Source of the DNA: a virus
Lineage: Duplodnaviria; Heunggongvirae; Uroviricota; Caudoviricetes
Length of the DNA stretch: 35,267 nt
Reading direction: 5' to 3' (one strand)
IMG/VR virus record: IMGVR_UViG_2737471818_000009
Part shown: positions 1 through 35,267 of the stretch, piece by piece
How the letters are laid out: the number at the start of each line of letters is the position of its first letter
How positions within the stretch are numbered: the first letter of the stretch is position 1
Translations under genes and position numbers: made by a program
The notes under the pieces: generated by a model
What the model saw: only the letters and a program-made list of their open reading frames with translations
What the model was told of the DNA's origin: nothing
Databases searched by the model: none

Positions 1-278
1 GGTCATAACTCCTCATGTGTGTGGGGTGCTCAATGGCTCTCGTTATCTGGTTAAGTGTTTTGCAGCGCGGACATTTTATTTCAATGTAGTGAAATGAGGC
101 GCGGGCAAGTAGTTTGTTGCAATTTTTGCATCGTACATTTTGCGTCATTTGCGGCACCTCTTGTGTGGTTACTGCTGCCGATATGATAACAAATCGATCG
201 TTTTTATCGATCGGATTTATTGCATCGATCTGTCATGCCTATTGCTTACGAATAGTGTCACCCTCATTTGTGAGGGCA

Positions 279-322
279 ACAAAAAGAAAACCCGCAGTTT
301 TTACGCTGCGGGTTTGTTGTTC
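279..322. terminator. Rho-independent terminator candidate, bidirectional
   Basis: Stem cccgcag / ctgcggg (291..297 and 306..312) with 8-nt loop, A-rich run 279..291 on plus (T-run on minus) and tttgttgtt after it on plus; lies downstream of the minus-strand hok-like ORF. Confidence 0.4.
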
Positions 323-400
323 ATGTCTGTGAGATAGGGTGCCACTTCAGCCAACCTTAGCAACCGATTGACGGGGGATTACTCCCCCGTCGCGGTTTCC

Positions 401-541
401 TTACTGTTTACACTGTAAGAACGCCGCAAACTCCGCTCCCCAGAATCTCATCCGTATCTCGCACAGCGAACCGTGCAGCATCCAGATGATGAGGATTGCC
501 GTCACGCAGAACGTGATGGCTATAAGCGATTTTTGCGACAT
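401..541 (-). CDS. hok: Hok/Gef-family type I toxin (46 aa, below the ORF-track size cutoff)
   Basis: Hand translation: MSQKSLIAITFCVTAILIIWMLHGSLCEIRMRFWGAEFAAFLQCKQ; single TM segment followed by the Hok signature SLCEIR...E(F/V)AAF; ATG at 539..541 preceded by GGAG 8 nt upstream; perfect 9-bp hairpin at 370..391 just past the stop. Confidence 0.7.
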   Translation of the reverse strand: MSQKSLIAITFCVTAILIIWMLHGSLCEIRMRFWGAEFAAFLQCKQ

Positions 542-805
542 AGCACTTGCTCCTTTTTTTGCAAAGGCGCTAAGCTCTTGCCCGCTTATTGATTACGTTG
601 TGAAACGCCCAGAGTTGAACATAAGGTTTAGTTGGGCCTTTTTACATCTGGCCTTCGTGTTTGCTGTCCAGCCATCAGTCGAAAGGTGTCCGCGTGAATT
701 CTAGCCTGCTTTTTTTTCTTGCTTCAATACGTTGACTAATTTCAACACTCTGTTGTGCATATCCTGAACGCAGACATTATTCAATCACGCATTTGATACA
801 TGCTT

Positions 806-830
806 CCGCCGGCGTTCGCGCCGGTTTTTT
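806..830 (+). terminator. Rho-independent terminator candidate
   Basis: Stem ccggcg (809..814) / cgccgg (819..824), loop ttcg, followed by tttttt (825..830). Confidence 0.45.
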
Positions 831-1065
831 CGTCCTGTTGCTGCGTAGATCGTCATGTGCGATCGAGGTGCGGTATTGATCCTTTTTTCAGTTTAATTTT
901 GACTCTTAATTTTACGCAGGCTGCGCCGCGTCTGGCTTCGTTGTTTGATGGTTGTTTAATGTGATCCTTTCGTGATCGTTTTTCGTCTCGCGTAAAGTAT
1001 GAAAACTCTTTTAATATCATGCTGTTTTATTGCTCCTGCCATTTGCGTGATCGTAAAAACCTCTC

Positions 1066-1170
1066 TGAAAACTGAAAAAAATTTCAAAGCGTGAAATTTC
1101 AGATCTTCGCTTTTCCCTCAGTTGCTGCGCGGGCTGGCTGTCATTTTTGCACGGCAGAAAACTGAAAAAC
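1066..1170. repeat. Two direct copies of GAAAACTGAAAAA about 90 bp apart
   Basis: gaaaactgaaaaa at 1068..1080 and 1158..1170 in the noncoding left flank. Confidence 0.35.
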
Positions 1171-1211
1171 TGTTTCGACACAAAACCCGCGGGTTGGAGG
1201 GGGGAGCGCGG

Positions 1212-1254
1212 TTTACGTCACCTCATGCTTTACGTCACACCGTTTACGTGGTGT
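1212..1254. repeat. Three direct TTTACGT(C/G) repeats with an embedded inverted repeat
   Basis: tttacgtcac at 1212..1221 and 1229..1238, tttacgtggt at 1243..1252; cacacc / ggtgtg inverted repeat flanks the third copy; cccgcggg palindrome just upstream. Confidence 0.4.
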
Positions 1255-1307
1255 GCGTATACAGCGCCGGAATGGCACGCAGAACGCATTAATCAGGTGG
1301 CAGATAT

Positions 1308-1333
1308 GAAAACGCACGACCGGAGCCGTGCGT
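1308..1333 (-). terminator. Rho-independent terminator candidate at the end of the late tail operon
   Basis: Stem acgcacg (1312..1318) / cgtgcgt (1327..1333) with 8-nt loop, followed on the minus strand by TTTTC (plus-strand gaaaa 1308..1312); 43 nt downstream of the last late gene stop. Confidence 0.45.
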
Positions 1334-1375
1334 TGTGTGATGGGGCGTTTATGGGGGGGGCTTTATGCCCGGTGA

Positions 1376-3073
1376 TCAGGCGATAAGGTCACCGTATTTT
1401 TCGCGCAGGCTCGTAGCCTGTTGGGCGTCTGCGGCAAGTTCGCTGCTGTTTGTTGGTGCGCCAGTATTGCTATGGGTATGGTTTGCAGTGTGTGTGGCCA
1501 GCAACTGAACCAGATCCAGAATATCAATCAACAACGTCAGCAGATTAAGTCCGGATTTTTCCCGTGAGCCACCGCGCCCAATAAATACAGTCGGGGCGGT
1601 AAATTCCAGGCCGCCGTCCGCCCGGCATGTTCTGCGGCCTCCCACGTTTTCGGTGAGGTTATGCTCGATGGTGGATGTCGCCCCTTTGAGTTTAGTCAGC
1701 AAATCCTGCGCTACCATCTGGATATGCTCACCGGCTGCGATCGCATAATGGCCAGTAGTAATGTGTTCTGTCTGACCTGTCATCAGCTTGCTGGTTCCCA
1801 GAACGCTGGTTATGTCGTTTGCCTGTACTGTTGTTGTTCTGGTTGTTGTTGTGCGTTCTTCCTGATCGCTGTTAATGGTTCGCCTGGCTGAATGCTCCCT
1901 GATTTGCTGGTCGGTTTCTCTGTGCCAGCTTCCGTCAGTCGTGACACGCTGAAACACCTCTGCGCGCTGTTGTTGCAATTGTTCGCCGGGCTTTACATCA
2001 GGCAAGTTATGACCAGCGGGTAAAATTTGCCTGATAACAGGCTTATCTGGGCGTCCTTCAATGTTGGATATTTCCACGATGGTGCCTGCTGGCGGGTAGG
2101 CAAAACATCCCGCCTCACTGCCAGCCATGGGGACGGGGAGTGGTACTGCCGGGTAAACAGGCGTATCGTTTTTATCGTTGCCGTTCTCATCAAGCAACTG
2201 CACATCGACGGCGTAGCGTGGGCGGAAACTGTCGGCTACATCGCCCAGGGTGACGGATTCCGTTGGGGCAATGACGCGCGCCAGCCGGGTATGAAGAGTA
2301 CCGCTGGCCAGTTCCGGGAACTGTGTTTCCATTTGTCTGCGTAATGGTGATTTGGAAACAGGGCTACCCGTGGCGGTAAGGCGCTCCCATGTCAGGGTCA
2401 TTTTCTCGTTGTTGAGGGCTACACGGGTAATGCGCCCGGCGGGAAGATTCACGCCCGGTCGCACAGTTTCCATAAACATGATGTCGATGCTGTTTCCGCC
2501 GCTTTGCCCGAGTGTGTACTGTTGCGGAATATCCGGCATGGTAATACTGGCAAACCGTGAATCAGCTGCGCTCCCCACAAATACAGAACCGTCCGGCATA
2601 GGGTGCCAGACGTAATCGCTGATACTGAATGCTCGCCCCAGTTGGCTGAGCAGTTGTGCTCCGCTGCCGCTGTGGGTGATGTAGGGAGTTGGTATACCGG
2701 CATAATCCGCATCCGGAGTGATAAAAACGATACCGCTTTGTCGCCCCAGATTATCGAGTACCCCCCGCAGCGTCGGGTGTTGCATGGAGCAGGGGAAATC
2801 AAAATCCAGCACAGCAGCTGCTTCACGGATAAAAAGGCGACGTGAGCCATTTTCAGCAGGTTGATCGCGCTCAATATAGCCGGAGAAATAGCGCCATGCT
2901 TCACCGTCACGACCGAGATCAATTTGTACCATTGCGCCGGCAAGGCTGTGTTCGGGTGACAGATTGTTAACAGAAATGAAGCCACGACCGGCAGCATTCA
3001 GGGTAAGAACAAGGCTTATATCGGCAATTTCCACCCGTTCGCCATTAATCATGCAGCGTTGTATCAATTTCAT
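1376..3073 (-). CDS. Putative baseplate hub/spike-like tail protein (gpD/gp27-like N-terminal region, tentative), 565 aa
   Basis: Last gene of the late operon, ATGA-coupled to the upstream ORF; N-terminal segment (VQIDLGRDGEAWRYFSGYIER) resembles late-control-D/VgrG hub proteins; PAGTIVEISNIEGRPDKPVI resembles a gpV/gp5 OB-fold motif; assignment by eye only. Confidence 0.4.
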   Translation of the reverse strand: MKLIQRCMINGERVEIADISLVLTLNAAGRGFISVNNLSPEHSLAGAMVQIDLGRDGEAWRYFSGYIERDQPAENGSRRLFIREAAAVLDFDFPCSMQHPTLRGVLDNLGRQSGIVFITPDADYAGIPTPYITHSGSGAQLLSQLGRAFSISDYVWHPMPDGSVFVGSAADSRFASITMPDIPQQYTLGQSGGNSIDIMFMETVRPGVNLPAGRITRVALNNEKMTLTWERLTATGSPVSKSPLRRQMETQFPELASGTLHTRLARVIAPTESVTLGDVADSFRPRYAVDVQLLDENGNDKNDTPVYPAVPLPVPMAGSEAGCFAYPPAGTIVEISNIEGRPDKPVIRQILPAGHNLPDVKPGEQLQQQRAEVFQRVTTDGSWHRETDQQIREHSARRTINSDQEERTTTTRTTTVQANDITSVLGTSKLMTGQTEHITTGHYAIAAGEHIQMVAQDLLTKLKGATSTIEHNLTENVGGRRTCRADGGLEFTAPTVFIGRGGSREKSGLNLLTLLIDILDLVQLLATHTANHTHSNTGAPTNSSELAADAQQATSLREKYGDLIA

Positions 3074-3645
3074 GTTTTCCCTTCCTCTTTCACGCTCCCG
3101 ATGCCAACAGCATCCAGACCAGACCCAACGGCATCATTGATTTTTTTCCAGAACGAACTTTGCGTATTCATGCCTTTGTCTGGTGCCTGTTCGCTGCCAT
3201 TCTGGGTCTGCTGTCTGGCGATGTTTTTTTGCGAGCCGCTGCGTGCGGATGCTTTCTCTGGCACGCTTAATTTTTCCCTGAGAGTAAAGGTGATCTGCCA
3301 GTGCATTTTTCCCTGTTGTTCCGTGGCATCAATGCCACCAGAAAATACCCCCTGTCGCATATTGATTGCCTTCGCGGTAGCGTTAGCAATGCGATATGTT
3401 TTTTTGGCTCCGTTGCTTTCTGTTGCCTCCGCAAGCTGAAAAATCCGGGTCAGAATAGCTTCATCGTTAAAATCAATAACCCCCGACACGCGCAGCTCTT
3501 TAGCCTTGTTTCCCTGCTGGGCGCTCGTGGTGCTGGTTGACTGTCCGGACATATCTTTGTCCGGTAGTTGCATGGTGGCGCTGACGGTGATGTTGCGCAG
3601 CAGAATGGCTTCCCCGTCAAGCGCAAGGACAATCATCTGGGTCAT
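3070..3645 (-). CDS. Hypothetical protein, 191 aa, probably tail/baseplate associated
   Basis: ATG at 3643..3645 (alternative 3634..3636); overlaps both neighbours; Ser/Thr/Gln-rich linker; no recognisable motif. Confidence 0.35.
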   Translation of the reverse strand: MTQMIVLALDGEAILLRNITVSATMQLPDKDMSGQSTSTTSAQQGNKAKELRVSGVIDFNDEAILTRIFQLAEATESNGAKKTYRIANATAKAINMRQGVFSGGIDATEQQGKMHWQITFTLREKLSVPEKASARSGSQKNIARQQTQNGSEQAPDKGMNTQSSFWKKINDAVGSGLDAVGIGSVKEEGKT

Positions 3646-4330
3646 GTAGTGCTTCCCTTAGTGATGAGAGATTATCGCCGACGAACAGCATCGCAGCTGT
3701 AAAAACCCACTCTGGGTGTGGGATATTTTTTTGTATCAGCACTGCAGCCTGGCTAAGGGCTCCCTTGTAGCAAAAGCGCCACACCGGGCAAAATTTTTGC
3801 CTGAGTGCGGCCTGCTGATCAGCGATTTCCTGCAGTGCTTTATCTCTCGCATGCATGAACTGATGCAGCGATGATGACAATGTTTCCAGTGATGTGACGG
3901 CAGGAGTGGCTGCCTGTGCAATGGTTGCTGCCAGCGACATGCTGCGAGTGGTCTGTGTCGACAGCATTATCGGTTCCGGAAGTGATGTTACCGGTCTGGC
4001 GGGGATTTGCATTCTGCTGATGGCCAGTGAAAGCTGGCTGGAGATCATGCGGGACATTCGTCCCACCTCTGGCAACGGAAATGCGCCTGAAAATTGCCTG
4101 GCGAGTGATAAAAACTCGCCAGCAGAAGGGGTGCAAAATAACAGCGCTACAATGTCCTTTTCTGTGCTTTCTTTCAGATAGGGTAAAAGTGCAGATACAG
4201 CATTTTTGGGGCTGAGATAACGCCCCGATGGTGTGATGTTTCCGGTATTCTCTGACCACGGATGAAGGCAAACCACAGAACATTTAATGTTCATGGCTGA
4301 CGGGCGCAGAATTGCCTTTTCCCATTTCAT
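3617..4330 (-). CDS. Hypothetical protein, 237 aa, function unknown
   Basis: ATG 4328..4330 overlaps the stop of the upstream tail fibre assembly gene (ATGA coupling); no recognisable motif. Confidence 0.35.
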   Translation of the reverse strand: MKWEKAILRPSAMNIKCSVVCLHPWSENTGNITPSGRYLSPKNAVSALLPYLKESTEKDIVALLFCTPSAGEFLSLARQFSGAFPLPEVGRMSRMISSQLSLAISRMQIPARPVTSLPEPIMLSTQTTRSMSLAATIAQAATPAVTSLETLSSSLHQFMHARDKALQEIADQQAALRQKFCPVWRFCYKGALSQAAVLIQKNIPHPEWVFTAAMLFVGDNLSSLREALHDPDDCPCA

Positions 4331-4902
4331 TGTGGCTCTCCAGCCTGAAAAGCGCGGATGTCGGCAAGATTATTCAGGTTTTCCAGCGCGTCTTTCATCT
4401 CTCGCTGACGTCGAAAAATTTCATCGTTGCGGTTAACCTGCGCCTGCGCCATAGCTGCAGCCAGCTCCTCCAGTTCTGTTATCGACAGTTTCACCTGCTG
4501 ATTATCAGCATCACTCCATGTCATAACGTCCCGCTGCGCTGTGTCAGATCCTGCAGCCATTACCAACGGGTAAAGGCGGGCCAGCGAGTCGGGGCCGGCA
4601 TTCCAGGTGTGACCGTTCCATTCAAACGTGAACGGCTGCGCTTCCTGTTCTGTGCGCCAGGCTTCGATTTCCCGCTTTTTGGCATCTTTTGCCACTGCGA
4701 TAAGTTCCGGCGTGACAGTAAACGGAGCGATTTCGCCCCATCTGCCACTCTGCAGTTCCCGCCAGATTTGCCGGCCCGTTTCTGCTGTATCATTTGCCGA
4801 AGCGGTGTATGGAACCGGCGTTTCCATACCTGAAAACACGACCATGCAGTCAACATCTCCGCTTTCAAGATACCGTTGTTCGCTGATTTTTTTTATTTCC
4901 AT
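4327..4902 (-). CDS. Tail fibre assembly chaperone (second copy)
   Basis: 191 aa, immediately downstream of a tail fibre gene; start overlaps the fibre stop; typical Tfa size and position. Confidence 0.65.
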   Translation of the reverse strand: MEIKKISEQRYLESGDVDCMVVFSGMETPVPYTASANDTAETGRQIWRELQSGRWGEIAPFTVTPELIAVAKDAKKREIEAWRTEQEAQPFTFEWNGHTWNAGPDSLARLYPLVMAAGSDTAQRDVMTWSDADNQQVKLSITELEELAAAMAQAQVNRNDEIFRRQREMKDALENLNNLADIRAFQAGEPQ

Positions 4903-6947
4903 TACATCGTCCTTATAAAGGCTGCAATAATGAACTCACCTTCTCCGGTGTAATCCGGTGTCCCGGAAAGTGCGCGGTAAACGCCTGGCAGTGTGTGTTT
5001 CTCTGCACCAGAAAGTCCAATTTTCGGCGACGATAACGCCCCTTCCGCAACACTGAATACTACAGGTGTCAGGGCGGAGCCCGGATAATATTGCCCTCGT
5101 CTGATACTGACCGTTTTATTACTGCCTCTGCCCTGAAGAGCTGCCAGCGTTATGCTTCCTGTATATGGGTCACCATAATCATCATTTGTGGTCCTGCTCA
5201 GAATTTGCGTAATATCATTCTGGTCAATATTTATTTTCCCCCACTCACTCAGTGAAGGACCATGTATGGCATCGTATGTTGCCCGGTACAGTTCACCGTT
5301 CATCCCGTAAAAAACAGCCATCTTCAGCATTACCGGGACAGTAAGGTTATTCCGCATCTCATCGGCAAAAAATAAATCAATCACACCTGTAAACTGTACT
5401 TCCGGTATAATTTCGCAGTCTGCGCTGACCGTATACCGCCCCGGTGTGGCATTTGAGATCCAGTCAAGAAGCACTTCCTTCGACGAAAAGCTGAGAACGT
5501 CACCTTTTGTGAAGATATGCCCGAATCCCAGACTGCCTGCAACTGCAGCCCGTCCCGGCGTTCTGTCATAAATGTCTGACTGGAGCTCATAATTTCCGCC
5601 CGATGCTGAATTTCCACTATTTCCACTGATACCCAGAACGTCACACATCTCTTCGGCTGTGGATTGTGACAGCAGCTGTTTCCCTTTTTCAGAAACAGGA
5701 ACCAGAGAACACTGCCCGTCACCGGTAAAACCGGGAAAACCGCTCCCGTCAGAAGGAAGATTACCTAACGCAGTCAGAACGGGACTTAACGGCTGTTTTC
5801 CGGCCAGCGCGTTCATCATTGTTGTCGCAAAGCTCGGGTCATTACCCAGCGCCTCCGCCAGTTCGTTCAGCGTGTCCAGGGCTTCCGGTGATGAATCAAC
5901 CAGTGCAGCAAGTAGTTTGCGGACAAACGCCGCATTAGCTATTTCATTACCTGCTGCATCATCCGGTGGTGTTGGCGTGGACGGCGTTCCAGTCAGCGCC
6001 GGGCTGTTCAGTGGGGCGCGGGTTTCAATCAGTGCCCGGAGTGTAGCCTCGTTGACTTTAAGGTTTTCCCAGCCAACCAGATAACCATCTCCGGTAGTCC
6101 AGTATCGGTTGTAATAAATATGGCCGTTAATACCGCAGAAAATAATAACTTTAGCTACATATGCCGGATTAGGATTGGTCTGATGTTCCGGCCAGATAAT
6201 TTCAATAGTGCCGCTGAACAGGACTTTAGGAATGATTTTATCTGCACCATAAACGATATAACGACCAGGTGTTGCCGTTTTTACCCACAGTAGAAAATCA
6301 GCCTCCGTTTTAAACTCGATCCTGTCACCACTGGAAAATATTTTCCCGAACCCGAACATGCCCGGAATTGCCAGACGGCCCGCGGTACGATCGTGGGTAC
6401 CGTCCTGCGACTCCATTGTGGCTGCGCTTTTTAGTCCAAGATTATCGCGGGATTCCTGCTGTGCTTCCGCGCCTGCTGCCGCAATTTCTGACAGATGGTT
6501 TGGAGCTTTCAACATTGTTTTCAGTTCCGGATAAATATCCACTTGCCAGCTTTGTGGGGGTACGGTGATTTGCGCAGACCGTGCTATGCCCTGATAAGTA
6601 ATCGTGAAGTTTCTGATCAGTGACTCGCCGGCATGTTTCTGTCTGACAGGTGTTTTTATTACGCCGCATAATGTTCCGCTGGCCTGATGAACCAGGCAAA
6701 TCCAGTCATAGCTGAATGCACAGTCATCAGGGACAACCGCGCTACACACAATATTGTTCGGGCTTAACTGGCCGTAGGTCAGTTCATTCACAGCATATGT
6801 GATTTTTTCTTCCGGAACGGTATTATCTTCGCGCGTTGGTTCCCGCTCCATCAGGGCAAAAATAATAGCGTCAGGGCGTGCAGGCAAATTACTGGCTGTG
6901 CATTCCGCAACCCACTTTTCAAATGCTTTCGTCAACAGTGCGCTCAT
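4902..6947 (-). CDS. Tail fibre protein (second fibre, 681 aa)
   Basis: N-terminus (MSALLTKAFEKWVAECTASNLPARPD) parallels that of the first fibre; Gly/Ser-rich repeats; followed by a Tfa gene. Confidence 0.7.
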   Translation of the reverse strand: MSALLTKAFEKWVAECTASNLPARPDAIIFALMEREPTREDNTVPEEKITYAVNELTYGQLSPNNIVCSAVVPDDCAFSYDWICLVHQASGTLCGVIKTPVRQKHAGESLIRNFTITYQGIARSAQITVPPQSWQVDIYPELKTMLKAPNHLSEIAAAGAEAQQESRDNLGLKSAATMESQDGTHDRTAGRLAIPGMFGFGKIFSSGDRIEFKTEADFLLWVKTATPGRYIVYGADKIIPKVLFSGTIEIIWPEHQTNPNPAYVAKVIIFCGINGHIYYNRYWTTGDGYLVGWENLKVNEATLRALIETRAPLNSPALTGTPSTPTPPDDAAGNEIANAAFVRKLLAALVDSSPEALDTLNELAEALGNDPSFATTMMNALAGKQPLSPVLTALGNLPSDGSGFPGFTGDGQCSLVPVSEKGKQLLSQSTAEEMCDVLGISGNSGNSASGGNYELQSDIYDRTPGRAAVAGSLGFGHIFTKGDVLSFSSKEVLLDWISNATPGRYTVSADCEIIPEVQFTGVIDLFFADEMRNNLTVPVMLKMAVFYGMNGELYRATYDAIHGPSLSEWGKINIDQNDITQILSRTTNDDYGDPYTGSITLAALQGRGSNKTVSIRRGQYYPGSALTPVVFSVAEGALSSPKIGLSGAEKHTLPGVYRALSGTPDYTGEGEFIIAAFIRTM

Positions 6948-6953
6948 TACTTC

Positions 6954-7505
6954 TTAATTCTCGCTAATGTTCTGCGGTAATTCTGGCCATACAATCGCGG
7001 CATACGATGCTCTATCTGTAACCTGGCTGAATGTCATCTCCCGTAACGTTTTTGTATAAATACGGCAGGCTTTCAGTTTTTCCCTGTCTTCGTCGCTGAT
7101 TAATCCCAGCAGCAGATCTTTTTCCCATTCGCTGGTCATGATGCTGACCTGTTTTAACAGTGCATCACGCTCATCTTCCGCTTTAAGTTTGTAGTCGAAA
7201 ACAAATTCATCATTGCGGTAAAACCAGTAACCCGGTGCGGTAATGCGGCGGTTAGCGGTAATATCAGGAACTTCAATAACACTGGCGTTACGGGGTTCAA
7301 TGCCTGTCACATCCTTACCGACCCACACCACGCGTCCGTCTCCGGTGTAAACCATTTTTATGGTGTCACTGGTAAAGTTCTTCTGTTCTTCATACCAGTT
7401 TTTGCCGTCTTCCGAAAAAAGCCAGGTGACATCATATTGTTTTGTCAGCTGATATTGTTCCGCGGTTTTCGGATTACCCGCAGTAATACTTTTTAAATGC
7501 AACAT
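6954..7505 (-). CDS. Tail fibre assembly chaperone (first copy)
   Basis: 183 aa directly downstream of the first tail fibre gene. Confidence 0.65.
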   Translation of the reverse strand: MLHLKSITAGNPKTAEQYQLTKQYDVTWLFSEDGKNWYEEQKNFTSDTIKMVYTGDGRVVWVGKDVTGIEPRNASVIEVPDITANRRITAPGYWFYRNDEFVFDYKLKAEDERDALLKQVSIMTSEWEKDLLLGLISDEDREKLKACRIYTKTLREMTFSQVTDRASYAAIVWPELPQNISEN

Positions 7506-7507
7506 TG

Positions 7508-9208
7508 TTAAACACTCGCCACGTTATACCAGGTGCCATTAATCAGTTTCTGAAGCGGTCGGTAATACACGCCGCCGATGTTATCCGCCGAATTACTTCC
7601 GGTTTCCTGCACATTAATGCCGGATAACCCGTGGCCTGAAGGTGAGCGAAATGTCCAGGATATCTGGTTACCTCCCGGGTTGTAATACATTTCGGAACCG
7701 TACCTTACATCCTGCACTCCCTCTGTTCGCTGCTTATACCTGGCATCAAAGTTTCCGTAATCTGACGGCGTTACCCGACCGGAAGTGTTCATGGCCCTGT
7801 TACTTTGTAACGTCCCGTTCTGAAAACGGAATATATGCTGGCCGTTGGCATAAATATCCAGCAGACCGTCGCCATTCTGCTTTATACCCGTATCGTTATC
7901 CCCGAAAGCAATTGAGTTTCCGCCCAGCGCGTTCTGAACGCCGATACCCAGCGCACCATTCACCTGAGAACCGCCACCAACAGACACTTTATGCGACATG
8001 GATATTTCACCCGTCCGCAAATTAATAGTGAACGGACGCAGGGGGCCAATATCGCCGTTTTCGCCCTGATTTTCCCGGGTGGGAATAAGATGCAGGCACT
8101 CTTCAGAACGACGAAAAATCAGGCCAAAAGCTTCGTTGAAAATCCTCAGTGCATTAACACCACGGATTTTCAGCTCCCCGGTCATGGTGTCGCCGTCGCG
8201 CTCAACAGCGTCTTTTGCTTTATCCATTGCGGCTTTTACTGCCTTTGATGTGGCGGCGCGGTCTTCTGCGTCGCTGTCGGTGGAGTTGCTGTACTGCGCA
8301 AAGCCTTTCTCCTTCAGTGTTGCGTCCGGATGATGGCGGGATTTTTCGTGCTCTGCCAGTGCATTGCTTTGTTCTTCGTCGGGTGTCTCCGGGCGCAGGT
8401 CCTGTGGGCCGTCTCCTGTCATTTTTGCAAGTGGCGCGACAAAGTGTCGGAAGCCGTTACCGTCTGTATAAGACGCATGTTCCTGGCGGGCGCAAAACGT
8501 AAAAACGGTATTCCATTCGCCGGTAACAAATCCCTGCCAGCTTGCATCAATCCAGAGGGTATCCCCGACCGCAGCCGGCAGGCTGTAAGGTTCGCGCAGA
8601 CTGACGCGCAGACCTCCCACATAACCCACGCCGGCGGCAACAGTAGCGGTACCGTCCTGATAGCTGACCTGAAAACCATCCCCCAGAAAAGCGGCTTCAC
8701 CGTAGTGATCAAACGCCAGCAGCCGGCGGGCCTCATCCATTCCTGCAAGGCGTGCAGTGAAATCAATCTGCCAGACATCAGCGCTGACATCGATATGCAT
8801 TGCTGCGGCTGCGCCGTCAAACTCCATGGAAAATGTGCGGATCAGGTTGTTTCCCTGCACGCCGTTCGCTGTTTTAATTTTTTGCTGACGAGGTGTGTGT
8901 GCAATCATGCAGAGCACGCCGCTTTCTTCGTTCAGCAGGCCGATCCAGTTGTATTCGAAGTCGCCGACTGTCGTGTCCAGAATGATGGAAAACGCGGTCG
9001 CGTTCGGGGACAGGAGGCCGTACTGGGTGACCGGCGCACGATACTGAATCATGGATTCATCAGGGAGTATCTCATCGCGGGGGATCTCTGCGGATTCATC
9101 CTGTCCCGGAATATATGCAAAAACAAATGTATCCGGGCGCGCAGGTTTTCCACTGATGATTTGATTTGCGCACCAGTGTTCGTACTGTTCAGTAATAATC
9201 GTGCTCAT
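7508..9208 (-). CDS. Tail fibre protein (first fibre, 566 aa)
   Basis: N-terminus MSTIITEQYEHWCANQIISGKPARPD related to the second fibre; internal SNSTDSDAEDRAATSKAVKAAMD block typical of myovirus tail fibres; ATGA-coupled to the upstream baseplate gene. Confidence 0.75.
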   Translation of the reverse strand: MSTIITEQYEHWCANQIISGKPARPDTFVFAYIPGQDESAEIPRDEILPDESMIQYRAPVTQYGLLSPNATAFSIILDTTVGDFEYNWIGLLNEESGVLCMIAHTPRQQKIKTANGVQGNNLIRTFSMEFDGAAAAMHIDVSADVWQIDFTARLAGMDEARRLLAFDHYGEAAFLGDGFQVSYQDGTATVAAGVGYVGGLRVSLREPYSLPAAVGDTLWIDASWQGFVTGEWNTVFTFCARQEHASYTDGNGFRHFVAPLAKMTGDGPQDLRPETPDEEQSNALAEHEKSRHHPDATLKEKGFAQYSNSTDSDAEDRAATSKAVKAAMDKAKDAVERDGDTMTGELKIRGVNALRIFNEAFGLIFRRSEECLHLIPTRENQGENGDIGPLRPFTINLRTGEISMSHKVSVGGGSQVNGALGIGVQNALGGNSIAFGDNDTGIKQNGDGLLDIYANGQHIFRFQNGTLQSNRAMNTSGRVTPSDYGNFDARYKQRTEGVQDVRYGSEMYYNPGGNQISWTFRSPSGHGLSGINVQETGSNSADNIGGVYYRPLQKLINGTWYNVASV

Positions 9209-9840
9209 GCTTCATCTGCCTGTAATGTGTAATGTTCCACGGACAGGCCGTAATGTCCTGCCTGTAGCGAAGCGGTTAACCAGATGGTATCCTTTCTCAC
9301 AGTTGCTTCTGCTGTGTGATACCTGTAATGGCCATCGAATGTGCCGGCTGTCATCCGGGCAGTGGTTGTATTGATTACCTGAAAGAAATAGCGCCTGCAG
9401 GTACGACCATACTGGCGCACGAGCTGCATCATCAGCGCGTTGTTTTCACTTAACTGGGTGTCATTAATGCGCAGTAAAATAACGTCCCAGTCATGCTGCA
9501 GTTGCCGTTCCAGTGTTTTAACGTCTCCCACGCCAAGACGCTTAAAGATGCGTTCGAAGCCGGCGCGTTCGCCCGAGTCCTGAGCGTTAATAAACGCGTG
9601 TTTCACTCTTAAGCGAAATAACGAAACCGGCTCACCTTTAAATCTGGTGATATTGCGCTGATAAGCCAGCAGGTTAAGTAAAGGCTCTGCGCAGGTGTCG
9701 ACATCAATCTGCTGTAGTGGCCACGTCAGCCAGCTGTATACCTTTTCCCAGTAGCGATGCGATGAATGTGCCAGCGTTAACGGCTCGCCTTTATTCATCC
9801 AGGTGGGGAGCGGGAATTCAGGGATCTCCGGAAGTTTCAC
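9205..9840 (-). CDS. Baseplate/tail protein, P2 gpI-like
   Basis: 211 aa between the J-like gene and the tail fibre; position 9838..9840 is GTG (internal ATG at 9796..9798); family assignment by eye. Confidence 0.55.
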   Translation of the reverse strand: MKLPEIPEFPLPTWMNKGEPLTLAHSSHRYWEKVYSWLTWPLQQIDVDTCAEPLLNLLAYQRNITRFKGEPVSLFRLRVKHAFINAQDSGERAGFERIFKRLGVGDVKTLERQLQHDWDVILLRINDTQLSENNALMMQLVRQYGRTCRRYFFQVINTTTARMTAGTFDGHYRYHTAEATVRKDTIWLTASLQAGHYGLSVEHYTLQADEA

Positions 9841-11021
9841 GCGCTCACCTCCACAGTAAGGGATTCCAGACGAGGAACAGCCAGATCACTGAGAATATCC
9901 GGAAGAGAAAATGTAACCGACTCCACCTGTGGAAATACCTGGTGGATCTCTTCGCCCAGTCTGGACATGCTGAAACGGCTATACGGCCATGTTTTCTGAA
10001 CGTCATAATCGCTGTTTTCTCGAAATGCACAGCGAACCAGATTTTCCACGTTGCGCAATAACGTCTGAATTTCCTCATCGCTGAGGTTCAGCGTTGCATA
10101 TAACCAGAGTGTCACGGTCAGGGTGTGGCGTGTTTCAGGCATGGAAAAACAGCGCAGATCATCACCGTGTCCGTGATGACCTTCATCGTTAATGAATGCG
10201 TTTACTGCATCAACGAACGGTTCGGATGCGATGCCAGTATCCAGCAGAATGTAAGCATTTGCTGTGCCGGGGCCGCGTGGTGCGTCATGCAGAAAATAGA
10301 TGCGGTCGGCACTGATGCCGGCAACGCCGGCAATTAATCCCCGGTAAACAGCATCTGTGTGATAAGCGCCGGCAAGATTAAACTGATTGCGAACACGATC
10401 ACGCAGCTCGTCATCGCTTTCTTCGTTGGCACCCGGTGTGGTCAGCCAGTTTTCATCGTTCTCAACACCGGCAATACCATCAATCGCCACCGGAAGGATG
10501 CGGTAATATCCCGGCGCAAGGTTAAAGCCGGCTCCGGCCTGTTCCGCAGAAGCATCGATGTTCATGCTGAGTGTTCCTGCCGGAATAACGGTATCCCTGA
10601 CAACGGTCAGCGTATAAATCACGCCGTTAATGCGTTCTGTCTGAATCTGCGTACCGGCCGGCACGGTAACTGCGTGATCAATGTCGTTTTTGGTGAAACG
10701 AATCACGCCGGCTGCGTGCGTGGCGGCCTTGCGTTGCAGGTTTACCGCCCAGGCAAAAACATCAACGAATACACCGCTGGCATCAGCCAGAAACAGGTTT
10801 TTCATCACCACATTAACCAGCGCATCTTTCAGCCACATTACGGGTTTTGTGGTGATAGCTGTAATCAGTCGCCAGAACGGCGACATGCGGGATGTGTTGG
10901 TGATAAGCCCTTCGTCTTTGACAATGGCTTCAAATTCAGCACGTGCCTGTTCTTCGGTTACCGGCATGCCATTATCAGCCAGAATGCGCTCGTAATCTGC
11001 GGTAGGTTTGCCGTTAATCAT
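9837..11021 (-). CDS. Baseplate J-like protein (gp47/J family)
   Basis: 394 aa; ATG at 11019..11021 (the track start at 11024 is TTG); position between the small baseplate gene and the I-like gene. Confidence 0.7.
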   Translation of the reverse strand: MINGKPTADYERILADNGMPVTEEQARAEFEAIVKDEGLITNTSRMSPFWRLITAITTKPVMWLKDALVNVVMKNLFLADASGVFVDVFAWAVNLQRKAATHAAGVIRFTKNDIDHAVTVPAGTQIQTERINGVIYTLTVVRDTVIPAGTLSMNIDASAEQAGAGFNLAPGYYRILPVAIDGIAGVENDENWLTTPGANEESDDELRDRVRNQFNLAGAYHTDAVYRGLIAGVAGISADRIYFLHDAPRGPGTANAYILLDTGIASEPFVDAVNAFINDEGHHGHGDDLRCFSMPETRHTLTVTLWLYATLNLSDEEIQTLLRNVENLVRCAFRENSDYDVQKTWPYSRFSMSRLGEEIHQVFPQVESVTFSLPDILSDLAVPRLESLTVEVSA

Positions 11022-11364
11022 CAAGAGATACCGTAAAAGTCAGGGGTTCAAAAAAATCTTCGGTGTGGGCGCTAATCAGCAGGCGACCAGAAAGCGGGGT
11101 TTCTTCTGTCACACTGACCGTGCCAGGTGTGATGCGCTCATCATCTTCAATCAGCAGTGTCATCTGCATCATGATGTCGGCACGAAGCGTCGGGCTTTTT
11201 TCAGCCAGCAGGCGCGTTGCCAGTCCGCTTTCAATGATGGCGTGCTGGCAGTCCTGGGCAATACTTTCCCTGTTGTTGCATAACACCGGCTCACTGGCGC
11301 TGTTCAGCGTGAGATTGCGGCCGGTGATGAGCAAATCAATGTAAAGCGGTTTATCAGTATGCAT
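11014..11364 (-). CDS. Small baseplate protein (gpW / Mu gp46-like position), 116 aa
   Basis: ATG at 11362..11364 overlaps the tape-measure stop by 11 nt; the track ORF 11014..11502 extends upstream inside the tape-measure gene and is probably over-called. Confidence 0.45.
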   Translation of the reverse strand: MHTDKPLYIDLLITGRNLTLNSASEPVLCNNRESIAQDCQHAIIESGLATRLLAEKSPTLRADIMMQMTLLIEDDERITPGTVSVTEETPLSGRLLISAHTEDFFEPLTFTVSLDD

Positions 11365-13450
11365 GCAGCTCCATCCACTCGTTAAGACGGGCAAGGGATG
11401 GATCCTGCACATTGACGTTAACCACACGACGGGAGTTGTCGATGGTGGTCTGGTTTTCGCTGTTGTTCTGCATCTCTGCCGCAATGCCGCCCGGTCCCGC
11501 ACTGATGGCTTTGCCGCCGGTTAATACGGAGCCTTCGCCACTTCCTGTGCTTTCCGGTGTGTCGATATTGACGCCGGGGATCATGTTGAGCTTGCCTACA
11601 ATCCAGCCCCATGAATCACTGAAGGACTGTTTCACCAGTTCCCAGAGGTTACTGAAAATATTCAGGATGCCGCCCGCGAGATCCTTCAGGGCATCCAGTG
11701 GTGAATGCGTGGAAAAATAGTTAACCAGTGCATTCCAGCCGTCCTGGATTGTGTTCCATGCATTGCCGAACCATGCCCCCATACTGCCGACCATTTCAGC
11801 CACCCACTGAAAGGCGGCGGTATCCATCAGCGCGGCTTTAATCTCATCCCAGCGGGTGATCAGGAAATAAATGCCCACGCCCAGCGCAGCCAGTGCCAGG
11901 ATGATTAATGTGATGGGGCTGAAAAGTAACTGTGTTGCAATTGCAGCTCCGCTGGTGACTGCGGTGTAGATTTTCATTGCTATGCCGGCGGCACCCAGCG
12001 CAACAGAATAAAGCCAGAGTCCGGCGCGCTGTAATTTCAGCAGCGCCAGCTGAATTTTTGCTTTGACGTTGTATGTTCCCATAGCAATGGACATGGCCAG
12101 ATACAGCGCCCTGACCGTTCTGGCAACTACAGTGAATGCCCACATGGTAGCCGTCAGTGTGCGTTTCAGCAGAATGAGAATCTTCAGCGGCGCAACGGCT
12201 GCCAGCCAGACCAGCCGCAGTCCTGTCCAGACAAACTTCGCCACACCCACCATAATGTTGACAACAGCACCCACTGCGGCAATGCCCAGCAGGGCGGCAG
12301 ACAGTAAACCAATGGCCCGTGTGATATTGGGATACAGACGTAACCAGGCAACAAAGGATTTACCGCCTTCGTTGCTTTTCTGGATAAACGGGTACAGAAC
12401 AGGCAGCAACTGCGTGCCAATTTCGATGCGAATGCCGTTAATAATTGCAGCGGCCTGTTCCCATGGATCAGCCATGGCCTGTGCCATTTCGACAGCCTTA
12501 TCCATACCTTTGATATTGCCCAGCGTGGCGATATTCTTTTCAAGTCCGCCAATGTCCGCATTGAGTAATTTAATCATGGCCACAGCTTCATCGGAGCCAA
12601 AGGCGCTTTTCAGCAAATCGGAATCAGCCACTTTTGACAGATCACCAAATTTACCCCTGATAAGTTTCATGATCTCGACAACACTTTTCATCGTGCCGTC
12701 TTTATTCACGAAATTAAGCCCCAGCTTTTTCTGGGCGCTGCCTACTGCGGCAAGAAATGCCTTGTACTTTGTCCCGGCCTCGCTGCCACTCATGGTGGCC
12801 TGCAGCTGTCCCAGCACGGCGAACTGTTCAGCCGCATCAATACCGGCCGCTTTTGCACTGGCACCCAGCGTGGTGAACGCCGCTGACATGTTATCGCCGG
12901 TTGTTTTAAACATTTGCACGGCGGTGGCGGTTTGCCCGGCGACCTGCTCCACCCATTTGCTTTTTCCCATGGCATCAGCCTGGTCTTTAAAGATGCCGTA
13001 CATGGTGCCCATGTAGGCGGTAATGGTCTGGCTGCTGGATTTGGTTGCTGCTGCCACCGTTGCTGATGCGGTGGTGAAGCGGGACAGCTCATCGTCAGTT
13101 AATCCGGCAATGGCTGACTGGATGTCGTAAGAAGCACGCACAAAATCCTGCGCAGCCCCGCCGTATTCCATAGTGAAATCAACGGCGGCGCGGCTGAGTT
13201 TACGCAATCCGGACTCTGCGACGCCCAGTGATTTCACCTCACCGAGCGCCCTGTCCATTTCAATGGCTGGCATCAGTGCCCCCTGAATGGCTGCACCGAC
13301 TCCCCAGAGCGCAGCGCCTCCGGTAGCAATGTCCCGAAAGGCTCCCCGACTTGTTGCAGCAAATCCCTGAACCTGTCGCCCGGCTGCACGCAACGGCCTT
13401 GTCAGGCGGTCTGTCAGTTCAAGAAGTAATTCAAGGCGCTGTTGTGACAT
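11354..13450 (-). CDS. Tail tape measure protein
   Basis: 698 aa; long Ala/Gly-rich helical protein with hydrophobic central segments; directly follows the frameshifted chaperone pair. Confidence 0.8.
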   Translation of the reverse strand: MSQQRLELLLELTDRLTRPLRAAGRQVQGFAATSRGAFRDIATGGAALWGVGAAIQGALMPAIEMDRALGEVKSLGVAESGLRKLSRAAVDFTMEYGGAAQDFVRASYDIQSAIAGLTDDELSRFTTASATVAAATKSSSQTITAYMGTMYGIFKDQADAMGKSKWVEQVAGQTATAVQMFKTTGDNMSAAFTTLGASAKAAGIDAAEQFAVLGQLQATMSGSEAGTKYKAFLAAVGSAQKKLGLNFVNKDGTMKSVVEIMKLIRGKFGDLSKVADSDLLKSAFGSDEAVAMIKLLNADIGGLEKNIATLGNIKGMDKAVEMAQAMADPWEQAAAIINGIRIEIGTQLLPVLYPFIQKSNEGGKSFVAWLRLYPNITRAIGLLSAALLGIAAVGAVVNIMVGVAKFVWTGLRLVWLAAVAPLKILILLKRTLTATMWAFTVVARTVRALYLAMSIAMGTYNVKAKIQLALLKLQRAGLWLYSVALGAAGIAMKIYTAVTSGAAIATQLLFSPITLIILALAALGVGIYFLITRWDEIKAALMDTAAFQWVAEMVGSMGAWFGNAWNTIQDGWNALVNYFSTHSPLDALKDLAGGILNIFSNLWELVKQSFSDSWGWIVGKLNMIPGVNIDTPESTGSGEGSVLTGGKAISAGPGGIAAEMQNNSENQTTIDNSRRVVNVNVQDPSLARLNEWMELHAY

Positions 13451-13452
13451 TA

Positions 13453-13647
13453 CGATCCCTTAAAAGCACGGATAATGCCGTTATTGACGGCGATGCTCAT
13501 ATTTTCCCAGTAGTGGTTATCCAGCCAGACGGCGGCAGCCAGTGACTGCGGCGAGTCATCCTCGCCGGGCAGCCAGTGGCGGCGCAGAATCAGCATCCTG
13601 GTAAGGTCATTGCGATCAATGGCCCCCAGATGGCTTTTTATTTTTTT
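13453..13647 (-). other. Programmed -1 frameshift site and extension ORF of the tail assembly chaperone
   Basis: Slippery A_AAA_AAA (complement of 13641..13647); the -1 frame stays open for 63 codons (IKSHLGAIDRNDLTRMLILRRHWLPGEDDSPQSLAAAVWLDNHYWENMSIAVNNGIIRAFKGS) and stops at 13450..13452, overlapping the tape-measure ATG. Confidence 0.6.
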
Positions 13648-13931
13648 ACGGTGATTTCCACTTCCGGCACAAACTCGTTATTCACGGCTGTTGCCAGGCT
13701 GGCCGGCATTCCTGGTTTTTCCAGCAACTGGTTCAGCAGATCGCGGTGCTCTTTAATCACGATACGGCGCAGGTAGTTTTTCAGCGGCGCGATTTTGTTA
13801 TCCGGCATGAAGTCGTTCTGCAGGTCATTGTAGGCTTTTACGGTCGGGATAAACGTCAGTTCATGTTCGCCGACCTGTAAAGTGATGGTGTTCTCTGCGG
13901 TAGTCTGGGTGTTTTTATCGTTCATCATCAT
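13638..13931 (-). CDS. Tail assembly chaperone (short, zero-frame product)
   Basis: 97 aa; AAGGA RBS; ends ...GTA AAA AAA TAA, i.e. a run of seven A on the coding strand immediately before the stop. Confidence 0.65.
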   Translation of the reverse strand: MMMNDKNTQTTAENTITLQVGEHELTFIPTVKAYNDLQNDFMPDNKIAPLKNYLRRIVIKEHRDLLNQLLEKPGMPASLATAVNNEFVPEVEITVKK

Positions 13932-13957
13932 TTCCTTTTAAAGTCAAGAATAAGAGG

Positions 13958-13989
13958 GCTTAATAAGCCTGCAGGAAGGCTTATTAAGC
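13958..13989 (-). terminator. Intra-operon hairpin between endolysin and tail chaperone genes (attenuator/terminator candidate)
   Basis: 12-bp stem gcttaataagcc (13958..13969) / ggcttattaagc (13978..13989), loop tgcaggaa; T-rich stretch follows on the minus strand. Confidence 0.35.
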
Positions 13990-13995
13990 GTAAAA

Positions 13996-14337
13996 TCAGC
14001 GCACGCCGTCGTGCTCAAGGCTGAAATGATTGCCATCCGGGCGGTTTTTAAAACGACCGCCCCATGCGCCACCAAGGGATTCCCAGTACTCGCCCAGCTC
14101 GCGGTAGGCCTCTGTGCGGGTCTGATATTCACCGTTAATAAACAGATTAAAATCCACGGCCAGCCGCTGGCAGTGCAGGCTGTTGGCAATGCCGGATCCC
14201 TTTTGTGCGTTGAGTTTTGCCTGTTCTGGCGTGCGGTACGCCTCACCGAACGTCAGGCCATAACCGCGCTGATGGGCAAACTGGATGAGTTTTCCGATCA
14301 TGACGGTAAATTGTTGTTGCTTATCGGAGAGTTTCAT
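13996..14337 (-). CDS. Endolysin, peptidase M15-type (L-alanyl-D-glutamate peptidase-like)
   Basis: 113 aa; zinc-ligand-like motifs SLHCQRLAVD and GNHFSLEH; sits after the holin. Confidence 0.75.
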   Translation of the reverse strand: MKLSDKQQQFTVMIGKLIQFAHQRGYGLTFGEAYRTPEQAKLNAQKGSGIANSLHCQRLAVDFNLFINGEYQTRTEAYRELGEYWESLGGAWGGRFKNRPDGNHFSLEHDGVR

Positions 14338-14441
14338 TTTTGCTCCTTATGAGGTTGCTGAGGTTTGCGCAGCCAGTACCACAGTGCCCGGATAATTTTC
14401 CAGGCAATGGCGGCAGCTTTTTGTTCCCTGCGGGACAGCAT
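14334..14441 (-). CDS. Small basic amphipathic ORF (35 aa) between holin and endolysin
   Basis: Hand translation MLSRREQKAAAIAWKIIRALWYWLRKPQQPHKEQK; GAGGAG RBS 8 nt upstream of ATG 14439..14441; stop TGA overlaps the endolysin ATG. Confidence 0.35.
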   Translation of the reverse strand: MLSRREQKAAAIAWKIIRALWYWLRKPQQPHKEQK

Positions 14442-14446
14442 TGCTG

Positions 14447-14743
14447 TTACTCCTCTTTGTTCTCTTTCTCGCCCAGCTTCCGGCGCATATGACGCAGGAA
14501 GATTTCAACAATCTGGTAACCGGCAACGCCCATTGCGGTGCCTGCGCCGGCAATGGCCAGTGGGTCAAGGTTCGGGTAGCGAACCAGCAGGGCAGCGGCA
14601 GAAACACCCAGCGCGCTCCCCAGCAGGGTTCGGCCCACAAACAACCGCAACGTAATCGGCTCTGCGCCAGCCAGCACCCGACTTGCGGCAGCGATTCCGC
14701 CCAGAATGCCCAGAGTGATAATGGTGCGCTCATGCTCCTGCAT
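14447..14743 (-). CDS. Holin
   Basis: 98 aa with three hydrophobic segments and a charged C-terminus (RHMRRKLGEKENKEE); directly upstream of the endolysin. Confidence 0.65.
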   Translation of the reverse strand: MQEHERTIITLGILGGIAAASRVLAGAEPITLRLFVGRTLLGSALGVSAAALLVRYPNLDPLAIAGAGTAMGVAGYQIVEIFLRHMRRKLGEKENKEE

Positions 14744-14746
14744 GGT

Positions 14747-15202
14747 TCACCCCATCAGTCCGCGCACGTCGTTCTCTGAGAGAACGGGCACGCCGTTGAT
14801 ACGCACAAAGTCAGGGCTTGCCACCACGTACTTGATTTTGTGCGTGGTCAGATCTGCGCTCTCGGTGTCAATGCTTAACAGGCCGGAAAGCATCAGCTCA
14901 CAACCGAAGGCTTCAACGCGGATTTCTTCGGTTCCCGTATTGGCGTAAAACACAAAATCCATTGGCGGCAGGTCACGCCACGATCCCGCCTGAGCAGCCA
15001 CTTCCCCGAGCTGGTTAAAGCTGCGGGTACTCATTTCGATTTCACCTTCGGCACTGACAGGGCCGCGCAGTTTGCCGTCAGGGATGCCACGGGTTTTGGC
15101 AACGGCGCTTTCATCGCTGATGTCCAGTGAGATGCTTTTCACATGGATATCCGTTCCACCGATAAAGGTGTCAAACGCCATGCCGTTAATACGGGTCGTC
15201 AT
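14747..15202 (-). CDS. Tail tube protein
   Basis: 151 aa immediately downstream of the sheath gene with ATGA overlap; size and position typical of contractile-tail tube proteins. Confidence 0.6.
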   Translation of the reverse strand: MTTRINGMAFDTFIGGTDIHVKSISLDISDESAVAKTRGIPDGKLRGPVSAEGEIEMSTRSFNQLGEVAAQAGSWRDLPPMDFVFYANTGTEEIRVEAFGCELMLSGLLSIDTESADLTTHKIKYVVASPDFVRINGVPVLSENDVRGLMG

Positions 15203-16347
15203 GCGTTTTCCTCCAGAGATTTATCCAGCTGAATGCCCACTTTGATGGTTTTAGGGCAGGCGTAAGGGCGGACGACAATGCTGATACTGACCGTCTTTTC
15301 GTCCTGCCAGGTGATAACCACGTCGCCTTTCCGGGGCGATTTCACTTCGCCCGGAAACGTGATGCCGTTAAGTTGCGTGGATTTCGCCATGGCACGCAGT
15401 GGGCGGGCAAACAGCGTTTCATGTGCGGCAATGCTGCCCGGCGTGCTATTCAGTGAGCGATCGGCAATTTTGGGGATGGCCATCAGTCGCACGCGGCGTG
15501 CCACCTTATCAGCAATGCGGACATGCTCAATGACGTTGTAGTCCCCGCCTTCCACCTCAAGTGTCACACCATCAGCCCAGTAAAGGCCGTCATAGTCGGC
15601 ATACCACATGGGTACGCTGTAGCGGGCGGTTGCCAGTGCCTGCAGGGTGGCGAGATCAATTACCTGCCCTGCGCTGTCCTTCGGGCGCTCTGTGGTTTTC
15701 AGTGCGGACAGCGCCCCGGTTGCCACACGCGCTGGACTGTCAGCAATGGTGACGGCGCTGTTACACAAACGGCCGGCAAGAACGCCCGGTTCAAATCCAA
15801 AAATTTCCGGAACCAGCATGATTTGTGGGGCGGCGATGCCTTCCTGTAGCGTGGTCAGTTCAGCAACGTAATCTGCCCAGGTTTTGCTGCAGTTATTGGC
15901 GGCAATGGTCAGAATGAACCAGATGCGGCGCTGATATTTATTGATGATGGTCTGACGTAACGCCTGTATGGCGTTGATGTCATCCTTCGTGCTGACCGGC
16001 TCGGTGATCACCACACCTTCAACTGAAACAGTTTCCTGAGCCGCCAGAATGGCGTTCTGCCATGCCTGACAGGCTGGCGTTGCTTCTTTGCCTTTGCCGG
16101 CTTCCGGCAGAACGGCAACATAGAAAAAGGCATTCTGTCCGGCATTGGTCAGCGCAGACTGAAGGAAATTCTTCAACGGGCTGGCGTTTGTTCCCAGCAG
16201 TTCATCCAGATCGCTGTTGGCATTAACCGGCAGAACCTTACCTTTGTTGTTTTGTGCATTGCCCACAAACAGCAGTGTATTTTCCACGCCGTCCGGTGAA
16301 CTGCTGAATGTGTTGTACTGTTCAATTGTGACAGATGGCCAGGTCAT
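15199..16347 (-). CDS. Tail sheath protein (not P2 FI-like)
   Basis: 382 aa; AGGAG RBS; precedes the tube gene; no obvious similarity by eye to P2 FI. Confidence 0.6.
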   Translation of the reverse strand: MTWPSVTIEQYNTFSSSPDGVENTLLFVGNAQNNKGKVLPVNANSDLDELLGTNASPLKNFLQSALTNAGQNAFFYVAVLPEAGKGKEATPACQAWQNAILAAQETVSVEGVVITEPVSTKDDINAIQALRQTIINKYQRRIWFILTIAANNCSKTWADYVAELTTLQEGIAAPQIMLVPEIFGFEPGVLAGRLCNSAVTIADSPARVATGALSALKTTERPKDSAGQVIDLATLQALATARYSVPMWYADYDGLYWADGVTLEVEGGDYNVIEHVRIADKVARRVRLMAIPKIADRSLNSTPGSIAAHETLFARPLRAMAKSTQLNGITFPGEVKSPRKGDVVITWQDEKTVSISIVVRPYACPKTIKVGIQLDKSLEENA

Positions 16348-16366
16348 GATTTATCTCCTGATTTTG

Positions 16367-17080
16367 TTATCTCGTGCCGCCGTAATGCAGGCTGCGCAAT
16401 TGCGCCTCCAGAATGCGGGCAAATTCAGCGTTGCTGACTCCCAGAAATGCGCGGGAGGGGATTTTGATTTCCCATACACGTTTTTTCTGCTCGCCTTTCA
16501 GAATGCTGATCACCAGTCCGGCCTGCGCCATACTCATGTTTTCCATAATCCATTTCAGAGAAGGCTTTCTGCGTCCCCTGCGTCCGGTTTTTTTGCTGAC
16601 TGCGCCGACGGGGGCGCGAAAGCCCAGAGAAAGAAGGCGTTCTGCCTGCCGTCGTGTGGCGGGACGGGTGCGCATGGCTTCGCTGTCCCGGCGTTTTGTG
16701 GCGCGGCCTTTGATGGTTGCGCCGTGCTGTTGCACCCACGCGACCGCCCCACCATGAGAGCCGGTGTTGTAATCCCCTTTTTTGAAGAAAAGGCGGACAC
16801 TTTTCCCGCTGCCGTCAACCCTGATGGCCAGCAGTTTCGGCAGTCCCAGCAGCATTTTGTTTTTATACCTGCCGCTGGCTTTATCCGGTCTTTTTCGTGG
16901 TGCCCAGGCTGCCCCCTCCGGTGTTCGCTGTGCTTTCACATTGCGTCGTGCAGCCGGTATCAGGCCGTATTTCGCAATGCGAACCAGCAGCTTTCTGGCC
17001 TTTGCCGGCGGAAGTTCTGCCTCTCTGATGGCGCGACGAACCTGCCGGAGTTGTGACTCGTTAATCACTGGGCGCGTCAT
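16367..17080 (-). CDS. Virion morphogenesis / tail completion protein (P2 gpS-like)
   Basis: 237 aa, basic; ATGA-coupled to the upstream gpR-like gene; position after the head completion gene as in P2 R-S. Confidence 0.55.
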   Translation of the reverse strand: MTRPVINESQLRQVRRAIREAELPPAKARKLLVRIAKYGLIPAARRNVKAQRTPEGAAWAPRKRPDKASGRYKNKMLLGLPKLLAIRVDGSGKSVRLFFKKGDYNTGSHGGAVAWVQQHGATIKGRATKRRDSEAMRTRPATRRQAERLLSLGFRAPVGAVSKKTGRRGRRKPSLKWIMENMSMAQAGLVISILKGEQKKRVWEIKIPSRAFLGVSNAEFARILEAQLRSLHYGGTR

Positions 17081-17550
17081 GGCATCACCTGACAGTGAAG
17101 CTGATGCGCCTGAGCCACCCAGATTTCAGGCTTTTCCAGCTGGTAACGTTTCCCGCCTCTGGGGATGGGGCCGTTTTCGTCCTCAACCAGGGTGATGGGA
17201 TCAACCAGCGGCAGACTGATTTCCAGCCATGCCACTTCATTTTCATCATCCACTTCGACGTCAACGGTTGGCGCATCCGGTGCCAGGCGCTGGCGCAGGT
17301 CGCCGCCGTTGTCTGCCAGCCAGGCTTCAACCAGAGAAAACACCAAATCCGGATTGAGCTGACGATAGGGCCATGCGTCCCATCGCAGAAAAGCCGTATA
17401 TTTTCGGACCTGCGTGCATAACTGCCCGTGCCCCAGCGACTTCGTAAACGGAATGAGCGTGATGTCATCCATGTCACTGGTGAACGGAATGCGTGCGCGT
17501 GCCGGCAGATTGTTTTCAATGAATGCCGTCAGGCTGGCGAGTTGCGTCAT
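17077..17550 (-). CDS. Tail completion protein (P2 gpR-like position)
   Basis: 157 aa between the gpL-like and gpS-like genes; assignment by synteny. Confidence 0.45.
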   Translation of the reverse strand: MTQLASLTAFIENNLPARARIPFTSDMDDITLIPFTKSLGHGQLCTQVRKYTAFLRWDAWPYRQLNPDLVFSLVEAWLADNGGDLRQRLAPDAPTVDVEVDDENEVAWLEISLPLVDPITLVEDENGPIPRGGKRYQLEKPEIWVAQAHQLHCQVMP

Positions 17551-17559
17551 ACCATTTCC

Positions 17560-18117
17560 TTAATCAATCAGTGCAATGGAGGCGCGCGGTCGGCCCAGCA
17601 GCGCCCGCACCGCCATGGCTGCTTCAGCCAGCAACGTCCGGCGGCTCTCGCTGGCTTCTGTTGATGACTGCGCCTCGCGCCGCCCCACGCTGGCAGATTC
17701 CGGCAAAAGATCGGCCTTTGCGCGTGCATACACAGCCTTGGTGTACAGTGCTGTAATGTGGTTCTGCATCCGTTGAGGTTGTGCATCCGTGTTGCGCGGC
17801 TCTGGTTGCAACACGGTGTAACCCGGAATATCAGTGGCCCGGATGTAGCCCTGTTCCTGCCAGTATTCACGGCGTGCAGCCAGTTCAGTGTTAATCTCTG
17901 TCACCGCGCAAAGCAGCGCCGTCAGCACCGTTTCGTGTGACGTGACGGCGGGGATACTGCGGCTCTTTTCAAAATCACCGGCATCAATATCCGGCCAGAA
18001 TCCATCGTTCTGAATAATGGCCTGCTGATAGTGAATGCTTTTCCCGTCAAACATGCTCACTCCGTGGAAAGGCGGACTGACCGGTTTCCGCAGTGTGCTG
18101 ATGGCTTTTGCCGGCAC
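17560..18117 (-). CDS. L: Head completion/stabilisation protein (P2 gpL-like)
   Basis: Follows the small terminase as in the P2 O-N-M-L operon; contains an FWPDID motif; position 18115..18117 is GTG, first ATG at 18052..18054. Confidence 0.55.
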   Translation of the reverse strand: MPAKAISTLRKPVSPPFHGVSMFDGKSIHYQQAIIQNDGFWPDIDAGDFEKSRSIPAVTSHETVLTALLCAVTEINTELAARREYWQEQGYIRATDIPGYTVLQPEPRNTDAQPQRMQNHITALYTKAVYARAKADLLPESASVGRREAQSSTEASESRRTLLAEAAMAVRALLGRPRASIALID

Positions 18118-18152
18118 ACCTCCACCGCGCCCGCCCGGTTGTTGGGAGTCGT

Positions 18153-18863
18153 TTACGTGCCCTGCAACGCGCGCAGTCTTGCAGCAATGCGCTGGCGCAG
18201 GGTTTTCACCTGAATTTTTGGATGCAGCCAGGCAGCCCGCTCCAGATACTGATCAGCCTGTTGCAGTATCCCCGTATCATTAATTGCACTGGCCAGTGGT
18301 TTGCCGTCATCGCCGCGCAGCAGCTGGACGCCTGCAAAGCGCCAGTAGCGGGCAGCAAGACGTTCATTCACACGCCATTTGTCGCGGATTTTTTCAAACA
18401 CCTGCTGAAAATATGGCGCGATACTGTTCCCGCGTTCAGCTTCGGTTTCTGCCCATTCAAGAATGAAATGGGCCACAAACGTTGGCAGCTCGCTTTTGAA
18501 GTTCTCCGGCGTCTTCTGTCCCTGCTCAATGGCAATGTCAGTCCACCGCAGCGCCAGCTCAAACTGCCCGGTATCGAACAGCCAGATGATGCAGTACACC
18601 AGAATGGGATTCTGATAGACGCGTTCCCCCTCCAGATAAGCCTGTGCGTGTGGCAGCCAGCGGGGCAGCAGCGTGTTCCGCTTGAATTCCAGCTTGTCAG
18701 ACAGCAGCTCCATGTTGTGCAGTTGTCTGATGTCGTTATTCAGTGCCAGCAGCTTAATGTGCTGGCTCTCTGTACTGACGGCGCTCCCGTCCGTTCTGGT
18801 CATGAGTGCTGCACGGCGCTCATCCATCTGTCGGGCACGTTGTCGCTGCATTGGCGTTGGCAT
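18153..18863 (-). CDS. M: Terminase small (endonuclease) subunit, P2 gpM-like
   Basis: 236 aa; position after the major capsid gene in the O-N-M-L operon. Confidence 0.7.
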   Translation of the reverse strand: MPTPMQRQRARQMDERRAALMTRTDGSAVSTESQHIKLLALNNDIRQLHNMELLSDKLEFKRNTLLPRWLPHAQAYLEGERVYQNPILVYCIIWLFDTGQFELALRWTDIAIEQGQKTPENFKSELPTFVAHFILEWAETEAERGNSIAPYFQQVFEKIRDKWRVNERLAARYWRFAGVQLLRGDDGKPLASAINDTGILQQADQYLERAAWLHPKIQVKTLRQRIAARLRALQGT

Positions 18864-18880
18864 ACCGCGCGCTCCGTTTA

Positions 18881-19894
18881 TCAGGCGATGGTTACCGCAG
18901 ACTCATCCACGGCAGCATATAAATCTGGATCGCCCAGGGCGTAACCCTCATAACGCCAGTATGAGTTTTCGAACTGTTTGCGATCGCCCACATCTTCTGC
19001 CTTACGACGGCGGGACCCTTTCAGCGTCAGGATCTGCAGATTTGGCAGCATGGTCACTACCATACGCTTGCCCGGCATAAACGGCGGAATGATGGCCTTG
19101 CGGCCTGCGATGTTCTTCGTCAGCAGCTGTGCGGCCACTTTTTCGGTAGGCTTGTCCTCTTTGTTGTAGAGGCGTAGTTCTTCAGCAGCCACAAGGTCTG
19201 CGCCAACCAGCACGGTAAGGCGAGGATCGTTGTGATACTGCGCCGGGATGTAAGTGCGGATCAGGTCTGAGGCCATAGCGTCAAGACCGACATAATCACC
19301 GCCTTCGCCCAGGGTAACGGCGTCTGTCAGAATACGGGAGGTATTGCCGGGCTGTTCTCCCCACTTTTTGGCGATTTCATGCCAGCCGATGTTGACGTCT
19401 TCGCCGTTCGGGTGACTTTCGGGGTCAGAGTTTTCCGCTACTGTTTTACCGTTAAAGCCAATGCGCAGCATATCCAGCGCAAAGTTGGTGACGGCGGCGG
19501 AGTTCATCAGGTTGAAAAATTCCTGCGGGCTGCCGGCATTCGCCCAGATGGCGAGTTGTTCCCAGGTGATCACGCAGCAGGAATCAGTTTCAACGAGTTT
19601 AAATTCGTTGCCTTTGATGCCCGAACCTTTAGCGAAACGACCGCTTTTCACGCGACCGGTGCGCAGCGTGGATTCGCCCACGGTGACGACCTGCCCTTGC
19701 GGGTGCGGAACGTCCATGCAGGTGGTGAAATTCAGAAATTCCGTGCTTTCCAGCAGGGCTTTACGCAGGGCAATGCTGCGCGGTTCGGTCAGGGAAAAAG
19801 CGCGATCACCTGAGGCAGCGCAGTCACTGAATGTTTTTTGCAGTTCGCTGAGGTACTGATTAACCAGCTTTTGTGCTTCTGGTGTCATGTTCAT
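18881..19894 (-). CDS. N: Major capsid protein, P2 gpN-like
   Basis: 337 aa directly after the scaffold gene; ATG at 19892..19894. Confidence 0.8.
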   Translation of the reverse strand: MNMTPEAQKLVNQYLSELQKTFSDCAASGDRAFSLTEPRSIALRKALLESTEFLNFTTCMDVPHPQGQVVTVGESTLRTGRVKSGRFAKGSGIKGNEFKLVETDSCCVITWEQLAIWANAGSPQEFFNLMNSAAVTNFALDMLRIGFNGKTVAENSDPESHPNGEDVNIGWHEIAKKWGEQPGNTSRILTDAVTLGEGGDYVGLDAMASDLIRTYIPAQYHNDPRLTVLVGADLVAAEELRLYNKEDKPTEKVAAQLLTKNIAGRKAIIPPFMPGKRMVVTMLPNLQILTLKGSRRRKAEDVGDRKQFENSYWRYEGYALGDPDLYAAVDESAVTIA

Positions 19895-19908
19895 TGCGTT
19901 CTCTCCGG

Positions 19909-20799
19909 TTACACCAGGTTAAAAGTTTCGCCACCGGCCGGATTGTTGCCCGGCAGTTTGGTGGCATCCTTGCTGAGTTCAGCAAATGCGGTTTCCATAC
20001 TGGTGACTTTCTCCGCGATGGCGTTCACCGTGGAGAACAGCTTTTCGCCCTGCTCGGTGGTCAGCGTGAAGGTTTTGTCGTCCTTGTTGTTCTGTTCTGC
20101 GTTGTCCTGCCCCTGATCGCCGGTGCTGCCTTCCGGCTTGTTATCACCGGTATCTTTCGGGGCATCCTTCGCGCTGAACTGCGCGACGTTTTCTTCCAGT
20201 TTGCCCAAGCGTTCGCCGGTTTTGTTGATGGCGTCCATCAACTGACCGAACTGTTTTTCGTTCATATCGTTTTCCTGTTTGTTGCGTCCCACGGAGAAAA
20301 GGCCGGAAAAGAAACTGCGTTTGGCCTGCTCGTCGTCAGACTGCAGCGTGAAATTCAGTTCTTCTGCATTCCCCATGTGAATGGAGTCTCCCTGCGAAAA
20401 TTGCAGGCGGGTGGTGTTGATGCTGGCCGGAGTGTCAGTTACAGCGATGCCGGATACAAAGAATTTGCCTGTTCCCAGGTAGTTTTCCTTTACCTCTATG
20501 GAGGTGAAAAGTTTTTGCCCGGCCTCGTTGGCTTCGGTCAGAAAGCGGTTGGGTATCAGGCGGGCTTTCAGTTGCACTTTATCACCGACTTTTTCTGCCT
20601 TCAGTGCATCAACAAGACCATAGTTATTGGTGAAAGCACGCCAGCCGGCGCTGGCATGAAACGGCCAGAGCATGGCGGTGTGTTCGTCCGGGTTATAAAC
20701 CTCGGCGGCATCCGTCAGCCACTTTGGATCAATTTCCCGACCGTCGATGGTGGGGCCTGAAGTGGCTACGACCACCCAGTCTGTTTTCAGTTTCGACAT
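19909..20799 (-). CDS. O: Capsid scaffolding protein, P2 gpO-like
   Basis: 296 aa, acidic Lys/Glu-rich C-terminal half; first gene of the operon divergent from the terminase gene. Confidence 0.75.
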   Translation of the reverse strand: MSKLKTDWVVVATSGPTIDGREIDPKWLTDAAEVYNPDEHTAMLWPFHASAGWRAFTNNYGLVDALKAEKVGDKVQLKARLIPNRFLTEANEAGQKLFTSIEVKENYLGTGKFFVSGIAVTDTPASINTTRLQFSQGDSIHMGNAEELNFTLQSDDEQAKRSFFSGLFSVGRNKQENDMNEKQFGQLMDAINKTGERLGKLEENVAQFSAKDAPKDTGDNKPEGSTGDQGQDNAEQNNKDDKTFTLTTEQGEKLFSTVNAIAEKVTSMETAFAELSKDATKLPGNNPAGGETFNLV

Positions 20800-20993
20800 C
20801 TGAATTAACCCGCTGATAAAAATTAAACTGGCGTTATTTAACGGAGAAATGAAAACGTCGTCATCTGATTAATTTCCGGTACTTTCGGATATGCGTATAT
20901 ATCCGAAAAATACCGAAAAGCGATATTCGTTTTTAAAAAAGCCTTTGCTGAAAATGCATAAATTAAAATTGCATCAGCAGGTGAGGTTTATTT
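20800..20993. promoter_or_regulatory. AT-rich divergent late promoter region between the scaffold and terminase genes
   Basis: 194-bp AT-rich intergenic region; palindrome ttcggatat (20884..20892) / atatccgaa (20899..20907) plus a third CCGAAA copy; no TGT or ACA triplet present, so no canonical P2 TGT-N12-ACA box. Confidence 0.5.
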
Positions 20994-22781
20994 ATGGCGT
21001 ATTCTGATGAGGTGATTGCTACTGCAAAATCGCTCTATCTGAAAAGACACACACCAAAAGAAATACAAAAGAAGCTCGGACTGAACAGCCCGCGAATTGT
21101 TTATTACTGGGCGACAAAGTTTGAGTGGTACACACAGCTTAATACTGAAGGCGTGGAGGATGTTATCGCCCGGCGTCTCGCTGTACTGGCGGAGCGTGAC
21201 CATAAAACCCAGGAAGAACACGATGAACTCGATCGCCTGATTGGCCACCACGTCAAACTGATGTCGGTCAGGAACAAGCACACAGAACGCATGGCTGAGA
21301 TTGCGCGAATGGGAGTGGACATTCCCCAGCCTGGCCGTTATGGAAAAGAAGAACGCGGAGAAAAAGGTGCAGGCAAGAAAGAGCGCCCCCGTAAAGCTAA
21401 TGACGTTACCGGACTGACTGCTGAAAGTTTTGAGCCGTTTACGAAGAAACTGTTTGCTTATCAGTTGCGCCTGCGTGAAAACAAATTCCGCCGTGTACGC
21501 AATCTGCTTAAATCCCGCCAGATTGGGGCGACGTATTACTTCGCGTTTGAGGCGTTTGAAGATGCGGTATTAACCGGCGACACACAGATATTTTTATCGG
21601 CATCAAAACGTCAGGCCGAAGTGTTCCGTACTTATATTGTAAAAATTGCACAAACAGAGTTTGGCATTCCCATTAAAGGCAATCCGGTTAAGTTAAGTAA
21701 TCTGGCTGAACTGTATTTTCTGGCGACCAACAGTAACACAGCGCAGTCAAACAGCGGCCACCTGTATATTGATGAATACCTGTGGATCCCCGGTTTTCGC
21801 CGTCTCAATGAAGTGGCATCAGGGATGGCCACCCATAAACACTGGCGCATTACCTATTTCTCCACGCCGTCATCCAAAACACACCAGGGTTACCCGTTCT
21901 GGTCTGGCGATGAATGGTGCAAAGGCGATCCGAAACGAAAAGGGGTTGAGTTTCCGTCCTTTGATGAGCTGCGCGATGGTGGGCGTGAATGTCCGGATGG
22001 TCAGTGGCGCTATGTGGTTACGCTGGAAGATGCCATTGCCGGCGGCTTTAACCTTGCTGATATCAACGAGCTGCGCGAGCGATACAACGAAACAGCGTTC
22101 AATATGCTGTTTATGTGTGTGTTTGTGGATGACAAAGAGAGCGTCTTTAAATTCGATGATCTTGTGCGTTGTGGTGTTGATGTCAGTACGTGGGAGGATT
22201 TTCACCCGGAAGAGTCTATGCCATTTGGTAACCGTGAGGTGTGGGGCGGCTTTGACCCGGCGCGCTCCGGCGATAACGCCACATTTGTTGTGCTGGCACC
22301 GCCGCTGGTTGCGGCAGAACGATTCCGCGTGCTGGAAAAACACCACTGGCGCAGCATGTCATTCCAGTTTATGGCAGAGCGTATCCGCAGCATTAAGGCG
22401 CGCTATAACATGACGTTTATCGGCATTGACGTCACCGGTCTTGGTTACGGTGTCTTTGAGCTGGTTCAGGGATTTGCCCGCCGTGAAACAGTGGCCATTC
22501 ATTACAGCGTGGAATCCAAAAACCGCCTGGTGATGAAGATGCTGGATCTGATTTACGCCAACCGTATTGAGTGGGATGAGGAAGCCACGGATATTCCGGC
22601 ATCGTTCCTGGCCATTCGTCAGGAGTCTACCAACAGCGGCAATAAAGTCACTTTCACCGCCGAACGTAGCGAAGAAACCGGGCACGCTGACATCTTCTTT
22701 GCCATAGCTCATGCCGCAAGTAATGAACCCCTGAACTATAAGCACAAGCGCAAATCAACATGGATCCTGTCAGATGAGTAA
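20994..22781 (+). CDS. P: Terminase large (ATPase) subunit, P2 gpP-like
   Basis: 595 aa; divergent from O; overlaps the portal gene by 8 nt. Confidence 0.85.
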   Translation: MAYSDEVIATAKSLYLKRHTPKEIQKKLGLNSPRIVYYWATKFEWYTQLNTEGVEDVIARRLAVLAERDHKTQEEHDELDRLIGHHVKLMSVRNKHTERMAEIARMGVDIPQPGRYGKEERGEKGAGKKERPRKANDVTGLTAESFEPFTKKLFAYQLRLRENKFRRVRNLLKSRQIGATYYFAFEAFEDAVLTGDTQIFLSASKRQAEVFRTYIVKIAQTEFGIPIKGNPVKLSNLAELYFLATNSNTAQSNSGHLYIDEYLWIPGFRRLNEVASGMATHKHWRITYFSTPSSKTHQGYPFWSGDEWCKGDPKRKGVEFPSFDELRDGGRECPDGQWRYVVTLEDAIAGGFNLADINELRERYNETAFNMLFMCVFVDDKESVFKFDDLVRCGVDVSTWEDFHPEESMPFGNREVWGGFDPARSGDNATFVVLAPPLVAAERFRVLEKHHWRSMSFQFMAERIRSIKARYNMTFIGIDVTGLGYGVFELVQGFARRETVAIHYSVESKNRLVMKMLDLIYANRIEWDEEATDIPASFLAIRQESTNSGNKVTFTAERSEETGHADIFFAIAHAASNEPLNYKHKRKSTWILSDE

Positions 22782-23808
22782 AAAGAAAAAATACCCCGTG
22801 TTACACGATGGCGTAGCAAAAAAAACAGCCAGCAAAATGACGTTTATTGAATTTGGTGACCCGGAACCGGTCGCTGCATGGGGCTGTTATTACGGCTCGC
22901 TCTGGGATGGTTATAACGGCTGGTACACGCCACCCATTGAGCGCATGGATCTCGCTATGTTGGCCAATATCGCACCGTATCACGGCGCGGTACTGCGTGC
23001 GCGCGTCAATATGATCATGCAGGGTTTTCGTGGGGGTGGTGGTATGACACACGCCGCCATGGCGGCAGCGGTGACCAATCTGCTGATATTCGGGGATATG
23101 GGACTGCTTAAAGTGCGCAATGGCTTCGGGCGGGTGGTGCGCCTGCATACGTTGCCTTCTCTGTACCTGCGGCGTAACAACGAGGGTGGCACGGTGATTG
23201 TGCAGGCGTCACTGGAAGATCTCGTTTACCCGCCAGGCGAAGTGGTGTTCGTGGCCATTTATGACCCGCAACAGCAGGTTTACGGTGTCCCGGATTATAT
23301 TCACGGGATGGAATCTGCCATGCTGAATGTGGATGCCACCCGCTTTCGCCGCAAGTATTACAAGAACGGCGCACATCTGGGTTATATCCTGTATTCCACT
23401 GACCCGGACATGGATCCCGAGCTCGAGGCGGAATTCCGTAAAAAGATAGAGGCGTCAAAAGGGGCGGGCAATTTTAAATCCATGTTTATCAATATACCTG
23501 GCGGAGACAAAGAAGGCGTTAAGGTGATCCCTATCGGGGATTCAGGTACAAAAGATGAGTTCCTGAATATAAAAACCATCAGTGCCCAGGATCAGCTCGT
23601 TGCGCACCGTTTTCCACCCGGACTTGCCGGCATCATCCCCGCAAATACGGCCGGGCTTGGTGATCCGCTGAAATCCCGCGAGGCATATTACAGAGATGAG
23701 GTTATTCCGATGCGCCGTCTGATTATGGAGGGTATCAACAGCGATCCGGATATCAGACGGCTGGGGCAGGTGGAATTTATTCTTGAATTTAACGAATCCA
23801 CGGAGTGA
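22774..23808 (+). CDS. Q: Portal protein, P2 gpQ-like
   Basis: 344 aa, the same length as P2 gpQ; P-then-Q order on one strand as in P2. Confidence 0.85.
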   Translation: MSKKKKYPVLHDGVAKKTASKMTFIEFGDPEPVAAWGCYYGSLWDGYNGWYTPPIERMDLAMLANIAPYHGAVLRARVNMIMQGFRGGGGMTHAAMAAAVTNLLIFGDMGLLKVRNGFGRVVRLHTLPSLYLRRNNEGGTVIVQASLEDLVYPPGEVVFVAIYDPQQQVYGVPDYIHGMESAMLNVDATRFRRKYYKNGAHLGYILYSTDPDMDPELEAEFRKKIEASKGAGNFKSMFINIPGGDKEGVKVIPIGDSGTKDEFLNIKTISAQDQLVAHRFPPGLAGIIPANTAGLGDPLKSREAYYRDEVIPMRRLIMEGINSDPDIRRLGQVEFILEFNESTE

Positions 23809-23809
23809 T

Positions 23810-23835
23810 GTGCGGTATGGGGAAAGAGCGGGTAA
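23810..23835. other. Candidate cos (cohesive end) site
   Basis: cggtatggggaaagagcgg just past the portal stop shares a GGGGAAAG core with the P2/186 cohesive-end sequence as I recall it; P2-family cos lies beside the 3' end of Q. Confidence 0.3.
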
Positions 23836-23873
23836 AATCGGCGGCAGTAAAACGCTGTTCCGGGAGGTGGAAA

Positions 23874-24131
23874 ATGCGCAGACAGAAAGCGCGATGTCAT
23901 TGCTGCGGTGCACATGCAGTGATTGAGAAAACAGCCTGGAAAACCGATCAGTTTGCTGATGTGTATTACCGTTGCACCCGTCTCGAGTGCGGACATACCT
24001 GGGTGATGAATCTGACCTACTCGCACACACTGGTGCCCAGCGGGCTGGATAACGGTGTGTTAAAGCTGTTGATTGAACGGATGCGCCCAGAAGAAAAACA
24101 GATGGCGCTGGAGCTGTTGCAGGCTGGATAG
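23874..24131 (+). CDS. ogr: Late gene transcriptional activator, Ogr/Delta zinc-finger family
   Basis: 85 aa from ATG 23874 (GGAGG RBS); C-x2-C ... C-x4-C arrangement (CHCCGAH ... CTRLECGH); the track ORF 23805..24131 is over-extended upstream. Confidence 0.7.
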   Translation: MRRQKARCHCCGAHAVIEKTAWKTDQFADVYYRCTRLECGHTWVMNLTYSHTLVPSGLDNGVLKLLIERMRPEEKQMALELLQAG

Positions 24132-24153
24132 CTGACGCGCTTCGCTTGTCCAA

Positions 24154-24199
24154 CCCGGAACGGGCACACAAAGAATTTGCGCACCCGTTCCGGGTTTTC
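24154..24199 (+). terminator. Rho-independent terminator shared by the convergent ogr and rrf2-like genes
   Basis: Perfect 11-bp inverted repeat cccggaacggg (24154..24164) / cccgttccggg (24184..24194) followed by ttttc. Confidence 0.6.
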
Positions 24200-24571
24200 T
24201 TATTCAATGGCAGACAACTGATAATTTGTGTCTTCCTGCAGGCTGGTTAAAGAAATATTATCCAGTGCAGCCAGAATAACGTGCTGTGTATATAATCCGG
24301 AACATTTCATTGCCCGAACAACATCACCAACACTGTAATTTTCTTTTGTTGGGATATATCCACCACCCGGGCCGCGTGTGGCTTTTACCAGGCTACTTTC
24401 CCGTAAATATCTGAATATTTGCTCCAGATATGACAGTGAAACGGTTTCTTTGCTTAATTGCCGGAGCGAGATTGGCTTTCCGGTGTACTGTTTCACAAAT
24501 TTAATCATTACCATAACTGCAACTGATGCACGCTGGCTTCCGGAATTATCTTTCATCATGATTACTTCCAT
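24200..24571 (-). CDS. Rrf2-family winged-helix transcriptional regulator (no Cys cluster ligands)
   Basis: ISLSYLEQIFRYLRESSLVKATRGPGGGYIPTK matches the Rrf2/IscR recognition helix-wing signature; only one Cys downstream; ATG 24569..24571 overlaps the upstream stop by 1 nt. Confidence 0.65.
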   Translation of the reverse strand: MEVIMMKDNSGSQRASVAVMVMIKFVKQYTGKPISLRQLSKETVSLSYLEQIFRYLRESSLVKATRGPGGGYIPTKENYSVGDVVRAMKCSGLYTQHVILAALDNISLTSLQEDTNYQLSAIE

Positions 24572-24876
24572 TAATGGCATAAATTGATGGAGCGGGTCAG
24601 TGAATAAAGAGGCAATACATTCCATCCCTTAGAGCGCCAGCTGTCTGCAACATCTTTACTTCTTGTTATCGCCGGTATTCCAATAGGATTATTTGCGTGC
24701 ATCCATGCCACTGGCTCTGCTTCCAGTGATGCAAGTGCGATTTCCAGTGCGATTAACATATTGTGATCGTCTTCATCAAGACCGAACGGGATGTCTTCGC
24801 GCCACGATTTAAACTCTGTGATTTTACGTTGTAACCATTCTTTGGTAATGGTGGACATAGTTACTCCTGTTTTCAC
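24571..24876 (-). CDS. Hypothetical small protein (95-101 aa) coupled between parR and the Rrf2 gene
   Basis: Position 24874..24876 is GTG overlapping the parR stop; first ATG at 24856..24858; no recognisable motif. Confidence 0.4.
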   Translation of the reverse strand: MKTGVTMSTITKEWLQRKITEFKSWREDIPFGLDEDDHNMLIALEIALASLEAEPVAWMHANNPIGIPAITRSKDVADSWRSKGWNVLPLYSLTRSINLCH

Positions 24877-25187
24877 TTCGGGAAAAACGCCTGAATATTC
24901 TTTTTCACCTGCTGCATATGGGGGGCGCTGTCTGCTGCTGGTTGCGCCGGTTTTTCAGGCTGTACTGGTAGCGGTGGCATCCGTATTTCGTCTTCTGACC
25001 ATTCTGCCAGCGAATACGCCAACGCGGGGGTGCGTTTTATAAGAGCCAGTCCGGCCAGAAAAGCCGCGCGTTGTGCGCGGCTGCGTTCGGAGGCTGGCAG
25101 GCTGTCGAGGTAACTGCACGCCTCCCGTTCGCTCTTGACGACGGTGGGCTTCAGATAGAAACTTATCCGTCTGGTTGGTGTCGTCAT
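24873..25187 (-). CDS. parR: ParR-like centromere-binding protein (type II partition adaptor)
   Basis: 104 aa from ATG 25185..25187 (AGGAG RBS); RRISFYLKP...YLDSLPASERSRAQRAAFLAGLAL parallels plasmid R1 ParR (RRTIAFKLNP...TLDSIPQGERSRLNRAALTAGLAL, recalled); 5 nt after the parM stop. Confidence 0.7.
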   Translation of the reverse strand: MTTPTRRISFYLKPTVVKSEREACSYLDSLPASERSRAQRAAFLAGLALIKRTPALAYSLAEWSEDEIRMPPLPVQPEKPAQPAADSAPHMQQVKKNIQAFFPK

Positions 25188-25191
25188 TGAT

Positions 25192-26151
25192 TTACTCCTG
25201 GTCCATTGCGTACAGCCCATTAACCAGAGCAAACTGTGGCACCCCGTCCGCGATGAAAGTCGCATTAACTCCGCAGGCTTCGCAGATAGCGGGTGCCACA
25301 ATCTCCGCTCCTCCACCTACAACCATCACCCGCCCGTAACCCGAAAAACCCGCCAGCGCGCGGATCACGCGTTGTTTCAGTGTTTCTTCCTTTTCACGAA
25401 TAACTGCCATCAGGCTGGCGTAATGCGCGTCATTGTGGATGTGCTGGCGCAGCCAGGCTTCATCGTGGCGATGTTCGATAATGGTATTGGCGATGTGGTG
25501 ACTGGTGCGCATACCGTTGGTGGCCATCACCGACAGCACGGCATCGGCCATCAGAGAAACGCCTACGTGTGGATCGCAAAACACCTGGCTGATACCTGCC
25601 AGCTGCCCCTGAACCTTTGCCACATCCAGCGTGGTTCCGCCCAAATCCACAATCAGCAGGGATTCAAACGGACTCATGTCGGCCAGTGCTTTAAAGCCAG
25701 CCGGAATGGATTCAGGCATAACCCGCACGTTACGGATAGTGAATGCTTCGCCGTTCTGGTACTCCACCGGGCGCATAACGTTCGCTTTTTTGCGGTTGAT
25801 GTTGGCCATGTCCGGCTGTGCGTTTGTGTCGAAATACTCGCTCAGTGGCAGGGTGACAACCACATCCACCTCCTGTGGCGTGATGCCTGATTTGACCAGC
25901 GCGTGATGAATGGCAATGACATTCACATCGCTGTACTGGTATTGCGTGTCGGTCGTCTGGACAAAGCGATCGCTGACCGGATCAAAACCATAGCGCACAC
26001 CATCAAGCATGTAGTTCGCGGGCTGCGTGCCACCGAACGGCGCAGACCATTCCGACTTGAAGCTGTTCGGGCTGATGGCGTTGCGGCGTTCGCCGTTCTC
26101 AGTCCATGCCAGCTTGATGTTGGTGGAGCCGTCGTCGATACAAATTTTCAT
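25192..26151 (-). CDS. parM: ParM/StbA-like actin-fold partition ATPase
   Basis: 319 aa with IDDGSTNIKL, ISPNSFK, YSDVNVIAIHHAL, RKKANVMRPVE, MPESIPAG, DLGGTTLD and GGGAE motifs, collinear with plasmid R1 ParM. Confidence 0.85.
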   Translation of the reverse strand: MKICIDDGSTNIKLAWTENGERRNAISPNSFKSEWSAPFGGTQPANYMLDGVRYGFDPVSDRFVQTTDTQYQYSDVNVIAIHHALVKSGITPQEVDVVVTLPLSEYFDTNAQPDMANINRKKANVMRPVEYQNGEAFTIRNVRVMPESIPAGFKALADMSPFESLLIVDLGGTTLDVAKVQGQLAGISQVFCDPHVGVSLMADAVLSVMATNGMRTSHHIANTIIEHRHDEAWLRQHIHNDAHYASLMAVIREKEETLKQRVIRALAGFSGYGRVMVVGGGAEIVAPAICEACGVNATFIADGVPQFALVNGLYAMDQE

Positions 26152-26180
26152 GTCGCTTTTCCTTATGTTGATTAATTAAT

Positions 26181-26288
26181 CGTTTACGGGATTTTTAAAT
26201 CCCGTTTTTGCCTGTTTTATGCGCGCTTCATATATCGCGGCGCGTTTTTTGCTCATTTACGGGATTTGTGAATCCCGTTTCTGTCTGT
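26181..26288. repeat. Two ~38-bp direct repeats with 20-bp palindromic cores upstream of parM (parC-like centromere/operator candidate)
   Basis: ACGGGATTTTTAAATCCCGT at 26186..26205 and ACGGGATTTGTGAATCCCGT at 26259..26278, each in a tttacggg...cccgttt..ctgtttt context; the second copy lies in the last codons of gene A. Confidence 0.45.
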
Positions 26289-29053
26289 TTTTTGTTTCCA
26301 CTTGTCAGGCCACCCCGCAGCAGGTCTGCTTTGCGGCGGGCGCGTTCAGTGGTTTCACTGATTCTCTGTGCATGCTCTGCGTCGCGGATGGCGCGCAGCA
26401 TGTCAGAAAGCACGGTAACGGGGGTTTTCATGGTGTTCTGGTCCTGCTGAAGTGTGGATGCCAGACGTGCGGCGGCTTCGGGGTCTGATGCCCCCAGCTG
26501 TTCCAGATAGCTGGCGGCCGGGTTATGGCGGATCTCCGTGCTGCTTACGCCGTGATTACGGCTCAGGCGCTGCCAGAGCTGCGTGATTCGGCTGTCCGGG
26601 CGGGTATCCGGTTTGCGTACAATTTCAAATCCCTGCGGTGCAATGATGCTGCCGTCAACGTACAGACTGCCGCCCCGTAACAGGTGCTGCATCTGCTGTT
26701 CACCAATATGCAGGCCGAGAGATTCAGCAGACTCCCGCCATTCTTTAGCGAGTAATTCGTGGTTATCAGGCAAAGGCCGCTGCTGTTTGCGGCTCTGTGT
26801 CCAGCTTTGCATTTCATCACTGCTGTTTTTTGCCTGTTTGTCACGAAGCGAACGCATCAGCGCCCGGCGTTCGTGCCGTTTCAGTGAGCGCATCCATTCA
26901 TTCACTTCAACGCCGTCAGGAATCTGCGGCCACGGTGCTGGCCGTTCTTCCGGCTGTTCTGTCCCGTTGTTGCCTGTTTCCTGTACACGGGGACAGTTAT
27001 TGCCACGAGTCCAAGGGGCGGCAGGGCCGCCCTGAAGGTCAAAACCATTTTCGCGGGTGCTGTCTTCCGCTTCCGGTTTACGTCTTACCAGCTTCCAGTT
27101 ATCCGGATGCGTGCACACACGGGAGGATTCCCCGATGAGTGGTGACCAGATCCCGTAAATCTGTACACTCTGCTCGCCGTAATCGTTCAGCTCATCTGCG
27201 AGGTCGTAGGCGGTACGAATCAGGTAGTCTTTGCGTGGAACAAGTACGCCGCCCTGTTTCTCTATGTAGGTGGCAAAACATCCGGCATCGGCGGCAGCGA
27301 GTACCGCATCCATTGCGTCATTTTCCAGACGTTGCGGTCCCTGTGGGTTACGTGCCATCTGACAGGCAAGGCGGCGCAGTTCACGCCACACCTGACGGGA
27401 GGGGATGCCAAAGAACTGGAACTGGCGGACCCGGTGAAGGCGCGCCCAGCCGATGGCGCGTTCCACGCTTTCTGCCATCGTCTTTCCTGATTCGTCGTCG
27501 ATGCGCGGTTTGCCTGTTTTCGGGTCAATGCCATCCACGGCGCGGCTGTCCAGGTTCTTTCCGATGTAGGTGGCGATGTAGCTGGTCGGCGTACCTTTCG
27601 AACCGTCGACGTACTCTGCCTTAAAGCGCGGAGTTATGTCATTGCCCAGCTCGTGGCGGTCTTCGCGAATGGCAATATCACGGGTGATGTCCACGATGCT
27701 GTCGATTTCTTCAGGATGTGCAAAGACCATCATGTGCCAGTGCACGGTGCCGTCATGGTGAGGCTCCACCGTGCGAATGCCATACCAGCGCAGGCCGTCG
27801 CGGTTCAGTTTTTTGCGGACCGCCTTAAAAAACGTGTTAACCAGGTAATCGCTGGAATCGCGCATGGTGGCCCCGTTCCATTTGGGATTCGGATTACCGT
27901 TCTCTGTTGTGGCGTGGTATTTTGACGGGCAGGTGACAGTCAGAAACACCGCTCTGTCGCCACGGGCTTCGGCCAGAAGTTCCAGCCCCTTCATGGTGGC
28001 CATCATTTCTGCCTTACGGTGAACCGGGTTACTTACTCCCGCGTAATACACTGTCTCGAGATCAATCGTGAACCCGTCTTCGTTTTCCAGCATGAAACTT
28101 TTCAGGTAATCGCGTGTTTTCTCGCGCTGTGCGCGAAACTCGCTTAACGCGTCCTGGCTCAGATAAGGCGATGTTTTTCTGGAAACCAGACAGGCGGCGC
28201 GGAGTTGTTCTTCTCTCCACTCGCAACGTAACAGCCACAGTTTGCGTTTCCACCAGTCCGCACAGGTCAGGCGAAGGATTGCGCCCGGCAGCAGTTCCGT
28301 ATCCGGTTCGCTCTTGTTCAGGGCTTCGTAATGTGGCGGCATGATGTGCAGGCGTAATGCGATACGAGCCAGCATCCGGTAAGCCTTCAACATTACATCC
28401 ATGGTCAGCTCGCCATCTCTGGCACCAAAGCCATCGCAGAGTGTTTCGAAGGTGCTGCTGAACATCGCCGCGGTCATGGTGGCCAGCGTCTGTATCTGGT
28501 GCTTGTTGAGCTGCGGCAGGTAAAGCAAATCGTCCAGGCGTTCGCGCCCGGCAAGGGAGCGATAACCCGGTGTCAGCCAGCGATGATCGGTGCGGTCCAG
28601 ACGTTCGAATATTTTGCGCAGGGTCCCACGCGCATAGCGTTCTGCCTGCCTGGCGTTTTTTCCTTTCTGACGATCGGCTTCCTGTTTTTTGCGCAGGAAG
28701 GAGAGGTGGCGGCTCAGTGGTTCACGCAGATAAACAGGTAGTGCCTTTAGTGTGGCAAAGGCACGGGCTACTGGGTCTTGTTCTGTTGCCCGGCGCTTAC
28801 TGATGATGCTCTGTGCCAGCTTTTCACGCTGTCCGGCTTCCTCAAGGGATGCCATGAGTTTTTTACCCATGGCGGATTGTGCGAAAAAGGCTTCTTCCTT
28901 CGCTTCCTGTTCTTCCCGTGCCCTTTTGTCTGCCTCAAGGTAGTAACGGATGGCGCGTTGCAGGTCGGTTTCAGTTTCCTGCCTGCGCTCCGTAAATCTG
29001 GCCGGATCAATGGCTGGCCGTGGTTCATTCCAGCTCCATGCAAACTCGCTCAT
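26228..29053 (-). CDS. A: Replication initiation protein A (HUH rolling-circle endonuclease, P2/186 gpA family)
   Basis: 941 aa from ATG 29051..29053 (ATGA overlap with the upstream ORF; alternative start 29080); HUH motif TVHWHMMVF and paired-tyrosine motif YIATY. Confidence 0.85.
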   Translation of the reverse strand: MSEFAWSWNEPRPAIDPARFTERRQETETDLQRAIRYYLEADKRAREEQEAKEEAFFAQSAMGKKLMASLEEAGQREKLAQSIISKRRATEQDPVARAFATLKALPVYLREPLSRHLSFLRKKQEADRQKGKNARQAERYARGTLRKIFERLDRTDHRWLTPGYRSLAGRERLDDLLYLPQLNKHQIQTLATMTAAMFSSTFETLCDGFGARDGELTMDVMLKAYRMLARIALRLHIMPPHYEALNKSEPDTELLPGAILRLTCADWWKRKLWLLRCEWREEQLRAACLVSRKTSPYLSQDALSEFRAQREKTRDYLKSFMLENEDGFTIDLETVYYAGVSNPVHRKAEMMATMKGLELLAEARGDRAVFLTVTCPSKYHATTENGNPNPKWNGATMRDSSDYLVNTFFKAVRKKLNRDGLRWYGIRTVEPHHDGTVHWHMMVFAHPEEIDSIVDITRDIAIREDRHELGNDITPRFKAEYVDGSKGTPTSYIATYIGKNLDSRAVDGIDPKTGKPRIDDESGKTMAESVERAIGWARLHRVRQFQFFGIPSRQVWRELRRLACQMARNPQGPQRLENDAMDAVLAAADAGCFATYIEKQGGVLVPRKDYLIRTAYDLADELNDYGEQSVQIYGIWSPLIGESSRVCTHPDNWKLVRRKPEAEDSTRENGFDLQGGPAAPWTRGNNCPRVQETGNNGTEQPEERPAPWPQIPDGVEVNEWMRSLKRHERRALMRSLRDKQAKNSSDEMQSWTQSRKQQRPLPDNHELLAKEWRESAESLGLHIGEQQMQHLLRGGSLYVDGSIIAPQGFEIVRKPDTRPDSRITQLWQRLSRNHGVSSTEIRHNPAASYLEQLGASDPEAAARLASTLQQDQNTMKTPVTVLSDMLRAIRDAEHAQRISETTERARRKADLLRGGLTSGNKKQTETGFTNPVNEQKTRRDI

Positions 29054-29439
29054 GGCTGGTATCCCGTCACGCGCTGCCACTCCTGCGAGAAGATGGCGGA
29101 AAGGCGGTTAAATTCAGCGGTGTATTCACTCAGCGAGGCACACCCGCCAGCAGTGCGATGCGCCAGCATTGCCGCGAATACGGAGGCCGGGGAGTCGTAA
29201 TACGCCAGCAGTGATTCGCCGTGTGGTGTCAGGCAGTGCAACGCCAGCCCGTGTGGTGTGAAGTCCACGCGGTAGCAGTCGTCTACTGTGAAATAAAGGG
29301 TGTCCGCATTCTCCGGTTTTGTAGTGCGTGCTCTGTTGTCACGACCACGGATGTAAAGATCAAATAATCCCTGAAGAACGGGAGCCAGACGGGTGTCCTG
29401 TGTGCGCACCCATCTTGTGAAGTCATGAGCGTCAATCAT
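29050..29439 (-). CDS. Hypothetical early protein, 129 aa
   Basis: ATG 29437..29439; stop overlaps the A start; no recognisable motif. Confidence 0.4.
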   Translation of the reverse strand: MIDAHDFTRWVRTQDTRLAPVLQGLFDLYIRGRDNRARTTKPENADTLYFTVDDCYRVDFTPHGLALHCLTPHGESLLAYYDSPASVFAAMLAHRTAGGCASLSEYTAEFNRLSAIFSQEWQRVTGYQP

Positions 29440-29511
29440 GCTGCAATTCTCTTTACTACAGATGTGCGAAGGCCTCCCGCCGCAAGGTGCAGGAAAGGCC
29501 CGGAACAGGAA

Positions 29512-29742
29512 TTAATGGAGTTTGTTTTGCTGCTGGATGAGCTGCTGAAGCTCGCGCAGATCATCCGCCAGATAGCTGAAAACAGCGGATGAATAGAGGT
29601 TTGAAAGTTCGCAGCTACGCTCATGCAGCATATTGATGTGCATGATTTTAGCGACGCGGAATGCGCGGGAAAGTCTGCGGTTGATTTCAGTCTGGATGTG
29701 ACGACGCTCCGCGATAGCGCGGTGCTGTTTGCGGTTTGCCAT
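29512..29742 (-). CDS. Hypothetical early protein, 76 aa, basic
   Basis: ATG 29740..29742; first ORF downstream of a 370-bp structured noncoding region. Confidence 0.35.
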   Translation of the reverse strand: MANRKQHRAIAERRHIQTEINRRLSRAFRVAKIMHINMLHERSCELSNLYSSAVFSYLADDLRELQQLIQQQNKLH

Positions 29743-29921
29743 GGTGTGGCCTCGTGTATAGTAAGTTTTGAAAACTCACCATCCAGAGGTGGAAAACTCG
29801 GGGTGGTGAGACGTACAGGGTTTCCACAACCGGCTATACACGAACCCGGCCCGACCGAAGTCGGCCCCATACGCCCCACCATAATTCTGACGCGAAAAAG
29901 ACGTGGCGATACGGTACGCAC

Positions 29922-29942
29922 AAAAAAACCGCTGGCGCGGTT
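29922..29942 (-). terminator. Rho-independent terminator candidate in the early region
   Basis: plus-strand aaaaaaa then accgc tggc gcggt; on the minus strand the hairpin is followed by a run of T. Confidence 0.35.
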
Positions 29943-30109
29943 GTGCGCGTGTATAGTCAGCGGGGTGGAAATCCCGGCACCCGTTTTATGAGGTGCAGCG
30001 GAAATGTAACCTGACTGATTGCGGCATGGCAAGCGGTTTTTTTGTGAGAACGGCATACTAAAAAATCCTGATGCTGCTCCGGCCAGCGGTTTCCACTGGC
30101 CGGGTTTAA

Positions 30110-30940
30110 TTACTTCACCGGAACAAACGGAACAGCGGTATTACTGGTCATGTATTGCGGCAGCGTGCCGTTCCATTTGTTGATAGCTTCCAGCTCCATA
30201 ACGCCGGGGTTCTGGCGCAGAGCTTCACCGCGCAAACGAATGGCGTCGGCTTCAGCCTGGGCTTTTGTGCGAATGGCATCAGCCTGTCCGGCTGCTTCTG
30301 CGCGTAGCATGTTGGCTTCTGCTTCGCGCTGCTTGACTTCCTGTTCGCGTTGCAGAGTTTTCTGGTTTGCCGTGACTTTGGCATTAATGCTGTCGATAAC
30401 GGTTGGTGGGTATTCCGGTTTACCGACATAAGAGAGGCTCATTACCTGAATGCCGATAGGTGTCATTTCTGCCTGAATGTCTTTAAGTGCTGAATCCAGC
30501 AGTTCAGACTTGCCGCCGTCGATAAATTTATCGGTGGTCATTTTGCTGGCCAGTCGGTTGAGTGCGTCGGCGATCTTCTGGCGCAGGTCAGTGTCGGTAA
30601 TGTCATCCACGCCTTTGCGGTAGGTCTGAAACACTGTAGTAACTTTGGATGGATCAACCTTGTAGGCCACACCGATGTGATAGCCGATGGTTGTGCCGTC
30701 ACTCATCTGAAAGCTGAACGGCTCATCGTAGGTCTTCATTTGTTTGAAGGTTGGGAAGATGTAAACCTCTGTATTCCAGCCTGTCCAGTAGCGGCCAACG
30801 CCAACTACTTCGCCGACGCCTTTGTCGTCGCCCAGCTTGTTGACTTTGATGCCCACATTACCTGGCTCAACGCGATCGCAACCAACCAGCAGGATGGCGG
30901 CAAAAAGCGGGAGAATCTGAAAGAGTTTGAATTTCTTCAT
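30110..30940 (-). CDS. SPFH/band-7 (stomatin/prohibitin-like) lipoprotein
   Basis: 276 aa; signal peptide with lipobox LLVGC; SPFH-like core; C-terminal Ala/Glu/Gln-rich coiled-coil (QREQEVKQREAEANMLRAEAAGQADAIRTKAQAEADAIRLR). Confidence 0.75.
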   Translation of the reverse strand: MKKFKLFQILPLFAAILLVGCDRVEPGNVGIKVNKLGDDKGVGEVVGVGRYWTGWNTEVYIFPTFKQMKTYDEPFSFQMSDGTTIGYHIGVAYKVDPSKVTTVFQTYRKGVDDITDTDLRQKIADALNRLASKMTTDKFIDGGKSELLDSALKDIQAEMTPIGIQVMSLSYVGKPEYPPTVIDSINAKVTANQKTLQREQEVKQREAEANMLRAEAAGQADAIRTKAQAEADAIRLRGEALRQNPGVMELEAINKWNGTLPQYMTSNTAVPFVPVK

Positions 30941-31140
30941 TGTTTGATTTCCTTGATGTACTTACTGAAAAGGCGAACAACGCCTGCCGGGTACAGCATG
31001 GCAATGAAAATGCCCAGCAATACCAGGAAGGAGCTGTCTGATGAAATCATTCGGGGGAGTAGTCCTGCATACAGAATGAGAGAGACGAGGACGCATACCA
31101 GCGCCCACATGTATGCGCGAAACCAGGTCTTTTTGTTCAT
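30937..31140 (-). CDS. Small membrane protein (two TM segments) coupled to the SPFH gene
   Basis: 67 aa, two hydrophobic helices; its stop overlaps the SPFH start (ATGA). Confidence 0.5.
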   Translation of the reverse strand: MNKKTWFRAYMWALVCVLVSLILYAGLLPRMISSDSSFLVLLGIFIAMLYPAGVVRLFSKYIKEIKQ

Positions 31141-31151
31141 ATCGCGGTCCT

Positions 31152-31451
31152 TTACTGGTTAAGGAAAAAATCGAAAACGTTGTCGATGCGTTGCAGCAGC
31201 TCCTGCTGCATTGCTTCCGGCGTTTCTGATTCACCTGGTGACTCCAGCGTCGCGCAAAAATCCTTGATTTCATGATGGAGCGTCAGACGAATGGCAGGAG
31301 CCGTGGTTCTGGCGTGCTCCAGCTCATCCAACAGTGCCAGCACAGCAGACGGCGAGAGCATTGCGCGAAACGCCAGTAATTTTTGATGCGTTGCCATTCG
31401 TTGCAGGGCAAATGCCAGTTCGCGTAGCTTCTGGTGGTTGATGGTGCTCAT
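31152..31451 (-). CDS. Hypothetical early protein, 99 aa
   Basis: ATG 31449..31451; helical, no recognisable motif. Confidence 0.35.
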   Translation of the reverse strand: MSTINHQKLRELAFALQRMATHQKLLAFRAMLSPSAVLALLDELEHARTTAPAIRLTLHHEIKDFCATLESPGESETPEAMQQELLQRIDNVFDFFLNQ

Positions 31452-31537
31452 GCTCTGGCTTCCTTCAGTAGCTGGTTAAACATGTGAGTAAGTGGATTGC
31501 TACACCCGAACGGCATCGGGTTTACGTGGTAAGAAGC

Positions 31538-31714
31538 CTAGCCTCCTGTTTTGCGAGCGCGACCACCTGTGCTGCGGTTTGTTCTGATGACTAAGCCGCC
31601 GCGCCAAAGTCGGCGTAACTCAGCATTAATGGCTGTGGTTGGGGTATTCAGTGCTGCGGCGATTTCTCCACCGCTACACCCCGGATTGGCGGCGATATAG
31701 TCCAGAATGGTCAT
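31538..31714 (-). CDS. Hypothetical small protein (58 aa), possibly DNA-binding
   Basis: ATG 31712..31714 with AGGAG RBS; basic C-terminal tail; the track ORF start at 31774 is probably over-extended. Confidence 0.3.
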   Translation of the reverse strand: MTILDYIAANPGCSGGEIAAALNTPTTAINAELRRLWRGGLVIRTNRSTGGRARKTGG

Positions 31715-31739
31715 CTTCGTGGCTCCTGTACCCTGATCG

Positions 31740-31940
31740 TTAGTTGCCTGCTTTTTTGCGCAGAACCTGTACATACATCACGTTAGTAGCCGTGTAATGC
31801 TTCCCGTTCTTAAGCCAGATGTGATGAATACCGGGCTCGCTGCGGGAGGGGGCTGTTCTGTCGTGATCGATCAGGCTGTCTTCCACGTCGTATTCAATGC
31901 CGCCCGATGTGAAATGTACGGTTAAGAATGATTTGATCAT
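31740..31940 (-). CDS. Hypothetical early protein, 66 aa
   Basis: ATG 31938..31940 with AGGAG RBS 7 nt upstream. Confidence 0.3.
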   Translation of the reverse strand: MIKSFLTVHFTSGGIEYDVEDSLIDHDRTAPSRSEPGIHHIWLKNGKHYTATNVMYVQVLRKKAGN

Positions 31941-31968
31941 CGCTGTGCTCCTTTGGTTTTTCATGGGG

Positions 31969-32382
31969 TTATGCGTTAAATGGGGAAGAGGTTGCTATGT
32001 CGATGAACGCAATCCGGTCGCGTCTGATGATGTGTACATCACTCAGCGGTTCGCTCTCATTTGCCGGAACCGCAGCAATCATGTAGCTCCCCTGCAGGTC
32101 TGCCAGGATGATGTATTCCTGTTGTGGGTTGTTGATGATAAAGACCCGTTTCCCAATGCTGGGGGAAGAAGTGTTGGTGCCGGCTAATTGAGCTTTGAGA
32201 GTGCTGATTTCGTTGTTCAGGCTTTCAATAAGTCCAGCAGCACTTGCGGTGACTTCTGCTATAGCCATTGAACGAACATAAAAGGGAATAAGCCCTTCTC
32301 TCAGTGCCTGCCTGGCTAATGCATCTTCCATTTCTGATATTTTTTTCAGTTTGGTGATGGTGACTGTATCTTTAGCGTTCAT
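31969..32382 (-). CDS. Hypothetical early protein, 137 aa
   Basis: ATG 32380..32382; no recognisable motif. Confidence 0.35.
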   Translation of the reverse strand: MNAKDTVTITKLKKISEMEDALARQALREGLIPFYVRSMAIAEVTASAAGLIESLNNEISTLKAQLAGTNTSSPSIGKRVFIINNPQQEYIILADLQGSYMIAAVPANESEPLSDVHIIRRDRIAFIDIATSSPFNA

Positions 32383-32474
32383 TTTGTATCCTCGTTATTT
32401 GTGTGTGCGAATACCTCCGCGAGTGCGGATTGTTTTCACGTTTTCTTGTTTAATGTGGTGTTTTATTTGTGCTG

Positions 32475-32588
32475 TTATTCGTCAGAGAAAAAACGCTCAA
32501 TCTTTTTCACTGAATGAATAATTCGCATAATCCCAATAGCGCAGGCCACCGAAATAATCAGAACAAGCCATGAGATAAATATGCTCAT
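32475..32588 (-). CDS. Small hydrophobic peptide (37 aa, single TM), not in the ORF track
   Basis: Hand translation MSIFISWLVLIISVACAIGIMRIIHSVKKIERFFSDE; its ATG overlaps the stop of the upstream 80-aa ORF (ATGA). Confidence 0.35.
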   Translation of the reverse strand: MSIFISWLVLIISVACAIGIMRIIHSVKKIERFFSDE

Positions 32589-32827
32589 GCGATATTCCCC
32601 AGGTTATACGGTTCAATGTGGTCCCCGTTTTCTGCGGCGCAGACGAGTATGGAAAGCTCGTCGAGCGCGTCCGGATCGTCAATGTAAAAAGCCGTGTCGT
32701 ATATACTCTTGATGGCCCTGGTCAATGACTCTTGAGCTGCGCGTTCAGCATGAGTGCCTGATGCGCTTAAGCGAAAATGAAAGCGCTCAAGTGCTTTATT
32801 GACGAGAGTTTTATATTCTTTATCCAT
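32585..32827 (-). CDS. Hypothetical early protein, 80 aa
   Basis: ATG 32825..32827; acidic. Confidence 0.3.
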   Translation of the reverse strand: MDKEYKTLVNKALERFHFRLSASGTHAERAAQESLTRAIKSIYDTAFYIDDPDALDELSILVCAAENGDHIEPYNLGNIA

Positions 32828-32838
32828 CGCAACGCCCT

Positions 32839-33117
32839 TTAATCTGCCTTCTGGATTTCTGCTTCTGAATCCATGCAGATAATTTCGATATATGGTTCAT
32901 CGCCATTAACCTGACGTGCTTTTTCAGCTTCGCTAATAATTTCGCGTACGGTCTGGTACGGAAGTTCCACAAACAATCGCGTGCCGTTCAGATAAAGGTA
33001 AGTAGCCACATCTTTTGCTGCCGGGACTACAGCATCAATAGCCGATGCGCGTAATAACAGTTCACCGCGAAAATCAATAAAACGGATAAATACACCTTGT
33101 GCATGCTCTTTGGTCAT
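32839..33117 (-). CDS. Hypothetical early protein, about 93 aa
   Basis: ATG 33115..33117 chosen to avoid a 50-bp overlap with the upstream gene; the track gives 33177. Confidence 0.3.
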   Translation of the reverse strand: MTKEHAQGVFIRFIDFRGELLLRASAIDAVVPAAKDVATYLYLNGTRLFVELPYQTVREIISEAEKARQVNGDEPYIEIICMDSEAEIQKAD

Positions 33118-33127
33118 AAAGCACCTG

Positions 33128-33469
33128 TTATAAATCAGCCTGTTTAATAAAACTTTGCCCGCGAAGCAGACGATCAACCGTGCGTAGTGCTTCGTATAAT
33201 GTGAAATCCTGCCCGAACTGATTGTCGCCGCAGCTCAATGCAAAAATGCGGTTTCCGGTAAACGGATTGCGTGGGCATTTGTGAACCACGATTCCAGCTT
33301 TCTCAATCAGCCAGGCATGCTCGCCGATTTGTTTTACAGCGTGGCCATCCGGTGTTGCGTGTGTTTCGCTCAGGCTGTAGCGAGAGCTGCTGCGTGATGC
33401 ACTGGTGGCGAAACGGTTAGCGTGGCGTTCAGCCCCATTACGAAAGCGTGAATTACGTTGCTGTTTCAT
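33128..33469 (-). CDS. Hypothetical early protein, 113 aa, first gene after cox
   Basis: ATG 33467..33469; basic N-terminus; no recognisable motif. Confidence 0.35.
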   Translation of the reverse strand: MKQQRNSRFRNGAERHANRFATSASRSSSRYSLSETHATPDGHAVKQIGEHAWLIEKAGIVVHKCPRNPFTGNRIFALSCGDNQFGQDFTLYEALRTVDRLLRGQSFIKQADL

Positions 33470-33487
33470 ATCAAAACTCCCTGCATC

Positions 33488-33814
33488 TCATGCAGCAAAA
33501 TTAAGGAAGCCTAATCCCAAATCTTCCGCCAGCTTCTTGGCTTTATTAAGCCAGTGGTTGCGCCAATCTTTACGCTCAGGAGGAAGCTGTTTCGTTGCGT
33601 CATAGACCATTTCGAGCCACTCGTTCCATAGAATGAGAAGGCGGCGTGAACTTCCTTCCTCGCCTAAAACTTCACGCTCAGTGGCCAGAGGGATGAGTCG
33701 ACGTTCCACCAACTTTCTTACGGCTGATTCGGTCTTGCCCGTGCGGCGAGCAAATTCATCGACGGTGATGGCGTCTGGGATCTTAAACAATGCCCTCAAT
33801 AGTTCTTCATTCAT
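33488..33814 (-). CDS. cox: Cox-like excisionase / early-operon regulator
   Basis: 108 aa, divergent from C; EFARRTGKTESAVRKLVERRLIP and WNEWLEMVYDATK...RKDWRNHWL parallel the architecture of P2 Cox (recalled). Confidence 0.65.
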   Translation of the reverse strand: MNEELLRALFKIPDAITVDEFARRTGKTESAVRKLVERRLIPLATEREVLGEEGSSRRLLILWNEWLEMVYDATKQLPPERKDWRNHWLNKAKKLAEDLGLGFLNFAA

Positions 33815-33908
33815 GTGATAATCTCCCTGTTTGGGGTATAGGTGAGATATTTACCCCATAGTTCAACTCATTGTTTGCATAATGCACTACATATTTGGAG
33901 AATGCAAT
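33815..33908. promoter_or_regulatory. Divergent Pe/Pc-type immunity switch region between cox and C
   Basis: 94-bp intergenic region between divergent genes; inverted repeat TGGGGTA (N14) TACCCCA; GGAG RBS for C. Confidence 0.5.
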
Positions 33909-34211
33909 ATGATTTTGGAGATTGGTGAAAAACTAAAACTAATGCGTGAAAGTGAGCGCATTACAAGTCGCAATGAGGCTGCGGAGTTAATAGGTATTCC
34001 GCATAACGCGCTATGGCGTTATGAGACTGGCGAATCCATACCCAAAGGGGATGTAATGATGAAAATCTTAAATTGTCCGCGGTTCGAAAAATATGCCTTG
34101 TGGTTTATGACTGGAAAAATTGCGCCTGAATCCGGGCAGATAGCTCCGGCTCTCGCACACTATGGGCAAGAGCCAACGGATTTACCCCCATCCGAAAGGA
34201 AAATTGGTTAA
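33909..34211 (+). CDS. C: Immunity repressor C (P2 C family)
   Basis: 100 aa from ATG 33909; C-terminal GDVMMKILNCPRFEKYALWFMTGKIAPESGQIAPALAHYGQ closely matches P2 C as recalled; the track start at 33882 is probably over-extended. Confidence 0.85.
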   Translation: MILEIGEKLKLMRESERITSRNEAAELIGIPHNALWRYETGESIPKGDVMMKILNCPRFEKYALWFMTGKIAPESGQIAPALAHYGQEPTDLPPSERKIG

Positions 34212-34277
34212 CCCTTTATTATTCTTACGTTTTACAAACTGGAAATGTCTTTCCTCGTTTCACCGGAGGGCTTGCCA

Positions 34278-35267
34278 ATGGCAATTAAAGCGCTCGATGG
34301 TGGACGGTATAAAGTGGATGTTAGACCGCGTGGCCGAAGTGGACGTCGGATTCAGCGGATTTTTAAGAAAAAGGCAGATGCAGTGGCCTTTGAGCGTTAT
34401 GTTCTCAGCCACATGCACGATAAGGAATGGCTTGAAAAGCCAACAGAGCAACGTCATCTCTCAGATCTGCTTCCGTTATGGTGGGAATTGGGTGGACGCA
34501 ATAAGCCATATGCTAACGGCGTTCTAACCAGGTTGAAAAAAATCATCAAAGAAATGAATGATCCAAGGGTTAGCCAGATTAATGCTCGTTTCATGGCAGC
34601 TTATCGAAGCTCCCGTTTATCCTTGGGAGTAAAAGAGTCTACTGTTCGGCGTGATGAGTCGGATCTCGGAGGAATGTTTACACTCTTGGCAAATGCCGGA
34701 GAATTTCACGGAGAAAATCCACTCCGCGCCCTCCCCTCTTTGAAACGAAAATCACCCGAAATGACGTACCTCACTACGGAAGAAATCGCCAAATTGCTGG
34801 ATGCAGTAAGCGGTGATGCTCGGCGGATTACGCTACTTTGTCTCAGTACTGGGGCGAGATGGGGAGAAGCGAAAAATCTGCGCGCGGAACACATCATCAA
34901 TAATCGCGTGACGTTTAACAAAACTAAAAACGGAAAAGTTCGAATTATTCCTGTCTCTGATGAAGTTGTTAGTGAGATCAAAACAAAGAAATCCGGCCTT
35001 TTGTTTGACGTCAATTATGAGGAATATCGCAAGGTGCTTCGCAGTGTTAAGCCAGACCTACCAAAAGGACAGGCTGTACATGTTCTACGCCATACCTTTG
35101 CTGCTCACTTTATGATTAATGGAGGAAATATACTTACGCTCCAGCGAATTATGGGGCACGCCACGATCCAGCAAACTATGACCTATGCGCACCTCGCTCC
35201 TGATTTCCTCCAGGATGCAATTTCACTTAATCCGTTAAAAGGAGGCATCCACATTTCATCCACATAA
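34278..35267 (+). CDS. int: Tyrosine integrase (P2 Int family)
   Basis: 329 aa from ATG 34278 (GGAGGG RBS); N-terminus MAIKALDGGRYKVDVRPRGRSGRR like P2 Int; C-terminal catalytic motifs HVLRHTFA and MTYAHLAP; stop codon is the last codon of the window. Confidence 0.9.
   Translation: MAIKALDGGRYKVDVRPRGRSGRRIQRIFKKKADAVAFERYVLSHMHDKEWLEKPTEQRHLSDLLPLWWELGGRNKPYANGVLTRLKKIIKEMNDPRVSQINARFMAAYRSSRLSLGVKESTVRRDESDLGGMFTLLANAGEFHGENPLRALPSLKRKSPEMTYLTTEEIAKLLDAVSGDARRITLLCLSTGARWGEAKNLRAEHIINNRVTFNKTKNGKVRIIPVSDEVVSEIKTKKSGLLFDVNYEEYRKVLRSVKPDLPKGQAVHVLRHTFAAHFMINGGNILTLQRIMGHATIQQTMTYAHLAPDFLQDAISLNPLKGGIHISST

What the first reader, a model, noticed from the sequence alone, without database searches (positions are those of the whole stretch)
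270..830. Hok/Gef-family type I toxin ORF at the left flank; antisense RNA not located
A 46-aa minus-strand ORF (401..541), below the ORF-track size cutoff, has one TM helix followed by the Hok signature SLCEIR...EFAAFL and a GGAG RBS. A perfect 9-bp hairpin (370..391) and a terminator (291..312) follow it. Hok loci need a cis-encoded Sok antisense RNA and an overlapping mok frame; the expected Sok promoter in 560..760 could not be assigned by eye.
Basis: seen in the sequence. Interest (0 to 1): 0.55.

Follow-up and report, generated by a model that had tools for sequence, protein, structure and literature searches.

The report
Prophage hok/sok-type toxin-antitoxin module
The small gene is a real, already catalogued member of the Hok family of membrane-killing peptides carried by an E. 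coli prophage; its missing antisense-RNA antidote can be placed by homology, so the finding is correct but ordinary, apart from an unusual rare variant of the regulatory leader.

Summary
A 46-aa ORF (401..541, minus strand) with a GGAG ribosome-binding site, the 9-bp hairpin (370..391) and the terminator (291..312) are all present. The ORF passes Pfam HOK_GEF (33.3 bits, cutoff 22) and PHROG 251. RefSeq annotates it "Hok/Gef family protein", about 1,500 of 5,426 complete E. coli genomes carry a related locus, and it falls in "cluster 72" of a 2026 Hok catalogue. By that paper's text, two near-identical peptides from the cluster were toxic.

Thirty-three relatives share a hok-type mRNA. It has 5'-3' end pairing with coupled covariation, a hairpin that hides the SD, and a stable 3' hairpin. 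It also has an antisense promoter at the position that matches R1's Psok in the Rfam alignment. In the window this promoter is -35 at 547..552 and -10 at 571..576. The predicted Sok-like RNA runs about 583..645 on the plus strand.

There is no mok frame here or in most relatives. The window carries a rare mosaic allele, found in 8 of 5,426 genomes. Its leader is so divergent that Rfam's model misses it, the end pairing is lost (-8.3 against -23 to -31 kcal/mol), and the Sok hairpin is weak. Whether this copy is active is open. The kind is known, so interest is low.

The parts
698..727 (-). Predicted hok mRNA promoter: -35 TTGAAG (727..722), 18-nt spacer, -10 TAGAAT (703..698). The predicted start is G691.
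   Evidence: The consensus scan finds it. The -10 is conserved as TAGAAT/TAGATT/TAAATT at the same place in relatives. The scan alone is not significant: 2 sites found against 1.9 expected.
685..691 (-). 5' end element at the position of tac. It reads GGACACC where all 33 relatives in the alignment have GGGUGCC.
   Evidence: Alignment A4. In the end-pairing helix, the window is the only sequence with non-pairs at columns 32-34. The duplex with the 3' partner is -8.3 kcal/mol against -23 to -31 in relatives.
649..674 (-). Leader hairpin P2: UGGCU at 674..670 pairs with GGCCA at 653..649.
   Evidence: RNAalifold and pair counts give 97.6% of cells paired. Many G-U pairs show it is an mRNA-sense structure.
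607..637 (.). Hairpin P3. On the mRNA it lies in the Sok-target region. On the plus strand it is the body of the predicted Sok-like RNA (GCCCA 607..611 pairs with UGGGC 633..637) and is followed by C-UUUUU at 638..643.
   Evidence: The helix is conserved in 34 loci, 99% paired and Watson-Crick only. The window carries a compensatory C-G to A-U change. It aligns with the Sok hairpin region of R1 in the Rfam model.
547..576 (+). Predicted Sok-like promoter: -35 TTGCTC (547..552), 18-nt spacer, -10 TAAGCT (571..576).
   Evidence: Positions T1, A2 and T6 of the -10 and TT of the -35 are invariant in 34/34 loci, while the middle of the -10 varies (ACC, TCC, AGC). In the Rfam RF01794 alignment this -10 falls on R1's TATCCT and the -35 on R1's TTGCGC. 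It matches the sigma-70 consensus at only 6/12, so the scan did not flag it.
583..645 (+). Predicted Sok-like antisense RNA of about 60 nt: a 5' single-stranded tail (583..606), a hairpin (607..637) and a U-run (639..643). It is complementary to the hok leader from -42 to -104.
   Evidence: The design matches R1 Sok and the predicted RNAs of relatives. In the window the fold is weak (-13.9 kcal/mol, z -1.2), against z -3.6 for P88, -2.7 for Salmonella and -3.8 for R1. There are no expression data.
541..572 (-). Hairpin that sequesters the SD: UAGCGC (572..567) pairs with GUGCUA (546..541) and encloses the SD GGAG (553..550).
   Evidence: Columns 155-159 pair with 181-185 in 99.4% of cells, with G-C to G-U changes only.
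401..541 (-). hok-like toxin gene, 46 aa, with one N-terminal TM helix and two cysteines (C27, C44).
   Evidence: RefSeq WP_000078904.1 'Hok/Gef family protein' is annotated in a 99.8% identical locus.
421..430 (-). CDS segment UUUGCGGCGU, predicted to pair with the start-codon segment AUGUCGCAAA (541..532).
   Evidence: The helix at columns 187-202/295-310 is 99.8% paired, with one-sided G-U changes only and none compensatory. The sequence is also constrained by coding, so this evidence is weak.
362..397 (-). Stable 3'-UTR hairpin. The outer stem is AACCG (397..393) with CGGUU (366..362).
   Evidence: Four pairs have compensatory changes and 99% of cells are paired. Its position matches the 3' stem-loop of truncated R1 hok mRNA described in PMC9841398.
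337..352 (-). fbi-like 3' element: GGCUGAAGU-GGCACCC, with the core GGCACCC at 343..337.
   Evidence: It is the conserved partner of the 5' GGGUGCC in all relatives. The conserved module ends right after it, and the terminators beyond it differ between loci.
281..315 (-). Intrinsic terminator of the hok transcript.
   Evidence: One search reports the stem at 315..288 followed by UUUUCUUUUU. The same terminator is present in P88, Chuche and many IMG/VR prophages.

Best explanation
Region 281..727 is a self-contained hok/sok-type type I toxin-antitoxin module of the 46-aa, HokA-like subfamily (PHROG 251; 'cluster 72'). It sits as a moron between the baseplate gene and the com/methyltransferase genes at the end of an E. 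coli prophage.

Shown: the toxin gene belongs to the Hok/Gef family. Across 33 related loci the mRNA has the hok architecture. The 5' end GGGUGCC... pairs with a 3' GGCACCC element. The same 5' bases can instead pair with a nearby leader segment, and these alternative pairings covary together. The SD and the AUG are each sequestered. A stable 3' hairpin precedes the 3' pairing element. An antisense promoter sits at the position homologous to R1's Psok.

Inferred: the minus strand gives an mRNA of about 410 nt (G691 to about 283). The plus strand gives a Sok-like RNA of about 60 nt (about 583..645) from the promoter at 547..576. This RNA pairs with the leader 42-104 nt upstream of the hok AUG. 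It would trigger decay of the duplex, as RNase III does for R1, and/or keep the SD hairpin closed, so the toxin is made only when the antisense RNA falls.

No mok is involved. In relatives the relic of the mok SD (GAGGC) can pair with GCCUC, which is also the anti-SD of hok, and that would open the hok SD directly.

The window's copy is a rare mosaic allele. Its 3' half is 94-98% identical to relatives such as phage P88, while its leader and Sok region are only partly alignable. It cannot form the 5'-3' lock, so it would be under direct Sok control, if it is active at all.
For: Toxin: Pfam 33.3 bits against a cutoff of 22; PHROG 251 at 83 bits; 43% identity to HokA and 34% to Hok R1; RefSeq annotation. 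The cluster-72 peptides 72_1621 (2 aa different from the window) and 72_1589 were cloned for toxicity assays, and only three other peptides were reported non-toxic.

RNA architecture: the RNAalifold structure includes the end-pairing helix. 96.9% of cells are paired, against 35-47% when partners are slid, and 11 pairs carry compensatory changes (0/500 shuffles). The alternative tac-stem covaries at the same 5' columns 39-40. The tac/fbi duplex is -23 to -31 kcal/mol in all 33 relatives. The predicted closed-to-open refolding of P88 mRNA forms GAGGC/GCCUC.

Homology to R1: Rfam RF01794 scores 87.2 bits on R1, 47.9 on P88 and 38.3 on Salmonella, each across the full model.

Antisense promoter: T1, A2 and T6 of the -10 are invariant in 34/34 loci, with a TTG -35 and a 17-18 nt spacer. 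A Sok-like hairpin plus U-rich tail follows.

Window as homologue: the family model gives 62.9 bits, E 2.5e-17 at 539..696.

Autonomy: the module has its own promoter and terminator and occupies different positions in different elements. It follows ogr/gpD in P2-like prophages, follows lom in Stx phages, occurs on IncI1 plasmids, and forms chromosomal tandem arrays in Salmonella.
Against: No transcript data exist for either strand. The proposed Sok promoter matches the sigma-70 consensus at only 6/12, and part of its conservation could come from the overlapping mRNA hairpin.

In the window allele the 5'-3' lock is lost (-8.3 kcal/mol; 0.24 expected base pairs against 15.7 in P88). The open tac-stem is weakened, the Sok hairpin does not fold better than shuffled sequence (z -1.2), and Rfam's model finds nothing even in a 201-nt search at E up to 10.

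In R1, substitutions at the equivalent tac bases (G4, C5, T6) abolish toxicity (PMC9841398). This copy could therefore be silent. The mok-independent opening mechanism is inference from folds, not a tested result.
Confidence: 0.6

Rival explanations
1. This copy is an inactivated or decaying hok locus. The toxin ORF is intact, but the regulatory leader is crippled. The tac element is mutated, the end pairing is lost and the Sok hairpin is weakened. The mRNA would then stay untranslatable and the antisense RNA would be dispensable or gone. On this reading the allele is a harmless passenger of the prophage.
For: Three adjacent substitutions in the 7-nt tac core, plus one in its extension, have no compensation on either partner. 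The R1 tac mutants G4A and T6C lose toxicity. The window's predicted SD accessibility does not change between full-length and truncated mRNA, whereas P88 switches from 0.0 to 0.24. The Sok fold has z -1.2. The allele is rare, in 8 of 5,426 genomes. From general knowledge, chromosomal hok loci are often inactive.
Against: The ORF, the SD, the hok promoter hexamers, the TANNNT -10 of the antisense promoter, hairpin P3 (with a compensatory A-U pair) and a U5 tail are all intact. The divergence is confined to the 5' half with a sharp border near 577, while the 3' half is 94-98% identical to relatives such as P88. That pattern looks like recombination with a diverged functional homologue rather than in-place decay. 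The allele is 100% identical in several genomes and viral contigs.
Confidence: 0.3
2. The Hok-like peptide is not part of a toxin-antitoxin pair here. Only mRNA structure and phage transcription control it, and it serves as an accessory lysis or membrane-depolarising factor during prophage induction, with no antisense RNA.
For: The SD and the AUG are both sequestered by conserved helices that could suffice for silencing. The hokW-sokW locus of prophage Sp5 aids lysis and phage release (PMC8621323). No consensus-quality plus-strand promoter was found.
Against: The positions that define a -10 box are invariant on the antisense strand and coincide with R1's Psok in the Rfam alignment. The most variable stretch of the leader is exactly the part that would form the Sok 5' tail, as expected for an antisense recognition region. 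Even hokW, which has the lysis role, is Sok-controlled.
Confidence: 0.07
3. The ORF is a chance open frame in an intergenic spacer.
For: It is only 46 codons long and below usual gene-calling cutoffs.
Against: Pfam E 3.7e-8 and PHROG E 1.8e-23. Homologues with a conserved frame occur in Escherichia, Salmonella, Citrobacter and Klebsiella, with 14 invariant residues.
Confidence: 0.01

Closest known systems
hok/sok (parB) of plasmid R1, the paradigm type I toxin-antitoxin system
   Same: The toxin is a Hok/Gef-family peptide. A long structured leader begins with GGGUGC-like bases that pair with the 3' end (tac/fbi) or, alternatively, with a leader segment. A stable 3' hairpin lies ahead of the fbi element. 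The antisense promoter falls at the aligned position (-35 TTGC.C, -10 TA...T). The predicted Sok has the same design: a 5' tail, a GCCUCG...CGGGGC hairpin and a U-rich tail.
   Different: There is no mok. The AUG that follows the mok SD in R1 (AUAUG) reads AUAUC or other non-start triplets in this subfamily, and the window has lost even the SD relic. The toxin is 46 aa rather than 52, at 34% identity. The window allele lacks tac/fbi pairing. The locus is in a prophage, not on a plasmid.
Cluster 72 of the Hok catalogue of Escalera-Maurer et al. (bioRxiv 10.1101/2025.08.07.668861); PHROG 251 'MokW-like host killing'; RefSeq WP_000078904.1
   Same: This is the same peptide family. Peptide 72_1621 differs from the window peptide by 2 residues (T7I, S32R). 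The cluster is high-abundance and prophage-associated, and by the paper's text its representatives were toxic on induction.
   Different: That study analysed coding sequences only and explicitly left Sok, Mok and the mRNA ends unannotated. The window's leader allele is a rare variant, in 8 of 5,426 genomes.
hokA/sokA of the E. coli chromosome
   Same: HokA is the closest named toxin. The best NCBIfam model is HokA, identity is 43%, and both cysteines are encoded directly, so no RNA editing is needed (for the editing background).
   Different: The score is far below the HokA equivalog cutoff (35.8 against 89 bits), so the window gene is not an orthologue.
hokW/sokW of Stx2 prophage Sp5 (Takada et al. 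2021, PMC8621323)
   Same: It is a prophage-borne hok/sok module shown to be a Sok-controlled type I TA that helps lysis after induction.
   Different: It is a different subfamily: HokW is 51 aa, starts MKQQKAM... and is HokD-like. Stx phages also carry a second hok near lom, and that one, not hokW, is the homologue of the window locus at 77.5% DNA identity.

Membership tests
Hok/Gef toxin family (Pfam PF01848) | The profile HMM match exceeds the curated gathering score. | tested here: met
   33.3 bits against a cutoff of 22, E 3.7e-8, residues 6-44 on profile positions 4-42 of 42. PHROG 251 gives 83.2 bits over the full length.
Hok/Gef toxin family (Pfam PF01848) | A peptide of about 50 aa with an N-terminal TM helix and the residues conserved in more than 80% of Hok peptides (M1, C16, T18, L30, C31, E32, E41 of the logo). 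| tested here: met
   M1, C12, T14, L26, C27, E28 and E37 occupy those columns in the published alignments, which contain cluster-72 peptides, and in the BLASTP alignments. C27, E28 and E37 are invariant across 19 subfamily members.
Hok/Gef toxin family (Pfam PF01848) | The peptide is toxic (membrane damage) when expressed. | not testable with these tools
   Peptides 72_1621 (2 aa different) and 72_1589 were among 45 tested. Only 19_179, 60_1482 and 69_1540 were reported non-toxic. This is a preprint, and the window's own peptide was not tested.
HokA equivalog (NCBIfam NF007290) | The score reaches the equivalog cutoff. | tested here: not met
   35.8 bits against a cutoff of 89. The Hok subfamily model NF007279 gives 25.2 against 73. 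The gene is a distinct subfamily, not HokA.
hok/sok type I TA locus (R1 paradigm) | A cis-encoded antisense RNA (Sok) is transcribed from a promoter overlapping the hok SD region and is complementary to the leader. | tested here: inconclusive
   A promoter-like element at 547..576 (+) has -10 positions T1/A2/T6 invariant in 34/34 loci and aligns with R1's Psok. A hairpin plus U-run follows at 607..643. The consensus match is weak (6/12; not flagged), the window's RNA fold is not significant, and there are no expression data.
hok/sok type I TA locus (R1 paradigm) | An overlapping mok reading frame is translationally coupled to hok. | tested here: not met
   The window has no other minus-strand ORF of 20 aa or more overlapping hok. 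Its only leader ORFs are unconserved 9- and 15-codon frames without an SD. A long overlapping frame is open in only 12 of 34 representative loci and absent from P88, Stx-phage, Salmonella and Klebsiella copies. R1's mok AUG is not conserved in the Rfam alignment.
hok/sok type I TA locus (R1 paradigm) | Pairing between the 5' end (tac) and the 3' end (fbi) locks the full-length mRNA. | tested here: not met
   The window scores -8.3 kcal/mol, with 3 non-pairs in the 7-bp core and 0.24 expected base pairs. The feature is met in all 33 relatives (-23 to -31 kcal/mol; compensatory changes at 4 pairs).
hok/sok type I TA locus (R1 paradigm) | The leader matches the curated covariance model (Rfam RF01794 'sok', which models the hok leader strand). 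| tested here: not met
   The window gives no match at E up to 10 in 1,400-nt and 201-nt searches. The R1 positive control scores 87.2 bits. Relatives score 47.9 and 38.3 bits, below the gathering score of 59. A model built from 23 relatives does find the window leader at 62.9 bits, E 2.5e-17, against 139-179 bits for members.
hok/sok type I TA locus (R1 paradigm) | A stable stem-loop forms the 3' end of the processed mRNA, upstream of fbi. | tested here: met
   The hairpin at 397..362 (inner stem 391..370) is 99% paired across 34 loci, with 4 compensatory pairs. That it acts as a processing stop is inferred.
hok/sok type I TA locus (R1 paradigm) | 3' processing activates the mRNA, and RNase III degrades the Sok-mRNA duplex. 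| not testable with these tools
   This needs Northern blots or RACE in wild-type and rnc backgrounds.

The most novel reading that the evidence does not exclude
The window carries a natural 'unlocked', mok-less hok/sok allele. Recombination at the Sok promoter (near 577) would have swapped in a whole diverged cassette holding the hok promoter, the tac element, and the Sok gene with its target. The result would be a module with a new, orthogonal antitoxin specificity that works without mRNA end pairing and without 3'-processing-dependent activation. If so, Sok/target cassettes are exchanged as units, so that the several hok copies in one cell (up to 4 per genome) do not cross-protect. It would also mean the end-pairing lock is dispensable for a prophage-borne hok.
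Probability: 0.2. Interest if true: 0.45.

Novelty: already known. Interest (0 to 1): 0.22.

Why it matters
The finding adds one more prophage-borne Hok toxin. This peptide family is already annotated by RefSeq and PHROGs and included in a published catalogue, with close relatives tested for toxicity. The analysis adds a concrete map of the RNA side of this abundant subfamily. It places the likely Sok gene, shows that the hok folding pathway (end pairing with coupled covariation) is kept, and shows that mok is not. It also shows that a rare allele has lost the end pairing. These points give type I toxin-antitoxin researchers directly testable coordinates, but they do not change how such systems are understood.

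Tried and rejected
- **Rfam on the window:** all 35 kb at gathering thresholds, 1..1400 and 520..720 at E up to 10, gave nothing for sok or hok. The negative reflects the divergent allele, because relatives and the R1 control do match.
- **Consensus promoter scan:** it found no plus-strand site of 9/12 or better in 1..1500. The Sok promoter therefore rests on homology and conservation, not consensus strength.
- **Metagenome scan with the 14-mer GCGGACACCTTTCG:** this was meant to find a donor lineage whose 3' partner matches the window's tac. The viral-contig scan with a 22-mer found only the same allele.
- **Alternative partners for the window's 5' end:** the best duplexes anywhere in the mRNA are -10 to -15 kcal/mol and lie in the CDS. 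A predicted leader-3'UTR pairing (about 10 expected base pairs) did not score better than shuffled leaders.
- **Leader uORFs as mok substitutes:** frames of 15 codons (ATG at 675) and 9 codons (ATG at 622) have no SD and are not conserved.
- **PADLOC:** no defence-system model matches.
- **LexA box:** reading the sequence around the locus showed no CTGT-N8-ACAG box.
- **hokW/sokW (Takada 2021):** rejected as the same locus, because it belongs to a different subfamily.
- **HokST of Salmonella pCol1B9:** the published coordinates span 153 nt, against 141 nt for the window ORF. It was not followed up.
- **T1TAdb membership of cluster 72:** this could not be settled. Characteristic strings are absent from the seed alignment in the preprint's supplement, but gaps in that file make the result weak.
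Full report
**1. Checking the observation**

The minus strand of 401..541 encodes MSQKSLIAITFCVTAILIIWMLHGSLCEIRMRFWGAEFAAFLQCKQ. GGAG lies at 553..550, 8 nt before the ATG. The in-frame stop upstream (595..593) leaves no earlier start codon.

The 9-bp hairpin is GACGGGGGA-GUAA-UCCCCCGUC at 391..370. The terminator has its stem within 315..288 and a T-run at 290..281.

The ORF passes Pfam HOK_GEF (33.3 bits, gathering score 22, E 3.7e-8). It matches PHROG 251 'MokW-like host killing' over its full length (83.2 bits). NCBIfam's HokA and Hok models hit well below their cutoffs (35.8 against 89 and 25.2 against 73). It is therefore a Hok-family peptide but not an orthologue of a named K-12 Hok. 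BLASTP gives 43% identity to HokA and 34% to Hok of R1.

**2. Genomic setting and how common the locus is**

The window is an E. coli prophage. On the minus strand a baseplate gene (1376..3073; PHROG 2258) lies upstream of hok. A Com-like ORF (ATG at 148) lies downstream, followed in related genomes by a DNA methyltransferase.

A 99.8% identical locus in E. coli ECL27977 lies at the prophage end next to raiA. Its ORF is annotated 'Hok/Gef family protein' (WP_000078904.1). Related loci occur in 1,541 of 5,426 complete E. coli genomes.

The module turns up in several settings:
- P2-like phages such as P88 (94.6% identity over 281..576) and phage Chuche.
- Next to lom in Stx phages such as 933W and Sp5 (77.5% identity).
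- On IncI1 and other plasmids.
- In Salmonella, Citrobacter, Klebsiella and E. albertii.
- In Salmonella chromosomes as tandem arrays of two or three copies.

It carries its own promoter and terminator and sits at different positions in different elements. That is the behaviour of a moron.

**3. What the literature already covers**

The Hok catalogue of Escalera-Maurer et al. (bioRxiv 10.1101/2025.08.07.668861) contains this peptide family as its 60%-identity cluster 72, a high-abundance cluster. Peptide 72_1621 differs from the window peptide by two residues. It and 72_1589 (the Stx-phage type) were cloned for toxicity assays (Table S2). The text names only three other peptides as non-toxic out of 45 tested.

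The authors state that they did not annotate Sok, Mok or the mRNA ends. The hokW/sokW system of prophage Sp5 (PMC8621323) is a different, HokD-like 51-aa locus. Stx phages therefore carry two unrelated hok modules.

**4. RNA architecture of the subfamily**

I aligned 34 non-redundant loci from promoter to terminator (A4). RNAalifold predicts the following helices:
- A long-range helix between the 5' end (GGGUGCC plus an extension) and a 3' element (GGCACCC plus an extension).
- Two leader hairpins, P2 and P3.
- A hairpin that encloses the hok SD.
- A helix between the start-codon segment and codons 38-41.

On this structure 96.9% of cells are standard pairs, against 35-47% when partners are slid by 1-3 columns. 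Eleven pairs show compensatory changes (0 of 500 shuffles).

The 5' bases can instead pair with a leader segment (GCCUUUC with GAAAGGC). This alternative helix covaries at the same 5' columns (39 and 40) as the end-pairing helix. Such coupled covariation of mutually exclusive helices is, as I recall it, the hallmark described for the hok mRNA family.

The conserved module ends immediately after GGCACCC, and the terminators beyond it differ between loci. In all 33 relatives the end-pairing duplex is worth -23 to -31 kcal/mol.

Folding P88's full-length and 3'-truncated mRNAs reproduces the R1 logic summarised in PMC9841398. The full-length RNA is closed by end pairing. In the truncated RNA the tac-stem forms and GAGGC pairs with GCCUC. 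The predicted probability that the hok SD is unpaired rises from 0.0 to 0.24.

**5. Homology to R1 and the location of Sok**

Rfam's RF01794 ('sok') actually models the hok leader on the sense strand, from GGGUGC to the hok AUG. It scores 87.2 bits on an R1-type plasmid locus. It aligns end to end with P88 (47.9 bits, E 4e-10) and with a Salmonella copy (38.3 bits). Both are below the gathering score of 59.

In that alignment the subfamily's CCGAGGCC falls on R1's mok SD. R1's mok start (AUAUG) corresponds to AUAUC in P88.

On the antisense strand, R1 has TTGCGC, a 17-nt spacer and TATCCT. I know this as the Sok promoter from the R1 literature, and the hexamers themselves are read. It aligns with TTGCTC, a 17-nt spacer and TAACCT in the subfamily, with TATCCT in some Salmonella copies.

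Across the 34 loci the -10 positions T1, A2 and T6 are invariant while the three middle positions vary. That is the TANNNT pattern cited in PMC9841398.

In the window the element is TTGCTC (547..552), an 18-nt spacer and TAAGCT (571..576). A transcript starting near 580..584 would have three parts: a single-stranded tail, the antisense of hairpin P3 (607..637), and C-UUUUU (638..643). At about 60 nt it has the same design as R1 Sok.

The stretch that would form the Sok 5' tail is the most variable part of the leader among relatives. This fits an antisense recognition region that diversifies to avoid cross-talk. All of this rests on homology and conservation. No expression data were available.

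**6. mok**

The window has no second minus-strand frame of 20 aa or more over hok. A long frame overlapping hok is open in only 12 of 34 representative loci. It starts from leader AUGs upstream of P3, not at the R1 position. It is closed in P88, Chuche, Stx-phage, Salmonella and Klebsiella copies. mok is therefore not a conserved part of this subfamily.

A plausible mok-free route to activation follows from the folds. GCCUC, the partner of the SD relic GAGGC, is also the anti-SD that hides hok's own GGAG. This step is inference.

**7. The window's allele is atypical**

By segment, the 3' UTR is 118/120 identical to P88 and the SD-plus-CDS segment is 166/176 identical to its best relative. Only 93 of the 123 leader bases (577..699) can be aligned to any relative, at 74/93 identity. 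The 91 bases upstream are 78% identical. The allele is a mosaic with a border near 577, just past the Sok -10.

The leader allele occurs at 99% identity or more in 8 of 5,426 E. coli genomes. The next best matches are 75-81% identical. It is also in three IMG/VR contigs.

The differences from the subfamily are these:
- The 5' core reads GGACACC instead of GGGUGCC, with one more change in the extension, and nothing compensates in either partner.
- The end-pairing duplex falls to -8.3 kcal/mol. The ensemble shows 0.24 expected base pairs between the 5' end and the 3' tail, against 15.7 in P88.
- P3 survives with one compensatory A-U pair but is shorter, and the SD relic is gone.
- The predicted Sok-like RNA does not fold better than shuffled sequence (z -1.2, against -2.7 to -3.8 for relatives and R1).
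- Rfam finds nothing. A covariance model built from 23 relatives still recognises the leader (62.9 bits, E 2.5e-17, against 139-179 bits for members).

In R1, substitutions at the equivalent tac bases abolish toxicity. The allele may therefore be a silent copy. Against that, the sharp mosaic border and the intact ORF, SD, both promoters and the U-run fit a functional diverged cassette brought in by recombination. I cannot decide between these readings with sequence alone.

**8. Verdict**

The locus is an ordinary, already annotated and catalogued hok/sok-type module. The missing Sok can be placed at 547..645 on the plus strand by homology. mok is absent. The only unusual point is the rare leader allele that has lost the 5'-3' lock.

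Noticed in passing
window 183..230 (GATC at 196, 209, 227); com-like ORF from 148 to the left end, minus strand: Three GATC sites within 35 bp lie just upstream of a Com-like gene (PHROG gpCom) that precedes a DNA methyltransferase in related prophages. A promoter-like site (TCGATA-16-TATCAT, 210..183) overlaps them. As I recall, this resembles the Dam/OxyR-controlled mom operator of phage Mu.
   Followed up: partly
window 730..1375: A spacer of about 650 nt lies between the baseplate gene and the hok promoter. It has no convincing ORF and no annotation in the near-identical RefSeq genome. It contains 7 GATC sites (848..1105). P2-like relatives have an ogr/Delta gene at this position instead.
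   Followed up: no
window 808..831, plus strand: A strong terminator-like hairpin (GCCGGCG-TTCG-CGCCGGT followed by T6) has no plus-strand gene upstream other than the predicted Sok-like RNA. It could stop antisense read-through towards the tail genes.
   Followed up: no
window 29799..29886 (-) and 29922..29996 (-): Rfam finds a C4 antisense RNA (77.3 bits) and an isrK Hfq-binding RNA (63.5 bits) next to each other, both above their gathering scores. This is presumably the prophage's immunity/antirepressor control region.
   Followed up: no
L098 1501..2987, L099 1501..2643, L100 1501..2145 (Salmonella enterica chromosomes): Two or three copies of the 46-aa hok module occur in tandem, each with its own leader variant. 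From memory, this is like the repeated ldr/rdl and ibs/sib type I loci of E. coli.
   Followed up: partly
IMG/VR loci such as L016, L017, L020, L038 (leader -130 to hok +83/+134): In about a third of representative E. coli copies a 61-87-codon frame runs from a leader AUG through most of hok in the -1 frame. It is mok-like in layout but starts at a different place from R1 mok and is not conserved elsewhere. It may be chance or a lineage-specific mok.
   Followed up: partly
Rfam RF01794 on L109 182..353 (+): The Rfam family named 'sok antitoxin' matches the strand that encodes hok. It covers the leader from the mRNA 5' end to the hok AUG, so a hit reports the hok leader rather than the orientation of Sok.
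   Followed up: yes
L094 1795..1992 (-): The Salmonella sRNA STnc540 (171.6 bits) lies immediately downstream of a hok copy at the end of a P2-like prophage, next to the host's HU-like DNA-binding (PF00216) and pheT-type genes.
   Followed up: no

Follow-up and report, generated by a model that had tools for sequence, protein, structure and literature searches.

A putative E. coli prophage combining an HP1-group late module with a P88-type early region

The window, the whole 35,267-nucleotide stretch of DNA that was analysed, is very probably a temperate myovirus prophage of E. coli, complete in appearance, that belongs to the HP1 group of the Peduoviridae (P2-like). In all likelihood, its patchwork is one of late module versus early module, plus fibres and cargo, and not one of head versus tail. 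The tail order that was originally reported as foreign to P2 is standard among P2-family phages of the HP1 branch. We propose that the late region of ~23 kb, from a cos-like site at ~1.2 kb to ogr at 24.1 kb, represents a coherent HP1-group virion and lysis module that would have been inherited vertically as one unit. It comprises P2-family head genes, an HP1-type contractile tail (DUF2586 sheath, Orf24 tube, fused VgrG-like hub and spike, and DUF2590/J/I wedge), lysis genes, and its own Ogr-like activator adjoining Q. This module is joined to an early/replication module that consists of ParMR, gene A and further accessory genes and is nearly the same as in P88-type coliphages (Xuanwuvirus, P2 subgroup). 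It is also joined to a P2-type C/Cox/Int switch and to fibre cassettes traded with phiP27-, Mu- and P2-type phages.

Late region and its putative control sites

The head genes, terminase and candidate control sites were assigned as follows (names in brackets are Pfam families).
1189-1249, no strand: probable cos region, past the last tail gene towards the prophage end, with motif GCGGGTTGGAGGGGGGAGCGCGG (1189-1211) and three TTTACGT repeats (1212-1249)
17560-18117, minus: L (Phage_GPL)
18153-18863, minus: M (Phage_term_smal)
18881-19894, minus: N, capsid (Phage_cap_P2)
19909-20799, minus: O, P2-family scaffold (Phage_GPO)
20883-20908, no strand: dyad TTTCGGATAT-N6-ATATCCGAAA in the divergent O/P control region
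20994-22781, plus: P, terminase large subunit (Terminase_5/6N/6C)
22774-23808, plus: Q, portal (Phage_portal)
23805-24131, plus: Ogr/Delta-type zinc-finger late activator, directly 3' of Q (Ogr_Delta, E 1e-12)

The tail, baseplate, fibre and lysis genes lie on the minus strand between the cos-like site and L.
1376-3073, minus: HP1 orf35-like baseplate hub and spike, VgrG-like fusion (PHROG 2258, 'baseplate protein')
3070-3645, minus: HP1 ORF34-family baseplate complex protein (PF25759 HP1_ORF34, E 1e-53; 51% and 47% identical to ESSI-2 and HP1)
3617-4330, minus: HP1 orf33-like tail/baseplate protein (PHROGs 31292 and 1677; 24-32% identical to the syntenic ESSI-2, HP1 and K139 genes)
4327-4902, minus: fibre cassette 2, DUF4376 protein (DUF4376)
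4902-6947, minus: fibre cassette 2, fibre gene (Phage_tail_fib N-terminal domain)
6954-7505, minus: fibre cassette 1, fibre assembly protein (Caudo_TAP)
7508-9208, minus: fibre cassette 1, fibre gene (Phage_tail_fib, Phage_fiber_2)
9205-9840, minus: I-like baseplate wedge (Tail_P2_I, weak)
9837-11024, minus: J-like baseplate wedge (Baseplate_J)
11014-11364, minus: DUF2590 baseplate wedge (DUF2590)
11354-13450, minus: tape measure (PhageMin_Tail)
13450-13596, minus: DUF6890 small ORF (annotated in strain A2 and L009)
13638-13931, minus: tail assembly chaperone (Phage_TAC_10)
13996-14337, minus: M15 endolysin (Peptidase_M15_4)
14447-14743, minus: holin, 98 aa (hydrophobic segments and charged tail in the translation; homologous ORF in L009 is Phage_holin_3_2)
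14747-15202, minus: HP1-type tail tube (Phage_HP1_Orf24, E 1e-50)
15199-16347, minus: contractile sheath (DUF2586, E 2e-127; PHROG 907, 'tail sheath')
16367-17080, minus: S-like tail completion (Phage_tail_S; 41% identical to ESSI-2)
17077-17550, minus: R-like tail completion (P2_Phage_GpR; 41% identical to ESSI-2)

The resulting order, Q-P / O-N-M-L-R-S-sheath-tube-holin-endolysin-chaperone-tape measure-DUF2590-J-I-fibres-orf33/34/35, matched gene for gene that of our synteny references, Haemophilus HP1 (Hpunavirus), Vibrio K139 (Longwoodvirus) and Cronobacter ESSI-2 (Seongnamvirus). In the published classification all three genera fall in the HP1 group; the P2 subgroup includes Xuanwuvirus, Peduovirus and Eganvirus (PMC10612066, Table 2). 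In all three HP1-group genera the lysis genes likewise lie 3' of the tube gene and an ogr-like gene adjoins Q. The genes and order listed in the original prediction were found in place, including the lysis genes within the tail operon (holin and M15 endolysin at 13996-14743, between tube and chaperone), where those of HP1, K139 and ESSI-2 also lie; no spanin was recognised in this cassette. The tail order does differ from that of P2, as had been claimed, but it is a known layout of HP1-group genera and not special to the window.

The late region is most likely expressed as two transcripts from a single divergent control region with one group-specific dyad. Conservation points to one transcript covering P, Q and perhaps ogr; the other would be a leftward operon that begins with O, ends with orf35 and spans 19 kb. 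The dyad occurs once in the window, with none expected by chance. It is the same in K139, L009 and L011, has a related version in HP1, and was not found in P2 or P88; it is a candidate binding site of the Ogr-like late activator. This protein shares 44% identity with the regulator that occupies the corresponding place in ESSI-2 and 46% with K139 orf13, with no BLAST match to P2 ogr or 186 B, and its gene adjoins the portal gene as is standard for ESSI-2 and K139 as well. The cos-like motif can be aligned to the ends of three genome records, namely ESSI-2, where a 15-nt terminal repeat is present, K139, and HP1, where cos is annotated. Three of the eight TTTACGT copies in the window cluster at 1212-1249. 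Judging from these sequences, cos is probably located at ~1189-1249, past the last tail gene as in HP1 and not adjoining Q. The HP1-like group has been described with cos adjoining attP (PMC2771037). The suggestion that ogr sits beside cos was not borne out, as the window holds no P2-type cos sequence and the cos-like motif lies past the last tail gene.

Structure matches of the sheath AlphaFold model were contractile sheaths only. The model of the orf35-like protein resembles eCIS/PVC central spikes, T6SS VgrG and the Mu gp44 hub (E 1e-16 to 1e-9), its C-terminal half being of low confidence. The models support both assignments, contractile for the sheath and VgrG-like for the hub and spike. 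By sequence, the orf35-like protein is 45, 38 and 31% identical to ESSI-2 gp01, HP1 orf35 and K139 orf39, respectively. P2 G, P88 and Mu U' share 42-46% identity with the fibre assembly protein. The N-terminus of fibre 2 is 35% identical to that of fibre 1, and the DNA of cassette 2 is 86% identical to the phiP27 fibre genes; the dual layout is also present in L009 and L011. Fibre genes have been shuffled with those of phiP27, Mu and P2.

Early region, lysogeny switch and cargo

The remaining features are cargo, the early module and the switch.
401-541, minus: Hok/Gef-type small toxin, 46 aa, left-end cargo (ORF and translation)
24200-24625, minus: Rrf2-family regulator, junction cargo (Rrf2)
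24571-24876, minus: small ORF, junction cargo
24873-33469, minus: P88 (Xuanwuvirus)-type early and replication module (blocks of 88-94% DNA identity to P88; Pfam and Rfam)
26228-29080, minus: gene A (protein 85% identical to P88 A)
33488-33814, minus: cox (Phage_Cox)
33882-34211, plus: C, P2-type switch (HTH_3)
34245-35267, plus: int (Phage_integrase)

The early module contains ParR-like and ParM proteins, gene A, C4-like and isrK RNAs, an SPFH lipoprotein, MarR, DUF4754 and DUF4761. Three blocks (25035-28732, 29420-31732 and 32403-33448) are 88-94% identical to P88 DNA, and the encoded proteins are 79-100% identical to those of P88; the replication region is shared with P88-type coliphages at ~93% DNA identity. 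Gene A had been described as following P2/186 in sequence; it shows 31-35% identity to these phages vs 85% to P88 A. The int-C-cox arrangement is shared with P2, and C and Int are P2-like, with C 58% identical to P2 vs 36% to P88, and Int 54% vs 49%. Outside the late region, the prophage departs from a textbook HP1-like genome, carrying a P2-type C vs the 186-type CI/CII of HP1, K139 and ESSI-2.

Neither ORF of the junction cargo (24200-24876) is found at this position in P88, ESSI-2 or HP1. At the left end, the DNA at 281-715 is 86% identical to the P88 hok/mok region, and positions 1-877 vary between prophage copies that are 97% identical elsewhere. The copy in strain A2, which carries other cargo there, is integrated between raiA and pheL, and its terminase gene is frameshifted. 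P2-like phages have been reported to recombine between their regulatory and structural regions (PMC3448106). The module exchange visible in these similarities is that between late and early regions, which the earlier reading overlooked.

Origin of the tail and of the hybrid junction

Head and tail were compared through ranked identities to seven reference genomes and two tblastn surveys. Expressed as identities per query length, the head module averaged 44/39/40% to ESSI-2/HP1/K139 vs 26/22/18% to P2/186/P88, and the tail core 43/34/31% vs 1/0/1%. The head genes do share Pfam families and order with P2/186, as had been noted, but at 21-43% identity vs 33-59% to ESSI-2/HP1/K139. P is 53-57% identical to the latter three vs 35-43% to P2, 186 and P88, and for N the figures are 59% (ESSI-2) and 28-29% (P2/186); scaffold O is about equally far from both subgroups (33-38% vs 34-36%), with full coverage only for HP1 and K139. 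Capsid and sheath share their ranked phage matches, with the ESSI-2 group (55-57% for the sheath) ahead of phiO18P, HP1 and K139. For the wedge genes, identity is 55-67% with ESSI-2 and 48-57% with HP1, and BLAST gave no match in P2, 186 or P88; the tape-measure/chaperone region (11354-13931) is 36-44% identical to its ESSI-2, HP1 and K139 homologues. HP1_ORF34, Phage_HP1_Orf24, DUF2586 and DUF2590 are all Pfam matches in the window, and the likeness of R, S, J and I to P2 is at Pfam level only.

One could suppose that a P2/186-type phage kept its head, lysogeny and replication genes and recently gained a foreign contractile tail, for example a Mu-like one, with the break after L. The tail core indeed has no BLAST match in P2, 186 or P88 except a weak partial S (P2) and tape measure (P88; 27% over 39%), hhalign matched the sheath to neither P2 FI nor Mu L, and C and Int are nearest to P2. 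However, the head proteins are also nearer to HP1-group phages than to P2/186, divergence from ESSI-2 is even across L|R (67-77% identical DNA patches are scattered over both head and tail), and the same order recurs in three described genera. Mu shares only the fibre assembly gene with the window, and no Mu-like lineage took part. We consider such a swap very unlikely. Because head and tail share the nearest relatives ESSI-2, HP1 and K139, these comparisons indicate that the genome itself has undergone no exchange between L and R, contrary to the original prediction. That prediction was right to set the tail proteins apart from P2 FI, FII, T, J and I, but the gene order is that of described P2-family genera, known in the HP1 group, and the exchange lies elsewhere. 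A much older event can be entertained tentatively, as somewhat short of an even chance: at the base of the HP1 group, which published timetrees date to more than 1 billion years ago, an ancestor of P2 type would have gained an older contractile-tail paralogue, and the prophage would inherit this chimerism. This acquisition has already been proposed (PMC10612066), and the divergence between HP1 and P2 subgroups is far deeper for the tail than for the head (PMC10612066, sections 3.11, 3.12 and 4.2). Against the P2 subgroup, the head here retains 18-26% identity and the tail core ~0%, and hub and spike form one VgrG-like protein vs the separate D and V genes of P2. Quicker evolution of tail genes could, however, produce such a pattern too. 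P2-named Pfam families still take in R, S, J and I, and HHpred usually pairs HP1 with P2 tail proteins before T4 or Mu (PMC10612066). The deep-time acquisition is compatible with a vertically inherited late module joined to a P88-type early region, and it is a property of the whole HP1 group, not of the window.

The late/early hybrid might instead be an artefact, either a misassembly or two adjacent or decayed prophages (P88-like and ESSI-2-like) taken as one. Because early regions of P88 type abound (1,292 of 5,426 E. coli genomes contain ParMR-homologous DNA), adjacency or misjoining is conceivable. The window, however, holds one copy of each essential function, with no second int, A or terminase. 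A finished chromosome carries the junction without a break at 99.5% identity, the junction is intact in 36 of the 5,426 complete E. coli genomes, and one Citrobacter chromosome has the same layout; among deposited phage genomes the junction had no match. An artefact is thus extremely improbable.

Comparison with known phages

The nearest known relatives are ESSI-2 and the Escherichia phages ESSI2_ev015/040/129/239 (Seongnamvirus, HP1 group), which have the identical late order, including the ogr-like regulator 3' of the portal gene and the M15 endolysin 3' of the tube gene, and give the top protein matches (capsid 59%, sheath 56-57%, J 61%, terminase 57% and endolysin 77%). ESSI-2 also has the cos-like sequence at the same place. 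However, only ~12% of the window bases are identical to ESSI-2, whose early region is wholly different (186-type CI/Cox/CII switch, methyltransferase and shorter A protein), and which has one fibre cassette and an annotated spanin. HP1/HP2 (Hpunavirus) and K139 (Longwoodvirus), the founding 'HP1-like viruses', share the orf15 to orf35 order, hol and lys between tube and tape measure, and the DUF2586, Orf24, DUF2590 and ORF34 families; K139 also shares the late dyad and a zinc-finger gene adjoining Q. They differ in host, in a CI/CII-type switch and in lacking ParMR, and their protein identity to the window is only 24-57%.

P88 and its relatives (Xuanwuvirus, P2 subgroup) share the ParR/ParM-A-DUF4761 early block (88-94% DNA identity) and the hok region. 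In contrast, P88 has a P2-type late region, with X-Y-K lysis genes after L, V-W-J-I-H-G and FI-FII-E-T-U-D, and its immunity and integrase differ; its head proteins are 25-36% identical to those of the window where matched, L having no match. The tail genes of P2 (Peduovirus) and 186 (Eganvirus) are unrelated by BLAST to those of the window, and tail operon structure and lysis-gene position differ. P2 further has four late promoters with TGT-N12-ACA sites, ogr adjoining att, cos adjoining Q, and hub (D) and spike (V) as separate genes. Both phages nevertheless share with the window the Q-P / O-N-M-L head block with divergent promoters, GPA-type replication, an Ogr/Delta-type activator and the int-C-cox arrangement.

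Gene order and the HP1 group

The layout of the window was determined from an ORF listing and Pfam scans, which bore out the gene arrangement described in the original prediction; as an observation it was largely correct. A P2-family head and packaging block, with Q-P divergent from O-N-M-L, was found from the order of the Pfam matches.

20994-22781, plus strand: large terminase P (Pfam Terminase_5/6N/6C)
22774-23808, plus strand: portal Q (Pfam Phage_portal)
23805-24131, plus strand: Ogr/Delta zinc-finger gene
20799 down to 17560, minus strand: head genes O, N, M and L, in that order (Pfam Phage_GPO, Phage_cap_P2, Phage_term_smal and Phage_GPL)
After L, minus strand: R-like and S-like tail completion genes
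15199-16347, minus strand: DUF2586 protein (sheath)
14747-15202, minus strand: HP1-Orf24-family protein (tube)
14447-14743, minus strand: holin
13996-14337, minus strand: M15 endolysin
Next, minus strand: TAC_10 chaperone, then tape measure (11354-13450)
After the tape measure, minus strand: DUF2590, Baseplate_J and Tail_P2_I-like genes
4327-9208, minus strand: two fibre cassettes
4330 down to 1376, minus strand: last three genes, one of the HP1_ORF34 family
Right third: ParR/ParM, 950-aa GPA replication protein, accessory genes, cox, C and int

The annotated records of Haemophilus HP1 (Hpunavirus), Vibrio K139 (Longwoodvirus) and Cronobacter ESSI-2 (Seongnamvirus), all Peduoviridae, share one late gene order with the window: Q-P / O-N-M-L, R, S, sheath, tube, holin-endolysin, chaperone and tape measure, followed by DUF2590, J, I, fibre, assembly protein and orf33-34-35. 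In ESSI-2 and K139 the zinc-finger regulator immediately adjoins the portal gene, as it does in the window, and HP1-named Pfam families were found among the window tail proteins. The "HP1-like viruses" were defined by Lavigne et al. 2009 (PMC2771037). A 2023 analysis (PMC10612066, Table 2) distinguishes an "HP1 group" (Hpunavirus, Longwoodvirus and Seongnamvirus) from a "P2 subgroup" (Peduovirus, Eganvirus and Xuanwuvirus), the former being recognised by tail proteins closer to HP1-group than to P2-subgroup phages. The tail-core proteins of the window matched ESSI-2 and K139 in 12 of 12 cases each and HP1 in 11 of 12, and only 0-1 of 12 matched P2, 186 or P88.

No tRNA genes were found in a tRNA scan of the window, and a promoter and terminator scan of the late region was uninformative, with fewer promoter-like sites than in shuffled sequences and many weak hairpins. 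A perfect hairpin with a 13-bp stem (GCTTAATAAGCCT...AGGCTTATTAAGC) was observed at 13958-13989 on the minus strand, between the endolysin and chaperone genes, and could be an attenuator or processing site inside the long late operon. After the endolysin, where ESSI-2 and HP1 have a spanin gene, none was recognised in the window.

Relationships of the head and tail modules

Tblastn searches against 50,697 phage records gave the same phage ranking for sheath and capsid, with the ESSI-2 group at the top (55-59%), followed by phiO18P, Pasteurella phages, HP1/HP2 and K139-like vibriophages. Head and tail of the window alike contain patches of DNA similarity to ESSI-2 (67-77%). Module means were calculated for six head genes and twelve tail-core genes.

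Mean identity per query length to phages among the seven reference genomes
ESSI-2: head 44%, tail core 43%
HP1: head 39%, tail core 34%
K139: head 40%, tail core 31%
P2: head 26%, tail core 1%
186: head 22%, tail core 0%
P88: head 18%, tail core 1%

The original prediction had the head genes following P2 and 186 in sequence, with a tail exchanged from a different contractile-tail lineage. The head genes are in fact closer to the HP1 group (39-44%) than to P2 and 186 (26% and 22%). Because head and tail agree in the ranking, in the module means and in the patches of ESSI-2 DNA, no discontinuity exists between L and R in this genome's own history. A swap between head and tail modules is therefore unsupported for this genome: the two are congruent, the layout is that of a described P2-family group, and a "non-P2 tail behind a P2 head" is normal for that branch rather than the mark of a new hybrid. 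Between the two subgroups, tail divergence is much deeper than head divergence, and this is a property of the whole HP1 group. The published reading is that an older tail paralogue was acquired in ancient times (PMC10612066, section 4.2), and the same family analysis reported little evidence of exchange involving these tail modules (PMC10612066).

A PDB sequence search gave no matches for the sheath or orf35. The AlphaFold model of the DUF2586 protein (pLDDT 72.5) matched contractile sheath proteins only, namely DSY3957, diffocin CD1363, Lin1278, phage 812, PVC and Milano (E 1e-9 to 1e-4). The orf35-like model (pLDDT 66, N-terminal half confident) matched eCIS/PVC central spikes, T6SS VgrG and the Mu gp44 hub (E 1e-16 to 1e-9), confirming the "hub-like genes" predicted to follow the fibres. 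These joint matches of the model indicate that hub and spike are fused in this one gene, whereas in P2 the hub (D) and the spike (V) are separate genes. Both models are of moderate confidence with low TM-scores (0.3-0.45), so they indicate the fold class and not the closest tail lineage. The sheath gave no hhalign match to P2 FI or Mu L, a weak negative from a shallow, four-sequence DUF2586 alignment; published HHpred work describes a remote link of the sheath to P2 FI / Mu L. A literature search found no papers on DUF2586.

The early module, cos and late control

The window genome is chimeric: its late module belongs to the HP1 group and its early module to the P2 subgroup. In megablast searches against phages, 24000-35267 matched P88 and other Xuanwuvirus-type phages at 92-93% identity, and blastn located DNA shared with P88 at 25035-28732, 29420-31732 and 32403-33448 (88-94%). 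From ParM through DUF4761, the encoded proteins share 79-100% identity with those of P88, whose late region, unlike that of the window, is P2-type. Gene A, which had been thought to follow P2 and 186 in sequence, is 85% identical to that of P88 and only 31-35% to those two phages (30-35% to all other references). C (58%) and Int (54%) have their closest match in P2, and the fibre genes have segments in common with phiP27 (86% DNA), P2 H/G, P88 and Mu U'. P2-like phages are already known to recombine between their regulatory and structural regions (PMC3448106).

On the left, the breakpoint is within the ParR-like gene; ~1,290 E. coli genomes cease to be homologous to the query at window ~24,990-25,045. 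The complete portal-ogr-Rrf2-ParR-ParM junction is present in 36 of 5,426 E. coli genomes, and the chimera occurs in ~0.7% of complete E. coli genomes. A Citrobacter chromosome (sheath 87% identical) has the same ogr/ParR/ParM junction. In an E. coli sister lineage at greater distance (sheath 76%), A and ogr are separated by different genes. In searches of the 50,697 phage records, megablast found no match to the late region, and the chimeric combination was absent.

Several other features were observed in and around the early region.

24200-24625, minus strand: Rrf2-family transcriptional regulator, at the late/early junction
24873-26151, minus strand: ParM/ParR (StbA / Plasmid_stab_B) actin-type partition system; homologous DNA in 1,292 of 5,426 complete E. 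coli genomes, nearly always chromosomal
29799-29886, minus strand: C4 antisense RNA (Rfam, 77 bits)
29922-29996, minus strand: adjoining isrK Hfq-binding RNA (Rfam, 63.5 bits)
30110-30940, minus strand: SPFH/Band-7 lipoprotein, 100% identical to the P88 protein and also in Stx phages (92-93% DNA identity)

Immediately downstream of the two RNAs is a 76-aa ORF (29512-29742); its P88 homologue bears the annotation "derepression protein". The arrangement is reminiscent of a control module of the P1 immI-like or anti-repressor kind, here within a P2-family early region. A 206-aa ORF at 29436-30056 is probably spurious.

The original prediction placed ogr beside cos. No match to the 19-nt P2-type cos was found in the window with up to 3 mismatches. 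The segment at 1189-1211 (GCGGGTTGGAGGGGGGAGCGCGG), directly followed by three TTTACGT repeats (1212-1249), aligns with the joined ends of ESSI-2, K139 and HP1; cos is annotated in K139 and HP1, and the ESSI-2 record has a 15-nt terminal repeat. Because of this alignment, cos probably lies past the last tail gene, where HP1 also has it, rather than next to Q and ogr.

A perfect dyad, TTTCGGATAT-N6-ATATCCGAAA, is present as a single copy in the window, between O and P (20883-20908). K139 and the relatives from Citrobacter and E. coli retain it, HP1 has a related form, and P2 and P88 lack it. A single activator-dependent divergent control region at this position would likely drive both P-Q and the 19-kb operon from O to orf35, with the activator gene likely moving together with the late module. 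The P2-type late operator TGT-N12-ACA was uninformative, with 7 copies against 8.2 expected and none in the O/P control region.

We tentatively propose, as a possibility rather than a probability, a recent and still-circulating chimera across the deepest split of the P2 family, in which an HP1-group virion module is driven by a Xuanwuvirus early module and the late block is a portable cassette. At its borders such a late block may have a cos, a terminase, an Ogr-like activator and an activator-binding dyad of its own, and this self-containment would make the halves swappable between subgroups. Early modules pass between the two deep Peduoviridae subgroups, a movement of relevance to the typing of prophages, to taxonomy based on genome-wide identity and to the engineering of P2-family phages with alternative tails. 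An HP1-group lineage is also documented here as resident in E. coli and Citrobacter, with no representative among deposited phage genomes; ESSI-2-like prophages have been reported as scarce in E. coli (PMC6969025).

Related prophages and comparison with known phages

The window is a prophage of E. coli and has a counterpart between raiA and pheL in strain A2, with 97% identity over 878-28732. The left-end cargo varies between these near-identical prophages (window 1-877; strain A2 locus L001, 9565-13063): the window carries Mu com/mom-like DNA together with a hok/mok-type toxin locus (401-541); the cargo in strain A2 consists of a YafO toxin and an ATP-dependent nuclease, plus what remains of a methyltransferase. 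The pattern resembles a variable hotspot for morons or defence genes, situated between cos and att. The large terminase gene of the strain A2 prophage is frameshifted and its second fibre gene is disrupted (L001 33274-35062 and 17652-19235), so some copies of the lineage are decaying; the terminase and second fibre genes of the window copy are all intact.

The fibres of the two tandem cassettes (4327-9208, minus strand) are homologous in the N-terminal domain for baseplate attachment (35% over 168 aa); their distal parts are unrelated, their partners differ (Caudo_TAP and DUF4376), and no invertase is present. The arrangement, which suggests dual receptor specificity, is kept in the Citrobacter and E. 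coli relatives and absent from ESSI-2, HP1 and K139.

An ICTV genus requires at least 70% nucleotide identity across the genome length. Only ~12% of window bases are identical to ESSI-2, which rules out Seongnamvirus. Xuanwuvirus is ruled out by the ~22% identical to P88, all of it within the early region and the hok locus, and by a late region of the other type. The window repressor, an HTH protein of 109 aa, is of the P2 C type, with 58% identity to P2 C, and no CII was found in the window, whereas HP1, HP2 and K139 have a 186-type CI/CII switch, which is typical but not strictly defining of the HP1 group. Mu-like phages have transposase-based replication and Mu-type head and tail proteins; the sole Mu matches in the window are the fibre and fibre-assembly protein, and the sheath profile does not match Mu L, so a Mu-like phage is ruled out. 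Membership of the P2 subgroup as Peduovirus or Eganvirus is likewise ruled out: FI has no BLAST or hhalign match, the gene order differs and ogr follows Q, whereas P2-subgroup phages have the tail operons FI/FII/E/T/U/D and V/W/J/I/H/G, lysis genes between L/X and R, and ogr beside att.

Follow-up and report, generated by a model that had tools for sequence, protein, structure and literature searches.

The three overlapping minus-strand genes described here, located in a window of 35,267 nucleotides (the whole stretch of viral DNA that was analysed), form the conserved closing part of the tail operon in an HP1-like prophage; they are ordinary tail hardware, not cargo. They are orthologues of orf33-orf34-orf35 of Haemophilus phage HP1 and of orf37-39 of Vibrio phage K139 (hence the names ORF33, ORF34 and ORF35 used below), and likely make up the module at the centre of the baseplate hub in a contractile tail of the HP1 type; within it, the assignments of ORF34 and ORF35 are made with high confidence.

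The lengths (237, 191 and 565 aa) and the coupling given in an earlier note were confirmed, the overlaps measuring 4, 29 and 4 nt: the ATG of ORF33 overlaps the TGA of the upstream DUF4376 gene (as ATGA), ORF34 starts 29 nt ahead of the ORF33 stop, and its TGA shares an ATGA with the ATG of ORF35. A purine-rich, Shine-Dalgarno-like stretch is found 5' of each of the three starts. Because dN/dS values against nine close relatives amount to 0.16-0.28 (ORF33), 0.03-0.12 (ORF34) and 0.05-0.11 (ORF35), we conclude that all three are real genes under purifying selection. Two elements of the surrounding operon had to be revised. The gene upstream, previously read as a second Tfa, encodes a DUF4376 protein (Pfam DUF4376 at 2e-17, plus phrog_1141, 'tail fiber protein') and not, like the first Tfa, a Caudo_TAP chaperone; and the late terminator proposed to follow ORF35 was not recovered, a consensus scan yielding no strong intrinsic terminator directly downstream. 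Inspection by eye showed only a weak hairpin of 5 bp with GTTTTC behind it, past ORF35 (positions ~1305-1331).

Table 1. Features of the hub module, with coordinates in the window.
Feature	Coordinates	Strand	Description
Upstream DUF4376 gene, 191 aa	4327..4902	-	closes the second fibre cassette
ORF33-like gene, 237 aa, 26 kDa, pI 8.7	3617..4330	-	accessory to the HP1-type hub module
ORF34-like gene, 191 aa	3070..3645	-	probable tube initiator or 'ripcord' with tail-tube fold
ORF35-like gene, 565 aa	1376..3073	-	very likely a baseplate hub fused to the central spike, built like VgrG
Hub domain of ORF35, residues ~1-228	2390..3073	-	separate gene in other phages; weak gpD profile signal
Probable OB-fold region of spike, residues ~265-365	1979..2281	-	Phage_base_V, TIGR01646 and VgrG1 matches
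Probable beta-helix region of spike, residues ~390-505	1559..1906	-	T4 gp5 C-terminal beta-helix matches
Spike apex, residues ~525-565, H532-T-H534	1379..1501, codons 1472-1480	-	invariant HxH

The same families occur in the same order in HP1 (orf33-35, Hpunavirus), K139 (orf37-39) and Aeromonas phage phiO18P (gp44-46), where they likewise close the late operon on its 3' side, behind the genes for fibres and chaperones; their ends overlap there too, and hub and spike are fused into one protein of 533-565 aa. Identities to these three phages range over 18-23% for ORF33, 29-40% for ORF34 and 32-38% for ORF35; the present element differs in having two fibre cassettes upstream, while the ORF33 homologues of K139 and phiO18P carry ~55 extra N-terminal residues. 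The placement suggested beforehand, with hub genes after the fibres and not after the tape measure, is real and corresponds to the usual gene order among HP1-like Peduoviridae (HP1, K139, phiO18P). Pseudoalteromonas phage ACA1, also HP1-like, possesses this module as gp46-gp49, annotated by HHpred as the orf33 homologue, 'gpU?', a gpD-like mounting domain and a gpV-like spike (PMC10612066). There, in contrast to the arrangement described here, hub and spike are encoded separately, and the ORF33 homologue is shorter (209 aa, matching profile positions 68-242 only). Our literature searches found no baseplate of an HP1-like phage solved by cryo-EM, and nothing on Yersinia phage vB_YenM_324; the enterocoliticin tailocin, considered as a source of HP1-like tail proteomics, was rejected as Mu-like.

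The order of the trio was unchanged in 80/80 related viral contigs and in six named phages, and ORF33 and ORF34 formed a syntenic core that kept the same order in 85/85 loci carrying all three genes (spanning Haemophilus to Pseudomonas phages). ORF33 was missing only in a distant sub-lineage, in which its slot holds no replacement gene. These observations bear on the correspondence with the P2 Z/fun cargo hotspot suggested in the earlier note, under which the first two genes of the trio would be cargo (moron) genes without relation to tail structure. Such a reading would account for their position after a fibre-chaperone-like gene (as Z/fun in P2) and for the lack of an annotated function in ORF33, but it is contradicted by the synteny, as the two slots proved constant in order and not variable in content among related phages, and by the coupling, since the starts overlap the ends of the preceding genes. 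No terminator-like site separates the upstream gene from ORF33 (a single 9-of-12 promoter-like match was found), the G+C of both genes (0.51-0.52) is that of the flanks, and P2 Z/fun lie on the opposite strand, after a terminator. PADLOC returned only two sub-significant Cas6 matches for ORF33, an identity that we rejected at this level, and none for ORF34. Given in addition the tail-tube fold of ORF34, we regard the cargo origin as barely conceivable. Variable accessory genes were instead seen downstream of the 565-aa gene, consisting here of Hok/Gef, Com and a DNA methyltransferase, and in relatives of a TM2-domain gene or HicAB.

ORF34, which had been considered devoid of recognisable motifs, is in fact a clear member of the Pfam family PF25759 (HP1_ORF34 baseplate complex protein; score 182.1 bits where 27 is the cut-off, E 1e-53), with residues 2-175 aligned to profile positions 2-177 of 180. 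Its structure model has the tail-tube fold (beta-sandwich, flanking helix and long hairpin), and it most resembles tube initiators and 'ripcords', among them the homologue of P2 gpU from pyocin R2; the class used for comparison comprised P2 gpU, pyocin PA0626, Pam3 gp17 and the N-domain of Mu gp43. At the sequence level no match to Pfam PF06995 (Phage_P2_GpU) was obtained at E up to 0.1, nor did hhalign align the family with the single P2 gpU sequence, and the gpU homology of the HP1 orf34-type protein has been called uncertain (PMC10612066). The gene adjoins that of the hub, as U precedes D in P2. ORF34 is probably a tube initiator or 'ripcord' and the functional counterpart of P2 gpU. Most likely it would form a ring that bridges the threefold symmetry of the hub and the sixfold symmetry of the tube and sets off tube polymerisation, as do P2 gpU, the 'ripcord' of pyocins and the tube initiator of Pam3.

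The hub-like and OB-spike-like segments reported earlier for the 565-aa protein find support in its family membership, in its two-module build and in its orthology with HP1 orf35. Over its full length ORF35 matches phrog_2258 ('baseplate protein', 4e-233), with phrog_4011 covering residues 243-559, and HP1 orf35 is listed as a gpD+gpV fusion (PMC10612066, Table S1). The two modules part at profile positions 225-232, and the hub half is a gene of its own, immediately preceding that of the spike, in C5a, yong1, 1.202.O, SMHB1, ACA1 and phi3. A weak link between the hub domain and gpD appeared after a gpD family alignment had been built: hhalign gave E 0.0037 (probability 9%) for alignment A6 against A7 and E 0.0017 (probability 16%) for A5 against A7, both from shallow profiles, in a collinear arrangement over 141-142 columns that runs N-terminus to N-terminus (residues 3-150 on gpD 15-175). 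Published HHpred results give the same hub-gpD link at 10% identity (PMC10612066). Neither ORF35 nor HP1 orf35 nor the stand-alone hub genes matched PF05954 (Phage_GPD) at E up to 0.1 or 1. Aligned by hhalign with the individual P2 sequences of gpD, gpV, gpU and gpX, the families gave nothing, and a search of the PDB with the hub-domain profile produced only repeat-motif matching, discarded as spurious.

In the spike half, an OB fold is suggested by matches to Pfam PF04717 (Phage_base_V) at residues 310-347 (15.8 bits, below the cut-off of 23.8; E 0.019, and E 0.0033 for HP1 orf35), to TIGR01646 (VgrG) at residues 311-363 (E 3.3e-4, far under the cut-off) and between VgrG1 chains and profile positions 312-345 of the family. 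Homologues 48-49% identical bear the source names 'Gp5/VgrG OB-fold' or 'baseplate assembly protein V'. Further on, positions 416-502 of the family profile match chains of the C-terminal beta-helix of T4 gp5 (E 0.003-0.01), and near the end of the protein neither H532 nor H534 varies among the 25 homologues of alignment A3 or the 13 of A5. P2 gpV has HTHKH near its C-terminus (ending ...LHTHKHPGDSGG...), and such an HxH motif reportedly binds iron at the gpV tip (Browning et al. 2012); judging from the sequence, the ORF35 apex carries a putative metal-binding motif of this gpV type. A 65-aa gene that follows the spike gene in yong1 and 1.202.O was tried as a detached HxH apex and rejected, as it lacks the motif. 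Most likely, ORF35 would form a trimer with its N-terminal hub domain under the tube, while the OB fold, beta-helix and HxH apex would make the spike, uniting gpD and gpV in one VgrG-like chain. The hub module would nucleate the baseplate and bear its membrane-piercing tip.

The counterparts of this module are gpU-gpD (at the end of the F operon) plus gpV in P2, and the ripcord PA0626, hub PA0628 and spike PA0616 in pyocin R2. In contrast to these, the proteins described here do not belong by sequence to Pfam Phage_P2_GpU or Phage_GPD, hub and spike are a single polypeptide, the hub domain is smaller (~228 aa against the 387 aa of gpD), and, compared with P2, the module follows wedge and fibre genes and not directly the tape measure. 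The late genes that were scanned included no gpX-like LysM protein, and P2 has no counterpart of ORF33. The predicted succession of hub domain, OB fold and beta-helix, assembled as a trimeric needle, resembles that of T6SS VgrG and T4 gp27-gp5 (the OB region of VgrG and the beta-helix of gp5 gave weak direct matches, all under family thresholds), although here the hub part is much smaller and no lysozyme domain is present. The apex is built in, and no separate PAAR protein was identified.

ORF33 is a lineage-restricted accessory of the hub module. For this protein the earlier statement that no motif can be recognised holds true beyond matches to two PHROGs of unknown function, as no other fold or family was recognised: the single sequence and a 79-member profile gave chance matches alone against the PDB, and the 79 members showed no consistent Pfam family. 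A 527-aa protein, P0306, combines an Ala/Thr-rich N-terminal part (without family match in Pfam or PHROG) with an ORF33 domain. In ACA1, virion mass spectrometry detected the homologues of orf33, hub and spike (PMC10612066). Family membership and presence in virions had been set out beforehand as the signs of a tail role for the whole trio; two of the three proteins match baseplate or tail families, while the orf34 homologue went unseen in the ACA1 virions (PMC10612066). The orf33 homologue was represented by 2 spectra (6% coverage), its signal per unit mass (0.09) falling within the range of accepted baseplate proteins (gpW 0.08, gpJ 0.05, gpV 0.06; PMC10612066). We reason that ORF33 may be a structural baseplate protein, at slightly less than an even chance; as such it would be present in low copy, joining the hub complex to the wedge or helping to mount it.

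The sparse spectra would also suit a non-structural assembly factor (e.g., a chaperone for hub-spike trimerisation or mounting, or for fibre joining) carried over in traces into virion preparations. Consistent with this are the largely helical secondary structure prediction and low model confidence, a divergence faster and selection more relaxed than in the structural neighbours, the absence of ORF33 from four HP1-like phages, and weak FlgN-like (chaperone) matches in four family members. The latter are far under threshold and explained by helical composition, so we rejected the FlgN-like identity, and the ACA1 signal also speaks against an assembly factor. Moreover, SMHB1 has a fibre chaperone and lacks ORF33, and therefore ORF33 is not tied to fibre chaperoning. 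Taken together, we consider an assembly factor rather unlikely.

A low-copy passenger on the hub-spike, delivered into the host envelope or cell as an effector or anti-defence protein, would agree with the adjacency of ORF33 to the VgrG-like spike gene, with its accessory, faster-evolving nature and with the low level of its homologue in virions. However, the alignment contains no conserved catalytic-type residues, no similarity to enzyme, toxin or defence-related families was found, and ORF33 divergence tracks that of ORF34/ORF35 with no sign of cassette exchange, which makes this a very long shot. Only marginally better are the chances of the broader idea that the family is either such a fast-evolving passenger/effector, acting during penetration or later, or a new-fold 'glue' replacing the LysM protein gpX of P2; if true, it would constitute a new class of contractile-tail component, confined to one branch of the HP1-like phages.

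Most of the assignment favoured here, that of a baseplate hub module, was already published in 2023. Its value lies mainly in annotation, considering how public records name the two families: 'tail fiber protein', 'nucleoid DNA-binding protein' or 'adenine glycosylase' for that of 191 aa, and 'hypothetical' or 'head completion protein' for that of 565 aa. Of 5,426 complete E. coli genomes, 1,577 have matches to the 5-kb stretch containing the trio, but only 38 cover at least 80% of it. The labels of probable tube initiator and hub-spike fusion complete the list of HP1-type baseplate components, and the accessory genes are shown to lie downstream, not upstream, of the spike gene. The orf33 family, in turn, emerges as a conserved yet dispensable partner of the hub module and a reasonable target for structural or genetic studies of a minimal baseplate.

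The 237-aa, 191-aa and 565-aa genes close a late minus-strand gene set that runs from 18863 leftwards and comprises, in order, the small terminase (gpM family), the gpL, gpR and gpS families, DUF2586 (sheath position), HP1 Orf24 (tube position), a holin, an M15 peptidase, a tail assembly chaperone, DUF6890, the tape measure, DUF2590, Baseplate_J, Tail_P2_I, and two collar fibres (the first with a Caudo_TAP chaperone, the second with a DUF4376 protein). As a whole it is the Peduoviridae tail module of HP1 type, and the position of the trio, 3' of both fibre cassettes, agrees with the earlier note, which would place hub genes after the fibres rather than after the tape measure. As in HP1, the lysis genes interrupt the tail operon, separating the tube gene from the tail assembly chaperone. 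The three ORFs are coupled, as had been claimed: the 237-aa ORF starts in an ATGA overlap with the upstream DUF4376 gene (itself 191 aa), the 237-aa and 191-aa ORFs of the trio overlap by 29 nt, the 191-aa and 565-aa ORFs again by ATGA, and a purine-rich ribosome-binding stretch lies 5' of all three starts. The late terminator supposed to follow them is not clear (the scan gave no minus-strand site just past 1376), and by eye only a weak hairpin was seen there. From the dN/dS against nine close relatives (0.16-0.28 for the 237-aa, 0.03-0.12 for the 191-aa and 0.05-0.11 for the 565-aa gene), all three are expressed genes under purifying selection.

Features of the window, with positions as far as delimited
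Feature	Position	Strand	Remark
Hok/Gef toxin	~401-541	minus	comparison with E. coli MB07081
Com-family (Com-like) regulator	within 1-1375		comparison with E. coli MB07081
DNA methyltransferase	within 1-1375		runs off left edge; comparison with E. coli MB07081
Weak hairpin	~1305-1331		3' of 565-aa gene
565-aa ORF	3073-1376	minus	last in late operon
191-aa ORF	3645-3070	minus	penultimate in late operon
237-aa ORF	4330-3617	minus	third from end of late operon
Two consecutive fibre cassettes	4327-9208		566-aa collar fibre + Caudo_TAP chaperone; 681-aa collar fibre + DUF4376 protein
DUF4376 gene	4391-4830 (stretch shared with phiP27 and Rac-SA53)		
M15 peptidase	13996-14337		
Holin family 2	14447-14743		
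Rrf2-type regulator	24200-24625		early (non-late) part
Plasmid stability protein B homologue	24873-25316		early part
ParM/StbA-type actin-like segregation protein	25192-26151		early part

The trio follows the fibre chaperone in the same order in HP1 (orf33-34-35), K139 (orf37-38-39) and phiO18P (gp44-46). By tblastn against phage genomes, the 191-aa and 565-aa proteins were found in an identical set of 75 records (phages of Vibrio, Escherichia, Pseudoalteromonas, Pseudomonas, Salmonella, Aeromonas, Pasteurella, Haemophilus, Yersinia and Cronobacter), and the 237-aa protein in 26 by direct search and 50 with K139 orf37 as query. The earlier note had likened the site of the two smaller genes to the Z/fun cargo hotspot of P2 and asked whether they vary among relatives; when 80 IMG/VR contigs that a search with the 191-aa family had brought up were scanned with profiles of all three families, the trio was complete and co-ordered in every one. 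Whereas P2 Z/fun stands on the opposite strand, after a terminator, the two genes here are coupled to the genes on either side, do not vary among relatives and show no unusual composition (G+C 0.51-0.55 over the trio region, as in the flanks), and a defence-family search of both proteins gave two sub-significant Cas6 hits only, both to the 237-aa protein; the cargo reading is not supported. Accessory genes stand instead 3' of the spike gene, in window 1-1375, and at this site relatives carry an extra TM2-domain gene (ETEC) or a HicAB pair (Pseudomonas phage phi3). This is apparently where such elements keep their variable accessory genes.

For the 565-aa protein, the hub-like and OB-spike-like segments noticed earlier find support. 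It is covered end to end by phrog_2258 ('baseplate protein', 4e-233), and its C-terminal 320 residues match phrog_4011, likewise 'baseplate protein'. Similarity to the gpV/VgrG OB domain is seen at residues 310-364 (Pfam PF04717, E 0.019; TIGR01646, E 3.3e-4; also P. aeruginosa VgrG1), the family profile matches the T4 gp5 beta-helix (E 0.003, profile positions 416-502), and H532-T-H534 is invariant at the C-terminus, P2 gpV ending in HTHKH. This HxH motif is reported to hold the iron ion of the gpV spike tip (Browning et al. 2012). Two adjacent genes stand for the family in C5a, yong1, 1.202.O, SMHB1, ACA1 and phi3, one product corresponding to profile positions 1-226 and the other to ~230 to the end; this natural fission delimits a hub module (~228 residues) and a spike module. 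The former reaches no Pfam family, and its alignment (14 sequences) is collinear with that of the gpD family (9 sequences), N-terminus to N-terminus over 142 columns (E 0.0037; full-length 565-aa alignment, E 0.0017), a signal that is weak yet falls where expected. The published HHpred analysis of ACA1 is in agreement, describing HP1 orf35 as a fusion of gpD and gpV homologues (PMC10612066). The profiles also located unannotated stand-alone hub genes in phi3 (~6540-7235) and C5a (6492-7178). Two Vibrio phages without orf33 carry, 3' of the spike gene, a conserved 65-aa gene (6903-7100 and 6925-7122; phrog_5576, unknown function) with no HxH motif and no LysM match.

The 191-aa protein, said earlier to have no recognisable motif, belongs over its full length to Pfam PF25759 ('HP1 ORF34 baseplate complex protein', 1e-53). 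Its AF2 model, built from 41 homologues, is confident at residues 50-120 (pLDDT 90-93), less so in strands 4-24 (68-89), and poorly defined in loop 25-49 and the C-terminal 60 residues. Given the modelled tube fold, the homology of pyocin PA0626 to P2 gpU (3e-13; the pyocin hub is a gpD homologue) and the succession of a tube-fold gene and a hub gene, as in P2 U-D, we read the protein as the putative tube initiator or ripcord of this tail, working like gpU; tested for membership of the gpU sequence family, it fell outside. Public homologues are labelled 'nucleoid DNA-binding protein', 'adenine glycosylase', 'tail-collar fiber protein' or 'DNA-binding protein', and one of the 565-aa protein 'head completion protein', probably all propagated mis-annotations.

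The absence of a motif was borne out for the 237-aa protein, which matches only two PHROGs (function unknown) and has no Pfam, NCBIfam or PDB relative (single sequence, profile, and 79 members scanned singly). A full HMMER scan of 1.84 billion representatives with the family profile recovered 128 proteins only (size classes ~235 and ~295 aa); the structure model is unreliable (pLDDT 44) and the fold search with it came back empty. Conservation is highest mostly at W, L, P, G, A and F positions, and because no charged or nucleophilic residue is invariant in the family, an enzyme is argued against. C5a (whole genome searched), yong1, 1.202.O and SMHB1 lack the gene; in them the orf34 homologue comes directly after the fibre gene (in SMHB1, after a fibre chaperone). 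The gene is hence an accessory to the module rather than a universal component. Functional data come only from published work: in purified ACA1 virions the homologue gp46 was detected (2 spectra, 6% coverage), its signal per unit mass being similar to that of gpW, gpJ and gpV in the same experiment (PMC10612066); the homologue in Yersinia phage 324 bears the annotation 'structural protein', from an untraceable source. We tentatively favour a low-copy structural baseplate protein as the most likely reading, ahead of an assembly factor, which we hold somewhat doubtful, and of a delivered passenger, possible though quite unlikely. Related records include an unannotated orf33 homologue in phi3 (~5100-6001) and two further database proteins. 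P0304 (323 aa) fuses the first ~80 residues of an orf33 homologue directly with the C-terminal half of one of orf35, as if orf34 and the hub domain had been deleted in a decaying prophage; P0306 (527 aa), a family member, carries an orf33-like domain (residues 309-523) behind an N-terminal part whose end is rich in Ala/Thr/Gly repeats and which has no Pfam or PHROG match.

Identity to the window proteins declines in step across the trio, the 237-aa protein being the most diverged (below both neighbours in 83 of 85 loci; mean 46% vs 60% and 60%). Within one prophage pair, dS differs two- to three-fold among the three genes (L012, L022, L025 and other prophage relatives; 0.25, 0.07 and 0.07 for window/L012), and this inequality indicates recombination breakpoints inside the module.

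Close DNA relatives are E. coli prophages: window 1-5000 gave a megablast match in 1,577 of 5,426 complete genomes, with at least 80% of the stretch covered in 38 only. In E. coli MB07081 the element adjoins raiA, and its second fibre gene (17421-18932 of that locus) is a remnant broken by a fragment that bears a shikimate transporter annotation. Over ~440 nt the DUF4376 gene is 80-82% identical at the nucleotide level to Stx2e phage phiP27 and phage Rac-SA53, otherwise unrelated to the window, a sign of fibre-module exchange between phage types. The plasmid-style partition system in the early part hints that this P2/HP1-like element may live as a phage-plasmid or descend from one.

The module belongs to a known kind: its sequences abound in databases, where one 99%-identical cluster holds 956 sequences, the 191-aa family already has a curated Pfam entry, and the gpD+gpV fusion and 'gpU?' assignments were published in 2023 (PMC10612066). 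To this ordinary and mostly explained finding we add fold-level support, from a predicted model, for the tube-initiator reading, a fission point that delimits the hub domain, and the status of orf33 as an accessory, faster-evolving gene missing from some HP1-like phages. Any remaining interest concerns only what the orf33 family does.

Follow-up and report, generated by a model that had tools for sequence, protein, structure and literature searches.

Phages Mu and P1 carry two tail fibre-plus-chaperone pairs that give them two receptor specificities (S/U and S'/U' in the G segment of Mu, S/U in P1). In Mu, one pair is expressed at a time through Gin-mediated inversion, and the opposite segments share one constant N-terminal part. 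P2 (gpH/gpG), R-type pyocins (Prf15/Prf16) and xenorhabdicin (XnpH1) follow another plan, in which a fibre with an N-terminal DUF3751/PF12571 domain and a variable receptor-binding part is followed by a downstream chaperone; their papers describe one DUF3751 main fibre per particle. The DUF3751 domain is what attaches P2 gpH, pyocin Prf15 and XnpH1 to the baseplate (PMC4684702, PMC7882524, PMC13280938).

HP1 (orf31/orf32) and its isolated relatives Salmonella SW3, Yersinia vB_YenM_324, Escherichia ESSI2_ev040 and Aeromonas phiO18P likewise encode a single fibre and a single chaperone, located between gpI and orf33. Four-gene blocks with the order fibre, Caudo_TAP chaperone, fibre, DUF4376 protein are found in phiP27 (L54-L57), Rac-SA53 (tail1-tail4) and vB_Apl-pPE4 (gp67-gp70), on other baseplate backbones. 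Dual receptor-binding protein (RBP) phages of the K1-5/SP6 and Felix O1-like types encode two RBPs together and display them simultaneously. These have other morphotypes and attach their RBPs by adaptor proteins or tailspikes rather than DUF3751 anchors.

The stretch of DNA analysed here (the window, 35,267 nucleotides) is, judging from its genes, an HP1/P2-like E. coli prophage and a predicted temperate myophage. Its tail module is colinear with HP1 orf27-35 and carries DUF2586, DUF2590, Baseplate_J, Tail_P2_I, HP1_ORF34 and an orf35-like baseplate protein in the HP1 order, as in HP1-like Peduoviridae. The backbone in common with HP1 and the relatives named above comprises DUF2586, DUF2590, gpJ, gpI, orf33, HP1_ORF34 and orf35, and fibre 1 with its chaperone Tfa1 occupies the same slot as their single pair. 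Whereas those phages have one fibre and one chaperone there, the window has two fibres and two small proteins. On the minus strand between 4327 and 9208, two fibre genes (566 and 681 aa) are each followed by a gene for a small protein (183 and 191 aa, respectively); the two fibre ORFs are exactly those that a sequence-only reading of this DNA had placed on one strand. The features of the region are as follows.

9205..9840, minus strand: gpI-like baseplate wedge protein, 211 aa (PF09684 Tail_P2_I and phrog_1228)
7508..9208, minus strand: fibre 1, 566 aa (Pfam domains and PDB match)
8738-9202, minus strand: putative DUF3751/PF12571 baseplate anchor of fibre 1, aa 3-157 (Pfam, 102.5 bits; gathering cut-off 23)
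Within fibre 1, aa 297-335: Phage_fiber_2 repeat (Pfam)
7514-8191, minus strand: Mu gpS-like distal receptor-binding region of fibre 1, aa ~340-565 (PDB 5yvq_A, Mu tail fibre protein S, E 1.5e-18)
6954..7505, minus strand: Tfa1, 183 aa, Caudo_TAP tail-fibre assembly chaperone, homolog of Mu gpU (PF02413, phrog_136)
4902..6947, minus strand: fibre 2, 681 aa, whole gene (ORF)
6498..6947, minus strand: putative anchor of fibre 2, aa 1-150, diverged DUF3751/PF12571 paralog (PF12571, 42.3 bits over aa 3-138; cut-off 23)
6027..6455, minus strand: repeat domain of fibre 2, copy 1, aa ~164-307 (internal duplication)
5199..5651, minus strand: repeat domain of fibre 2, copy 2, aa ~432-583 (internal duplication)
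4905..5198, minus strand: C-terminal tip of fibre 2, aa ~584-681, hypervariable among relatives
4327..4902, minus strand: DUF4376 protein, 191 aa, presumed chaperone of fibre 2 (PF14301, phrog_1141)
3617..4330, minus strand: HP1 orf33-like protein, 237 aa (phrog_1677)

The four genes are embedded in the closely spaced late tail operon, whose order is gpJ, gpI, fibre 1, Tfa1, fibre 2, DUF4376, orf33, orf34, orf35. Neighbouring genes from gpJ to orf35 are separated by -29 to +6 nt, and nothing inside this stretch resembles a promoter or, convincingly, a terminator. The gpI-like gene lies directly upstream of fibre 1 and overlaps its start by 4 nt. At the other end, the DUF4376 gene shares 1 nt with the end of fibre 2 and its last 4 nt with the beginning of the gene that follows.

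Fibre 1 is homologous to Mu gpS in its distal part, and Tfa1 to Mu gpU. Tfa1 belongs to the Caudo_TAP family of lambda Tfa and Mu gpU (PF02413, 78.3 bits against a cut-off of 22.1) and matches Mu gpU itself (PDB 5yvq_B, E 5e-38). In the window, Tfa1 and fibre 2 share a reading frame and are separated by 6 nt. A read-through fusion of the two was considered and rejected, given that the layout varies in relatives (for example, a 1-nt overlap in locus L019).

Fibre 2 combines an N-terminal anchor with an internally duplicated domain of ~145 aa, the copies of which are 32% identical over 152 positions (E 4e-25), and a tip that is 32-51% identical or undetectable in relatives retaining the repeat domains and DUF4376. 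An AF2 model of the whole fibre, built on a 39-sequence alignment, reached a mean pLDDT of 56; within it, only the two repeat domains and the tip reached ~70-85, with copy 1 at ~80. A Foldseek search of the fibre 2 model against the PDB returned nothing at E <= 0.001, the best hits being weak matches to phi812/K baseplate proteins. The exact protein is present in public collections (P0019; 31 member sequences, 80 contigs).

The N-termini of the two fibres are 35% identical over 168 aligned positions (BLASTP, E 4e-24), and both score above the PF12571 gathering threshold. The kinship noted in the sequence-only reading is thus real, but it extends over ~165 residues, the whole DUF3751/PF12571 domain, rather than the ~40 residues first proposed. 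By analogy with the P2, pyocin and xenorhabdicin fibres, we regard both domains as putative baseplate anchors. Beyond them, the distal regions of fibre 1 and fibre 2 have no similarity to each other, in line with the divergence proposed earlier. Two paralogous tandem fibres of this kind set the genes of the window apart from the one-fibre particles of P2, pyocin and xenorhabdicin type. They also distinguish it from the phiP27-type blocks, in which the N-termini of the two fibres are unrelated to each other (a non-Pfam anchor on fibre 1, PF08400 on fibre 2). Our limited literature searches turned up no account of a P2/HP1-like phage with two DUF3751 fibres.

The idea that each fibre is followed by its own Tfa fits the first small protein, which is a Caudo_TAP member, but not the second, which belongs to a different family. 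The 191-aa protein is a DUF4376 member (PF14301, 63.9 bits against a cut-off of 25) encoded directly downstream of a fibre gene. It shares no BLASTP similarity with the 183-aa protein, and profile-profile comparison gives a probability of 1.2% (hhalign). Its AF2 model (pLDDT 87) matches viral DUF4376 proteins. The protein has no PF02413 match and no PDB sequence match, its model has no PDB fold match, and it is related in neither sequence nor fold to the structurally characterised Mu Tfa. In Alteromonas phages V22 and A5 and in Campylobacter CJIE1 prophages, experiments show that the fibre requires a DUF4376 protein as its chaperone (PMC7289586, PMC10579305, PMC7882524). On family membership, the 191-aa protein is therefore presumed to be the chaperone of fibre 2. 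The arrangement of a fibre gene followed by a DUF4376 gene is the same in V22 (gp26/gp27), A5 (gp8/gp9) and the CJIE1 H-fibre, although the sequences are distant, each of those phages has one such pair, and the role in the window is predicted. Much closer are phiP27, Rac-SA53 and vB_Apl-pPE4, whose distal modules are homologous to those of the window and whose DUF4376 proteins are 70-75% identical. Among the relatives of the window, DUF4376 co-occurs with the repeat-domain distal module, except in loci L021 and L022, which have a repeat-domain fibre 2 without DUF4376.

Two fibre-chaperone pairs could be alternatives in an invertible switch, as in Mu G, P1 C, e14 P or Min, and the earlier statement that no invertase or inverted repeats are present holds within the window. 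No resolvase/invertase domain (and so no serine invertase) is found in any scanned ORF of the 35-kb window, the sole recombinase being a tyrosine integrase (34245-35267). Between positions 1000 and 12000, the longest inverted repeat pair is 34 nt with 74% complementarity. Oppositely oriented segments flanked by inverted repeats are absent from the region, all genes of which lie on one strand. Unlike the Mu segments, both fibre genes are complete, are directly oriented and have an anchor each.

The second anchor is widespread in this lineage. It is present in 48/48 complete E. coli genomes carrying the prophage, counted as genomes with the lineage's orf34-35, and these are the same 48 that carry the second anchor. 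Another 13 of 13 related loci that are complete across the region (11 of 22 IMG/VR loci, E. albertii L033 and Yersinia kristensenii) have two PF12571 fibres between gpI and orf33. The Yersinia locus was pointed to by a word-indexed protein search with the fibre 2 anchor, which yielded 18 proteins, mostly short and labelled partial. Y. kristensenii has the second anchor as a protein of its own (200 aa), with a distal protein of 340 aa encoded next. A single fibre is found in HP1, SW3, vB_YenM_324, ESSI2_ev040 and phiO18P, as well as in all ~65 complete loci of other species, drawn from 80 that were sampled at one genome per species. The orf34 of the isolated relatives is at most ~50% identical to that of the window, so no isolated phage in the searched collection belongs to its lineage. 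This distribution points to the second fibre as a lineage-specific addition in Escherichia, Salmonella and Yersinia, which the sequence-only reading had missed.

The annotation of the closest relative, E. coli A2, could suggest that fibre 2 is a non-functional remnant, a pseudogene or cargo unused in the virion: RefSeq splits the gene there into 'incomplete' pieces, one of them called a 'shikimate transporter'. That name is a propagated mislabel that occurs on many of the listed tail-fibre proteins, and both fibre ORFs, the 681-aa one included, are intact in E. coli A2 as in the window. We reject the pseudogene call on these two grounds. The ORF beginning with the second anchor is also intact in 13/13 related loci complete across the region, and translation of the gene is coupled to that of essential baseplate genes downstream. 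Omega values are 0.07-0.26, the upper figure being the whole-gene dN/dS of fibre 2 against E. coli A2. Together with the 48/48 presence of the second anchor, these observations make a fibre 2 without function very improbable.

The two anchors have different histories. That of fibre 1 is the ortholog of the lone fibre anchor of other HP1-like prophages, with 45-58% identity. The fibre 2 anchor is an outlier, with 28-36% identity to the anchors of 73 other HP1-like loci. Its omega is 0.07-0.15 and its dS is saturated, even between phages whose fibre 1 anchors differ by a dS of 0.07-0.09. It is an old, strongly diverged paralog under purifying selection. Divergence of the fibre 1 anchor tracks that of gpI (Spearman 0.91); the corresponding value for the fibre 2 anchor is 0.35. 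Fibre 2 anchors may be only 70% identical to one another on near-identical baseplates (gpI 99-100% identical).

The 5' end of orf33, and thus the N-terminus of its product, varies with the type of fibre 2 cassette and marks the downstream recombination junction. Relatives exchange the whole second gene, with its anchor and through to the orf33 5' end, as one cassette. The fibre 2 anchor is thus exchanged along with the hypervariable distal modules.

Independence from gpI would also be expected if fibre 2 branched off fibre 1 or another tail protein such as orf33, as do the branched adhesins of G7C, CBA120 and DT57C-type phages. The separate 200-aa anchor protein of Y. kristensenii looks adaptor-like, the orf33 5' end follows the cassette type, and orf33 divergence correlates with that of the fibre 2 anchor (Spearman 0.5-0.58). 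Physical linkage and the recombination junction in orf33 explain this correlation equally well, and orf33 is present in all single-fibre relatives. We consider a branched arrangement improbable. The co-evolution of orf33 and the fibre 2 anchor was also tried as a hint to docking in its own right and was set aside, the correlation being modest and confounded by the linkage and the junction.

Intact, closely packed genes on one strand, the lack of inversion machinery, purifying selection and presence in 48/48 genomes make co-expression and two specificities the most economical reading. With a probability of roughly 0.55, the locus encodes two separate, co-expressed receptor-binding modules, with both fibres carried on one baseplate through paralogous anchors and two specificities displayed at once. 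The first module is the ancestral fibre of this phage group: its DUF3751 anchor is co-inherited with gpI, its distal part resembles Mu gpS, and its Tfa resembles Mu gpU. The second is the lineage's addition, an old DUF3751 paralog fused to a distal module of two ~145-aa copies and a variable tip, followed by the presumed DUF4376 chaperone. Both modules would be transcribed together in the late tail operon, and each fibre would trimerise aided by its own chaperone. The phage probably produces the two fibres at the same time and mounts both on its virion, the likeliest arrangement being different sites of the same baseplate, and the fibres may recognise different receptors. The virion would then display two specificities simultaneously, as the K1-5/SP6 and Felix O1-like phages do, and with no switching by DNA inversion as in Mu and P1. 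Cassette exchange could retarget one fibre while the other stays constant.

The baseplate itself allows another outcome. P2-type baseplates have six fibre sites, as seen in the R2 pyocin baseplate structure. Set against single-fibre relatives, gpJ, gpI and orf33-35 of this lineage reveal neither an additional gene nor an obvious additional domain to serve as a second docking site. Both fibres might be made and, using their homologous DUF3751 anchors, contend for one set of six sites, giving random mixtures or mixed particle types and phenotypic host-range heterogeneity without a DNA switch. The membership of both anchors in one domain family and the lack of an invertase agree with this, and the tolerance of 70% identical fibre 2 anchors by near-identical baseplates suggests a small conserved interface. 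If one interface were shared, however, it is unexpected that the fibre 2 anchor is so distant from every primary anchor and fails to vary in step with gpI. Having half as many copies of each fibre would be costly, and in the known multi-RBP phages each RBP has a separate docking site. We hold such competition to be possible but unlikely. Its extended form is slightly less likely still: anchors competing for the six sites of a minimal P2-type baseplate would generate stochastic fibre mixtures from one genome, a bet-hedging at the level of assembly in which the second fibre is re-targeted by cassette exchange. If true, stochastic mixing would do without genetic change what invertase switches do for Mu and P1.

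Retargeting work favours phages and tailocins with P2-type baseplates as its chassis, and wherever pyocin or P2 anchors are fused to foreign receptor-binding domains, the anchor used is DUF3751. That a natural lineage retains two diverged DUF3751 anchors for a single baseplate suggests that particles of this type are able to display two specificities. If the two-module reading is correct, the locus would supply a second anchor ready for use, along with a slot for insertions. Natural junctions for swapping receptor-binding cassettes lie at the Tfa1/fibre 2 boundary and at the orf33 5' end. As biology, the locus is a sound but rather ordinary example of two receptor-binding proteins in one phage; it is an instance of well-known modular tail-fibre evolution and raises no new question.

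The type of distal module carried by fibre 2 is common on enterobacterial prophage fibres with the PF08400 'prophage tail fibre N-terminal' anchor. The naming of PF08400-anchored fibres varies by source and includes 'side tail fiber'.

The window holds essentially an entire HP1/P2-like prophage: it carries head genes of P2 type and encodes a gpA replication protein, and a tyrosine integrase lies at its right end. Its closest nucleotide matches are E. coli chromosomes, at up to 97.8% identity across 7 kb. Two fibre genes, each followed by a gene for a small protein, lie within a single tail-gene run, listed here in tail-gene order. An ORF check found the coordinates of the sequence-only reading to be exact.

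9837-11024, gpJ-like gene
9205-9840, gpI-like gene
7508-9208 (-), fibre 1, ORF of 566 aa
6954-7505 (-), Caudo_TAP protein, ORF of 183 aa
4902-6947 (-), fibre 2, ORF of 681 aa
4327-4902 (-), DUF4376 protein, ORF of 191 aa
3617-4330, HP1 orf33-like gene
3070-3645, HP1_ORF34 baseplate protein
1376-3073, orf35-like baseplate protein of 565 aa

Intergenic gaps from gpJ to orf35 range from -29 to +6 nt, and a sequence scan of this block revealed no promoter-like or convincing terminator-like sites. Transcription must run through fibre 2, since the baseplate-essential orf33-35 lie downstream of it. The proposed lack of an inversion switch was borne out: no ORF scanned in the window has an invertase domain, and no meaningful inverted repeat was found. 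The best-supported reading of the sequence is that two receptor-binding modules with separate chaperones would be co-expressed and both be carried on the virion. We rejected the alternative that fibre 2 is a pseudogene, as its ORF is also intact in E. coli A2 (NZ_CP028772). RefSeq presents the intact 681-aa gene of that strain (locus L001, 8365-9948, corresponding to window 4902-6947) as two "incomplete" pseudogene pieces, one named "shikimate transporter", and this fragmentation stems from a propagated mislabel. Many enterobacterial tail-fibre proteins among those listed from the protein collection bear the same name, which is a self-propagating annotation artefact.

Both fibre N-termini pass the Pfam threshold for PF12571 (formerly DUF3751), the domain to which published work on P2 gpH, pyocin Prf15 and xenorhabdicin XnpH1 assigns baseplate attachment. 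The two anchors were first noted as related over ~40 residues; the relationship holds, but it spans ~165 residues (35% identity, E 4e-24), and the shorter stretch is merely the best-conserved part of the domain. The distal regions, already noted to differ, are unrelated. Fibre 1 continues with a Phage_fiber_2 repeat and a stretch that shares homology with gpS, the tail fibre of Mu (PDB 5yvq_A, E 1.5e-18). Fibre 2 contains an internally duplicated domain of ~145 aa (aa 164-307 versus 432-583, 32% identity, E 4e-25), its copies parted by a helical shaft and the second followed by a variable tip. This distal module is very common among enterobacterial prophage fibres, where the usual anchor is PF08400. 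An AF2 model of fibre 2 reached usable confidence only in the repeat domains and tip and gave no significant PDB fold match.

The earlier assignment of a Tfa to each fibre stands for the 183-aa Caudo_TAP protein, a clear homolog of Mu gpU, and fails for the 191-aa protein, which belongs to DUF4376. The two showed no similarity in BLASTP or profile-profile comparison. For the DUF4376 protein, no relative of solved structure was found; its model (pLDDT 87) matches many viral DUF4376 proteins and no PDB fold, including Mu Tfa. Since fibre function depends experimentally on downstream-encoded DUF4376 proteins in Alteromonas phages V22 and A5 and in Campylobacter CJIE1 prophages, it is reasonable to regard the protein as a putative fibre chaperone. 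Among relatives, DUF4376 accompanies fibre 2 proteins that end in the repeat-domain module and tip, and is missing where fibre 2 bears other distal modules; the exceptions are two loci that have just one repeat domain and lack DUF4376. In six Aeromonas loci among the single-fibre HP1-like prophages (L066, L091, L092, L102, L109 and L110), the small protein after the fibre matches ad hoc profiles of both families, despite the lack of similarity between the window's own pair. Such proteins might be hybrid chaperones, or intermediates might connect the two families.

A single fibre and chaperone lie between gpI and orf33 in HP1, Salmonella SW3, Yersinia vB_YenM_324, Escherichia ESSI2_ev040 and Aeromonas phiO18P. 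A survey of one genome per bacterial species yielded 80 HP1-like loci (~65 complete), and only the E. albertii locus, which falls within the window's lineage, encodes a pair of PF12571 fibres. Another candidate, L103, was discarded, its two anchor matches being read as halves of one split gene. Inside the lineage, all 13 loci complete from gpI to orf33 (eleven from IMG/VR, E. albertii and Yersinia kristensenii) carry two PF12571 fibres, and among 5426 complete E. coli genomes the 48 accessions with this lineage's orf34-35 are the same 48 that have the second anchor. On these grounds, the two-anchor layout is specific to the lineage and, across all copies examined, fixed.

Compared with the lone anchor found in other HP1-like prophages, the fibre 1 anchor is 45-58% identical and the fibre 2 anchor 28-36%, the latter being equally distant from fibre 1. 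This uniformly low identity marks the fibre 2 anchor as a paralog of long standing and not the product of a recent duplication. The fibre 2 anchor is under purifying selection (omega 0.07-0.15), and its dS is saturated even among phages with a dS of only 0.07-0.09 between their fibre 1 anchors. Divergence of the fibre 1 anchor tracks that of gpI (Spearman 0.91), whereas that of fibre 2 does not (0.35), and the first residues of orf33 vary with cassette type. We conclude that the entire fibre 2 gene, including its anchor, is swapped as a cassette that also takes in the 5' end of orf33 and, where present, the chaperone gene downstream. On the best-supported reading, one fibre is constant and tied to the backbone, the other exchangeable. 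On a P2-type baseplate, the two anchors could occupy separate sites, compete for the same six sites, or be arranged by branching; that the fibre 2 anchor is only weakly coupled to gpI favours, without proving, a different docking mode.

Close relatives have fibre 2 proteins of very different length, from 285 to 842 aa. The 842-aa variant (L023 and L027, 6754-9282) lacks a downstream chaperone and gives a weak, sub-threshold PF22422 glycoside-hydrolase-like hint (E 0.0027; 17.8 bits, cut-off 27); it may be a depolymerase-type tailspike in the fibre 2 slot. In Yersinia kristensenii (L113, 9001-11288), fibre 2 is split into a 200-aa DUF3751-only protein, resembling the short "a-type" DUF3751 adaptors described in Pseudomonas tailocins, and a 340-aa distal protein, separated by 96 nt and followed by DUF4376. 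A comparable arrangement (285-aa anchor protein and 352-aa ORF), without DUF4376, is seen in E. albertii (L033) and in L025.

The window's gene order, fibre/Caudo_TAP/fibre/DUF4376, also occurs in phiP27 (L54-L57), Rac-SA53 (tail1-4) and vB_Apl-pPE4 (gp67-70), with homologous distal modules and DUF4376 proteins 70-75% identical. Their two fibres, however, have mutually unrelated anchors, with PF08400 on the second. The pairing of these receptor-binding modules therefore recurs across different baseplates, and the use of DUF3751 paralogs to mount both is peculiar to the window's lineage. The two-fibre finding is real and clearly delimited, and most of it is what the ordinary modularity of tail fibres would lead one to expect; its modest novelty is a duplicated, lineage-fixed baseplate anchor in a minimal P2/HP1-type tail, of which a limited literature search found no description. 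The vB_Apl-pPE4 record (L003, PP818812), labelled an Actinobacillus pleuropneumoniae phage, is 89-92% identical in nucleotide sequence to E. coli prophage Tfa/fibre DNA, and its tail genes follow almost the same layout as those of E. coli Rac-SA53 (L004; fibre proteins 86-93% identical), the two regions being nearly colinear. Its host assignment or isolate purity may be worth checking.

Just past orf35, a 46-aa ORF (MSQKSLIAITFCVTAILIIWMLHGSLCEIRMRF..., 401-541 (-)) resembles a Hok/Gef-type small membrane toxin, and L113 has a PF01848 HOK_GEF gene (15089-15238) in the same relative position. The early/accessory region encodes an SPFH/Band 7 protein and an Rrf2-family regulator (30110-30940 (-) and 24200-24625 (-)). 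Although this is an integrating P2/HP1-like phage with a tyrosine integrase, it has a plasmid-type partition system (24873-26151), made up of an actin-like segregation ATPase of the ParM/StbA type (25192-26151 (-)) and a Plasmid_stab_B protein (24873-25316 (-)).

Follow-up and report, generated by a model that had tools for sequence, protein, structure and literature searches.

A ParM-ParR gene pair followed by a probably interchangeable cassette with a cluster-less mini-Rrf2 gene in a P2-family prophage

The type II (ParMRC) partition loci of plasmid R1 and pB171 (par1) encode an actin-fold ATPase, ParM, with the gene of its adaptor, ParR, directly 3' of parM, and in partition loci it is usually ParR that acts as the autoregulator. 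Rrf2 proteins, a separate family, bind as dimers to palindromic operators, and those members that sense through an Fe-S cluster (IscR, NsrR, RsrR) carry three cysteines and a His, Asp or Glu ligand after the wing. In P2-like phages the gpA-gpQ site is a validated defence hotspot (PMC9122126, PMC13586616). Partition genes at this hotspot were already noted by Rousset et al. in 2022, who found a putative partition system there in about a quarter of P2-like phages and classed these genes as having a non-defence function (PMC9122126). Finally, Ea22 proteins are reported to favour lysogeny (PMC7093339).

The stretch of DNA analysed here (35,267 nucleotides, hereafter the window) is a prophage of the P2 family whose early region is P88-like, with int and a C-like HTH gene on the plus strand and cox, repA, parMR, orfX and rrf2 on the minus strand. 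The four last-named genes were read as open reading frames, all on the minus strand, head to tail and tightly spaced, just as an earlier, sequence-only reading of the window had described them, and they are followed by a 21-bp hairpin. That reading also placed them in a known cargo hotspot, and the position is indeed the gpA-gpQ site, flanked by the replication endonuclease and portal genes. The features are:

23805..24131, plus strand: ogr/Delta-like zinc-finger gene (Pfam Ogr_Delta, 1.3e-12), convergent with the four genes and overlapping the portal stop codon; context
24152..24196, no strand assigned: 21-bp hairpin separating rrf2 from the convergent ogr-like gene; distal cassette boundary
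24200..24571, minus strand: rrf2, cluster-less mini-Rrf2 winged-helix regulator of 123 aa (119 aa from ATG 24559)
24571..24858, minus strand: orfX, mosaic small phage protein of 95 aa, Ea22/EaA/ead-like type (alternative GTG start at 24876)
24873..25187, minus strand: parR, ribbon-helix-helix adaptor of 104 aa (Pfam Plasmid_stab_B)
25192..26151, minus strand: parM, actin-like segregation ATPase of 319 aa (Pfam StbA_N and ParM_N)
26186..26205, no strand assigned: 20-bp palindrome ACGGGATTTTTAAATCCCGT, proximal copy, 35 nt upstream of the parM ATG; candidate parC and operator
26228..29080, minus strand: replication gene A, repA (Pfam Phage_GPA, 8.2e-130), upstream gene of the same early operon; context
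26259..26278, no strand assigned: 20-bp palindrome ACGGGATTTGTGAATCCCGT within the repA 3' end, distal of the two copies of a 42-nt direct repeat; candidate parC

A gap of 4 nt separates the parM stop codon from the parR ATG. The parR TGA (24873-24875) does overlap the GTG at 24876 from which a frame of 95-101 aa had been proposed to begin; this GTG yields the 101-aa version of orfX, but the ATG at 24858 is the better start because it is preceded by AGGAG, and PGAP chooses the same start (95 aa). The one-nucleotide overlap claimed between orfX and an Rrf2-family gene of about 124 codons stands, since the orfX TAA (24571-24573) and the rrf2 ATG (24571) have one A in common, and the encoded protein is 123 aa long. 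PGAP begins rrf2 at the ATG at 24559 (119 aa); the motif x-[E/K]-V-[I/T]-M, which lies ahead of that start, is kept in relatives at 39-52% identity, and we therefore favour the overlapping start at 24571. PGAP gives the product of the ogr/Delta-like gene as 85 aa.

The first two genes have the hallmarks of a type II partition pair. ParM matches StbA_N (1.8e-82) and ParM_N (1.6e-67) in Pfam and aligns over its full length with ParM of plasmid R1 (1mwk, E 3.8e-92), and the motifs DDGST, DLGGTT and GGGAE are intact, so that both the phosphate- and the adenosine-binding motifs of the actin-fold ATPase are present. ParR, encoded directly 3' of parM, matches Plasmid_stab_B (9.2e-24) and, weakly, ParR/StbB of pB171 (2jd3, E 0.009); across alleles, conservation extends over the first 63 aa and the C-terminal tip NIQAFFPE/K, with hypervariable residues 64-95 in between. 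The two palindromes upstream of parM are the only such sites in the 35-kb window, where 0.03 would be expected, and in six relatives, with and without Rrf2, their stems are invariant and their loops variable. They are candidate ParR-binding sites (parC), and together with parMR they would form an actin-like partition locus of type II, which presumably keeps circular phage DNA positioned or stable, be it ahead of integration, once excised or as an episome. Among complete E. coli genomes, parMR is found in 1304 of 5426 (24%), with 1442 of 1444 places chromosomal; one 34.5-kb circular 'plasmid' record consists of an entire P88-like phage. Across P88-like phages ParM is 96-100% identical. The pair is a fixed and widespread feature of this phage group. 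A limited literature search found no functional study of ParM in these phages.

What follows parR is far less constant. In one relative (L100), other DNA replaces exactly 24199-24879, and parMR, the hairpin, ogr and the portal gene are retained. Phage P88 carries a ClpX zinc-finger gene and three small genes after parR, PV468777 a DUF4760 gene and a 280-aa gene, one group of relatives (L012-15) two extra genes and another (L016-19) five small genes without Rrf2; in some relatives genes are inserted within orfX, and others have a different ParR allele. The orfX-rrf2 segment, with a GC content of 41-44% against 55-60% for parMR, is compositionally foreign. Furthermore, 69 of 69 viral loci outside the P88 group that carry a short Rrf2 gene lack ParM, ParR and orfX within 4 kb, and 63 of these 69 are close to a cI-like repressor of lambdoid prophages. 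With parMR keeping so many cargoes, the cassette swapped precisely in L100, its composition foreign and its regulator elsewhere free of ParMR, the proposal that the four genes make up one functional module is not supported. It had been suggested that the same four genes be looked for elsewhere, and they do recur: together they occur in 37 of the 5426 E. coli genomes, all at least 95% identical (rrf2 itself is likewise in 37 genomes, all at least 95% identical), and also in Salmonella and in IMG/VR contigs. Every recurrence is near-identical (95-100% DNA identity), however, and therefore reflects one lineage rather than independent conservation. Nor is the arrangement undescribed, for the gene set already stands in the locus table of Rousset et al. 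2022 (PMC9122126).

We consider it likely, from direct observations of gene identity, spacing, modular replacement, composition and distribution, that the four genes form the distal end of the P2-type early (cox-to-repA) operon of the prophage and represent a common phage partition pair with a small interchangeable two-gene cassette in a known hotspot, and not a new four-part machine. The orfX-rrf2 pair would be a separate, AT-richer accessory cassette inserted after the parR stop codon and before the terminator hairpin, read through from the parMR transcript and functionally untied to partition. This Rrf2 allele (copies with at least 97% protein identity) is always found downstream of parMR, and a lineage-specific functional link of the allele to parMR may exist.

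The four genes are probably co-transcribed, with transcription predicted to come from the early promoter. We found no convincing internal promoter: one consensus-like site compares with 3.2 expected by chance, and this site, at 24848-24821 inside orfX, was not significant and was set aside. A missing consensus promoter is in itself weak evidence. The hairpin at 24152-24196 is strong (-38.9 kcal/mol, z = -6.6), as had been said of a terminator at 24154..24199, but it has a U-tract on the plus-strand (ogr) side only, the operon strand continuing after the stem with UGGACAAG. As a terminator it is thus canonical for ogr but non-canonical for the parM-rrf2 operon. An Rfam scan of 23500-26500 gave no matches, and the P2 cos 19-mer is absent.

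OrfX has no Pfam match at E up to 1, Ead_Ea22 included, and no match in a PDB sequence search at E up to 10; it matches PHROGs 660, 60 and 5117. By tblastn, residues 1-54 resemble EaA-type proteins and residues 49-85 resemble proteins annotated Ea22 or DUF551, and the conserved linker ALASLEAEPVAW is common to proteins annotated Ea22, EaA or DUF551. Compared with the relative L012, orfX is chimeric, a fusion of two paralogues of that phage with a 38-bp overlap at 24707-24744. The AF2 model (pLDDT 85) has no informative fold match: Foldseek returned nothing from the PDB below E 0.001, and from BFVD only uncharacterised phage proteins and the N-terminal leaders of MazZ/DUF550-type proteins. With neither the Pfam Ead_Ea22 domain nor a likeness to the lambda Ea22 C-terminal domain, it falls outside the Ea22/ead family as so defined, and would best be described as a small phage protein of Ea22/EaA type that has recombined and evolves fast.

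The Rrf2 protein is a recognisable but reduced member of its family. It matches PF02082 (3.7e-13, 50.2 bits against a cut-off of 30) over the winged helix only, and PDB IscR (4hf0) over residues 16-89 only, and its NCBIfam matches to IscR and rrf2_super lie below the equivalog cut-offs (58.8 against 207.6 bits for IscR). The best fold match of its AF2 model is apo-IscR (TM 0.70), with CymR also matched; in the C-terminal region, where the long dimerisation helix of the family would be expected, the helices of the model are short and broken (residues 92-112) and confidence is low past residue 114. The recognition helix and the RGxGGGY wing of the family are present, and SLSYLEQ.F and RGPGGGY are invariant. 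The protein had been suspected to have a single cysteine and so probably no Fe-S cluster, and we agree: there is exactly one Cys, it is unconserved among the short phage homologues, and the Cys-ligand loop is deleted in all five of them, so that the ligand set of IscR, NsrR and RsrR is missing. Estimated from 11-38 substitutions per gene, dN/dS is 0.09 for rrf2, 0.13 for parM and 0.72 for orfX; the Rrf2 protein is under purifying selection. It is this cluster-less phage mini-Rrf2 that is the uncharacterised item at the locus. A limited literature search found no functional study of a phage-encoded Rrf2 or IscR. The protein is probably a truncated, ligand-independent IscR-like DNA binder, and we infer that, soon after infection or induction, it would serve as a transcription factor that is constitutively active at operators of the host or the phage. 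The IscR type-2 operator motif is not enriched in the prophage (2 one-mismatch matches against 4.6 expected).

The alternative that survives best, although we think it rather unlikely, is that orfX and Rrf2 are a dedicated regulatory module independent of ParMR, in which a small protein and a cluster-less transcription factor would serve, for example, lysis-lysogeny or induction in the manner of exo-xis/Ea22 or other modules of a transcription factor with a small protein. The overlap of the orfX stop with the rrf2 start and the joint replacement of both genes in L100 fit such a module, as does the reported pro-lysogeny role of Ea22 proteins (PMC7093339). An orfX-type gene directly precedes this Rrf2 allele in every copy, overlapping it or 11 nt away, and in lambdoid prophages, too, the short Rrf2 homologue stands immediately behind a conserved ORF of 60-64 aa; the upstream partner is non-homologous between the phage groups, however, and orfX-like genes are also found without Rrf2. 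Moreover, orfX is recombinant and differs sharply from rrf2 in dN/dS, and its identity ranges over 72-100% while that of the Rrf2 protein holds at 98-99%. A wider conjecture, which we judge improbable as a whole, is that the mini-Rrf2 proteins are an uncharacterised family of phage IscR mimics, present in P88-like and lambdoid enterobacterial prophages and always behind a small ORF. Such an IscR-like factor, constitutively 'apo', would rewire the host IscR/Fe-S-iron regulon or the operators of rival phages during infection or lysogeny, with orfX or the lambdoid 64-aa protein modulating it.

A role in anti-phage defence, which had also been suggested for the operon, is very unlikely, whether for all four genes or for the cassette by itself, even though the position is a validated defence hotspot (PMC9122126, PMC13586616) and its cargo is frequently swapped. 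No match to ParM, ParR, orfX, Rrf2 or the Ogr-like protein was found in PADLOC-DB 2.0 at E up to 1, and nothing points to lysogen-specific expression, so the idea has no positive evidence; none of the components corresponds to a protein model of a known defence system. The alternative cargoes gave nothing meaningful either, only a weak Csx27-like match (1.1e-5) for the 280-aa protein of PV468777 and a marginal match to PDC-S02 (0.0046). Enzymatic or effector domains are absent, and the genes stand at the end of an early operon with no promoter of their own detected, unlike the lysogen-expressed old and tin genes. In addition, parMR occurs, with unrelated cargo, in 24% of genomes, and partition genes are non-defence by the classification of Rousset et al. 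(PMC9122126). Least likely of all is that Rrf2 additionally regulates the partition locus through the two 20-bp palindromes upstream of parM: although palindromes are what Rrf2 dimers bind, we rejected these as Rrf2 operators, for they stay invariant in relatives without Rrf2, P88-type phages among them, the rrf2 gene is in only 37 of the 1304 parMR-bearing genomes, and the usual autoregulator is ParR.

On the reading that we prefer, a partition pair with exchangeable cargo, an apparently new four-gene system resolves into a well-known pair and ordinary swappable genes in a previously described hotspot. An actin-like segregation system that one in four integrating P2-like prophages keeps could tell us how temperate phages handle their episomal phase, and a sensor-less IscR-like regulator under purifying selection could reveal how phages manipulate host Fe-S and iron regulation.

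Compared with known systems, the locus occupies the same position as the P2-like gpA-gpQ hotspot of Rousset et al. 2022 (PMC9122126), and its orfX-rrf2 cargo has no recognised defence domain. It resembles the type II ParMRC loci of R1 and pB171 par1 in its full-length ParM, its StbB-type ParR downstream and its repeated sites, a candidate parC, upstream of parM; it differs from them in lying at the early-operon end of an integrating P2-family prophage, in the hypervariable linker between ParR alleles, and in its candidate centromere, which consists of two 20-bp palindromes 73 bp apart where parC of R1 has ten 11-bp iterons. Like the lambdoid Ea22, EaA and ead genes, orfX is an early-operon accessory gene encoding N- and C-terminal sequence modules joined by the ALASLEAEPVAW linker; unlike lambda Ea22, its product is just 95 aa and has neither sequence nor fold similarity to the solved C-terminal domain, and unlike Ea22 and EaA it belongs to a P2-type phage and not to an exo-xis region. 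The phage-borne Rrf2 protein, at 119-123 aa against the 162 aa of IscR, has a C-terminal helix that appears short, lacks the IscR loop with Cys92, Cys98, Cys104 and His107, and falls well short of the equivalog cut-offs for IscR and CymR, but it shares with IscR and CymR the equivalents of S40, Y41, E43, Q44 and R59 and the RGPGGGY wing.

The window is essentially one whole P2-family prophage, whose features are as follows.

34245-35267, plus strand: integrase
33882-34211, plus strand: C-like HTH gene
33488-33814, minus strand: cox
30110-30940, minus strand: SPFH/Band-7 domain protein, 276 aa (Pfam, 7.6e-31), inside the prophage early operon
26228-29080, minus strand: replication gene A, followed by the four genes
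26186-26205 and 26259-26278: two 20-bp palindromes, ACGGGAyT-N4-AATCCCGT, 73 bp apart, within a 42-nt direct repeat
25192-26151, minus strand: ParM, 319 aa (Pfam StbA_N, 1.8e-82, and ParM_N, 1.6e-67, full-length)
24873-25187, minus strand: ParR, 104 aa (Pfam Plasmid_stab_B, 9.2e-24)
ATG at 24858, minus strand: orfX, 95 aa (AGGAG precedes the ATG; PGAP agrees)
24200 to an ATG at 24571 (123 aa) or at 24559 (119 aa, PGAP), minus strand: Rrf2 (PF02082, 3.7e-13)
24152-24196: 21-bp hairpin 3' of rrf2 (-38.9 kcal/mol, z -6.6)
20994-24131, plus strand: late region with terminase (595 aa), portal (344 aa) and an ogr/Delta-like gene

Several small genes and the SPFH protein lie on the minus strand between cox and replication gene A, and the order on this strand, from cox through gene A to the four genes, therefore makes parM-parR-orfX-rrf2 the distal end of a P2-type early operon. 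The early region shares 95% DNA identity with phage P88 and its relatives (Xuanwuvirus, Peduoviridae), and the four-gene region is 100% identical to that of E. coli A2 (NZ_CP028772). The portal is only 30% identical to that of P88, and the late-gene type occurs in 43 of 5426 complete E. coli genomes. Since a P88-like early region is joined to a distantly related, rarer late module, the prophage is a hybrid. We also observed that the ogr/Delta-like gene overlaps the portal stop and thus lies beside the portal, not near the tail genes.

The four ORFs lie head-to-tail on the minus strand across 24200-26151, as the sequence-only reading had described; the details of their coupling need only minor correction. 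ParM aligns end-to-end with plasmid R1 ParM (1mwk; E 3.8e-92), with the nucleotide-binding motifs DDGST, DLGGTT and GGGAE intact, and ParR weakly matches pB171 ParR/StbB. The GTG at 24876 that was proposed to start orfX in overlap with the parR stop does exist and is a possible start, yet an unnecessary one; the ATG at 24858 appears the most plausible. The proposed overlap of the orfX stop with the rrf2 start (TAATG, 24571) is favoured over the PGAP start because the peptide x-[E/K]-V-[I/T]-M is conserved in distant homologues. The hairpin taken for the operon terminator is indeed strong, but its U-run is on the strand opposite to the four genes, where it acts for the convergent ogr-like gene. 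At 24565-24574 the orfX stop/Rrf2 start junction is covered by a perfect 10-bp palindrome, CCATTAATGG, which may be due to chance, or may be a small operator or coupling element.

The gpA-gpQ region of P2-like phages is a cargo and defence hotspot (Rousset et al. 2022, PMC9122126), as confirmed by a 2026 follow-up (PMC13586616). A megablast search with 24100-26300 matched parMR in 1304 of the 5426 complete E. coli genomes but all four genes in only 37. The rrf2 gene alone likewise occurs in 37, with identity never under 95%. All four genes also recur in a Salmonella Newport prophage (95.6% DNA identity). What follows parR is otherwise varied: a ClpX-zinc-finger protein and three small ORFs in P88; DUF4760 in phage PV468777 (L003), together with a 280-aa gene that runs on the other strand; five small ORFs, the last of them orfX-like (59% identical), and no Rrf2 in L016-19; and, in L012-15, two extra genes ahead of an orfX homologue (72% identical) and Rrf2. 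The 280-aa protein (L003 3958-4800) has a weak PADLOC match to Csx27 (1.1e-5), and this slot possibly holds genuine defence cargo. In E. coli ECL27977 (L100), pairwise BLAST shows unrelated DNA in place of 24199-24879, exactly orfX-rrf2, between flanks that are kept: parR-parM (24880-26200) on one side, and the hairpin (24132-24198) with the portal/ogr region (23700-24131) on the other. In L028, orfX (85%) and Rrf2 (99%) come after extra genes and a ParR allele of P88 type (52% identical). The more distant L101 lacks parMR altogether, and its repA-ogr interval holds small genes, one of them ead/Ea22-like and another orfX-like (42% identical). GC content is 41-44% in the orfX-rrf2 cassette versus 55-60% in parMR and repA, and dN/dS against the Salmonella copy is 0.13 for ParM, 0.27 for ParR, 0.72 for orfX and 0.09 for Rrf2, from small counts (3 synonymous and 8 non-synonymous changes for orfX). 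From this distribution, the varied cargo, the breakpoints, GC and dN/dS, it follows that parMR is a fixed pair and orfX-rrf2 a discrete, replaceable and compositionally foreign cassette, bounded by the stop codon of parR on one side and by the hairpin on the other.

We consider it quite probable that a conserved partition locus of ParMRC type is followed here by a swappable accessory cassette, and that both are transcribed as part of the early operon. The undescribed four-gene module or defence system that had been suggested is not supported. That orfX and Rrf2 form a dedicated two-gene regulatory unit is possible but rather unlikely. A defence role for the four genes or the cassette is very improbable.

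The partition locus itself includes a candidate ParR centromere (parC) and operator, the pair of 20-bp palindromes, one of which sits inside the repA end. The window has these two sites and no others, against 0.03 expected by chance; the stems are invariant in six relatives with or without Rrf2, and the palindromes are conserved across P88-like phages and one Salmonella relative. Their architecture is unlike that of plasmid R1 parC. The ParR alleles keep the N-terminal 63 residues, the DNA-binding part, and the C-terminal tip NIQAFFPE/K; residues 64-95 (about 24900-24995) form a hypervariable linker, hence the megablast break inside parR. Recombination among ParR alleles is independent of ParM, whose identity remains at 96-100%. 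In the complete E. coli genomes, 1442 of 1444 places are chromosomal; a 34.5-kb circular E. coli "plasmid" record (L103, NZ_CP148288.1) holds an entire P88-like phage, integrase, cox, repA and parMR included, and may be a sign of an episomal or excised state.

OrfX has no match in Pfam, NCBIfam or PADLOC. Its AF2 model (pLDDT 85), a helical hairpin with a small beta-alpha-beta unit, finds no fold match in the PDB, and the only proteins that it resembles are uncharacterised ones from phages. In sequence, orfX shares modules with EaA-, Ea22- or DUF551-annotated proteins, and it bears no resemblance to the solved lambda Ea22 C-terminal domain. By pairwise BLAST, L012 has about 650 bp inserted within orfX; a 137-aa gene there is 100% identical to orfX over residues 1-51, and the C-terminal part is matched by an 88-aa gene. 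Both alignments overlap at 24707-24744, coding for the conserved linker ALASLEAEPVAW, so that the window orfX seems to have arisen by recombination that fused two paralogues. Both parent paralogues are present in L012-15. The linker-coding stretch, which forms the junction and is common to many Ea22/EaA/DUF551-type phage proteins, may be a recombination hotspot for module shuffling.

An IMG/VR scan for Rrf2 gave 80 loci, 11 of them in the same P88-like context. ParM, ParR and orfX are absent within 4 kb of the other 69 (38-51% identical), so the Rrf2 gene travels without ParMR. Of the 69, 63 have a cI-like repressor nearby, and 62 an exoVIII-like gene, of lambdoid Klebsiella/Citrobacter-type prophages. 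An unrelated conserved 60-64-aa ORF precedes the Rrf2 homologue in most of these loci; the pairing of a small ORF with a mini-Rrf2 does recur, but with non-homologous partners. In the lambdoid prophages this ORF (L005 3773-3967; L031-L099) follows the cI-like repressor and stands directly upstream of the short Rrf2 homologue; its product, hydrophobic at the N-terminus, contains four Cys and carries the motif DQQPxxSF at the C-terminus.

In a search of 5.8 billion proteins, the only close Rrf2 relatives were a pair of near-identical clusters (98%), of which the named one is from E. coli, and two short proteins from metagenomes (52% and 37%); the remaining matches were IscR-like proteins of 145-196 aa sharing the winged helix only, the part to which the PF02082 match is also confined. 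Our literature search turned up no work on the function of a phage-encoded Rrf2 protein. The score of the window's Rrf2 protein falls far under the IscR and CymR equivalog cut-offs, and IscR type-2 motifs are not enriched in the prophage. The remaining novelty is this cluster-less phage mini-Rrf2 family. The window's protein has, as first proposed, a single Cys, which is not conserved among homologues. Its AF2 model (pLDDT 81) best matches apo-IscR (TM 0.70), then CymR; relative to E. coli IscR, the Fe-S ligand loop is absent and the C-terminal helix shorter, whereas the recognition-helix and wing residues (SLSYLEQ.F, RGPGGGY) are kept.

Follow-up and report, generated by a model that had tools for sequence, protein, structure and literature searches.

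Gene content of the locus

An intact module of the plasmid type for actin-based DNA segregation (ParM/ParR) is present in the stretch of DNA analyzed here (35,267 nucleotides, hereafter the window), directly after the replication gene of an integrated P2-like Escherichia coli prophage (Table 1). The original prediction of a parMR cassette with palindromic repeats, located in the variable cargo region past gene A of a P2-like phage that has an integrase, was correct, the repeats forming a candidate centromere. Open reading frames, Pfam matches, and the annotation of a near-identical genome all put the cassette between gpA and the portal gene, and the prophage encodes a tyrosine integrase as well as gpA, the rolling-circle initiator. 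PGAP starts gene A at the equivalent of window position 29050 in a genome that is 99.9% identical.

Gene A and the cassette are separated by a gap of 76 nt. Within the cassette, the ATG of parR lies 4 nt past the TAA of parM, and orf95 starts 14 nt past parR. Searches of Pfam and NCBIfam with the orf95 product gave no match. The same-strand run closes with the Rrf2-family gene, which also matched TIGR00738 (1.6e-14, under that model’s cutoff) and is named “RrF2 family” by PGAP. The original prediction had put the cassette between gene A and cos; a search of the window with the P2 cos sequence gave no match at three or fewer mismatches.

Table 1. Features discussed in the text, with their positions in the window and the matches or sequences that define them
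Feature	Position	Strand	Basis
Gene A (gpA rolling-circle replication endonuclease)	26228..29080	-	PF05840 8e-130
parM, 319-aa actin-like segregation ATPase	25192..26151	-	Pfam, 1mwk alignment, phrog_691
parR, 104-aa predicted centromere-binding adaptor	24873..25187	-	PF10784, phrog_2515
orf95, cargo specific to the window’s phage type	24571..24858	-	only PHROGs of unknown function match
Rrf2-family transcriptional regulator	24200..24559	-	PF02082 3.7e-13
Proximal parC-like repeat	26180..26221	.	core ACGGGATTTTTAAATCCCGT at 26186-26205
Distal parC-like repeat	26253..26294	.	core ACGGGATTTGTGAATCCCGT at 26259-26278
Type I toxin of the Hok/Gef family, outside the cassette and close to the left end of the prophage	401..541	-	phrog_251 MokW-like 1.8e-23

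The original prediction had also described a 319-aa ATPase collinear with R1 ParM/StbA, followed directly by a 104-aa R1 ParR-like protein, and had called for profile searches; these matched both proteins and bore out both descriptions. ParM aligned end to end with R1 ParM (residues 2-316 against PDB 1mwk, E 3.8e-92) and matched the Pfam families StbA_N (1.8e-82) and ParM C-terminal domain (1.6e-67), as well as phrog_691, “partition protein.” The motifs DDGSTNIK, DLGGTTLD, GGGAE, and MPESIPAG are all kept, and the nucleotide-binding motifs are intact. Moreover, parM is under strong purifying selection across the whole ATPase, with dN/dS values of 0.01-0.07 against its relatives.

ParR matched PF10784 (Plasmid_stab_B, 9.2e-24) over residues 6-70 and phrog_2515 (5.9e-44), with a weak match to pB171 ParR (2jd3). 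It has a ribbon-helix-helix type N-terminus (with RRISFYLKP) and a conserved tail at the C-terminus (with KKNIQAFFPK), joined by a linker that varies. All phage ParRs share the tail motif, xNaxxLFPx, which lines up with the tails of ParRs from plasmids, R1 among them, and from ICEs. Two traits of type II partition are present in the locus: an actin-fold ParM/StbA ATPase with intact nucleotide-binding motifs and, directly 3′ of it, a small ParR adaptor with a ribbon-helix-helix type N-terminal domain.

Palindromic repeats upstream of parM

Two direct repeats with 20-bp palindromic cores had been predicted upstream of parM, the second embedded in the last codons of gene A. Both repeats are real, and the position at which gene A ends bears out the overlap. 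The repeat is 42 nt long, its two copies are 86% identical and spaced 73 bp apart, and the proximal core starts 52 nt upstream of the parM ATG. This palindrome pattern occurs at two places only in the window, against a chance expectation of 0.01. In three diverged lineages, the phages of Escherichia, Plesiomonas, and Hafnia, a layout of two GGG-N10-CCC sites is kept, with 72-73 bp between the sites and 52-59 nt to the ATG. No other instance turned up in 1.24 Mb of fetched loci, and shuffling gave the layout at most 9 times in 200,000. The Serratia and Enterobacter subclade has another repeat layout. Relatives that carry gene A without parMR have neither site, and because their similarity to the window stops at about position 26328, both repeats travel with the cassette. 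Within E. coli, diversity is too low to reveal covariation of site sequence with ParR allele, and there is physical linkage between the sites and parR.

In the interval between gene A and parM, a scan of the sense strand found no terminator-like site, and a scan upstream of parM found no consensus sigma-70 promoter. Inspection of the spacer by eye gave weak promoter candidates only, and a weak promoter may overlap the proximal site. A ATTAATCAA box is conserved here, which we counted against our best explanation of the locus, together with the possible weak promoter and the other layout in the Serratia and Enterobacter subclade.

Both palindromes score as a hairpin plus T-run on the + strand, with folding energies of about -10 kcal/mol apiece (z about -2.7). 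They might accordingly be intrinsic terminators that shield gene A from antisense transcription of the cargo, rather than sites for ParR. However, the Plesiomonas and Hafnia sites keep the GGG-N10-CCC pattern and the 72-73 bp spacing while forming weak hairpins with 10-nt loops (z -0.3 to -2.4) and without a T-run. Nor would a duplicated terminator be expected to have fixed helical phasing, or to be missing, as both sites are, from relatives that lack parMR. Because relatives hold the geometry and lose the hairpin and T-run, we rejected termination as the conserved function of the palindromes and regard this reading as very improbable.

The preferred role for the two sites is that of a centromere, parC, bound by ParR. 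In plasmid R1, parC consists of ten iterons, five 11-bp direct iterons per side, whereas the window has one 20-bp palindrome per side, or four half-sites in all. As this is far below the R1 number, the putative parC could be an operator only. If it is a two-site centromere, it would be an unusually small natural parC and useful for studies of ParR-ParM coupling. Other aspects of the R1 parA locus, the paradigm of type II partition, are shared with the window: the order parC-parM-parR is common to both, with the two sites as the putative parC of the window, and the two ParRs belong to the same Pfam family and have similar C-terminal tails. The R1 parC is also split in two (review), and in both loci the two blocks lie upstream of parM. 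By contrast with R1, our scan gave no recognizable promoter between the blocks of the window. The replicons differ as well, with the window being an integrating rolling-circle phage and R1 a low-copy theta plasmid.

Distribution and evolutionary history

The presence of this cassette is already known, both from annotation in public records and in print. Rousset et al. (2022) reported a “putative plasmid partitioning system” in about a fourth of P2-like phages, classed it under “other functions” in the gpA-gpQ hotspot, and proposed plasmid-like maintenance in nearly the words of the original prediction. Our literature searches for an experimental study of the P2-like parMR cassette found none. 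To this record, we add a clade of gpA-linked ParMs in six genera, the purifying selection on parM, and the conserved two-site layout.

P88 and its relatives (Xuanwuvirus, Peduoviridae; phiSM, P884B11, 520873, and Chuche) carry the same locus after the replication endonuclease, and GenBank, PGAP, and PHROGs label the P88-type cassette ParM or partition protein. At the DNA level, this group is 95-96% identical to the window between mid-parR and gene A, with ParMs 98-99% identical and the same two upstream sites. By contrast, the window ParR is only 52% identical to that of P88, even though the ParMs of the two share 99% identity, and the downstream orf95 and Rrf2 cargo also differs. In the morphogenesis module, the window portal and terminase are only 30% and 40% identical to those of P88, compared with 75% against a Plesiomonas phage. 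Because the window is P88-like upstream and unlike P88 downstream, we read it as a mosaic with its junction inside parR. The combination of orf95 with the window’s parR allele is found in only 37 of 5426 genomes.

The cassette itself is far more common: of 5426 complete E. coli genomes, at least 1266, or about a quarter, carry it. Strains with the element include O157:H7, O104:H4, O26, and ST131, and with roughly one E. coli genome in four involved, its biology matters for how stable prophages are in pathogens and how they spread. ParMs that share 54% identity or more with that of the window always lie directly 3′ of gpA in P2-like prophages, which occur in Escherichia, Citrobacter, Plesiomonas, Hafnia, Serratia, and Enterobacter. 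By contrast, none of the examined loci at 52% identity or below has gpA, portal, or terminase genes nearby, and all of these are plasmid- or ICE-borne. In a neighbor-joining tree, the phage ParMs are monophyletic and separate from plasmid ParMs, including those of the R1 type, with moderate support (bootstrap 131/200). Among the best 5000 PLSDB records, plasmid ParMs are at most about 52% identical by tblastn; the exceptions are six records that reach at least 95% and represent copies of prophages. Given this ceiling of ~52% among the best 5000 PLSDB records and the phage ParMs’ own clade, we rejected a recent import from a known plasmid.

In relatives, the same hotspot slot is variously occupied by Phd/Doc, an AAA ATPase with an S8 peptidase, HicAB, or a KAP NTPase. 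One relative (L003) has a truncated parM followed by Phd/Doc, and another (L004) has other cargo after gene A, showing that loss of the cassette is tolerated. Such neighbors, and the location in the gpA-gpQ hotspot described by Rousset et al., would suit a competition or defense cargo that uses centromere incompatibility or ParR repression against related phages or ParMRC plasmids entering the cell. The two ParR alleles found with one ParM could likewise mean diversifying specificity. Still, the location is that of the P2 hotspot defense systems but the match to a defense family is absent: PADLOC searches with ParM, ParR, orf95, and Rrf2 gave no match, on which basis a known defense system was rejected. 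The class given by Rousset et al., “other functions,” also argues against defense, as does purifying selection over the whole ATPase. In addition, the cassette is always gene-A-proximal and has been kept long across genera, unlike fast-turnover defense cargo. We therefore consider a role in competition or defense improbable.

Integrated and extrachromosomal states

The original prediction raised the possibility of an episomal phage-plasmid phase. This was a legitimate hypothesis, but a stable episome is unsupported by our census of the 5426 complete E. coli genomes, in which the cassette occupies 1619 chromosomal places vs. 2 on plasmids. The genes pheL and raiA flank a near-identical integrated prophage, and the contigs with relatives from Serratia, Enterobacter, and Hafnia are either large or flanked by host DNA. 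The only phage-sized circle found in PLSDB is pZ1323PEC0009-2, a circular record of 34,461 bp that comprises a whole P88-like phage. It shares 99.9% identity with a prophage integrated in the chromosome of a sister strain and could be an excised, induced form. The remaining PLSDB matches lie on replicons of 0.2-1.4 Mb rather than on free phage circles. Compared with phage-plasmids of the P1, N15, SSU5, and D6 type, an extrachromosomal lysogen state is unsupported, with one circular 34.5-kb record as the exception, and plasmid-type replication without reliance on an integrase was absent. Neither of the two full-length annotated copies has a theta-type Rep protein in its annotation.

These observations bear on whether the element is a facultative plasmid prophage, as suggested by Rousset et al., in which ParMRC would give low-copy persistence over many generations in place of integration. 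In favor of this reading, the module is plasmid-like in type, the circular PLSDB record holds an entire phage, and a Plesiomonas relative sits on a phage-sized 32-kb contig that ends beside int. The P1-like plasmid prophage D6 also carries a phage-borne, StbA-type homologue, 47.5% identical to the window ParM. D6 is an obligate plasmid prophage, and its ParM falls in the range of 52% or below, outside the gpA-linked clade. Besides the chromosomal excess, the large size of the other PLSDB replicons, and the possibility that the circular record is an induced form, an integrase is present in the window-type prophage, in pZ1323PEC0009-2, and in a Plesiomonas locus (L005). A rolling-circle initiator is likewise found at every gpA-linked locus, with a theta Rep annotated in neither full-length copy. 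A facultative plasmid prophage thus seems doubtful, and rather unlikely on this evidence.

A carrier state is also conceivable, in which a ParMRC lineage of the P2-like phages’ own, anciently captured and with a minimal two-site centromere, would give an integrating rolling-circle phage an actively segregated, plasmid-like phase, either before integration or after reversible excision. We offer this as a tentative and speculative possibility. If it were true, about a quarter of E. coli strains would harbor a prophage that switches between chromosomal and episomal inheritance.

Proposed role in DNA segregation

With moderate confidence, we propose that the cassette is a complete, selectively maintained type II (ParMRC-like) module of a P2-phage-specific lineage, located at the 3′ end of gene A and segregating a transient circle. 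Segregation of such an extrachromosomal circle is, we infer, the most likely role. Homology and the conserved layout suggest that ParR dimers would bind the two GGG-N10-CCC sites, whose 73-bp separation corresponds to about seven helical turns. The C-terminal tail of ParR, by homology to R1 ParR and ParM, would then capture growing filaments of ParM-ATP. Judging from the ~52% identity to plasmid ParMs and the intact nucleotide-binding motifs, these filaments would push paired circular phage genomes apart.

The substrate would be the extrachromosomal, gpA-replicated circle, present after infection but before integration, or else after excision, rather than a permanent plasmid. Three points suggest this timing: the short gap after gene A, where the scans found neither a terminator-like site on the sense strand nor a consensus promoter; the fact that the prophages are overwhelmingly found integrated; and the precedent set by SrpMRC of the SXT/R391 ICEs. 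A likely benefit would be that both daughter cells inherit the element, yielding more lysogens and less prophage loss. As a counterpoint, P2-type lytic replication makes many copies per cell, for which random segregation would suffice. If the proposal is true, integrating temperate phages, beyond ICEs and phage-plasmids, would secure their off-chromosome inheritance by active cytoskeletal segregation, which would blur the boundary between prophage and plasmid.

The same components could in principle act as a lytic-cycle organizer, with filaments positioning or moving replicating circles for replication or packaging rather than for inheritance. The window ParM is, however, ~52% identical to plasmid ParMs such as R1 ParM, a bipolar pusher whose known output is the separation of paired copies. 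The tolerated loss of the cassette in L003 and L004 also argues against an organizing role in the lytic cycle, which we consider possible but unlikely. Its location directly after the replication gene would fit co-expression with replication, and a precedent exists in AlpC and AlpA of the Corynebacterium glutamicum prophage CGP3, which two reports (PMC4446434, PMC5539076) describe as needed for efficient viral DNA replication. As in the window, an actin-like ATPase, a DNA-binding adaptor, and their sites (AlpAC/alpS) reside in an integrated prophage. AlpAC reportedly acts on viral DNA after induction, with a role in DNA transport and replication efficiency, not partition, and it belongs to a different actin-like family in an actinobacterial host.

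For segregation of a transient circle, the best functional analogue is SrpMRC. This system of the SXT/R391 ICEs has four 13-bp repeats as its centromere, is co-expressed with excision functions, and stabilizes the element only while it is transiently excised (Carraro et al. 2015, PMC4489591). Like the window locus, it is a type II module with few short repeats on a normally integrated element. The relationship is nevertheless remote, as SrpM represents a distant ParM branch and SrpR has no recognizable ParR domain (PMC4489591). SrpMRC also has a demonstrated function on an ICE, whereas the role of the window module, on a phage, is a predicted one.

A Hok-family toxin near the left prophage end

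A Hok-family toxin gene lies near the left end of the prophage. Its product matched NCBIfam HokA (6e-9, under the cutoff) and is named “Hok/Gef family protein” by PGAP. The original prediction saw in hok and parMR the same pairing of stability modules as in plasmid R1. Although the toxin is present, the pairing looks incidental because hok lies 24 kb from the cassette and has a homologue in phage 500465-2 and in Stx phages, which are absent from the ParM tblastn matches.

Partition genes of the cassette

Profile searches matched the two predicted proteins of the cassette to ParM and ParR, and the reading frames were confirmed as originally proposed (see the table of features). Window ParM aligned with R1 ParM (PDB 1mwk) over residues 2-316 (E 3.8e-92), bearing out the expected collinearity, and the phosphate-1, phosphate-2, and adenosine motifs were all intact in this alignment. 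The closest plasmid ParMs, within the best 5000 PLSDB records by tblastn, were ~52% identical to it. Window ParR matched the pB171 ParR structure weakly. All phage ParRs share an N-terminal RRISFYLKP strand and keep a C-terminal xNaxxLFPx tail that aligns with plasmid and ICE ParR tails; according to a review of partition systems, the conserved ParR tail is received by a hydrophobic pocket in ParM. Both proteins classed as type II ParMRC components, and, judged by sequence, the cassette is a type II ParMRC-like system at the ParM/ParR level. The parR ATG lies 4 nt beyond the parM stop codon. Comparison of parM copies from E. coli, E. albertii, and Citrobacter gave dN/dS values of 0.01-0.07, and the intact ParM and ParR genes of the cassette are under purifying selection.

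Features of the window and their coordinates
Feature	Window coordinates	Strand	Remarks
Com regulator	1..330		Left end; window starts inside com by coordinate mapping
Hok/Gef-family toxin	401..541	-	Left end; MokW-like PHROG
Ogr/Delta late activator gene	23805..24131	+	Directly after portal gene; same strand as terminase and portal
orf95 and Rrf2-family regulator	24200..24858	-	Same strand, after parR; orf95 matches only PHROGs of unknown function
parR	24873..25187	-	104 aa; PF10784 9.2e-24
parM	25192..26151	-	319 aa; Pfam StbA_N 1.8e-82, ParM C-terminal domain 1.6e-67
42-nt direct repeat pair, upstream of parM	26180-26221 and 26253-26294		Spacing 73 bp
20-bp palindromic cores of repeats	26186-26205 and 26259-26278
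Gene A	Ends at 26228		PF05840 8e-130

In several database proteins (P0005, P0007, P0009, P0011, P0012, and P0014), ParM is joined to unrelated domains, namely ParR, tail protein I, a macro domain, and GPO. Most of these proteins are singletons on short contigs, so genuine fusions are improbable and frameshift or assembly artefacts the probable source.

GenBank records of P88, phiSM, and further phages list ParM or a partition protein, PGAP annotates the cassette in E. coli genomes, and PHROGs has families for both proteins. In addition, Rousset et al. 2022 surveyed exactly the gpA-gpQ locus that carries the cassette. Thus, the observation and the idea of plasmid-like maintenance are already in print. 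Magaziner et al. 2019 placed the phiSM gene among “fitness” factors without a test, and our literature searches turned up no experimental work on the cassette. The interest of the cassette rests on its presumed function, its phage-specific lineage, and its two-site candidate centromere layout.

Upstream repeats as a candidate centromere

The palindromic direct repeats were also recovered as described, the distal one falling within the last codons of gene A given where that gene ends. Their palindrome pattern occurs at only these two places in the window, against a chance expectation of 0.01 matches. Phages of Escherichia, Plesiomonas, and Hafnia carry two GGG-N10-CCC sites at a spacing of 72-73 bp, the proximal site being 52-59 nt ahead of the parM ATG, while the sequence outside this geometry has diverged. 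Of 200000 shuffles of each locus, no more than 9 yielded such a pair, and across 1.24 Mb of fetched loci the pair was restricted to these positions. In relatives with gene A but without parMR, similarity stops at about window position 26328 and both sites are missing, so the sites are part of the cassette. Repeats are arranged differently in the Serratia and Enterobacter subclade, which also forms its own branch in the ParM tree.

The E. coli palindromes resemble + strand terminators, and the repeats could accordingly have been transcription stops. However, the geometry persists at the sites in Plesiomonas and Hafnia whereas the hairpin and T-run are lost, so we rejected the palindromes as conserved terminators and regard this reading as very improbable. 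The same pattern favours the repeats being candidate protein-binding sites.

A ATTAATCAA box lies ~20-30 nt before the parM ATG in the window (26160..26180, - strand) and in the Plesiomonas (L005 5968..5980) and Hafnia (L006 5972..5984) relatives, and it is kept in phages of all three genera despite diverged surroundings. In the window, it belongs to a perfect 12-bp palindrome, GATTAATTAATC. The box could be a -10-like element or a further binding site.

Genomic setting and cargo

The chromosome of E. coli FHI_NMBU_10 carries a 99.9% identical prophage, inserted between pheL and raiA, in which int, the repressor, and the early genes are followed by A, parM, parR, orf95, and rrf2; next come ogr, portal, and terminase, then capsid and tail genes and, farther on, hok, com, and methyltransferase. 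The cassette thus occupies the gpA-gpQ region, the site of tin and old in P2, as originally suggested. A query with the P2 cos sequence had no match in the window, and cos was not located. The cassette starts 76 nt after gene A, and a scan of this gap detected neither a sense-strand terminator-like site nor a consensus sigma-70 promoter. Likewise, no sense-strand terminator-like site was detected between parR, orf95, and the Rrf2 gene.

The slot after gene A is a genuine hotspot, which would fit the cassette being competition or incompatibility cargo. Yet the position of parMR is always the one closest to gene A, and its conservation spans genera; it resembles a semi-core accessory more than fast-turnover defence cargo. 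Moreover, it did not class with known defence families. Overall, we consider a competitive role highly unlikely.

Cargo in this slot varies. The orf95/Rrf2 genes had no match in PADLOC; of 5426 E. coli genomes, just 37 have them alongside the window-type parR allele. One related prophage (L003 3114..4050) has parM cut to 54 aa, followed by a Phd/Doc toxin-antitoxin pair; another (L004 407..3777) has an AAA ATPase and S8 peptidase after gene A, without parMR or repeats. In some other relatives, HicAB or a KAP NTPase is added after parR. The Ogr/Delta placement after portal is common to the Plesiomonas and Hafnia relatives; ogr of P2 is near att.

Distribution, lineage, and proposed function

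At a threshold of ≥80% coverage, 1266 of the 5426 complete E. coli genomes had parM with the gene A 3′ end; in all, 1619 places were chromosomal and 2 were on plasmids. In phage and plasmid collections, ParM identities were either ≥95% (P88-like prophage copies) or <60%, a gap that a wider protein search filled with prophage ParMs at 54-63%. Among 45 loci with examinable context, all ParMs ≥54% identical lay just downstream of gpA in P2-like prophages of Escherichia, Citrobacter, Plesiomonas, Hafnia, Serratia, and Enterobacter. Loci at ≤52%, such as a Dickeya ICE and an integrated Rep3 plasmid in Mangrovibacter, all lacked gpA, portal, and terminase nearby. The phage ParMs formed one clade in a neighbour-joining tree with moderate bootstrap support (131/200). 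What is newly documented here is this phage-specific ParM lineage and its two-site centromere-like layout.

The original prediction had raised the possibility of an episomal phage-plasmid phase. PLSDB held six records at ≥95% identity, five of them replicons of 0.2-1.4 Mb. The sixth, circular pZ1323PEC0009-2 (NZ_CP148288.1, 34,461 bp), comprises a complete phage of P88 type, int and parMR included, and would fit a true facultative plasmid prophage; its record start adjoins the predicted attP, and strain Z1323HEC0067 has a 99.9% identical copy in its chromosome. However, the cassette is nearly always on an integrated element, as the chromosomal and plasmid counts attest, and, being integrated and equipped with both an integrase and a rolling-circle initiator, the prophage did not class as a phage-plasmid. 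The episomal phase thus found little backing, and we consider a plasmid prophage distinctly unlikely.

Instead, we propose, at about even probability, that the cassette segregates a transient extrachromosomal phage circle. ParR would bind both upstream sites and, via its tail, couple them to ParM filaments, which would separate paired circular genomes while these are extrachromosomal and gpA-replicated, after infection or excision. Functionally, SrpMRC of SXT/R391 ICEs comes closest as a precedent: it has a centromere of four short repeats, is expressed only with excision functions, and stabilises only the transient excised form. A role in lytic replication, like that of the actin-like AlpAC system of prophage CGP3, appears unlikely.

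Mosaic structure and flanking genes

The window is mosaic (1..25035 vs. 25036..33450). From mid-parR through the early region, it shares ~93-96% DNA identity with P88 and other Xuanwuvirus phages. In amino acids, portal and terminase share only 30% and 40% identity with their P88 counterparts; the figures rise to 75% for a Plesiomonas prophage and 97-99% for one of E. albertii. Since ParM is 99% identical to that of P88 but ParR just 52%, one mosaic junction falls inside parR.

The hok-like toxin that had been paired with parMR, as on plasmid R1, is present. The pairing itself looks incidental because the genes are 24 kb apart and phage 500465-2 and many Stx phages, which are absent from the ParM tblastn hits, also have hok homologues. 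In the tail-fibre region, PGAP annotation of the 99.9% identical genome (L051 34383..35372) marks a shikimate transporter pseudogene fragment at window ~5393..6382. The fragment adjoins a truncated tail-fibre gene, and the region resembles phiP27 and Rac tail-fibre genes.

Follow-up and report, generated by a model that had tools for sequence, protein, structure and literature searches.

The early operon of the prophage analysed here has a 367-bp interval between its SPFH gene and a 76-aa gene (positions 29743-30109) that is filled with short repeats and hairpins, and the question was what these elements do. Positions refer to the window, the whole 35,267-nt stretch of viral DNA that was analysed. 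A preliminary description of the sequence had offered a small RNA gene, a protein-binding array or an internal promoter. The island was identified as an unannotated copy of a known phage RNA switch comprising a leader RNA and a c4/CI-type antisense RNA. As a whole it is very probably a complete c4/CI-type antisense-RNA immunity cassette, encoded on the minus strand of a P88-like (P2-family) Escherichia coli prophage. All features of the cassette lie on that strand, and the small RNA gene suggested earlier corresponds to two elements, an isrK/seqA-type leader and a c4/CI-type antisense RNA. The strand, the antisense relation between the motif sets, the overlap of one motif with the Shine-Dalgarno sequence of the 76-aa gene and a reading frame crossing the island had escaped the preliminary description.

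The repeats on which that description was based were recovered in full. The 9-mer CGTGTATAG has three exact copies in the 35-kb window, two on the plus strand (29753 and 29948) and one on the minus strand (29834-29842); 0.12 were expected by chance, and none of 100 shuffles reached three. The 8-mer GGTGGAAA is present twice, at 29788 and 29964, and its 7-mer core has an inverted copy at 29821-29827, a partner that had been missed. These repeats are the two recognition boxes of a C4 RNA together with their targets, and the three motif sets form an antisense/target system in which one pair of targets lies in the leader and the other directly before the 76-aa gene.

Transcription of the cassette is predicted to begin at a sigma-70 promoter (30003..30032, minus strand) found by promoter scan, with a -35 element TTGCCA (30032..30027) and a -10 element TACATT (30008..30003) separated by 18 nt. 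It matches 9 of 12 consensus positions and places the start at approximately 29996, the right distance from the first base of the leader. The promoter is invariant in 12 close relatives, and upstream of approximately 30046 the sequence is replaced by other modules. At the level of prediction, an internal promoter is therefore present as had been proposed; it lies inside a 206-codon read-through open reading frame described below.

The leader RNA (29922..29996, minus strand) was matched by Rfam RF01394 (isrK) at 63.5 bits, the gathering score of that model being 50, and belongs to the isrK / P4 seqA / P1 a1b1 type. From its 5' end it comprises a first hairpin, a second one that presents box a1, a linker with box b1 and an intrinsic terminator. 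Target a1 (29965..29971, minus strand; RNA UUUCCAC) is the complement of the C4 3' joint GUGGAAA, and target b1 (29948..29956, minus strand; RNA CUAUACACG) is the complement of the C4 loop CGUGUAUAG. The terminator-like hairpin noted earlier at 29922-29942 was confirmed on the minus strand by terminator scan and by the Rfam isrK alignment; it consists of AACCGCGCCAGCGGUU followed by U7 and occupies the position of P4 t1. The P4 PLE leader is likewise matched by RF01394. RF03163 (c4-a1b1) gave no match within 29650-30200 at E values up to 1, and the element it missed in the window is the one captured by the isrK model. At the leader position of P1, the c4-a1b1 model matched at 51 bits and isrK fell below threshold.

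The antisense RNA itself was located at 29799..29886 (minus strand) by Rfam RF01695 (C4), with a full-length match (1-87) of 77.3 bits against a gathering score of 45. Its ends were placed by alignment to the annotated 77-nt c4 of P1, from which a mature RNA would extend from approximately 29880 to 29802, about 79 nt. The fold has the C4 shape, a long closing stem around two hairpins, with an energy of -44.1 kcal/mol (z -3.4). The GC hairpin reported near 29852-29871 is the first of these internal hairpins. Recognition box b' (UCGUGUAUAG, 29834..29843, minus strand) lies in the 12-nt loop of the second hairpin and box a' (GUGGAAA, 29821..29827, minus strand) in the single-stranded 3' joint; minimum-energy and centroid structures agree that both boxes are unpaired. 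For either box the transcript contains two complementary sites, one in the leader (a1/b1) and one just downstream of C4 (a2/b2), so that 9-10-nt and 7-nt complements stand at -70/-85 and +40/+6 relative to the C4 RNA.

Downstream, target a2 (UUUCCAC, 29789..29795, minus strand) begins 6 nt past the predicted C4 3' end. The adjoining segment GAUGGUGAG (29775..29783, minus strand) is able to base-pair with 29802-29810, the 3' strand of the stem that closes C4; the resulting alternative hairpin would enclose a2 in the loop. For this pairing 90% of cells were paired, 7 of 9 pairs had changed on both sides, and none of 500 shuffles matched it. Target b2 (CUAUACACGA, 29752..29761, minus strand) overlaps the Shine-Dalgarno sequence of the 76-aa gene: the two share 2 nt, at the end of b2 and the beginning of GAGG (29753..29750), with the AUG following at 29742..29740. 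An ATG stands at the conserved distance after b2 in 31 of 32 aligned cassettes.

Covariance across relatives, proposed earlier as a check, was found in approximately 88 related cassettes, in which the boxes vary widely (48 different loops and 22 different tails) and both sets of targets vary along with them. In an alignment-free comparison of the 88 loci, a complement of at least 8 nt to the cognate loop was present upstream in 72% and downstream in 81%, against 0.1% for non-cognate loops; for the tail, complements of at least 7 nt were present in 98% of loci on each side, against 2.9% and 1.4% for non-cognate combinations. In the 32 aligned cassettes, pairing of a1b1 with a'b' covered 95.8% of cells, 15 of 16 pairs had changed on both sides and none of 500 shuffles matched; a2b2 pairing exceeded all controls. 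Among 12 near-identical cassettes the substitutions concentrate in the six boxes, which change together, and P88 has a different loop from the window, with matching targets. The cognate duplex between loop and b2 was calculated at -21.1 kcal/mol, non-cognate pairings with P88 at approximately -10 and shuffled targets at a mean of -8.3. Phages P1 and P7 are heteroimmune, and their specificity boxes and targets covary. The two short boxes directly predict heteroimmunity classes. No box sequence common to P88-like phages and P4-like satellites was found among the matches listed, which comprise a small sample of viral contigs.

A 206-codon open reading frame (29436..30056, minus strand) crosses all of the gap. 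The earlier statement that the interval lacks a convincing ORF needs this qualification, the 367 bp between annotated genes being covered by the frame throughout. Its ATG and an AGGA Shine-Dalgarno sequence (30066-30069) stand upstream of the internal promoter. The ORF continues in the AUG-GUG-GGG phase across leader, C4 and targets, shares part of its length with the 76-aa gene in a different frame, and terminates where its stop and the start of the next gene overlap as ATGA, a junction found with three different downstream genes. It is analogous to P4 eta in being a long ORF that begins upstream of the internal promoter and spans leader, C4 and targets; in-frame nesting with the first gated gene, also an eta trait, was not seen, the 76-aa gene lying in another phase. 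No stop interrupts this phase within the cassette in 84% of the 88 loci, which belong to a few related groups; for the other two phases the figures are 9% and 2%. Openness over the epsilon-like gene was weak as evidence of selection (P 0.15-0.66 per sequence by synonymous resampling), so a stop-avoidance test in the hypervariable boxes was used in its place. Stops occurred in 1 of 48 hypervariable loops in the through-phase, against 18 of 48 and 11 of 48 in the other phases. Residues 13-114 match phrog_6928, phrog_995 and phrog_821 and score 24 bits with Pfam Phage_ASH, under the 26-bit cut-off. Eta is a Bro-network protein; in the ORF of the window this sub-threshold hit was the only Pfam match, a Bro-N match being sought and not found, and pairwise similarity of the 206-aa ORF to the P4 eta translation was not significant (E 0.4).

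The 76-aa gene (29512..29742, minus strand) is the first gene gated by the cassette. Its product scores 29.5 bits with Pfam PF25738 (Derepression), marginally above the cut-off of 27, and 153 bits with phrog_3688; its pairwise alignment with P4 epsilon covers 66 aa at 29% identity (E 1e-8). P4 epsilon is the helper derepression protein, of a family whose function is to bind and inactivate a P2-type C repressor. On these similarities the 76-aa protein would be a distant homologue of epsilon, a marginal assignment. Homology to P1 Icd was ruled out, as no alignment was obtained. The gene is followed by a 129-aa ORF (orf129) and the P2-type replication gene gpA; orf129 was considered as a relative of P4 orf151, and this was rejected for want of similarity. 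The window also encodes an HTH_3 repressor (33882-34211) adjoining a Cox homologue. In the loci compared, the gene gated first belongs to the Rha, Bro-N, ORF6N, KilA-N or Derepression type; some loci have in its place a small ORF without a family match or a Tad2-like protein.

A further stable hairpin at 30080..30105 (minus strand), directly after the SPFH stop codon, was real as described (-23.2 kcal/mol, z -4.7), and it is part of the SPFH cargo module, not of the cassette. The nearest U-run is 13 nt away, so it is no canonical terminator. Its loop GUGGAAACC equals the C4 a' box, and a role as a cis decoy for upstream transcripts was considered and ruled out by the relatives. In SPFH-carrying relatives the stem is conserved and the loop does not track the C4 box: in P88 the loop is GUGAAAACC with the C4 box unchanged, and in the relative L095 it is GUGCAAACC with a different C4 box. 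SOS control was also rejected: sites resembling a LexA box are absent from the vicinity of the cassette, and in the window as a whole their number is at the chance level.

The P4 immunity region has the order PLE - seqA - t1 - CI RNA/seqB - seqC - kil/eta - epsilon - alpha. The same pair of Rfam elements, isrK and C4, is found there in the same order as in the window and is followed by epsilon. Both loci have a terminator-bearing leader, a two-box antisense RNA with targets on either side, and an epsilon-family gene and replication genes downstream. In both, a long ORF begins upstream of the internal promoter and keeps the same phase through the cassette (see also PMC10111431). CI, seqA and eta are summarised in that paper, and relatives of CI and seqA are detected by the Rfam C4 and isrK profiles (PMC10111431). 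P4 differs in being a satellite, whereas the window is a full P2-type phage with Cox, integrase, HTH repressor and gpA replicase. The spacer between leader and C4 is 35 nt in the window and 107 nt in P4, the box sequences differ, and the first gated gene is epsilon-like in the window and kil in P4. In the window the through-ORF and the first gene are in different frames and the ORF stops on the ATG of the following gene, whereas eta and kil of P4 are in frame.

In P1 and P7 the immI operon has the order P51 - a1 b1 - c4 - a2 b2 - icd - ant. In the curated P1 record the geometry equals that of the window within a few nt, with a 7-nt 'a' box, an 8-10-nt 'b' box, a2 a few nt past the c4 3' end, and b2 overlapping the first two bases of GAGG with the start codon 9-10 nt further on. 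P1 c4 scores 68.8 bits with the C4 model (77.3 in the window). The leader of P1 matches Rfam c4-a1b1 and that of the window does not; P1 has a C1 operator at the promoter of the operon, nothing comparable being identified in the window, and its first gene, icd, is unrelated to that for the 76-aa protein. The through-phase of P1 has a stop inside the c4 loop, so that P1 has no eta-like ORF.

The third counterpart is the Gifsy-1 locus isrK - orf45 (STnc1160) - anrP of Salmonella, which is collinear with the window in promoter, leader with terminator and C4-type RNA, and in which b2 abuts the Shine-Dalgarno sequence of the gated gene, that of the anti-repressor AnrP. Gifsy-1 is a lambdoid phage, unlike that of the window. 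Its C4 loop is shorter, its gated gene encodes a larger anti-repressor that turns on the antiterminator AntQ, and its published model treats the C4 region as orf45 and not as an antisense repressor. IsrK, STnc1160 and AnrP are covered in one study, which compares IsrK with P4 seqA, and in which terminator read-through, processing to an RNA of approximately 80 nt, action of the short leader in trans and a role of the locus in prophage induction were shown experimentally (PMC4825925).

Most likely, the cassette functions as an RNA lock that holds back the anti-repressor-like gene and the replication genes and that translated upstream transcripts bypass. By analogy with P1, P4 and Gifsy-1, read-through transcripts would be processed, with RNase P acting at the 5' end, to a stable C4 RNA of approximately 79 nt. 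Pairing of this RNA with a2/b2 would block translation of the epsilon-like gene, and Rho-dependent polarity would then silence orf129 and the replicase gene gpA. Pairing with a1/b1 would reinforce termination at the leader terminator, and free leader could titrate C4. A lysogen would in this way keep both the anti-repressor-like protein and the replication genes off. The P1 mode is a translation block and the P4 mode is termination. Transcripts from the upstream early promoter carry the start of the 206-codon ORF, and the conserved open phase suggests that ribosomes would traverse all four targets, as for P4 eta. Lytic transcripts are thereby proposed to escape the lock, with translation coupled into orf129 and gpA.

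Other readings of the island were weighed against this. If a phage protein such as C or Cox bound the repeats as DNA operators, the island being a mere regulated internal promoter, repeated 8-9-mers near a promoter-like site would be accounted for, but the repeats lie 40-250 bp downstream of the promoter and within RNA structures. Even phages sharing 90-95% identity differ in the repeat sequence and preserve just the complementarity of the inverted copy to the two direct ones. Because complementarity is kept while sequence is not, the pattern fits RNA pairing and not a protein site; operators are accordingly extremely improbable, and the protein-binding array was not supported. That the region simply encodes a 206-aa Ash-family 'transcriptional regulator', with the RNA matches as by-products, draws on the ORF being open in most relatives, on PHROG matches named 'transcriptional regulator/repressor' and on the near-match to Pfam Phage_ASH. 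Yet these protein families span exactly residues 13-114, encoded by the leader-C4-target stretch, and the sequence that represents P4 in phrog_6928 is the former 'cI protein' interpretation of a stretch since recognised as the CI RNA. Similarity to the P4 counterpart is nil (E 0.4), whereas the RNA models score 60-77 bits; the variation obeys base-pairing rules, and in P4 translation of the ORF and RNA function coexist (PMC10111431). A purely protein-coding region is thus very unlikely. Equally doubtful is an inactive remnant carried along with the prophage, to which the lack of RefSeq annotation here might point: the promoter, the terminator, the C4 stems, the two boxes and the four targets are all intact and match one another, at least 10 complete E. 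coli genomes contain the 451-bp query sequence with 100% identity, and the specificity boxes have been swapped in concert very recently, as between P88 and the window.

A more serious contender, though still one we regard as improbable, is a predominantly positive switch resembling that of Gifsy-1. The read-through transcript would then fold into a silent form in cis (a1b1 with a'b'), C4 itself would be no repressor, and the short terminated leader would open the silent form in trans, turning on the anti-repressor-like gene. The minimum-energy fold of the 267-nt read-through transcript does pair a1 with a' and b1 with b' in cis, the layout of the window is collinear with Gifsy-1, and this fold matches the experimentally determined silent 'structure A' of Gifsy-1, where short IsrK activates orf45-anrP translation (PMC4825925). 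Against this, a2/b2 covaries with C4 and sits on the Shine-Dalgarno sequence, for which a purely cis a1b1:a'b' model has no need, and P1 uses the a2/b2 set for repression. The positive switch and the lock can hold together: titration of C4 by the leader would itself result in activation.

The cassette or a relative of it was matched with the 451-bp query in 1333 of 5426 complete E. coli genomes, about a quarter. Neither the RefSeq record of P88 nor the RefSeq E. coli matches listed carry an RNA annotation for it; where the stretch has an annotation, this is either a spurious protein on the opposite strand or a protein labelled 'Ash family' or 'transcriptional repressor'. Strain STEC316 has the identical cassette. 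P88, carried by E. coli K88, was recovered following mitomycin C treatment (PMC5285337).

The known principle, established in P1, P4 and Gifsy-1, is unchanged by these results. Recognition of the cassette explains how a group of P2-like prophages could control an anti-repressor-like gene together with replication, and it provides a compact natural system in which three-way covarying RNA pairings and an ORF running through the RNA gene set translation against antisense control. More tentatively, a c4/CI RNA lock may be what P88-like phages of the P2 family use to restrain an epsilon-type anti-repressor of their own as well as their gpA replication genes. Were this so, the immunity-plus-epsilon module of P4 would be shared with the helper lineage or taken from it. 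Translation of the eta-like ORF, stop-free even in the hypervariable boxes, would be a family-wide bypass for transcripts from upstream promoters, and the two boxes would constitute a combinatorial RNA 'immunity barcode' that sets heteroimmunity among helpers, satellites and lambdoid prophages in one cell.

The stretch at 29743-30109 is flanked by the SPFH gene (30110-30940, minus strand) and a 76-aa ORF (29512-29742, minus strand), and had been described as a structured noncoding island with repeated motifs. The 9-mer CGTGTATAG was found as stated at 29753 and 29948 on the plus strand and at 29834 on the minus strand. These are exactly the three copies in the window, where 0.12 are expected by chance, and 0 of 100 shuffles reached three. 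GGTGGAAA was likewise found twice, at 29788 and 29964, and an inverted copy of its core, GTGGAAA, lies at 29821-29827. All three hairpins of the preliminary description were recovered by terminator scanning and folding. The motifs and hairpins were all present, but the absence of a convincing ORF did not hold on the minus strand, where a 206-codon ORF (30056..29436) crosses the whole island. Repeats and hairpins make sense on this strand only, the one that also encodes the flanking genes. Counting both strands, the window holds 19 copies of GTGGAAA where 5.7 would be expected (sd 2.4; 0 of 100 shuffles reached 19); only 4 of the 19 lie within or beside the cassette identified here.

The whole window was scanned twice with Rfam at gathering thresholds. 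Two minus-strand matches were returned, both within the island: the isrK leader RNA (RF01394; 29996..29922; 63.5 bits, gathering score 50) and the C4 antisense RNA (RF01695; 29886..29799; 77.3 bits, gathering score 45). The suggestion of a small RNA gene was thereby supported. The hairpin that had been called terminator-like is the terminator of the leader itself, and the GC hairpin corresponds to the first of C4's two internal hairpins. An internal promoter had also been proposed, and a promoter scan placed a predicted site, TTGCCA-N18-TACATT (30032..30003, minus strand), 7 nt upstream of the leader's first base. The third hairpin (30080-30105, minus strand) is GC-rich, 11 bp long and conserved; it lies directly 3' of the SPFH stop codon with a U6 run 13 nt farther, and could act as a weak terminator or stabilise the RNA. 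Among relatives it accompanies the SPFH cargo gene, its loop differing by single bases.

C4 folds into a long closing stem and two internal hairpins, leaving unpaired a 12-nt loop (box b'), which contains CGUGUAUAG, and an 8-nt 3' joint (box a'), which contains GUGGAAA. Read as RNA, both direct copies of the 9-mer are CUAUACACG and both copies of GGTGGAAA are UUUCCACC. Both sets of direct repeats thus complement the exposed boxes and are the C4 targets, all on the minus strand: a1 (29971..29965) and b1 (29956..29948) in the leader, and a2 (29795..29789) and b2 (29761..29752) just 3' of C4. Target b2 runs into the Shine-Dalgarno of the 76-aa ORF, sharing the first two bases of its GAGG (29753..29750); the AUG of this ORF is at 29742. 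The island is an unannotated c4/CI antisense immunity cassette, a well-known kind; all that is said of its function we infer.

The same Rfam pair was returned for P4 (isrK 8692..8615, C4 8507..8420), with the epsilon gene downstream. What the isrK model detects is therefore the P4 PLE leader with seqA, and what the C4 model detects is the CI RNA, as is explicit in PMC10111431. The curated P1 record lists a1 (7 nt), b1 (8 nt), c4 (77 nt), a2, b2 and icd, spaced as in the window, and P1 b2 also overlaps GAGG. The P1 leader matches Rfam c4-a1b1 (RF03163) and, in the same place, isrK below threshold; RF03163 gave no match in the window. Gifsy-1 shares the layout, with b2 against the anrP Shine-Dalgarno. 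Work on that locus (Hershko-Shalev et al., PMC4825925) reported transcription past the isrK terminator, with processing of the longer product to a stable RNA of about 80 nt (STnc1160), and an action of short IsrK in trans on the long transcript; the locus was important for induction, and IsrK was noted to be similar to P4 seqA. An Stx2a phage carries the same tandem upstream of a Rha-family gene. About 1 kb past the end of that gene, the Stx2a record (L003) also holds an ALIL pseudoknot (a transposase frameshift element; 2054-2170, 120.9 bits) and an IS-type transposase ORF.

Pattern scanning across viral contigs yielded at least 120 loci, and the 88 non-redundant C4 cassettes among the matches listed carried 48 distinct loops and 22 distinct joints. 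Complementarity was scored without alignment in these 88 listed loci. A loop complement of at least 8 nt was present upstream in 72% and downstream in 81% of cognate comparisons, against 0.1% on either side in non-cognate ones; for a joint complement of at least 7 nt the cognate values were 98% on both sides and the non-cognate values 2.9% upstream and 1.4% downstream. In an alignment-based test of 32 cassettes, a1b1 and a'b' were paired in 95.8% of cells, with changes on both sides in 15 of 16 pairs and a covariation score of 0.88 (0.21 for shuffles, at most 0.18 for slid controls). Pairing of a2b2 was weaker (72%), owing to register slips among the divergent rows of the alignment, and was still above every control. 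Covariance analysis across relatives, as the preliminary description had proposed, accordingly found box-target complementarity kept across variable boxes. Twelve cassettes nearly identical to the window's were invariant in promoter, stems, terminator, Shine-Dalgarno and start codon; their substitutions were concentrated in the six boxes, which changed together. The loop of phage P88 differs from the window's, and P88 b1 and b2 match the P88 loop. The cognate loop/b2 duplex was calculated at -21.1 kcal/mol and cross-pairings with P88 at about -10 kcal/mol. The repeats had alternatively been read as a protein-binding array; the covariation, the concerted box substitutions and these duplex energies rule this out. 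The boxes are the specificity determinants, as they are between P1 and P7.

A third covarying helix was found in the 32 cassettes, between the 3' strand of the C4 closing stem, CUCACCACC (29802-29810), and GAUGGUGAG (29775-29783), with a2 in the loop. It was paired in 90% of cells, with changes on both sides in 7 of 9 pairs, and 0 of 500 shuffles reached the observed value. This pairing and the C4 fold are mutually exclusive. In the minimum-energy fold of the whole read-through RNA, a1b1 is paired with a'b' in cis, resembling 'structure A' of Gifsy-1. Taken together, the modelled cis fold and the third helix make it likely that alternative folds are part of the switch. One viral contig (L060) carries two C4 cassettes (7265 and 9895) that are separated by 2.6 kb and differ in both loop and joint boxes.

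The start of the 206-codon through-ORF precedes the internal promoter and has AGGA 9 nt before it; the ORF ends in an ATGA overlap with the start of the next gene, orf129; the overlap recurs in relatives with three different downstream genes. Its phase is set by a conserved AUG-GUG-GGG at the C4 5' end. Across leader, C4 and targets this phase was open in 84% of the 88 listed loci, against 9% and 2% for the other phases. The hypervariable boxes are the cleanest test: stops fell in 1 of the 48 distinct loops in the through-phase (18 and 11 in the others) and in 0 of the 22 distinct joints (0 and 9), the sole exception coming from a locus without a through-ORF. Openness over the epsilon gene alone was unremarkable. 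Residues 13-114 match the PHROG 'transcriptional regulator/repressor' families phrog_6928, phrog_995 and phrog_821, and fall near, but short of a match to, Pfam Phage_ASH (PF10554). Since these residues are the leader-C4-target stretch, and the old P4 'cI protein' reading belongs to phrog_6928, families named 'Ash' or 'transcriptional regulator/repressor' are probably for the most part conceptual translations of the cassette, an RNA element read as protein. The P4 through-ORF is eta; as Forti et al. 1999 are summarised in PMC10111431, eta contains a constitutive promoter, full-length Eta comes only from transcripts of an upstream promoter, and eta translation prevents immunity-dependent termination.

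P88 (P2-like, Xuanwuvirus) is 95% identical over the region, where its record annotates the flanking proteins and one opposite-strand hypothetical protein over the RNAs, nothing else. This 62-aa RefSeq call (SF19_gp13; 6104-6292, plus strand), lying over C4 and leader, is very likely spurious. A 451-bp query (29700-30150) was matched in 1333 of 5426 complete E. coli genomes, at 100% identity in at least 10; no RNA feature was found annotated under these matches. A Cox homologue, an HTH_3 repressor and an integrase are encoded upstream in the window. Downstream, the 76-aa gene is followed by orf129 (129 aa; 29050-29439, minus strand) and a 950-aa P2 gpA-type replication protein. In P88, a ParM-type plasmid segregation protein (1510-2469) and a partition protein (1194-1505) lie just downstream of gpA, which is unusual in an integrating P2-like phage.

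In 31 of the 32 aligned cassettes b2 is followed by an ATG at constant spacing. In some cassettes the first gated gene codes for an anti-repressor-type protein, its domain being Rha, Bro-N, ORF6N or KilA-N, and in others for an epsilon-type protein of the Derepression family; small ORFs also occur in this position, either P4 kil-like (63-65 aa) or without family match (77-81 aa), and one group of cassettes has a Tad2-like protein. The window falls in the Derepression class: its 76-aa protein scored 29.5 bits against Pfam Derepression (PF25738; cut-off 27 bits) and shares 29% identity with P4 epsilon across 66 residues. Among deposited phages it was found in P88-like phages only, and it is a candidate actor on this phage's own repressor. 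In the Tad2-like group (IMG/VR contigs L014 and L097) the gene product is 85 aa long, and its Tad2-like (Thoeris anti-defence 2) domain scored 27.7 bits (cut-off 25 bits); if the assignment is true, this would be an anti-defence gene behind a c4-type RNA lock.

The cassette parts, complementarity, covariation and open phase were established by computation. Homology with P1, P4 and Gifsy-1 suggests that the internal promoter makes the leader and that most transcripts stop at its terminator. Read-through transcripts would be processed to C4, whose pairing with a2/b2 would block the ribosome-binding site of the epsilon-like gene; the untranslated RNA would then be exposed to Rho, silencing orf129 and gpA. 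Pairing of C4 with a1/b1 may make the leader terminator more effective, as at P4 t1, where Briani et al. reportedly described strengthened termination through such pairing in 2000. Either the P1 or the P4 mode of repression may dominate. Free leader could titrate C4, which would account for trans-activation in Gifsy-1. The conserved open phase suggests that upstream early-operon transcripts would translate the 206-codon ORF across all four targets; such transcripts would be C4-insensitive and deliver ribosomes to orf129 and gpA.

The principle itself is already established. The setting here is a P2-type phage, in which the cassette would gate an epsilon-like gene and the gpA replication genes, and the finding is of moderate interest for this P2-type context, for the out-of-frame through-ORF and for the breadth of concerted box variation.
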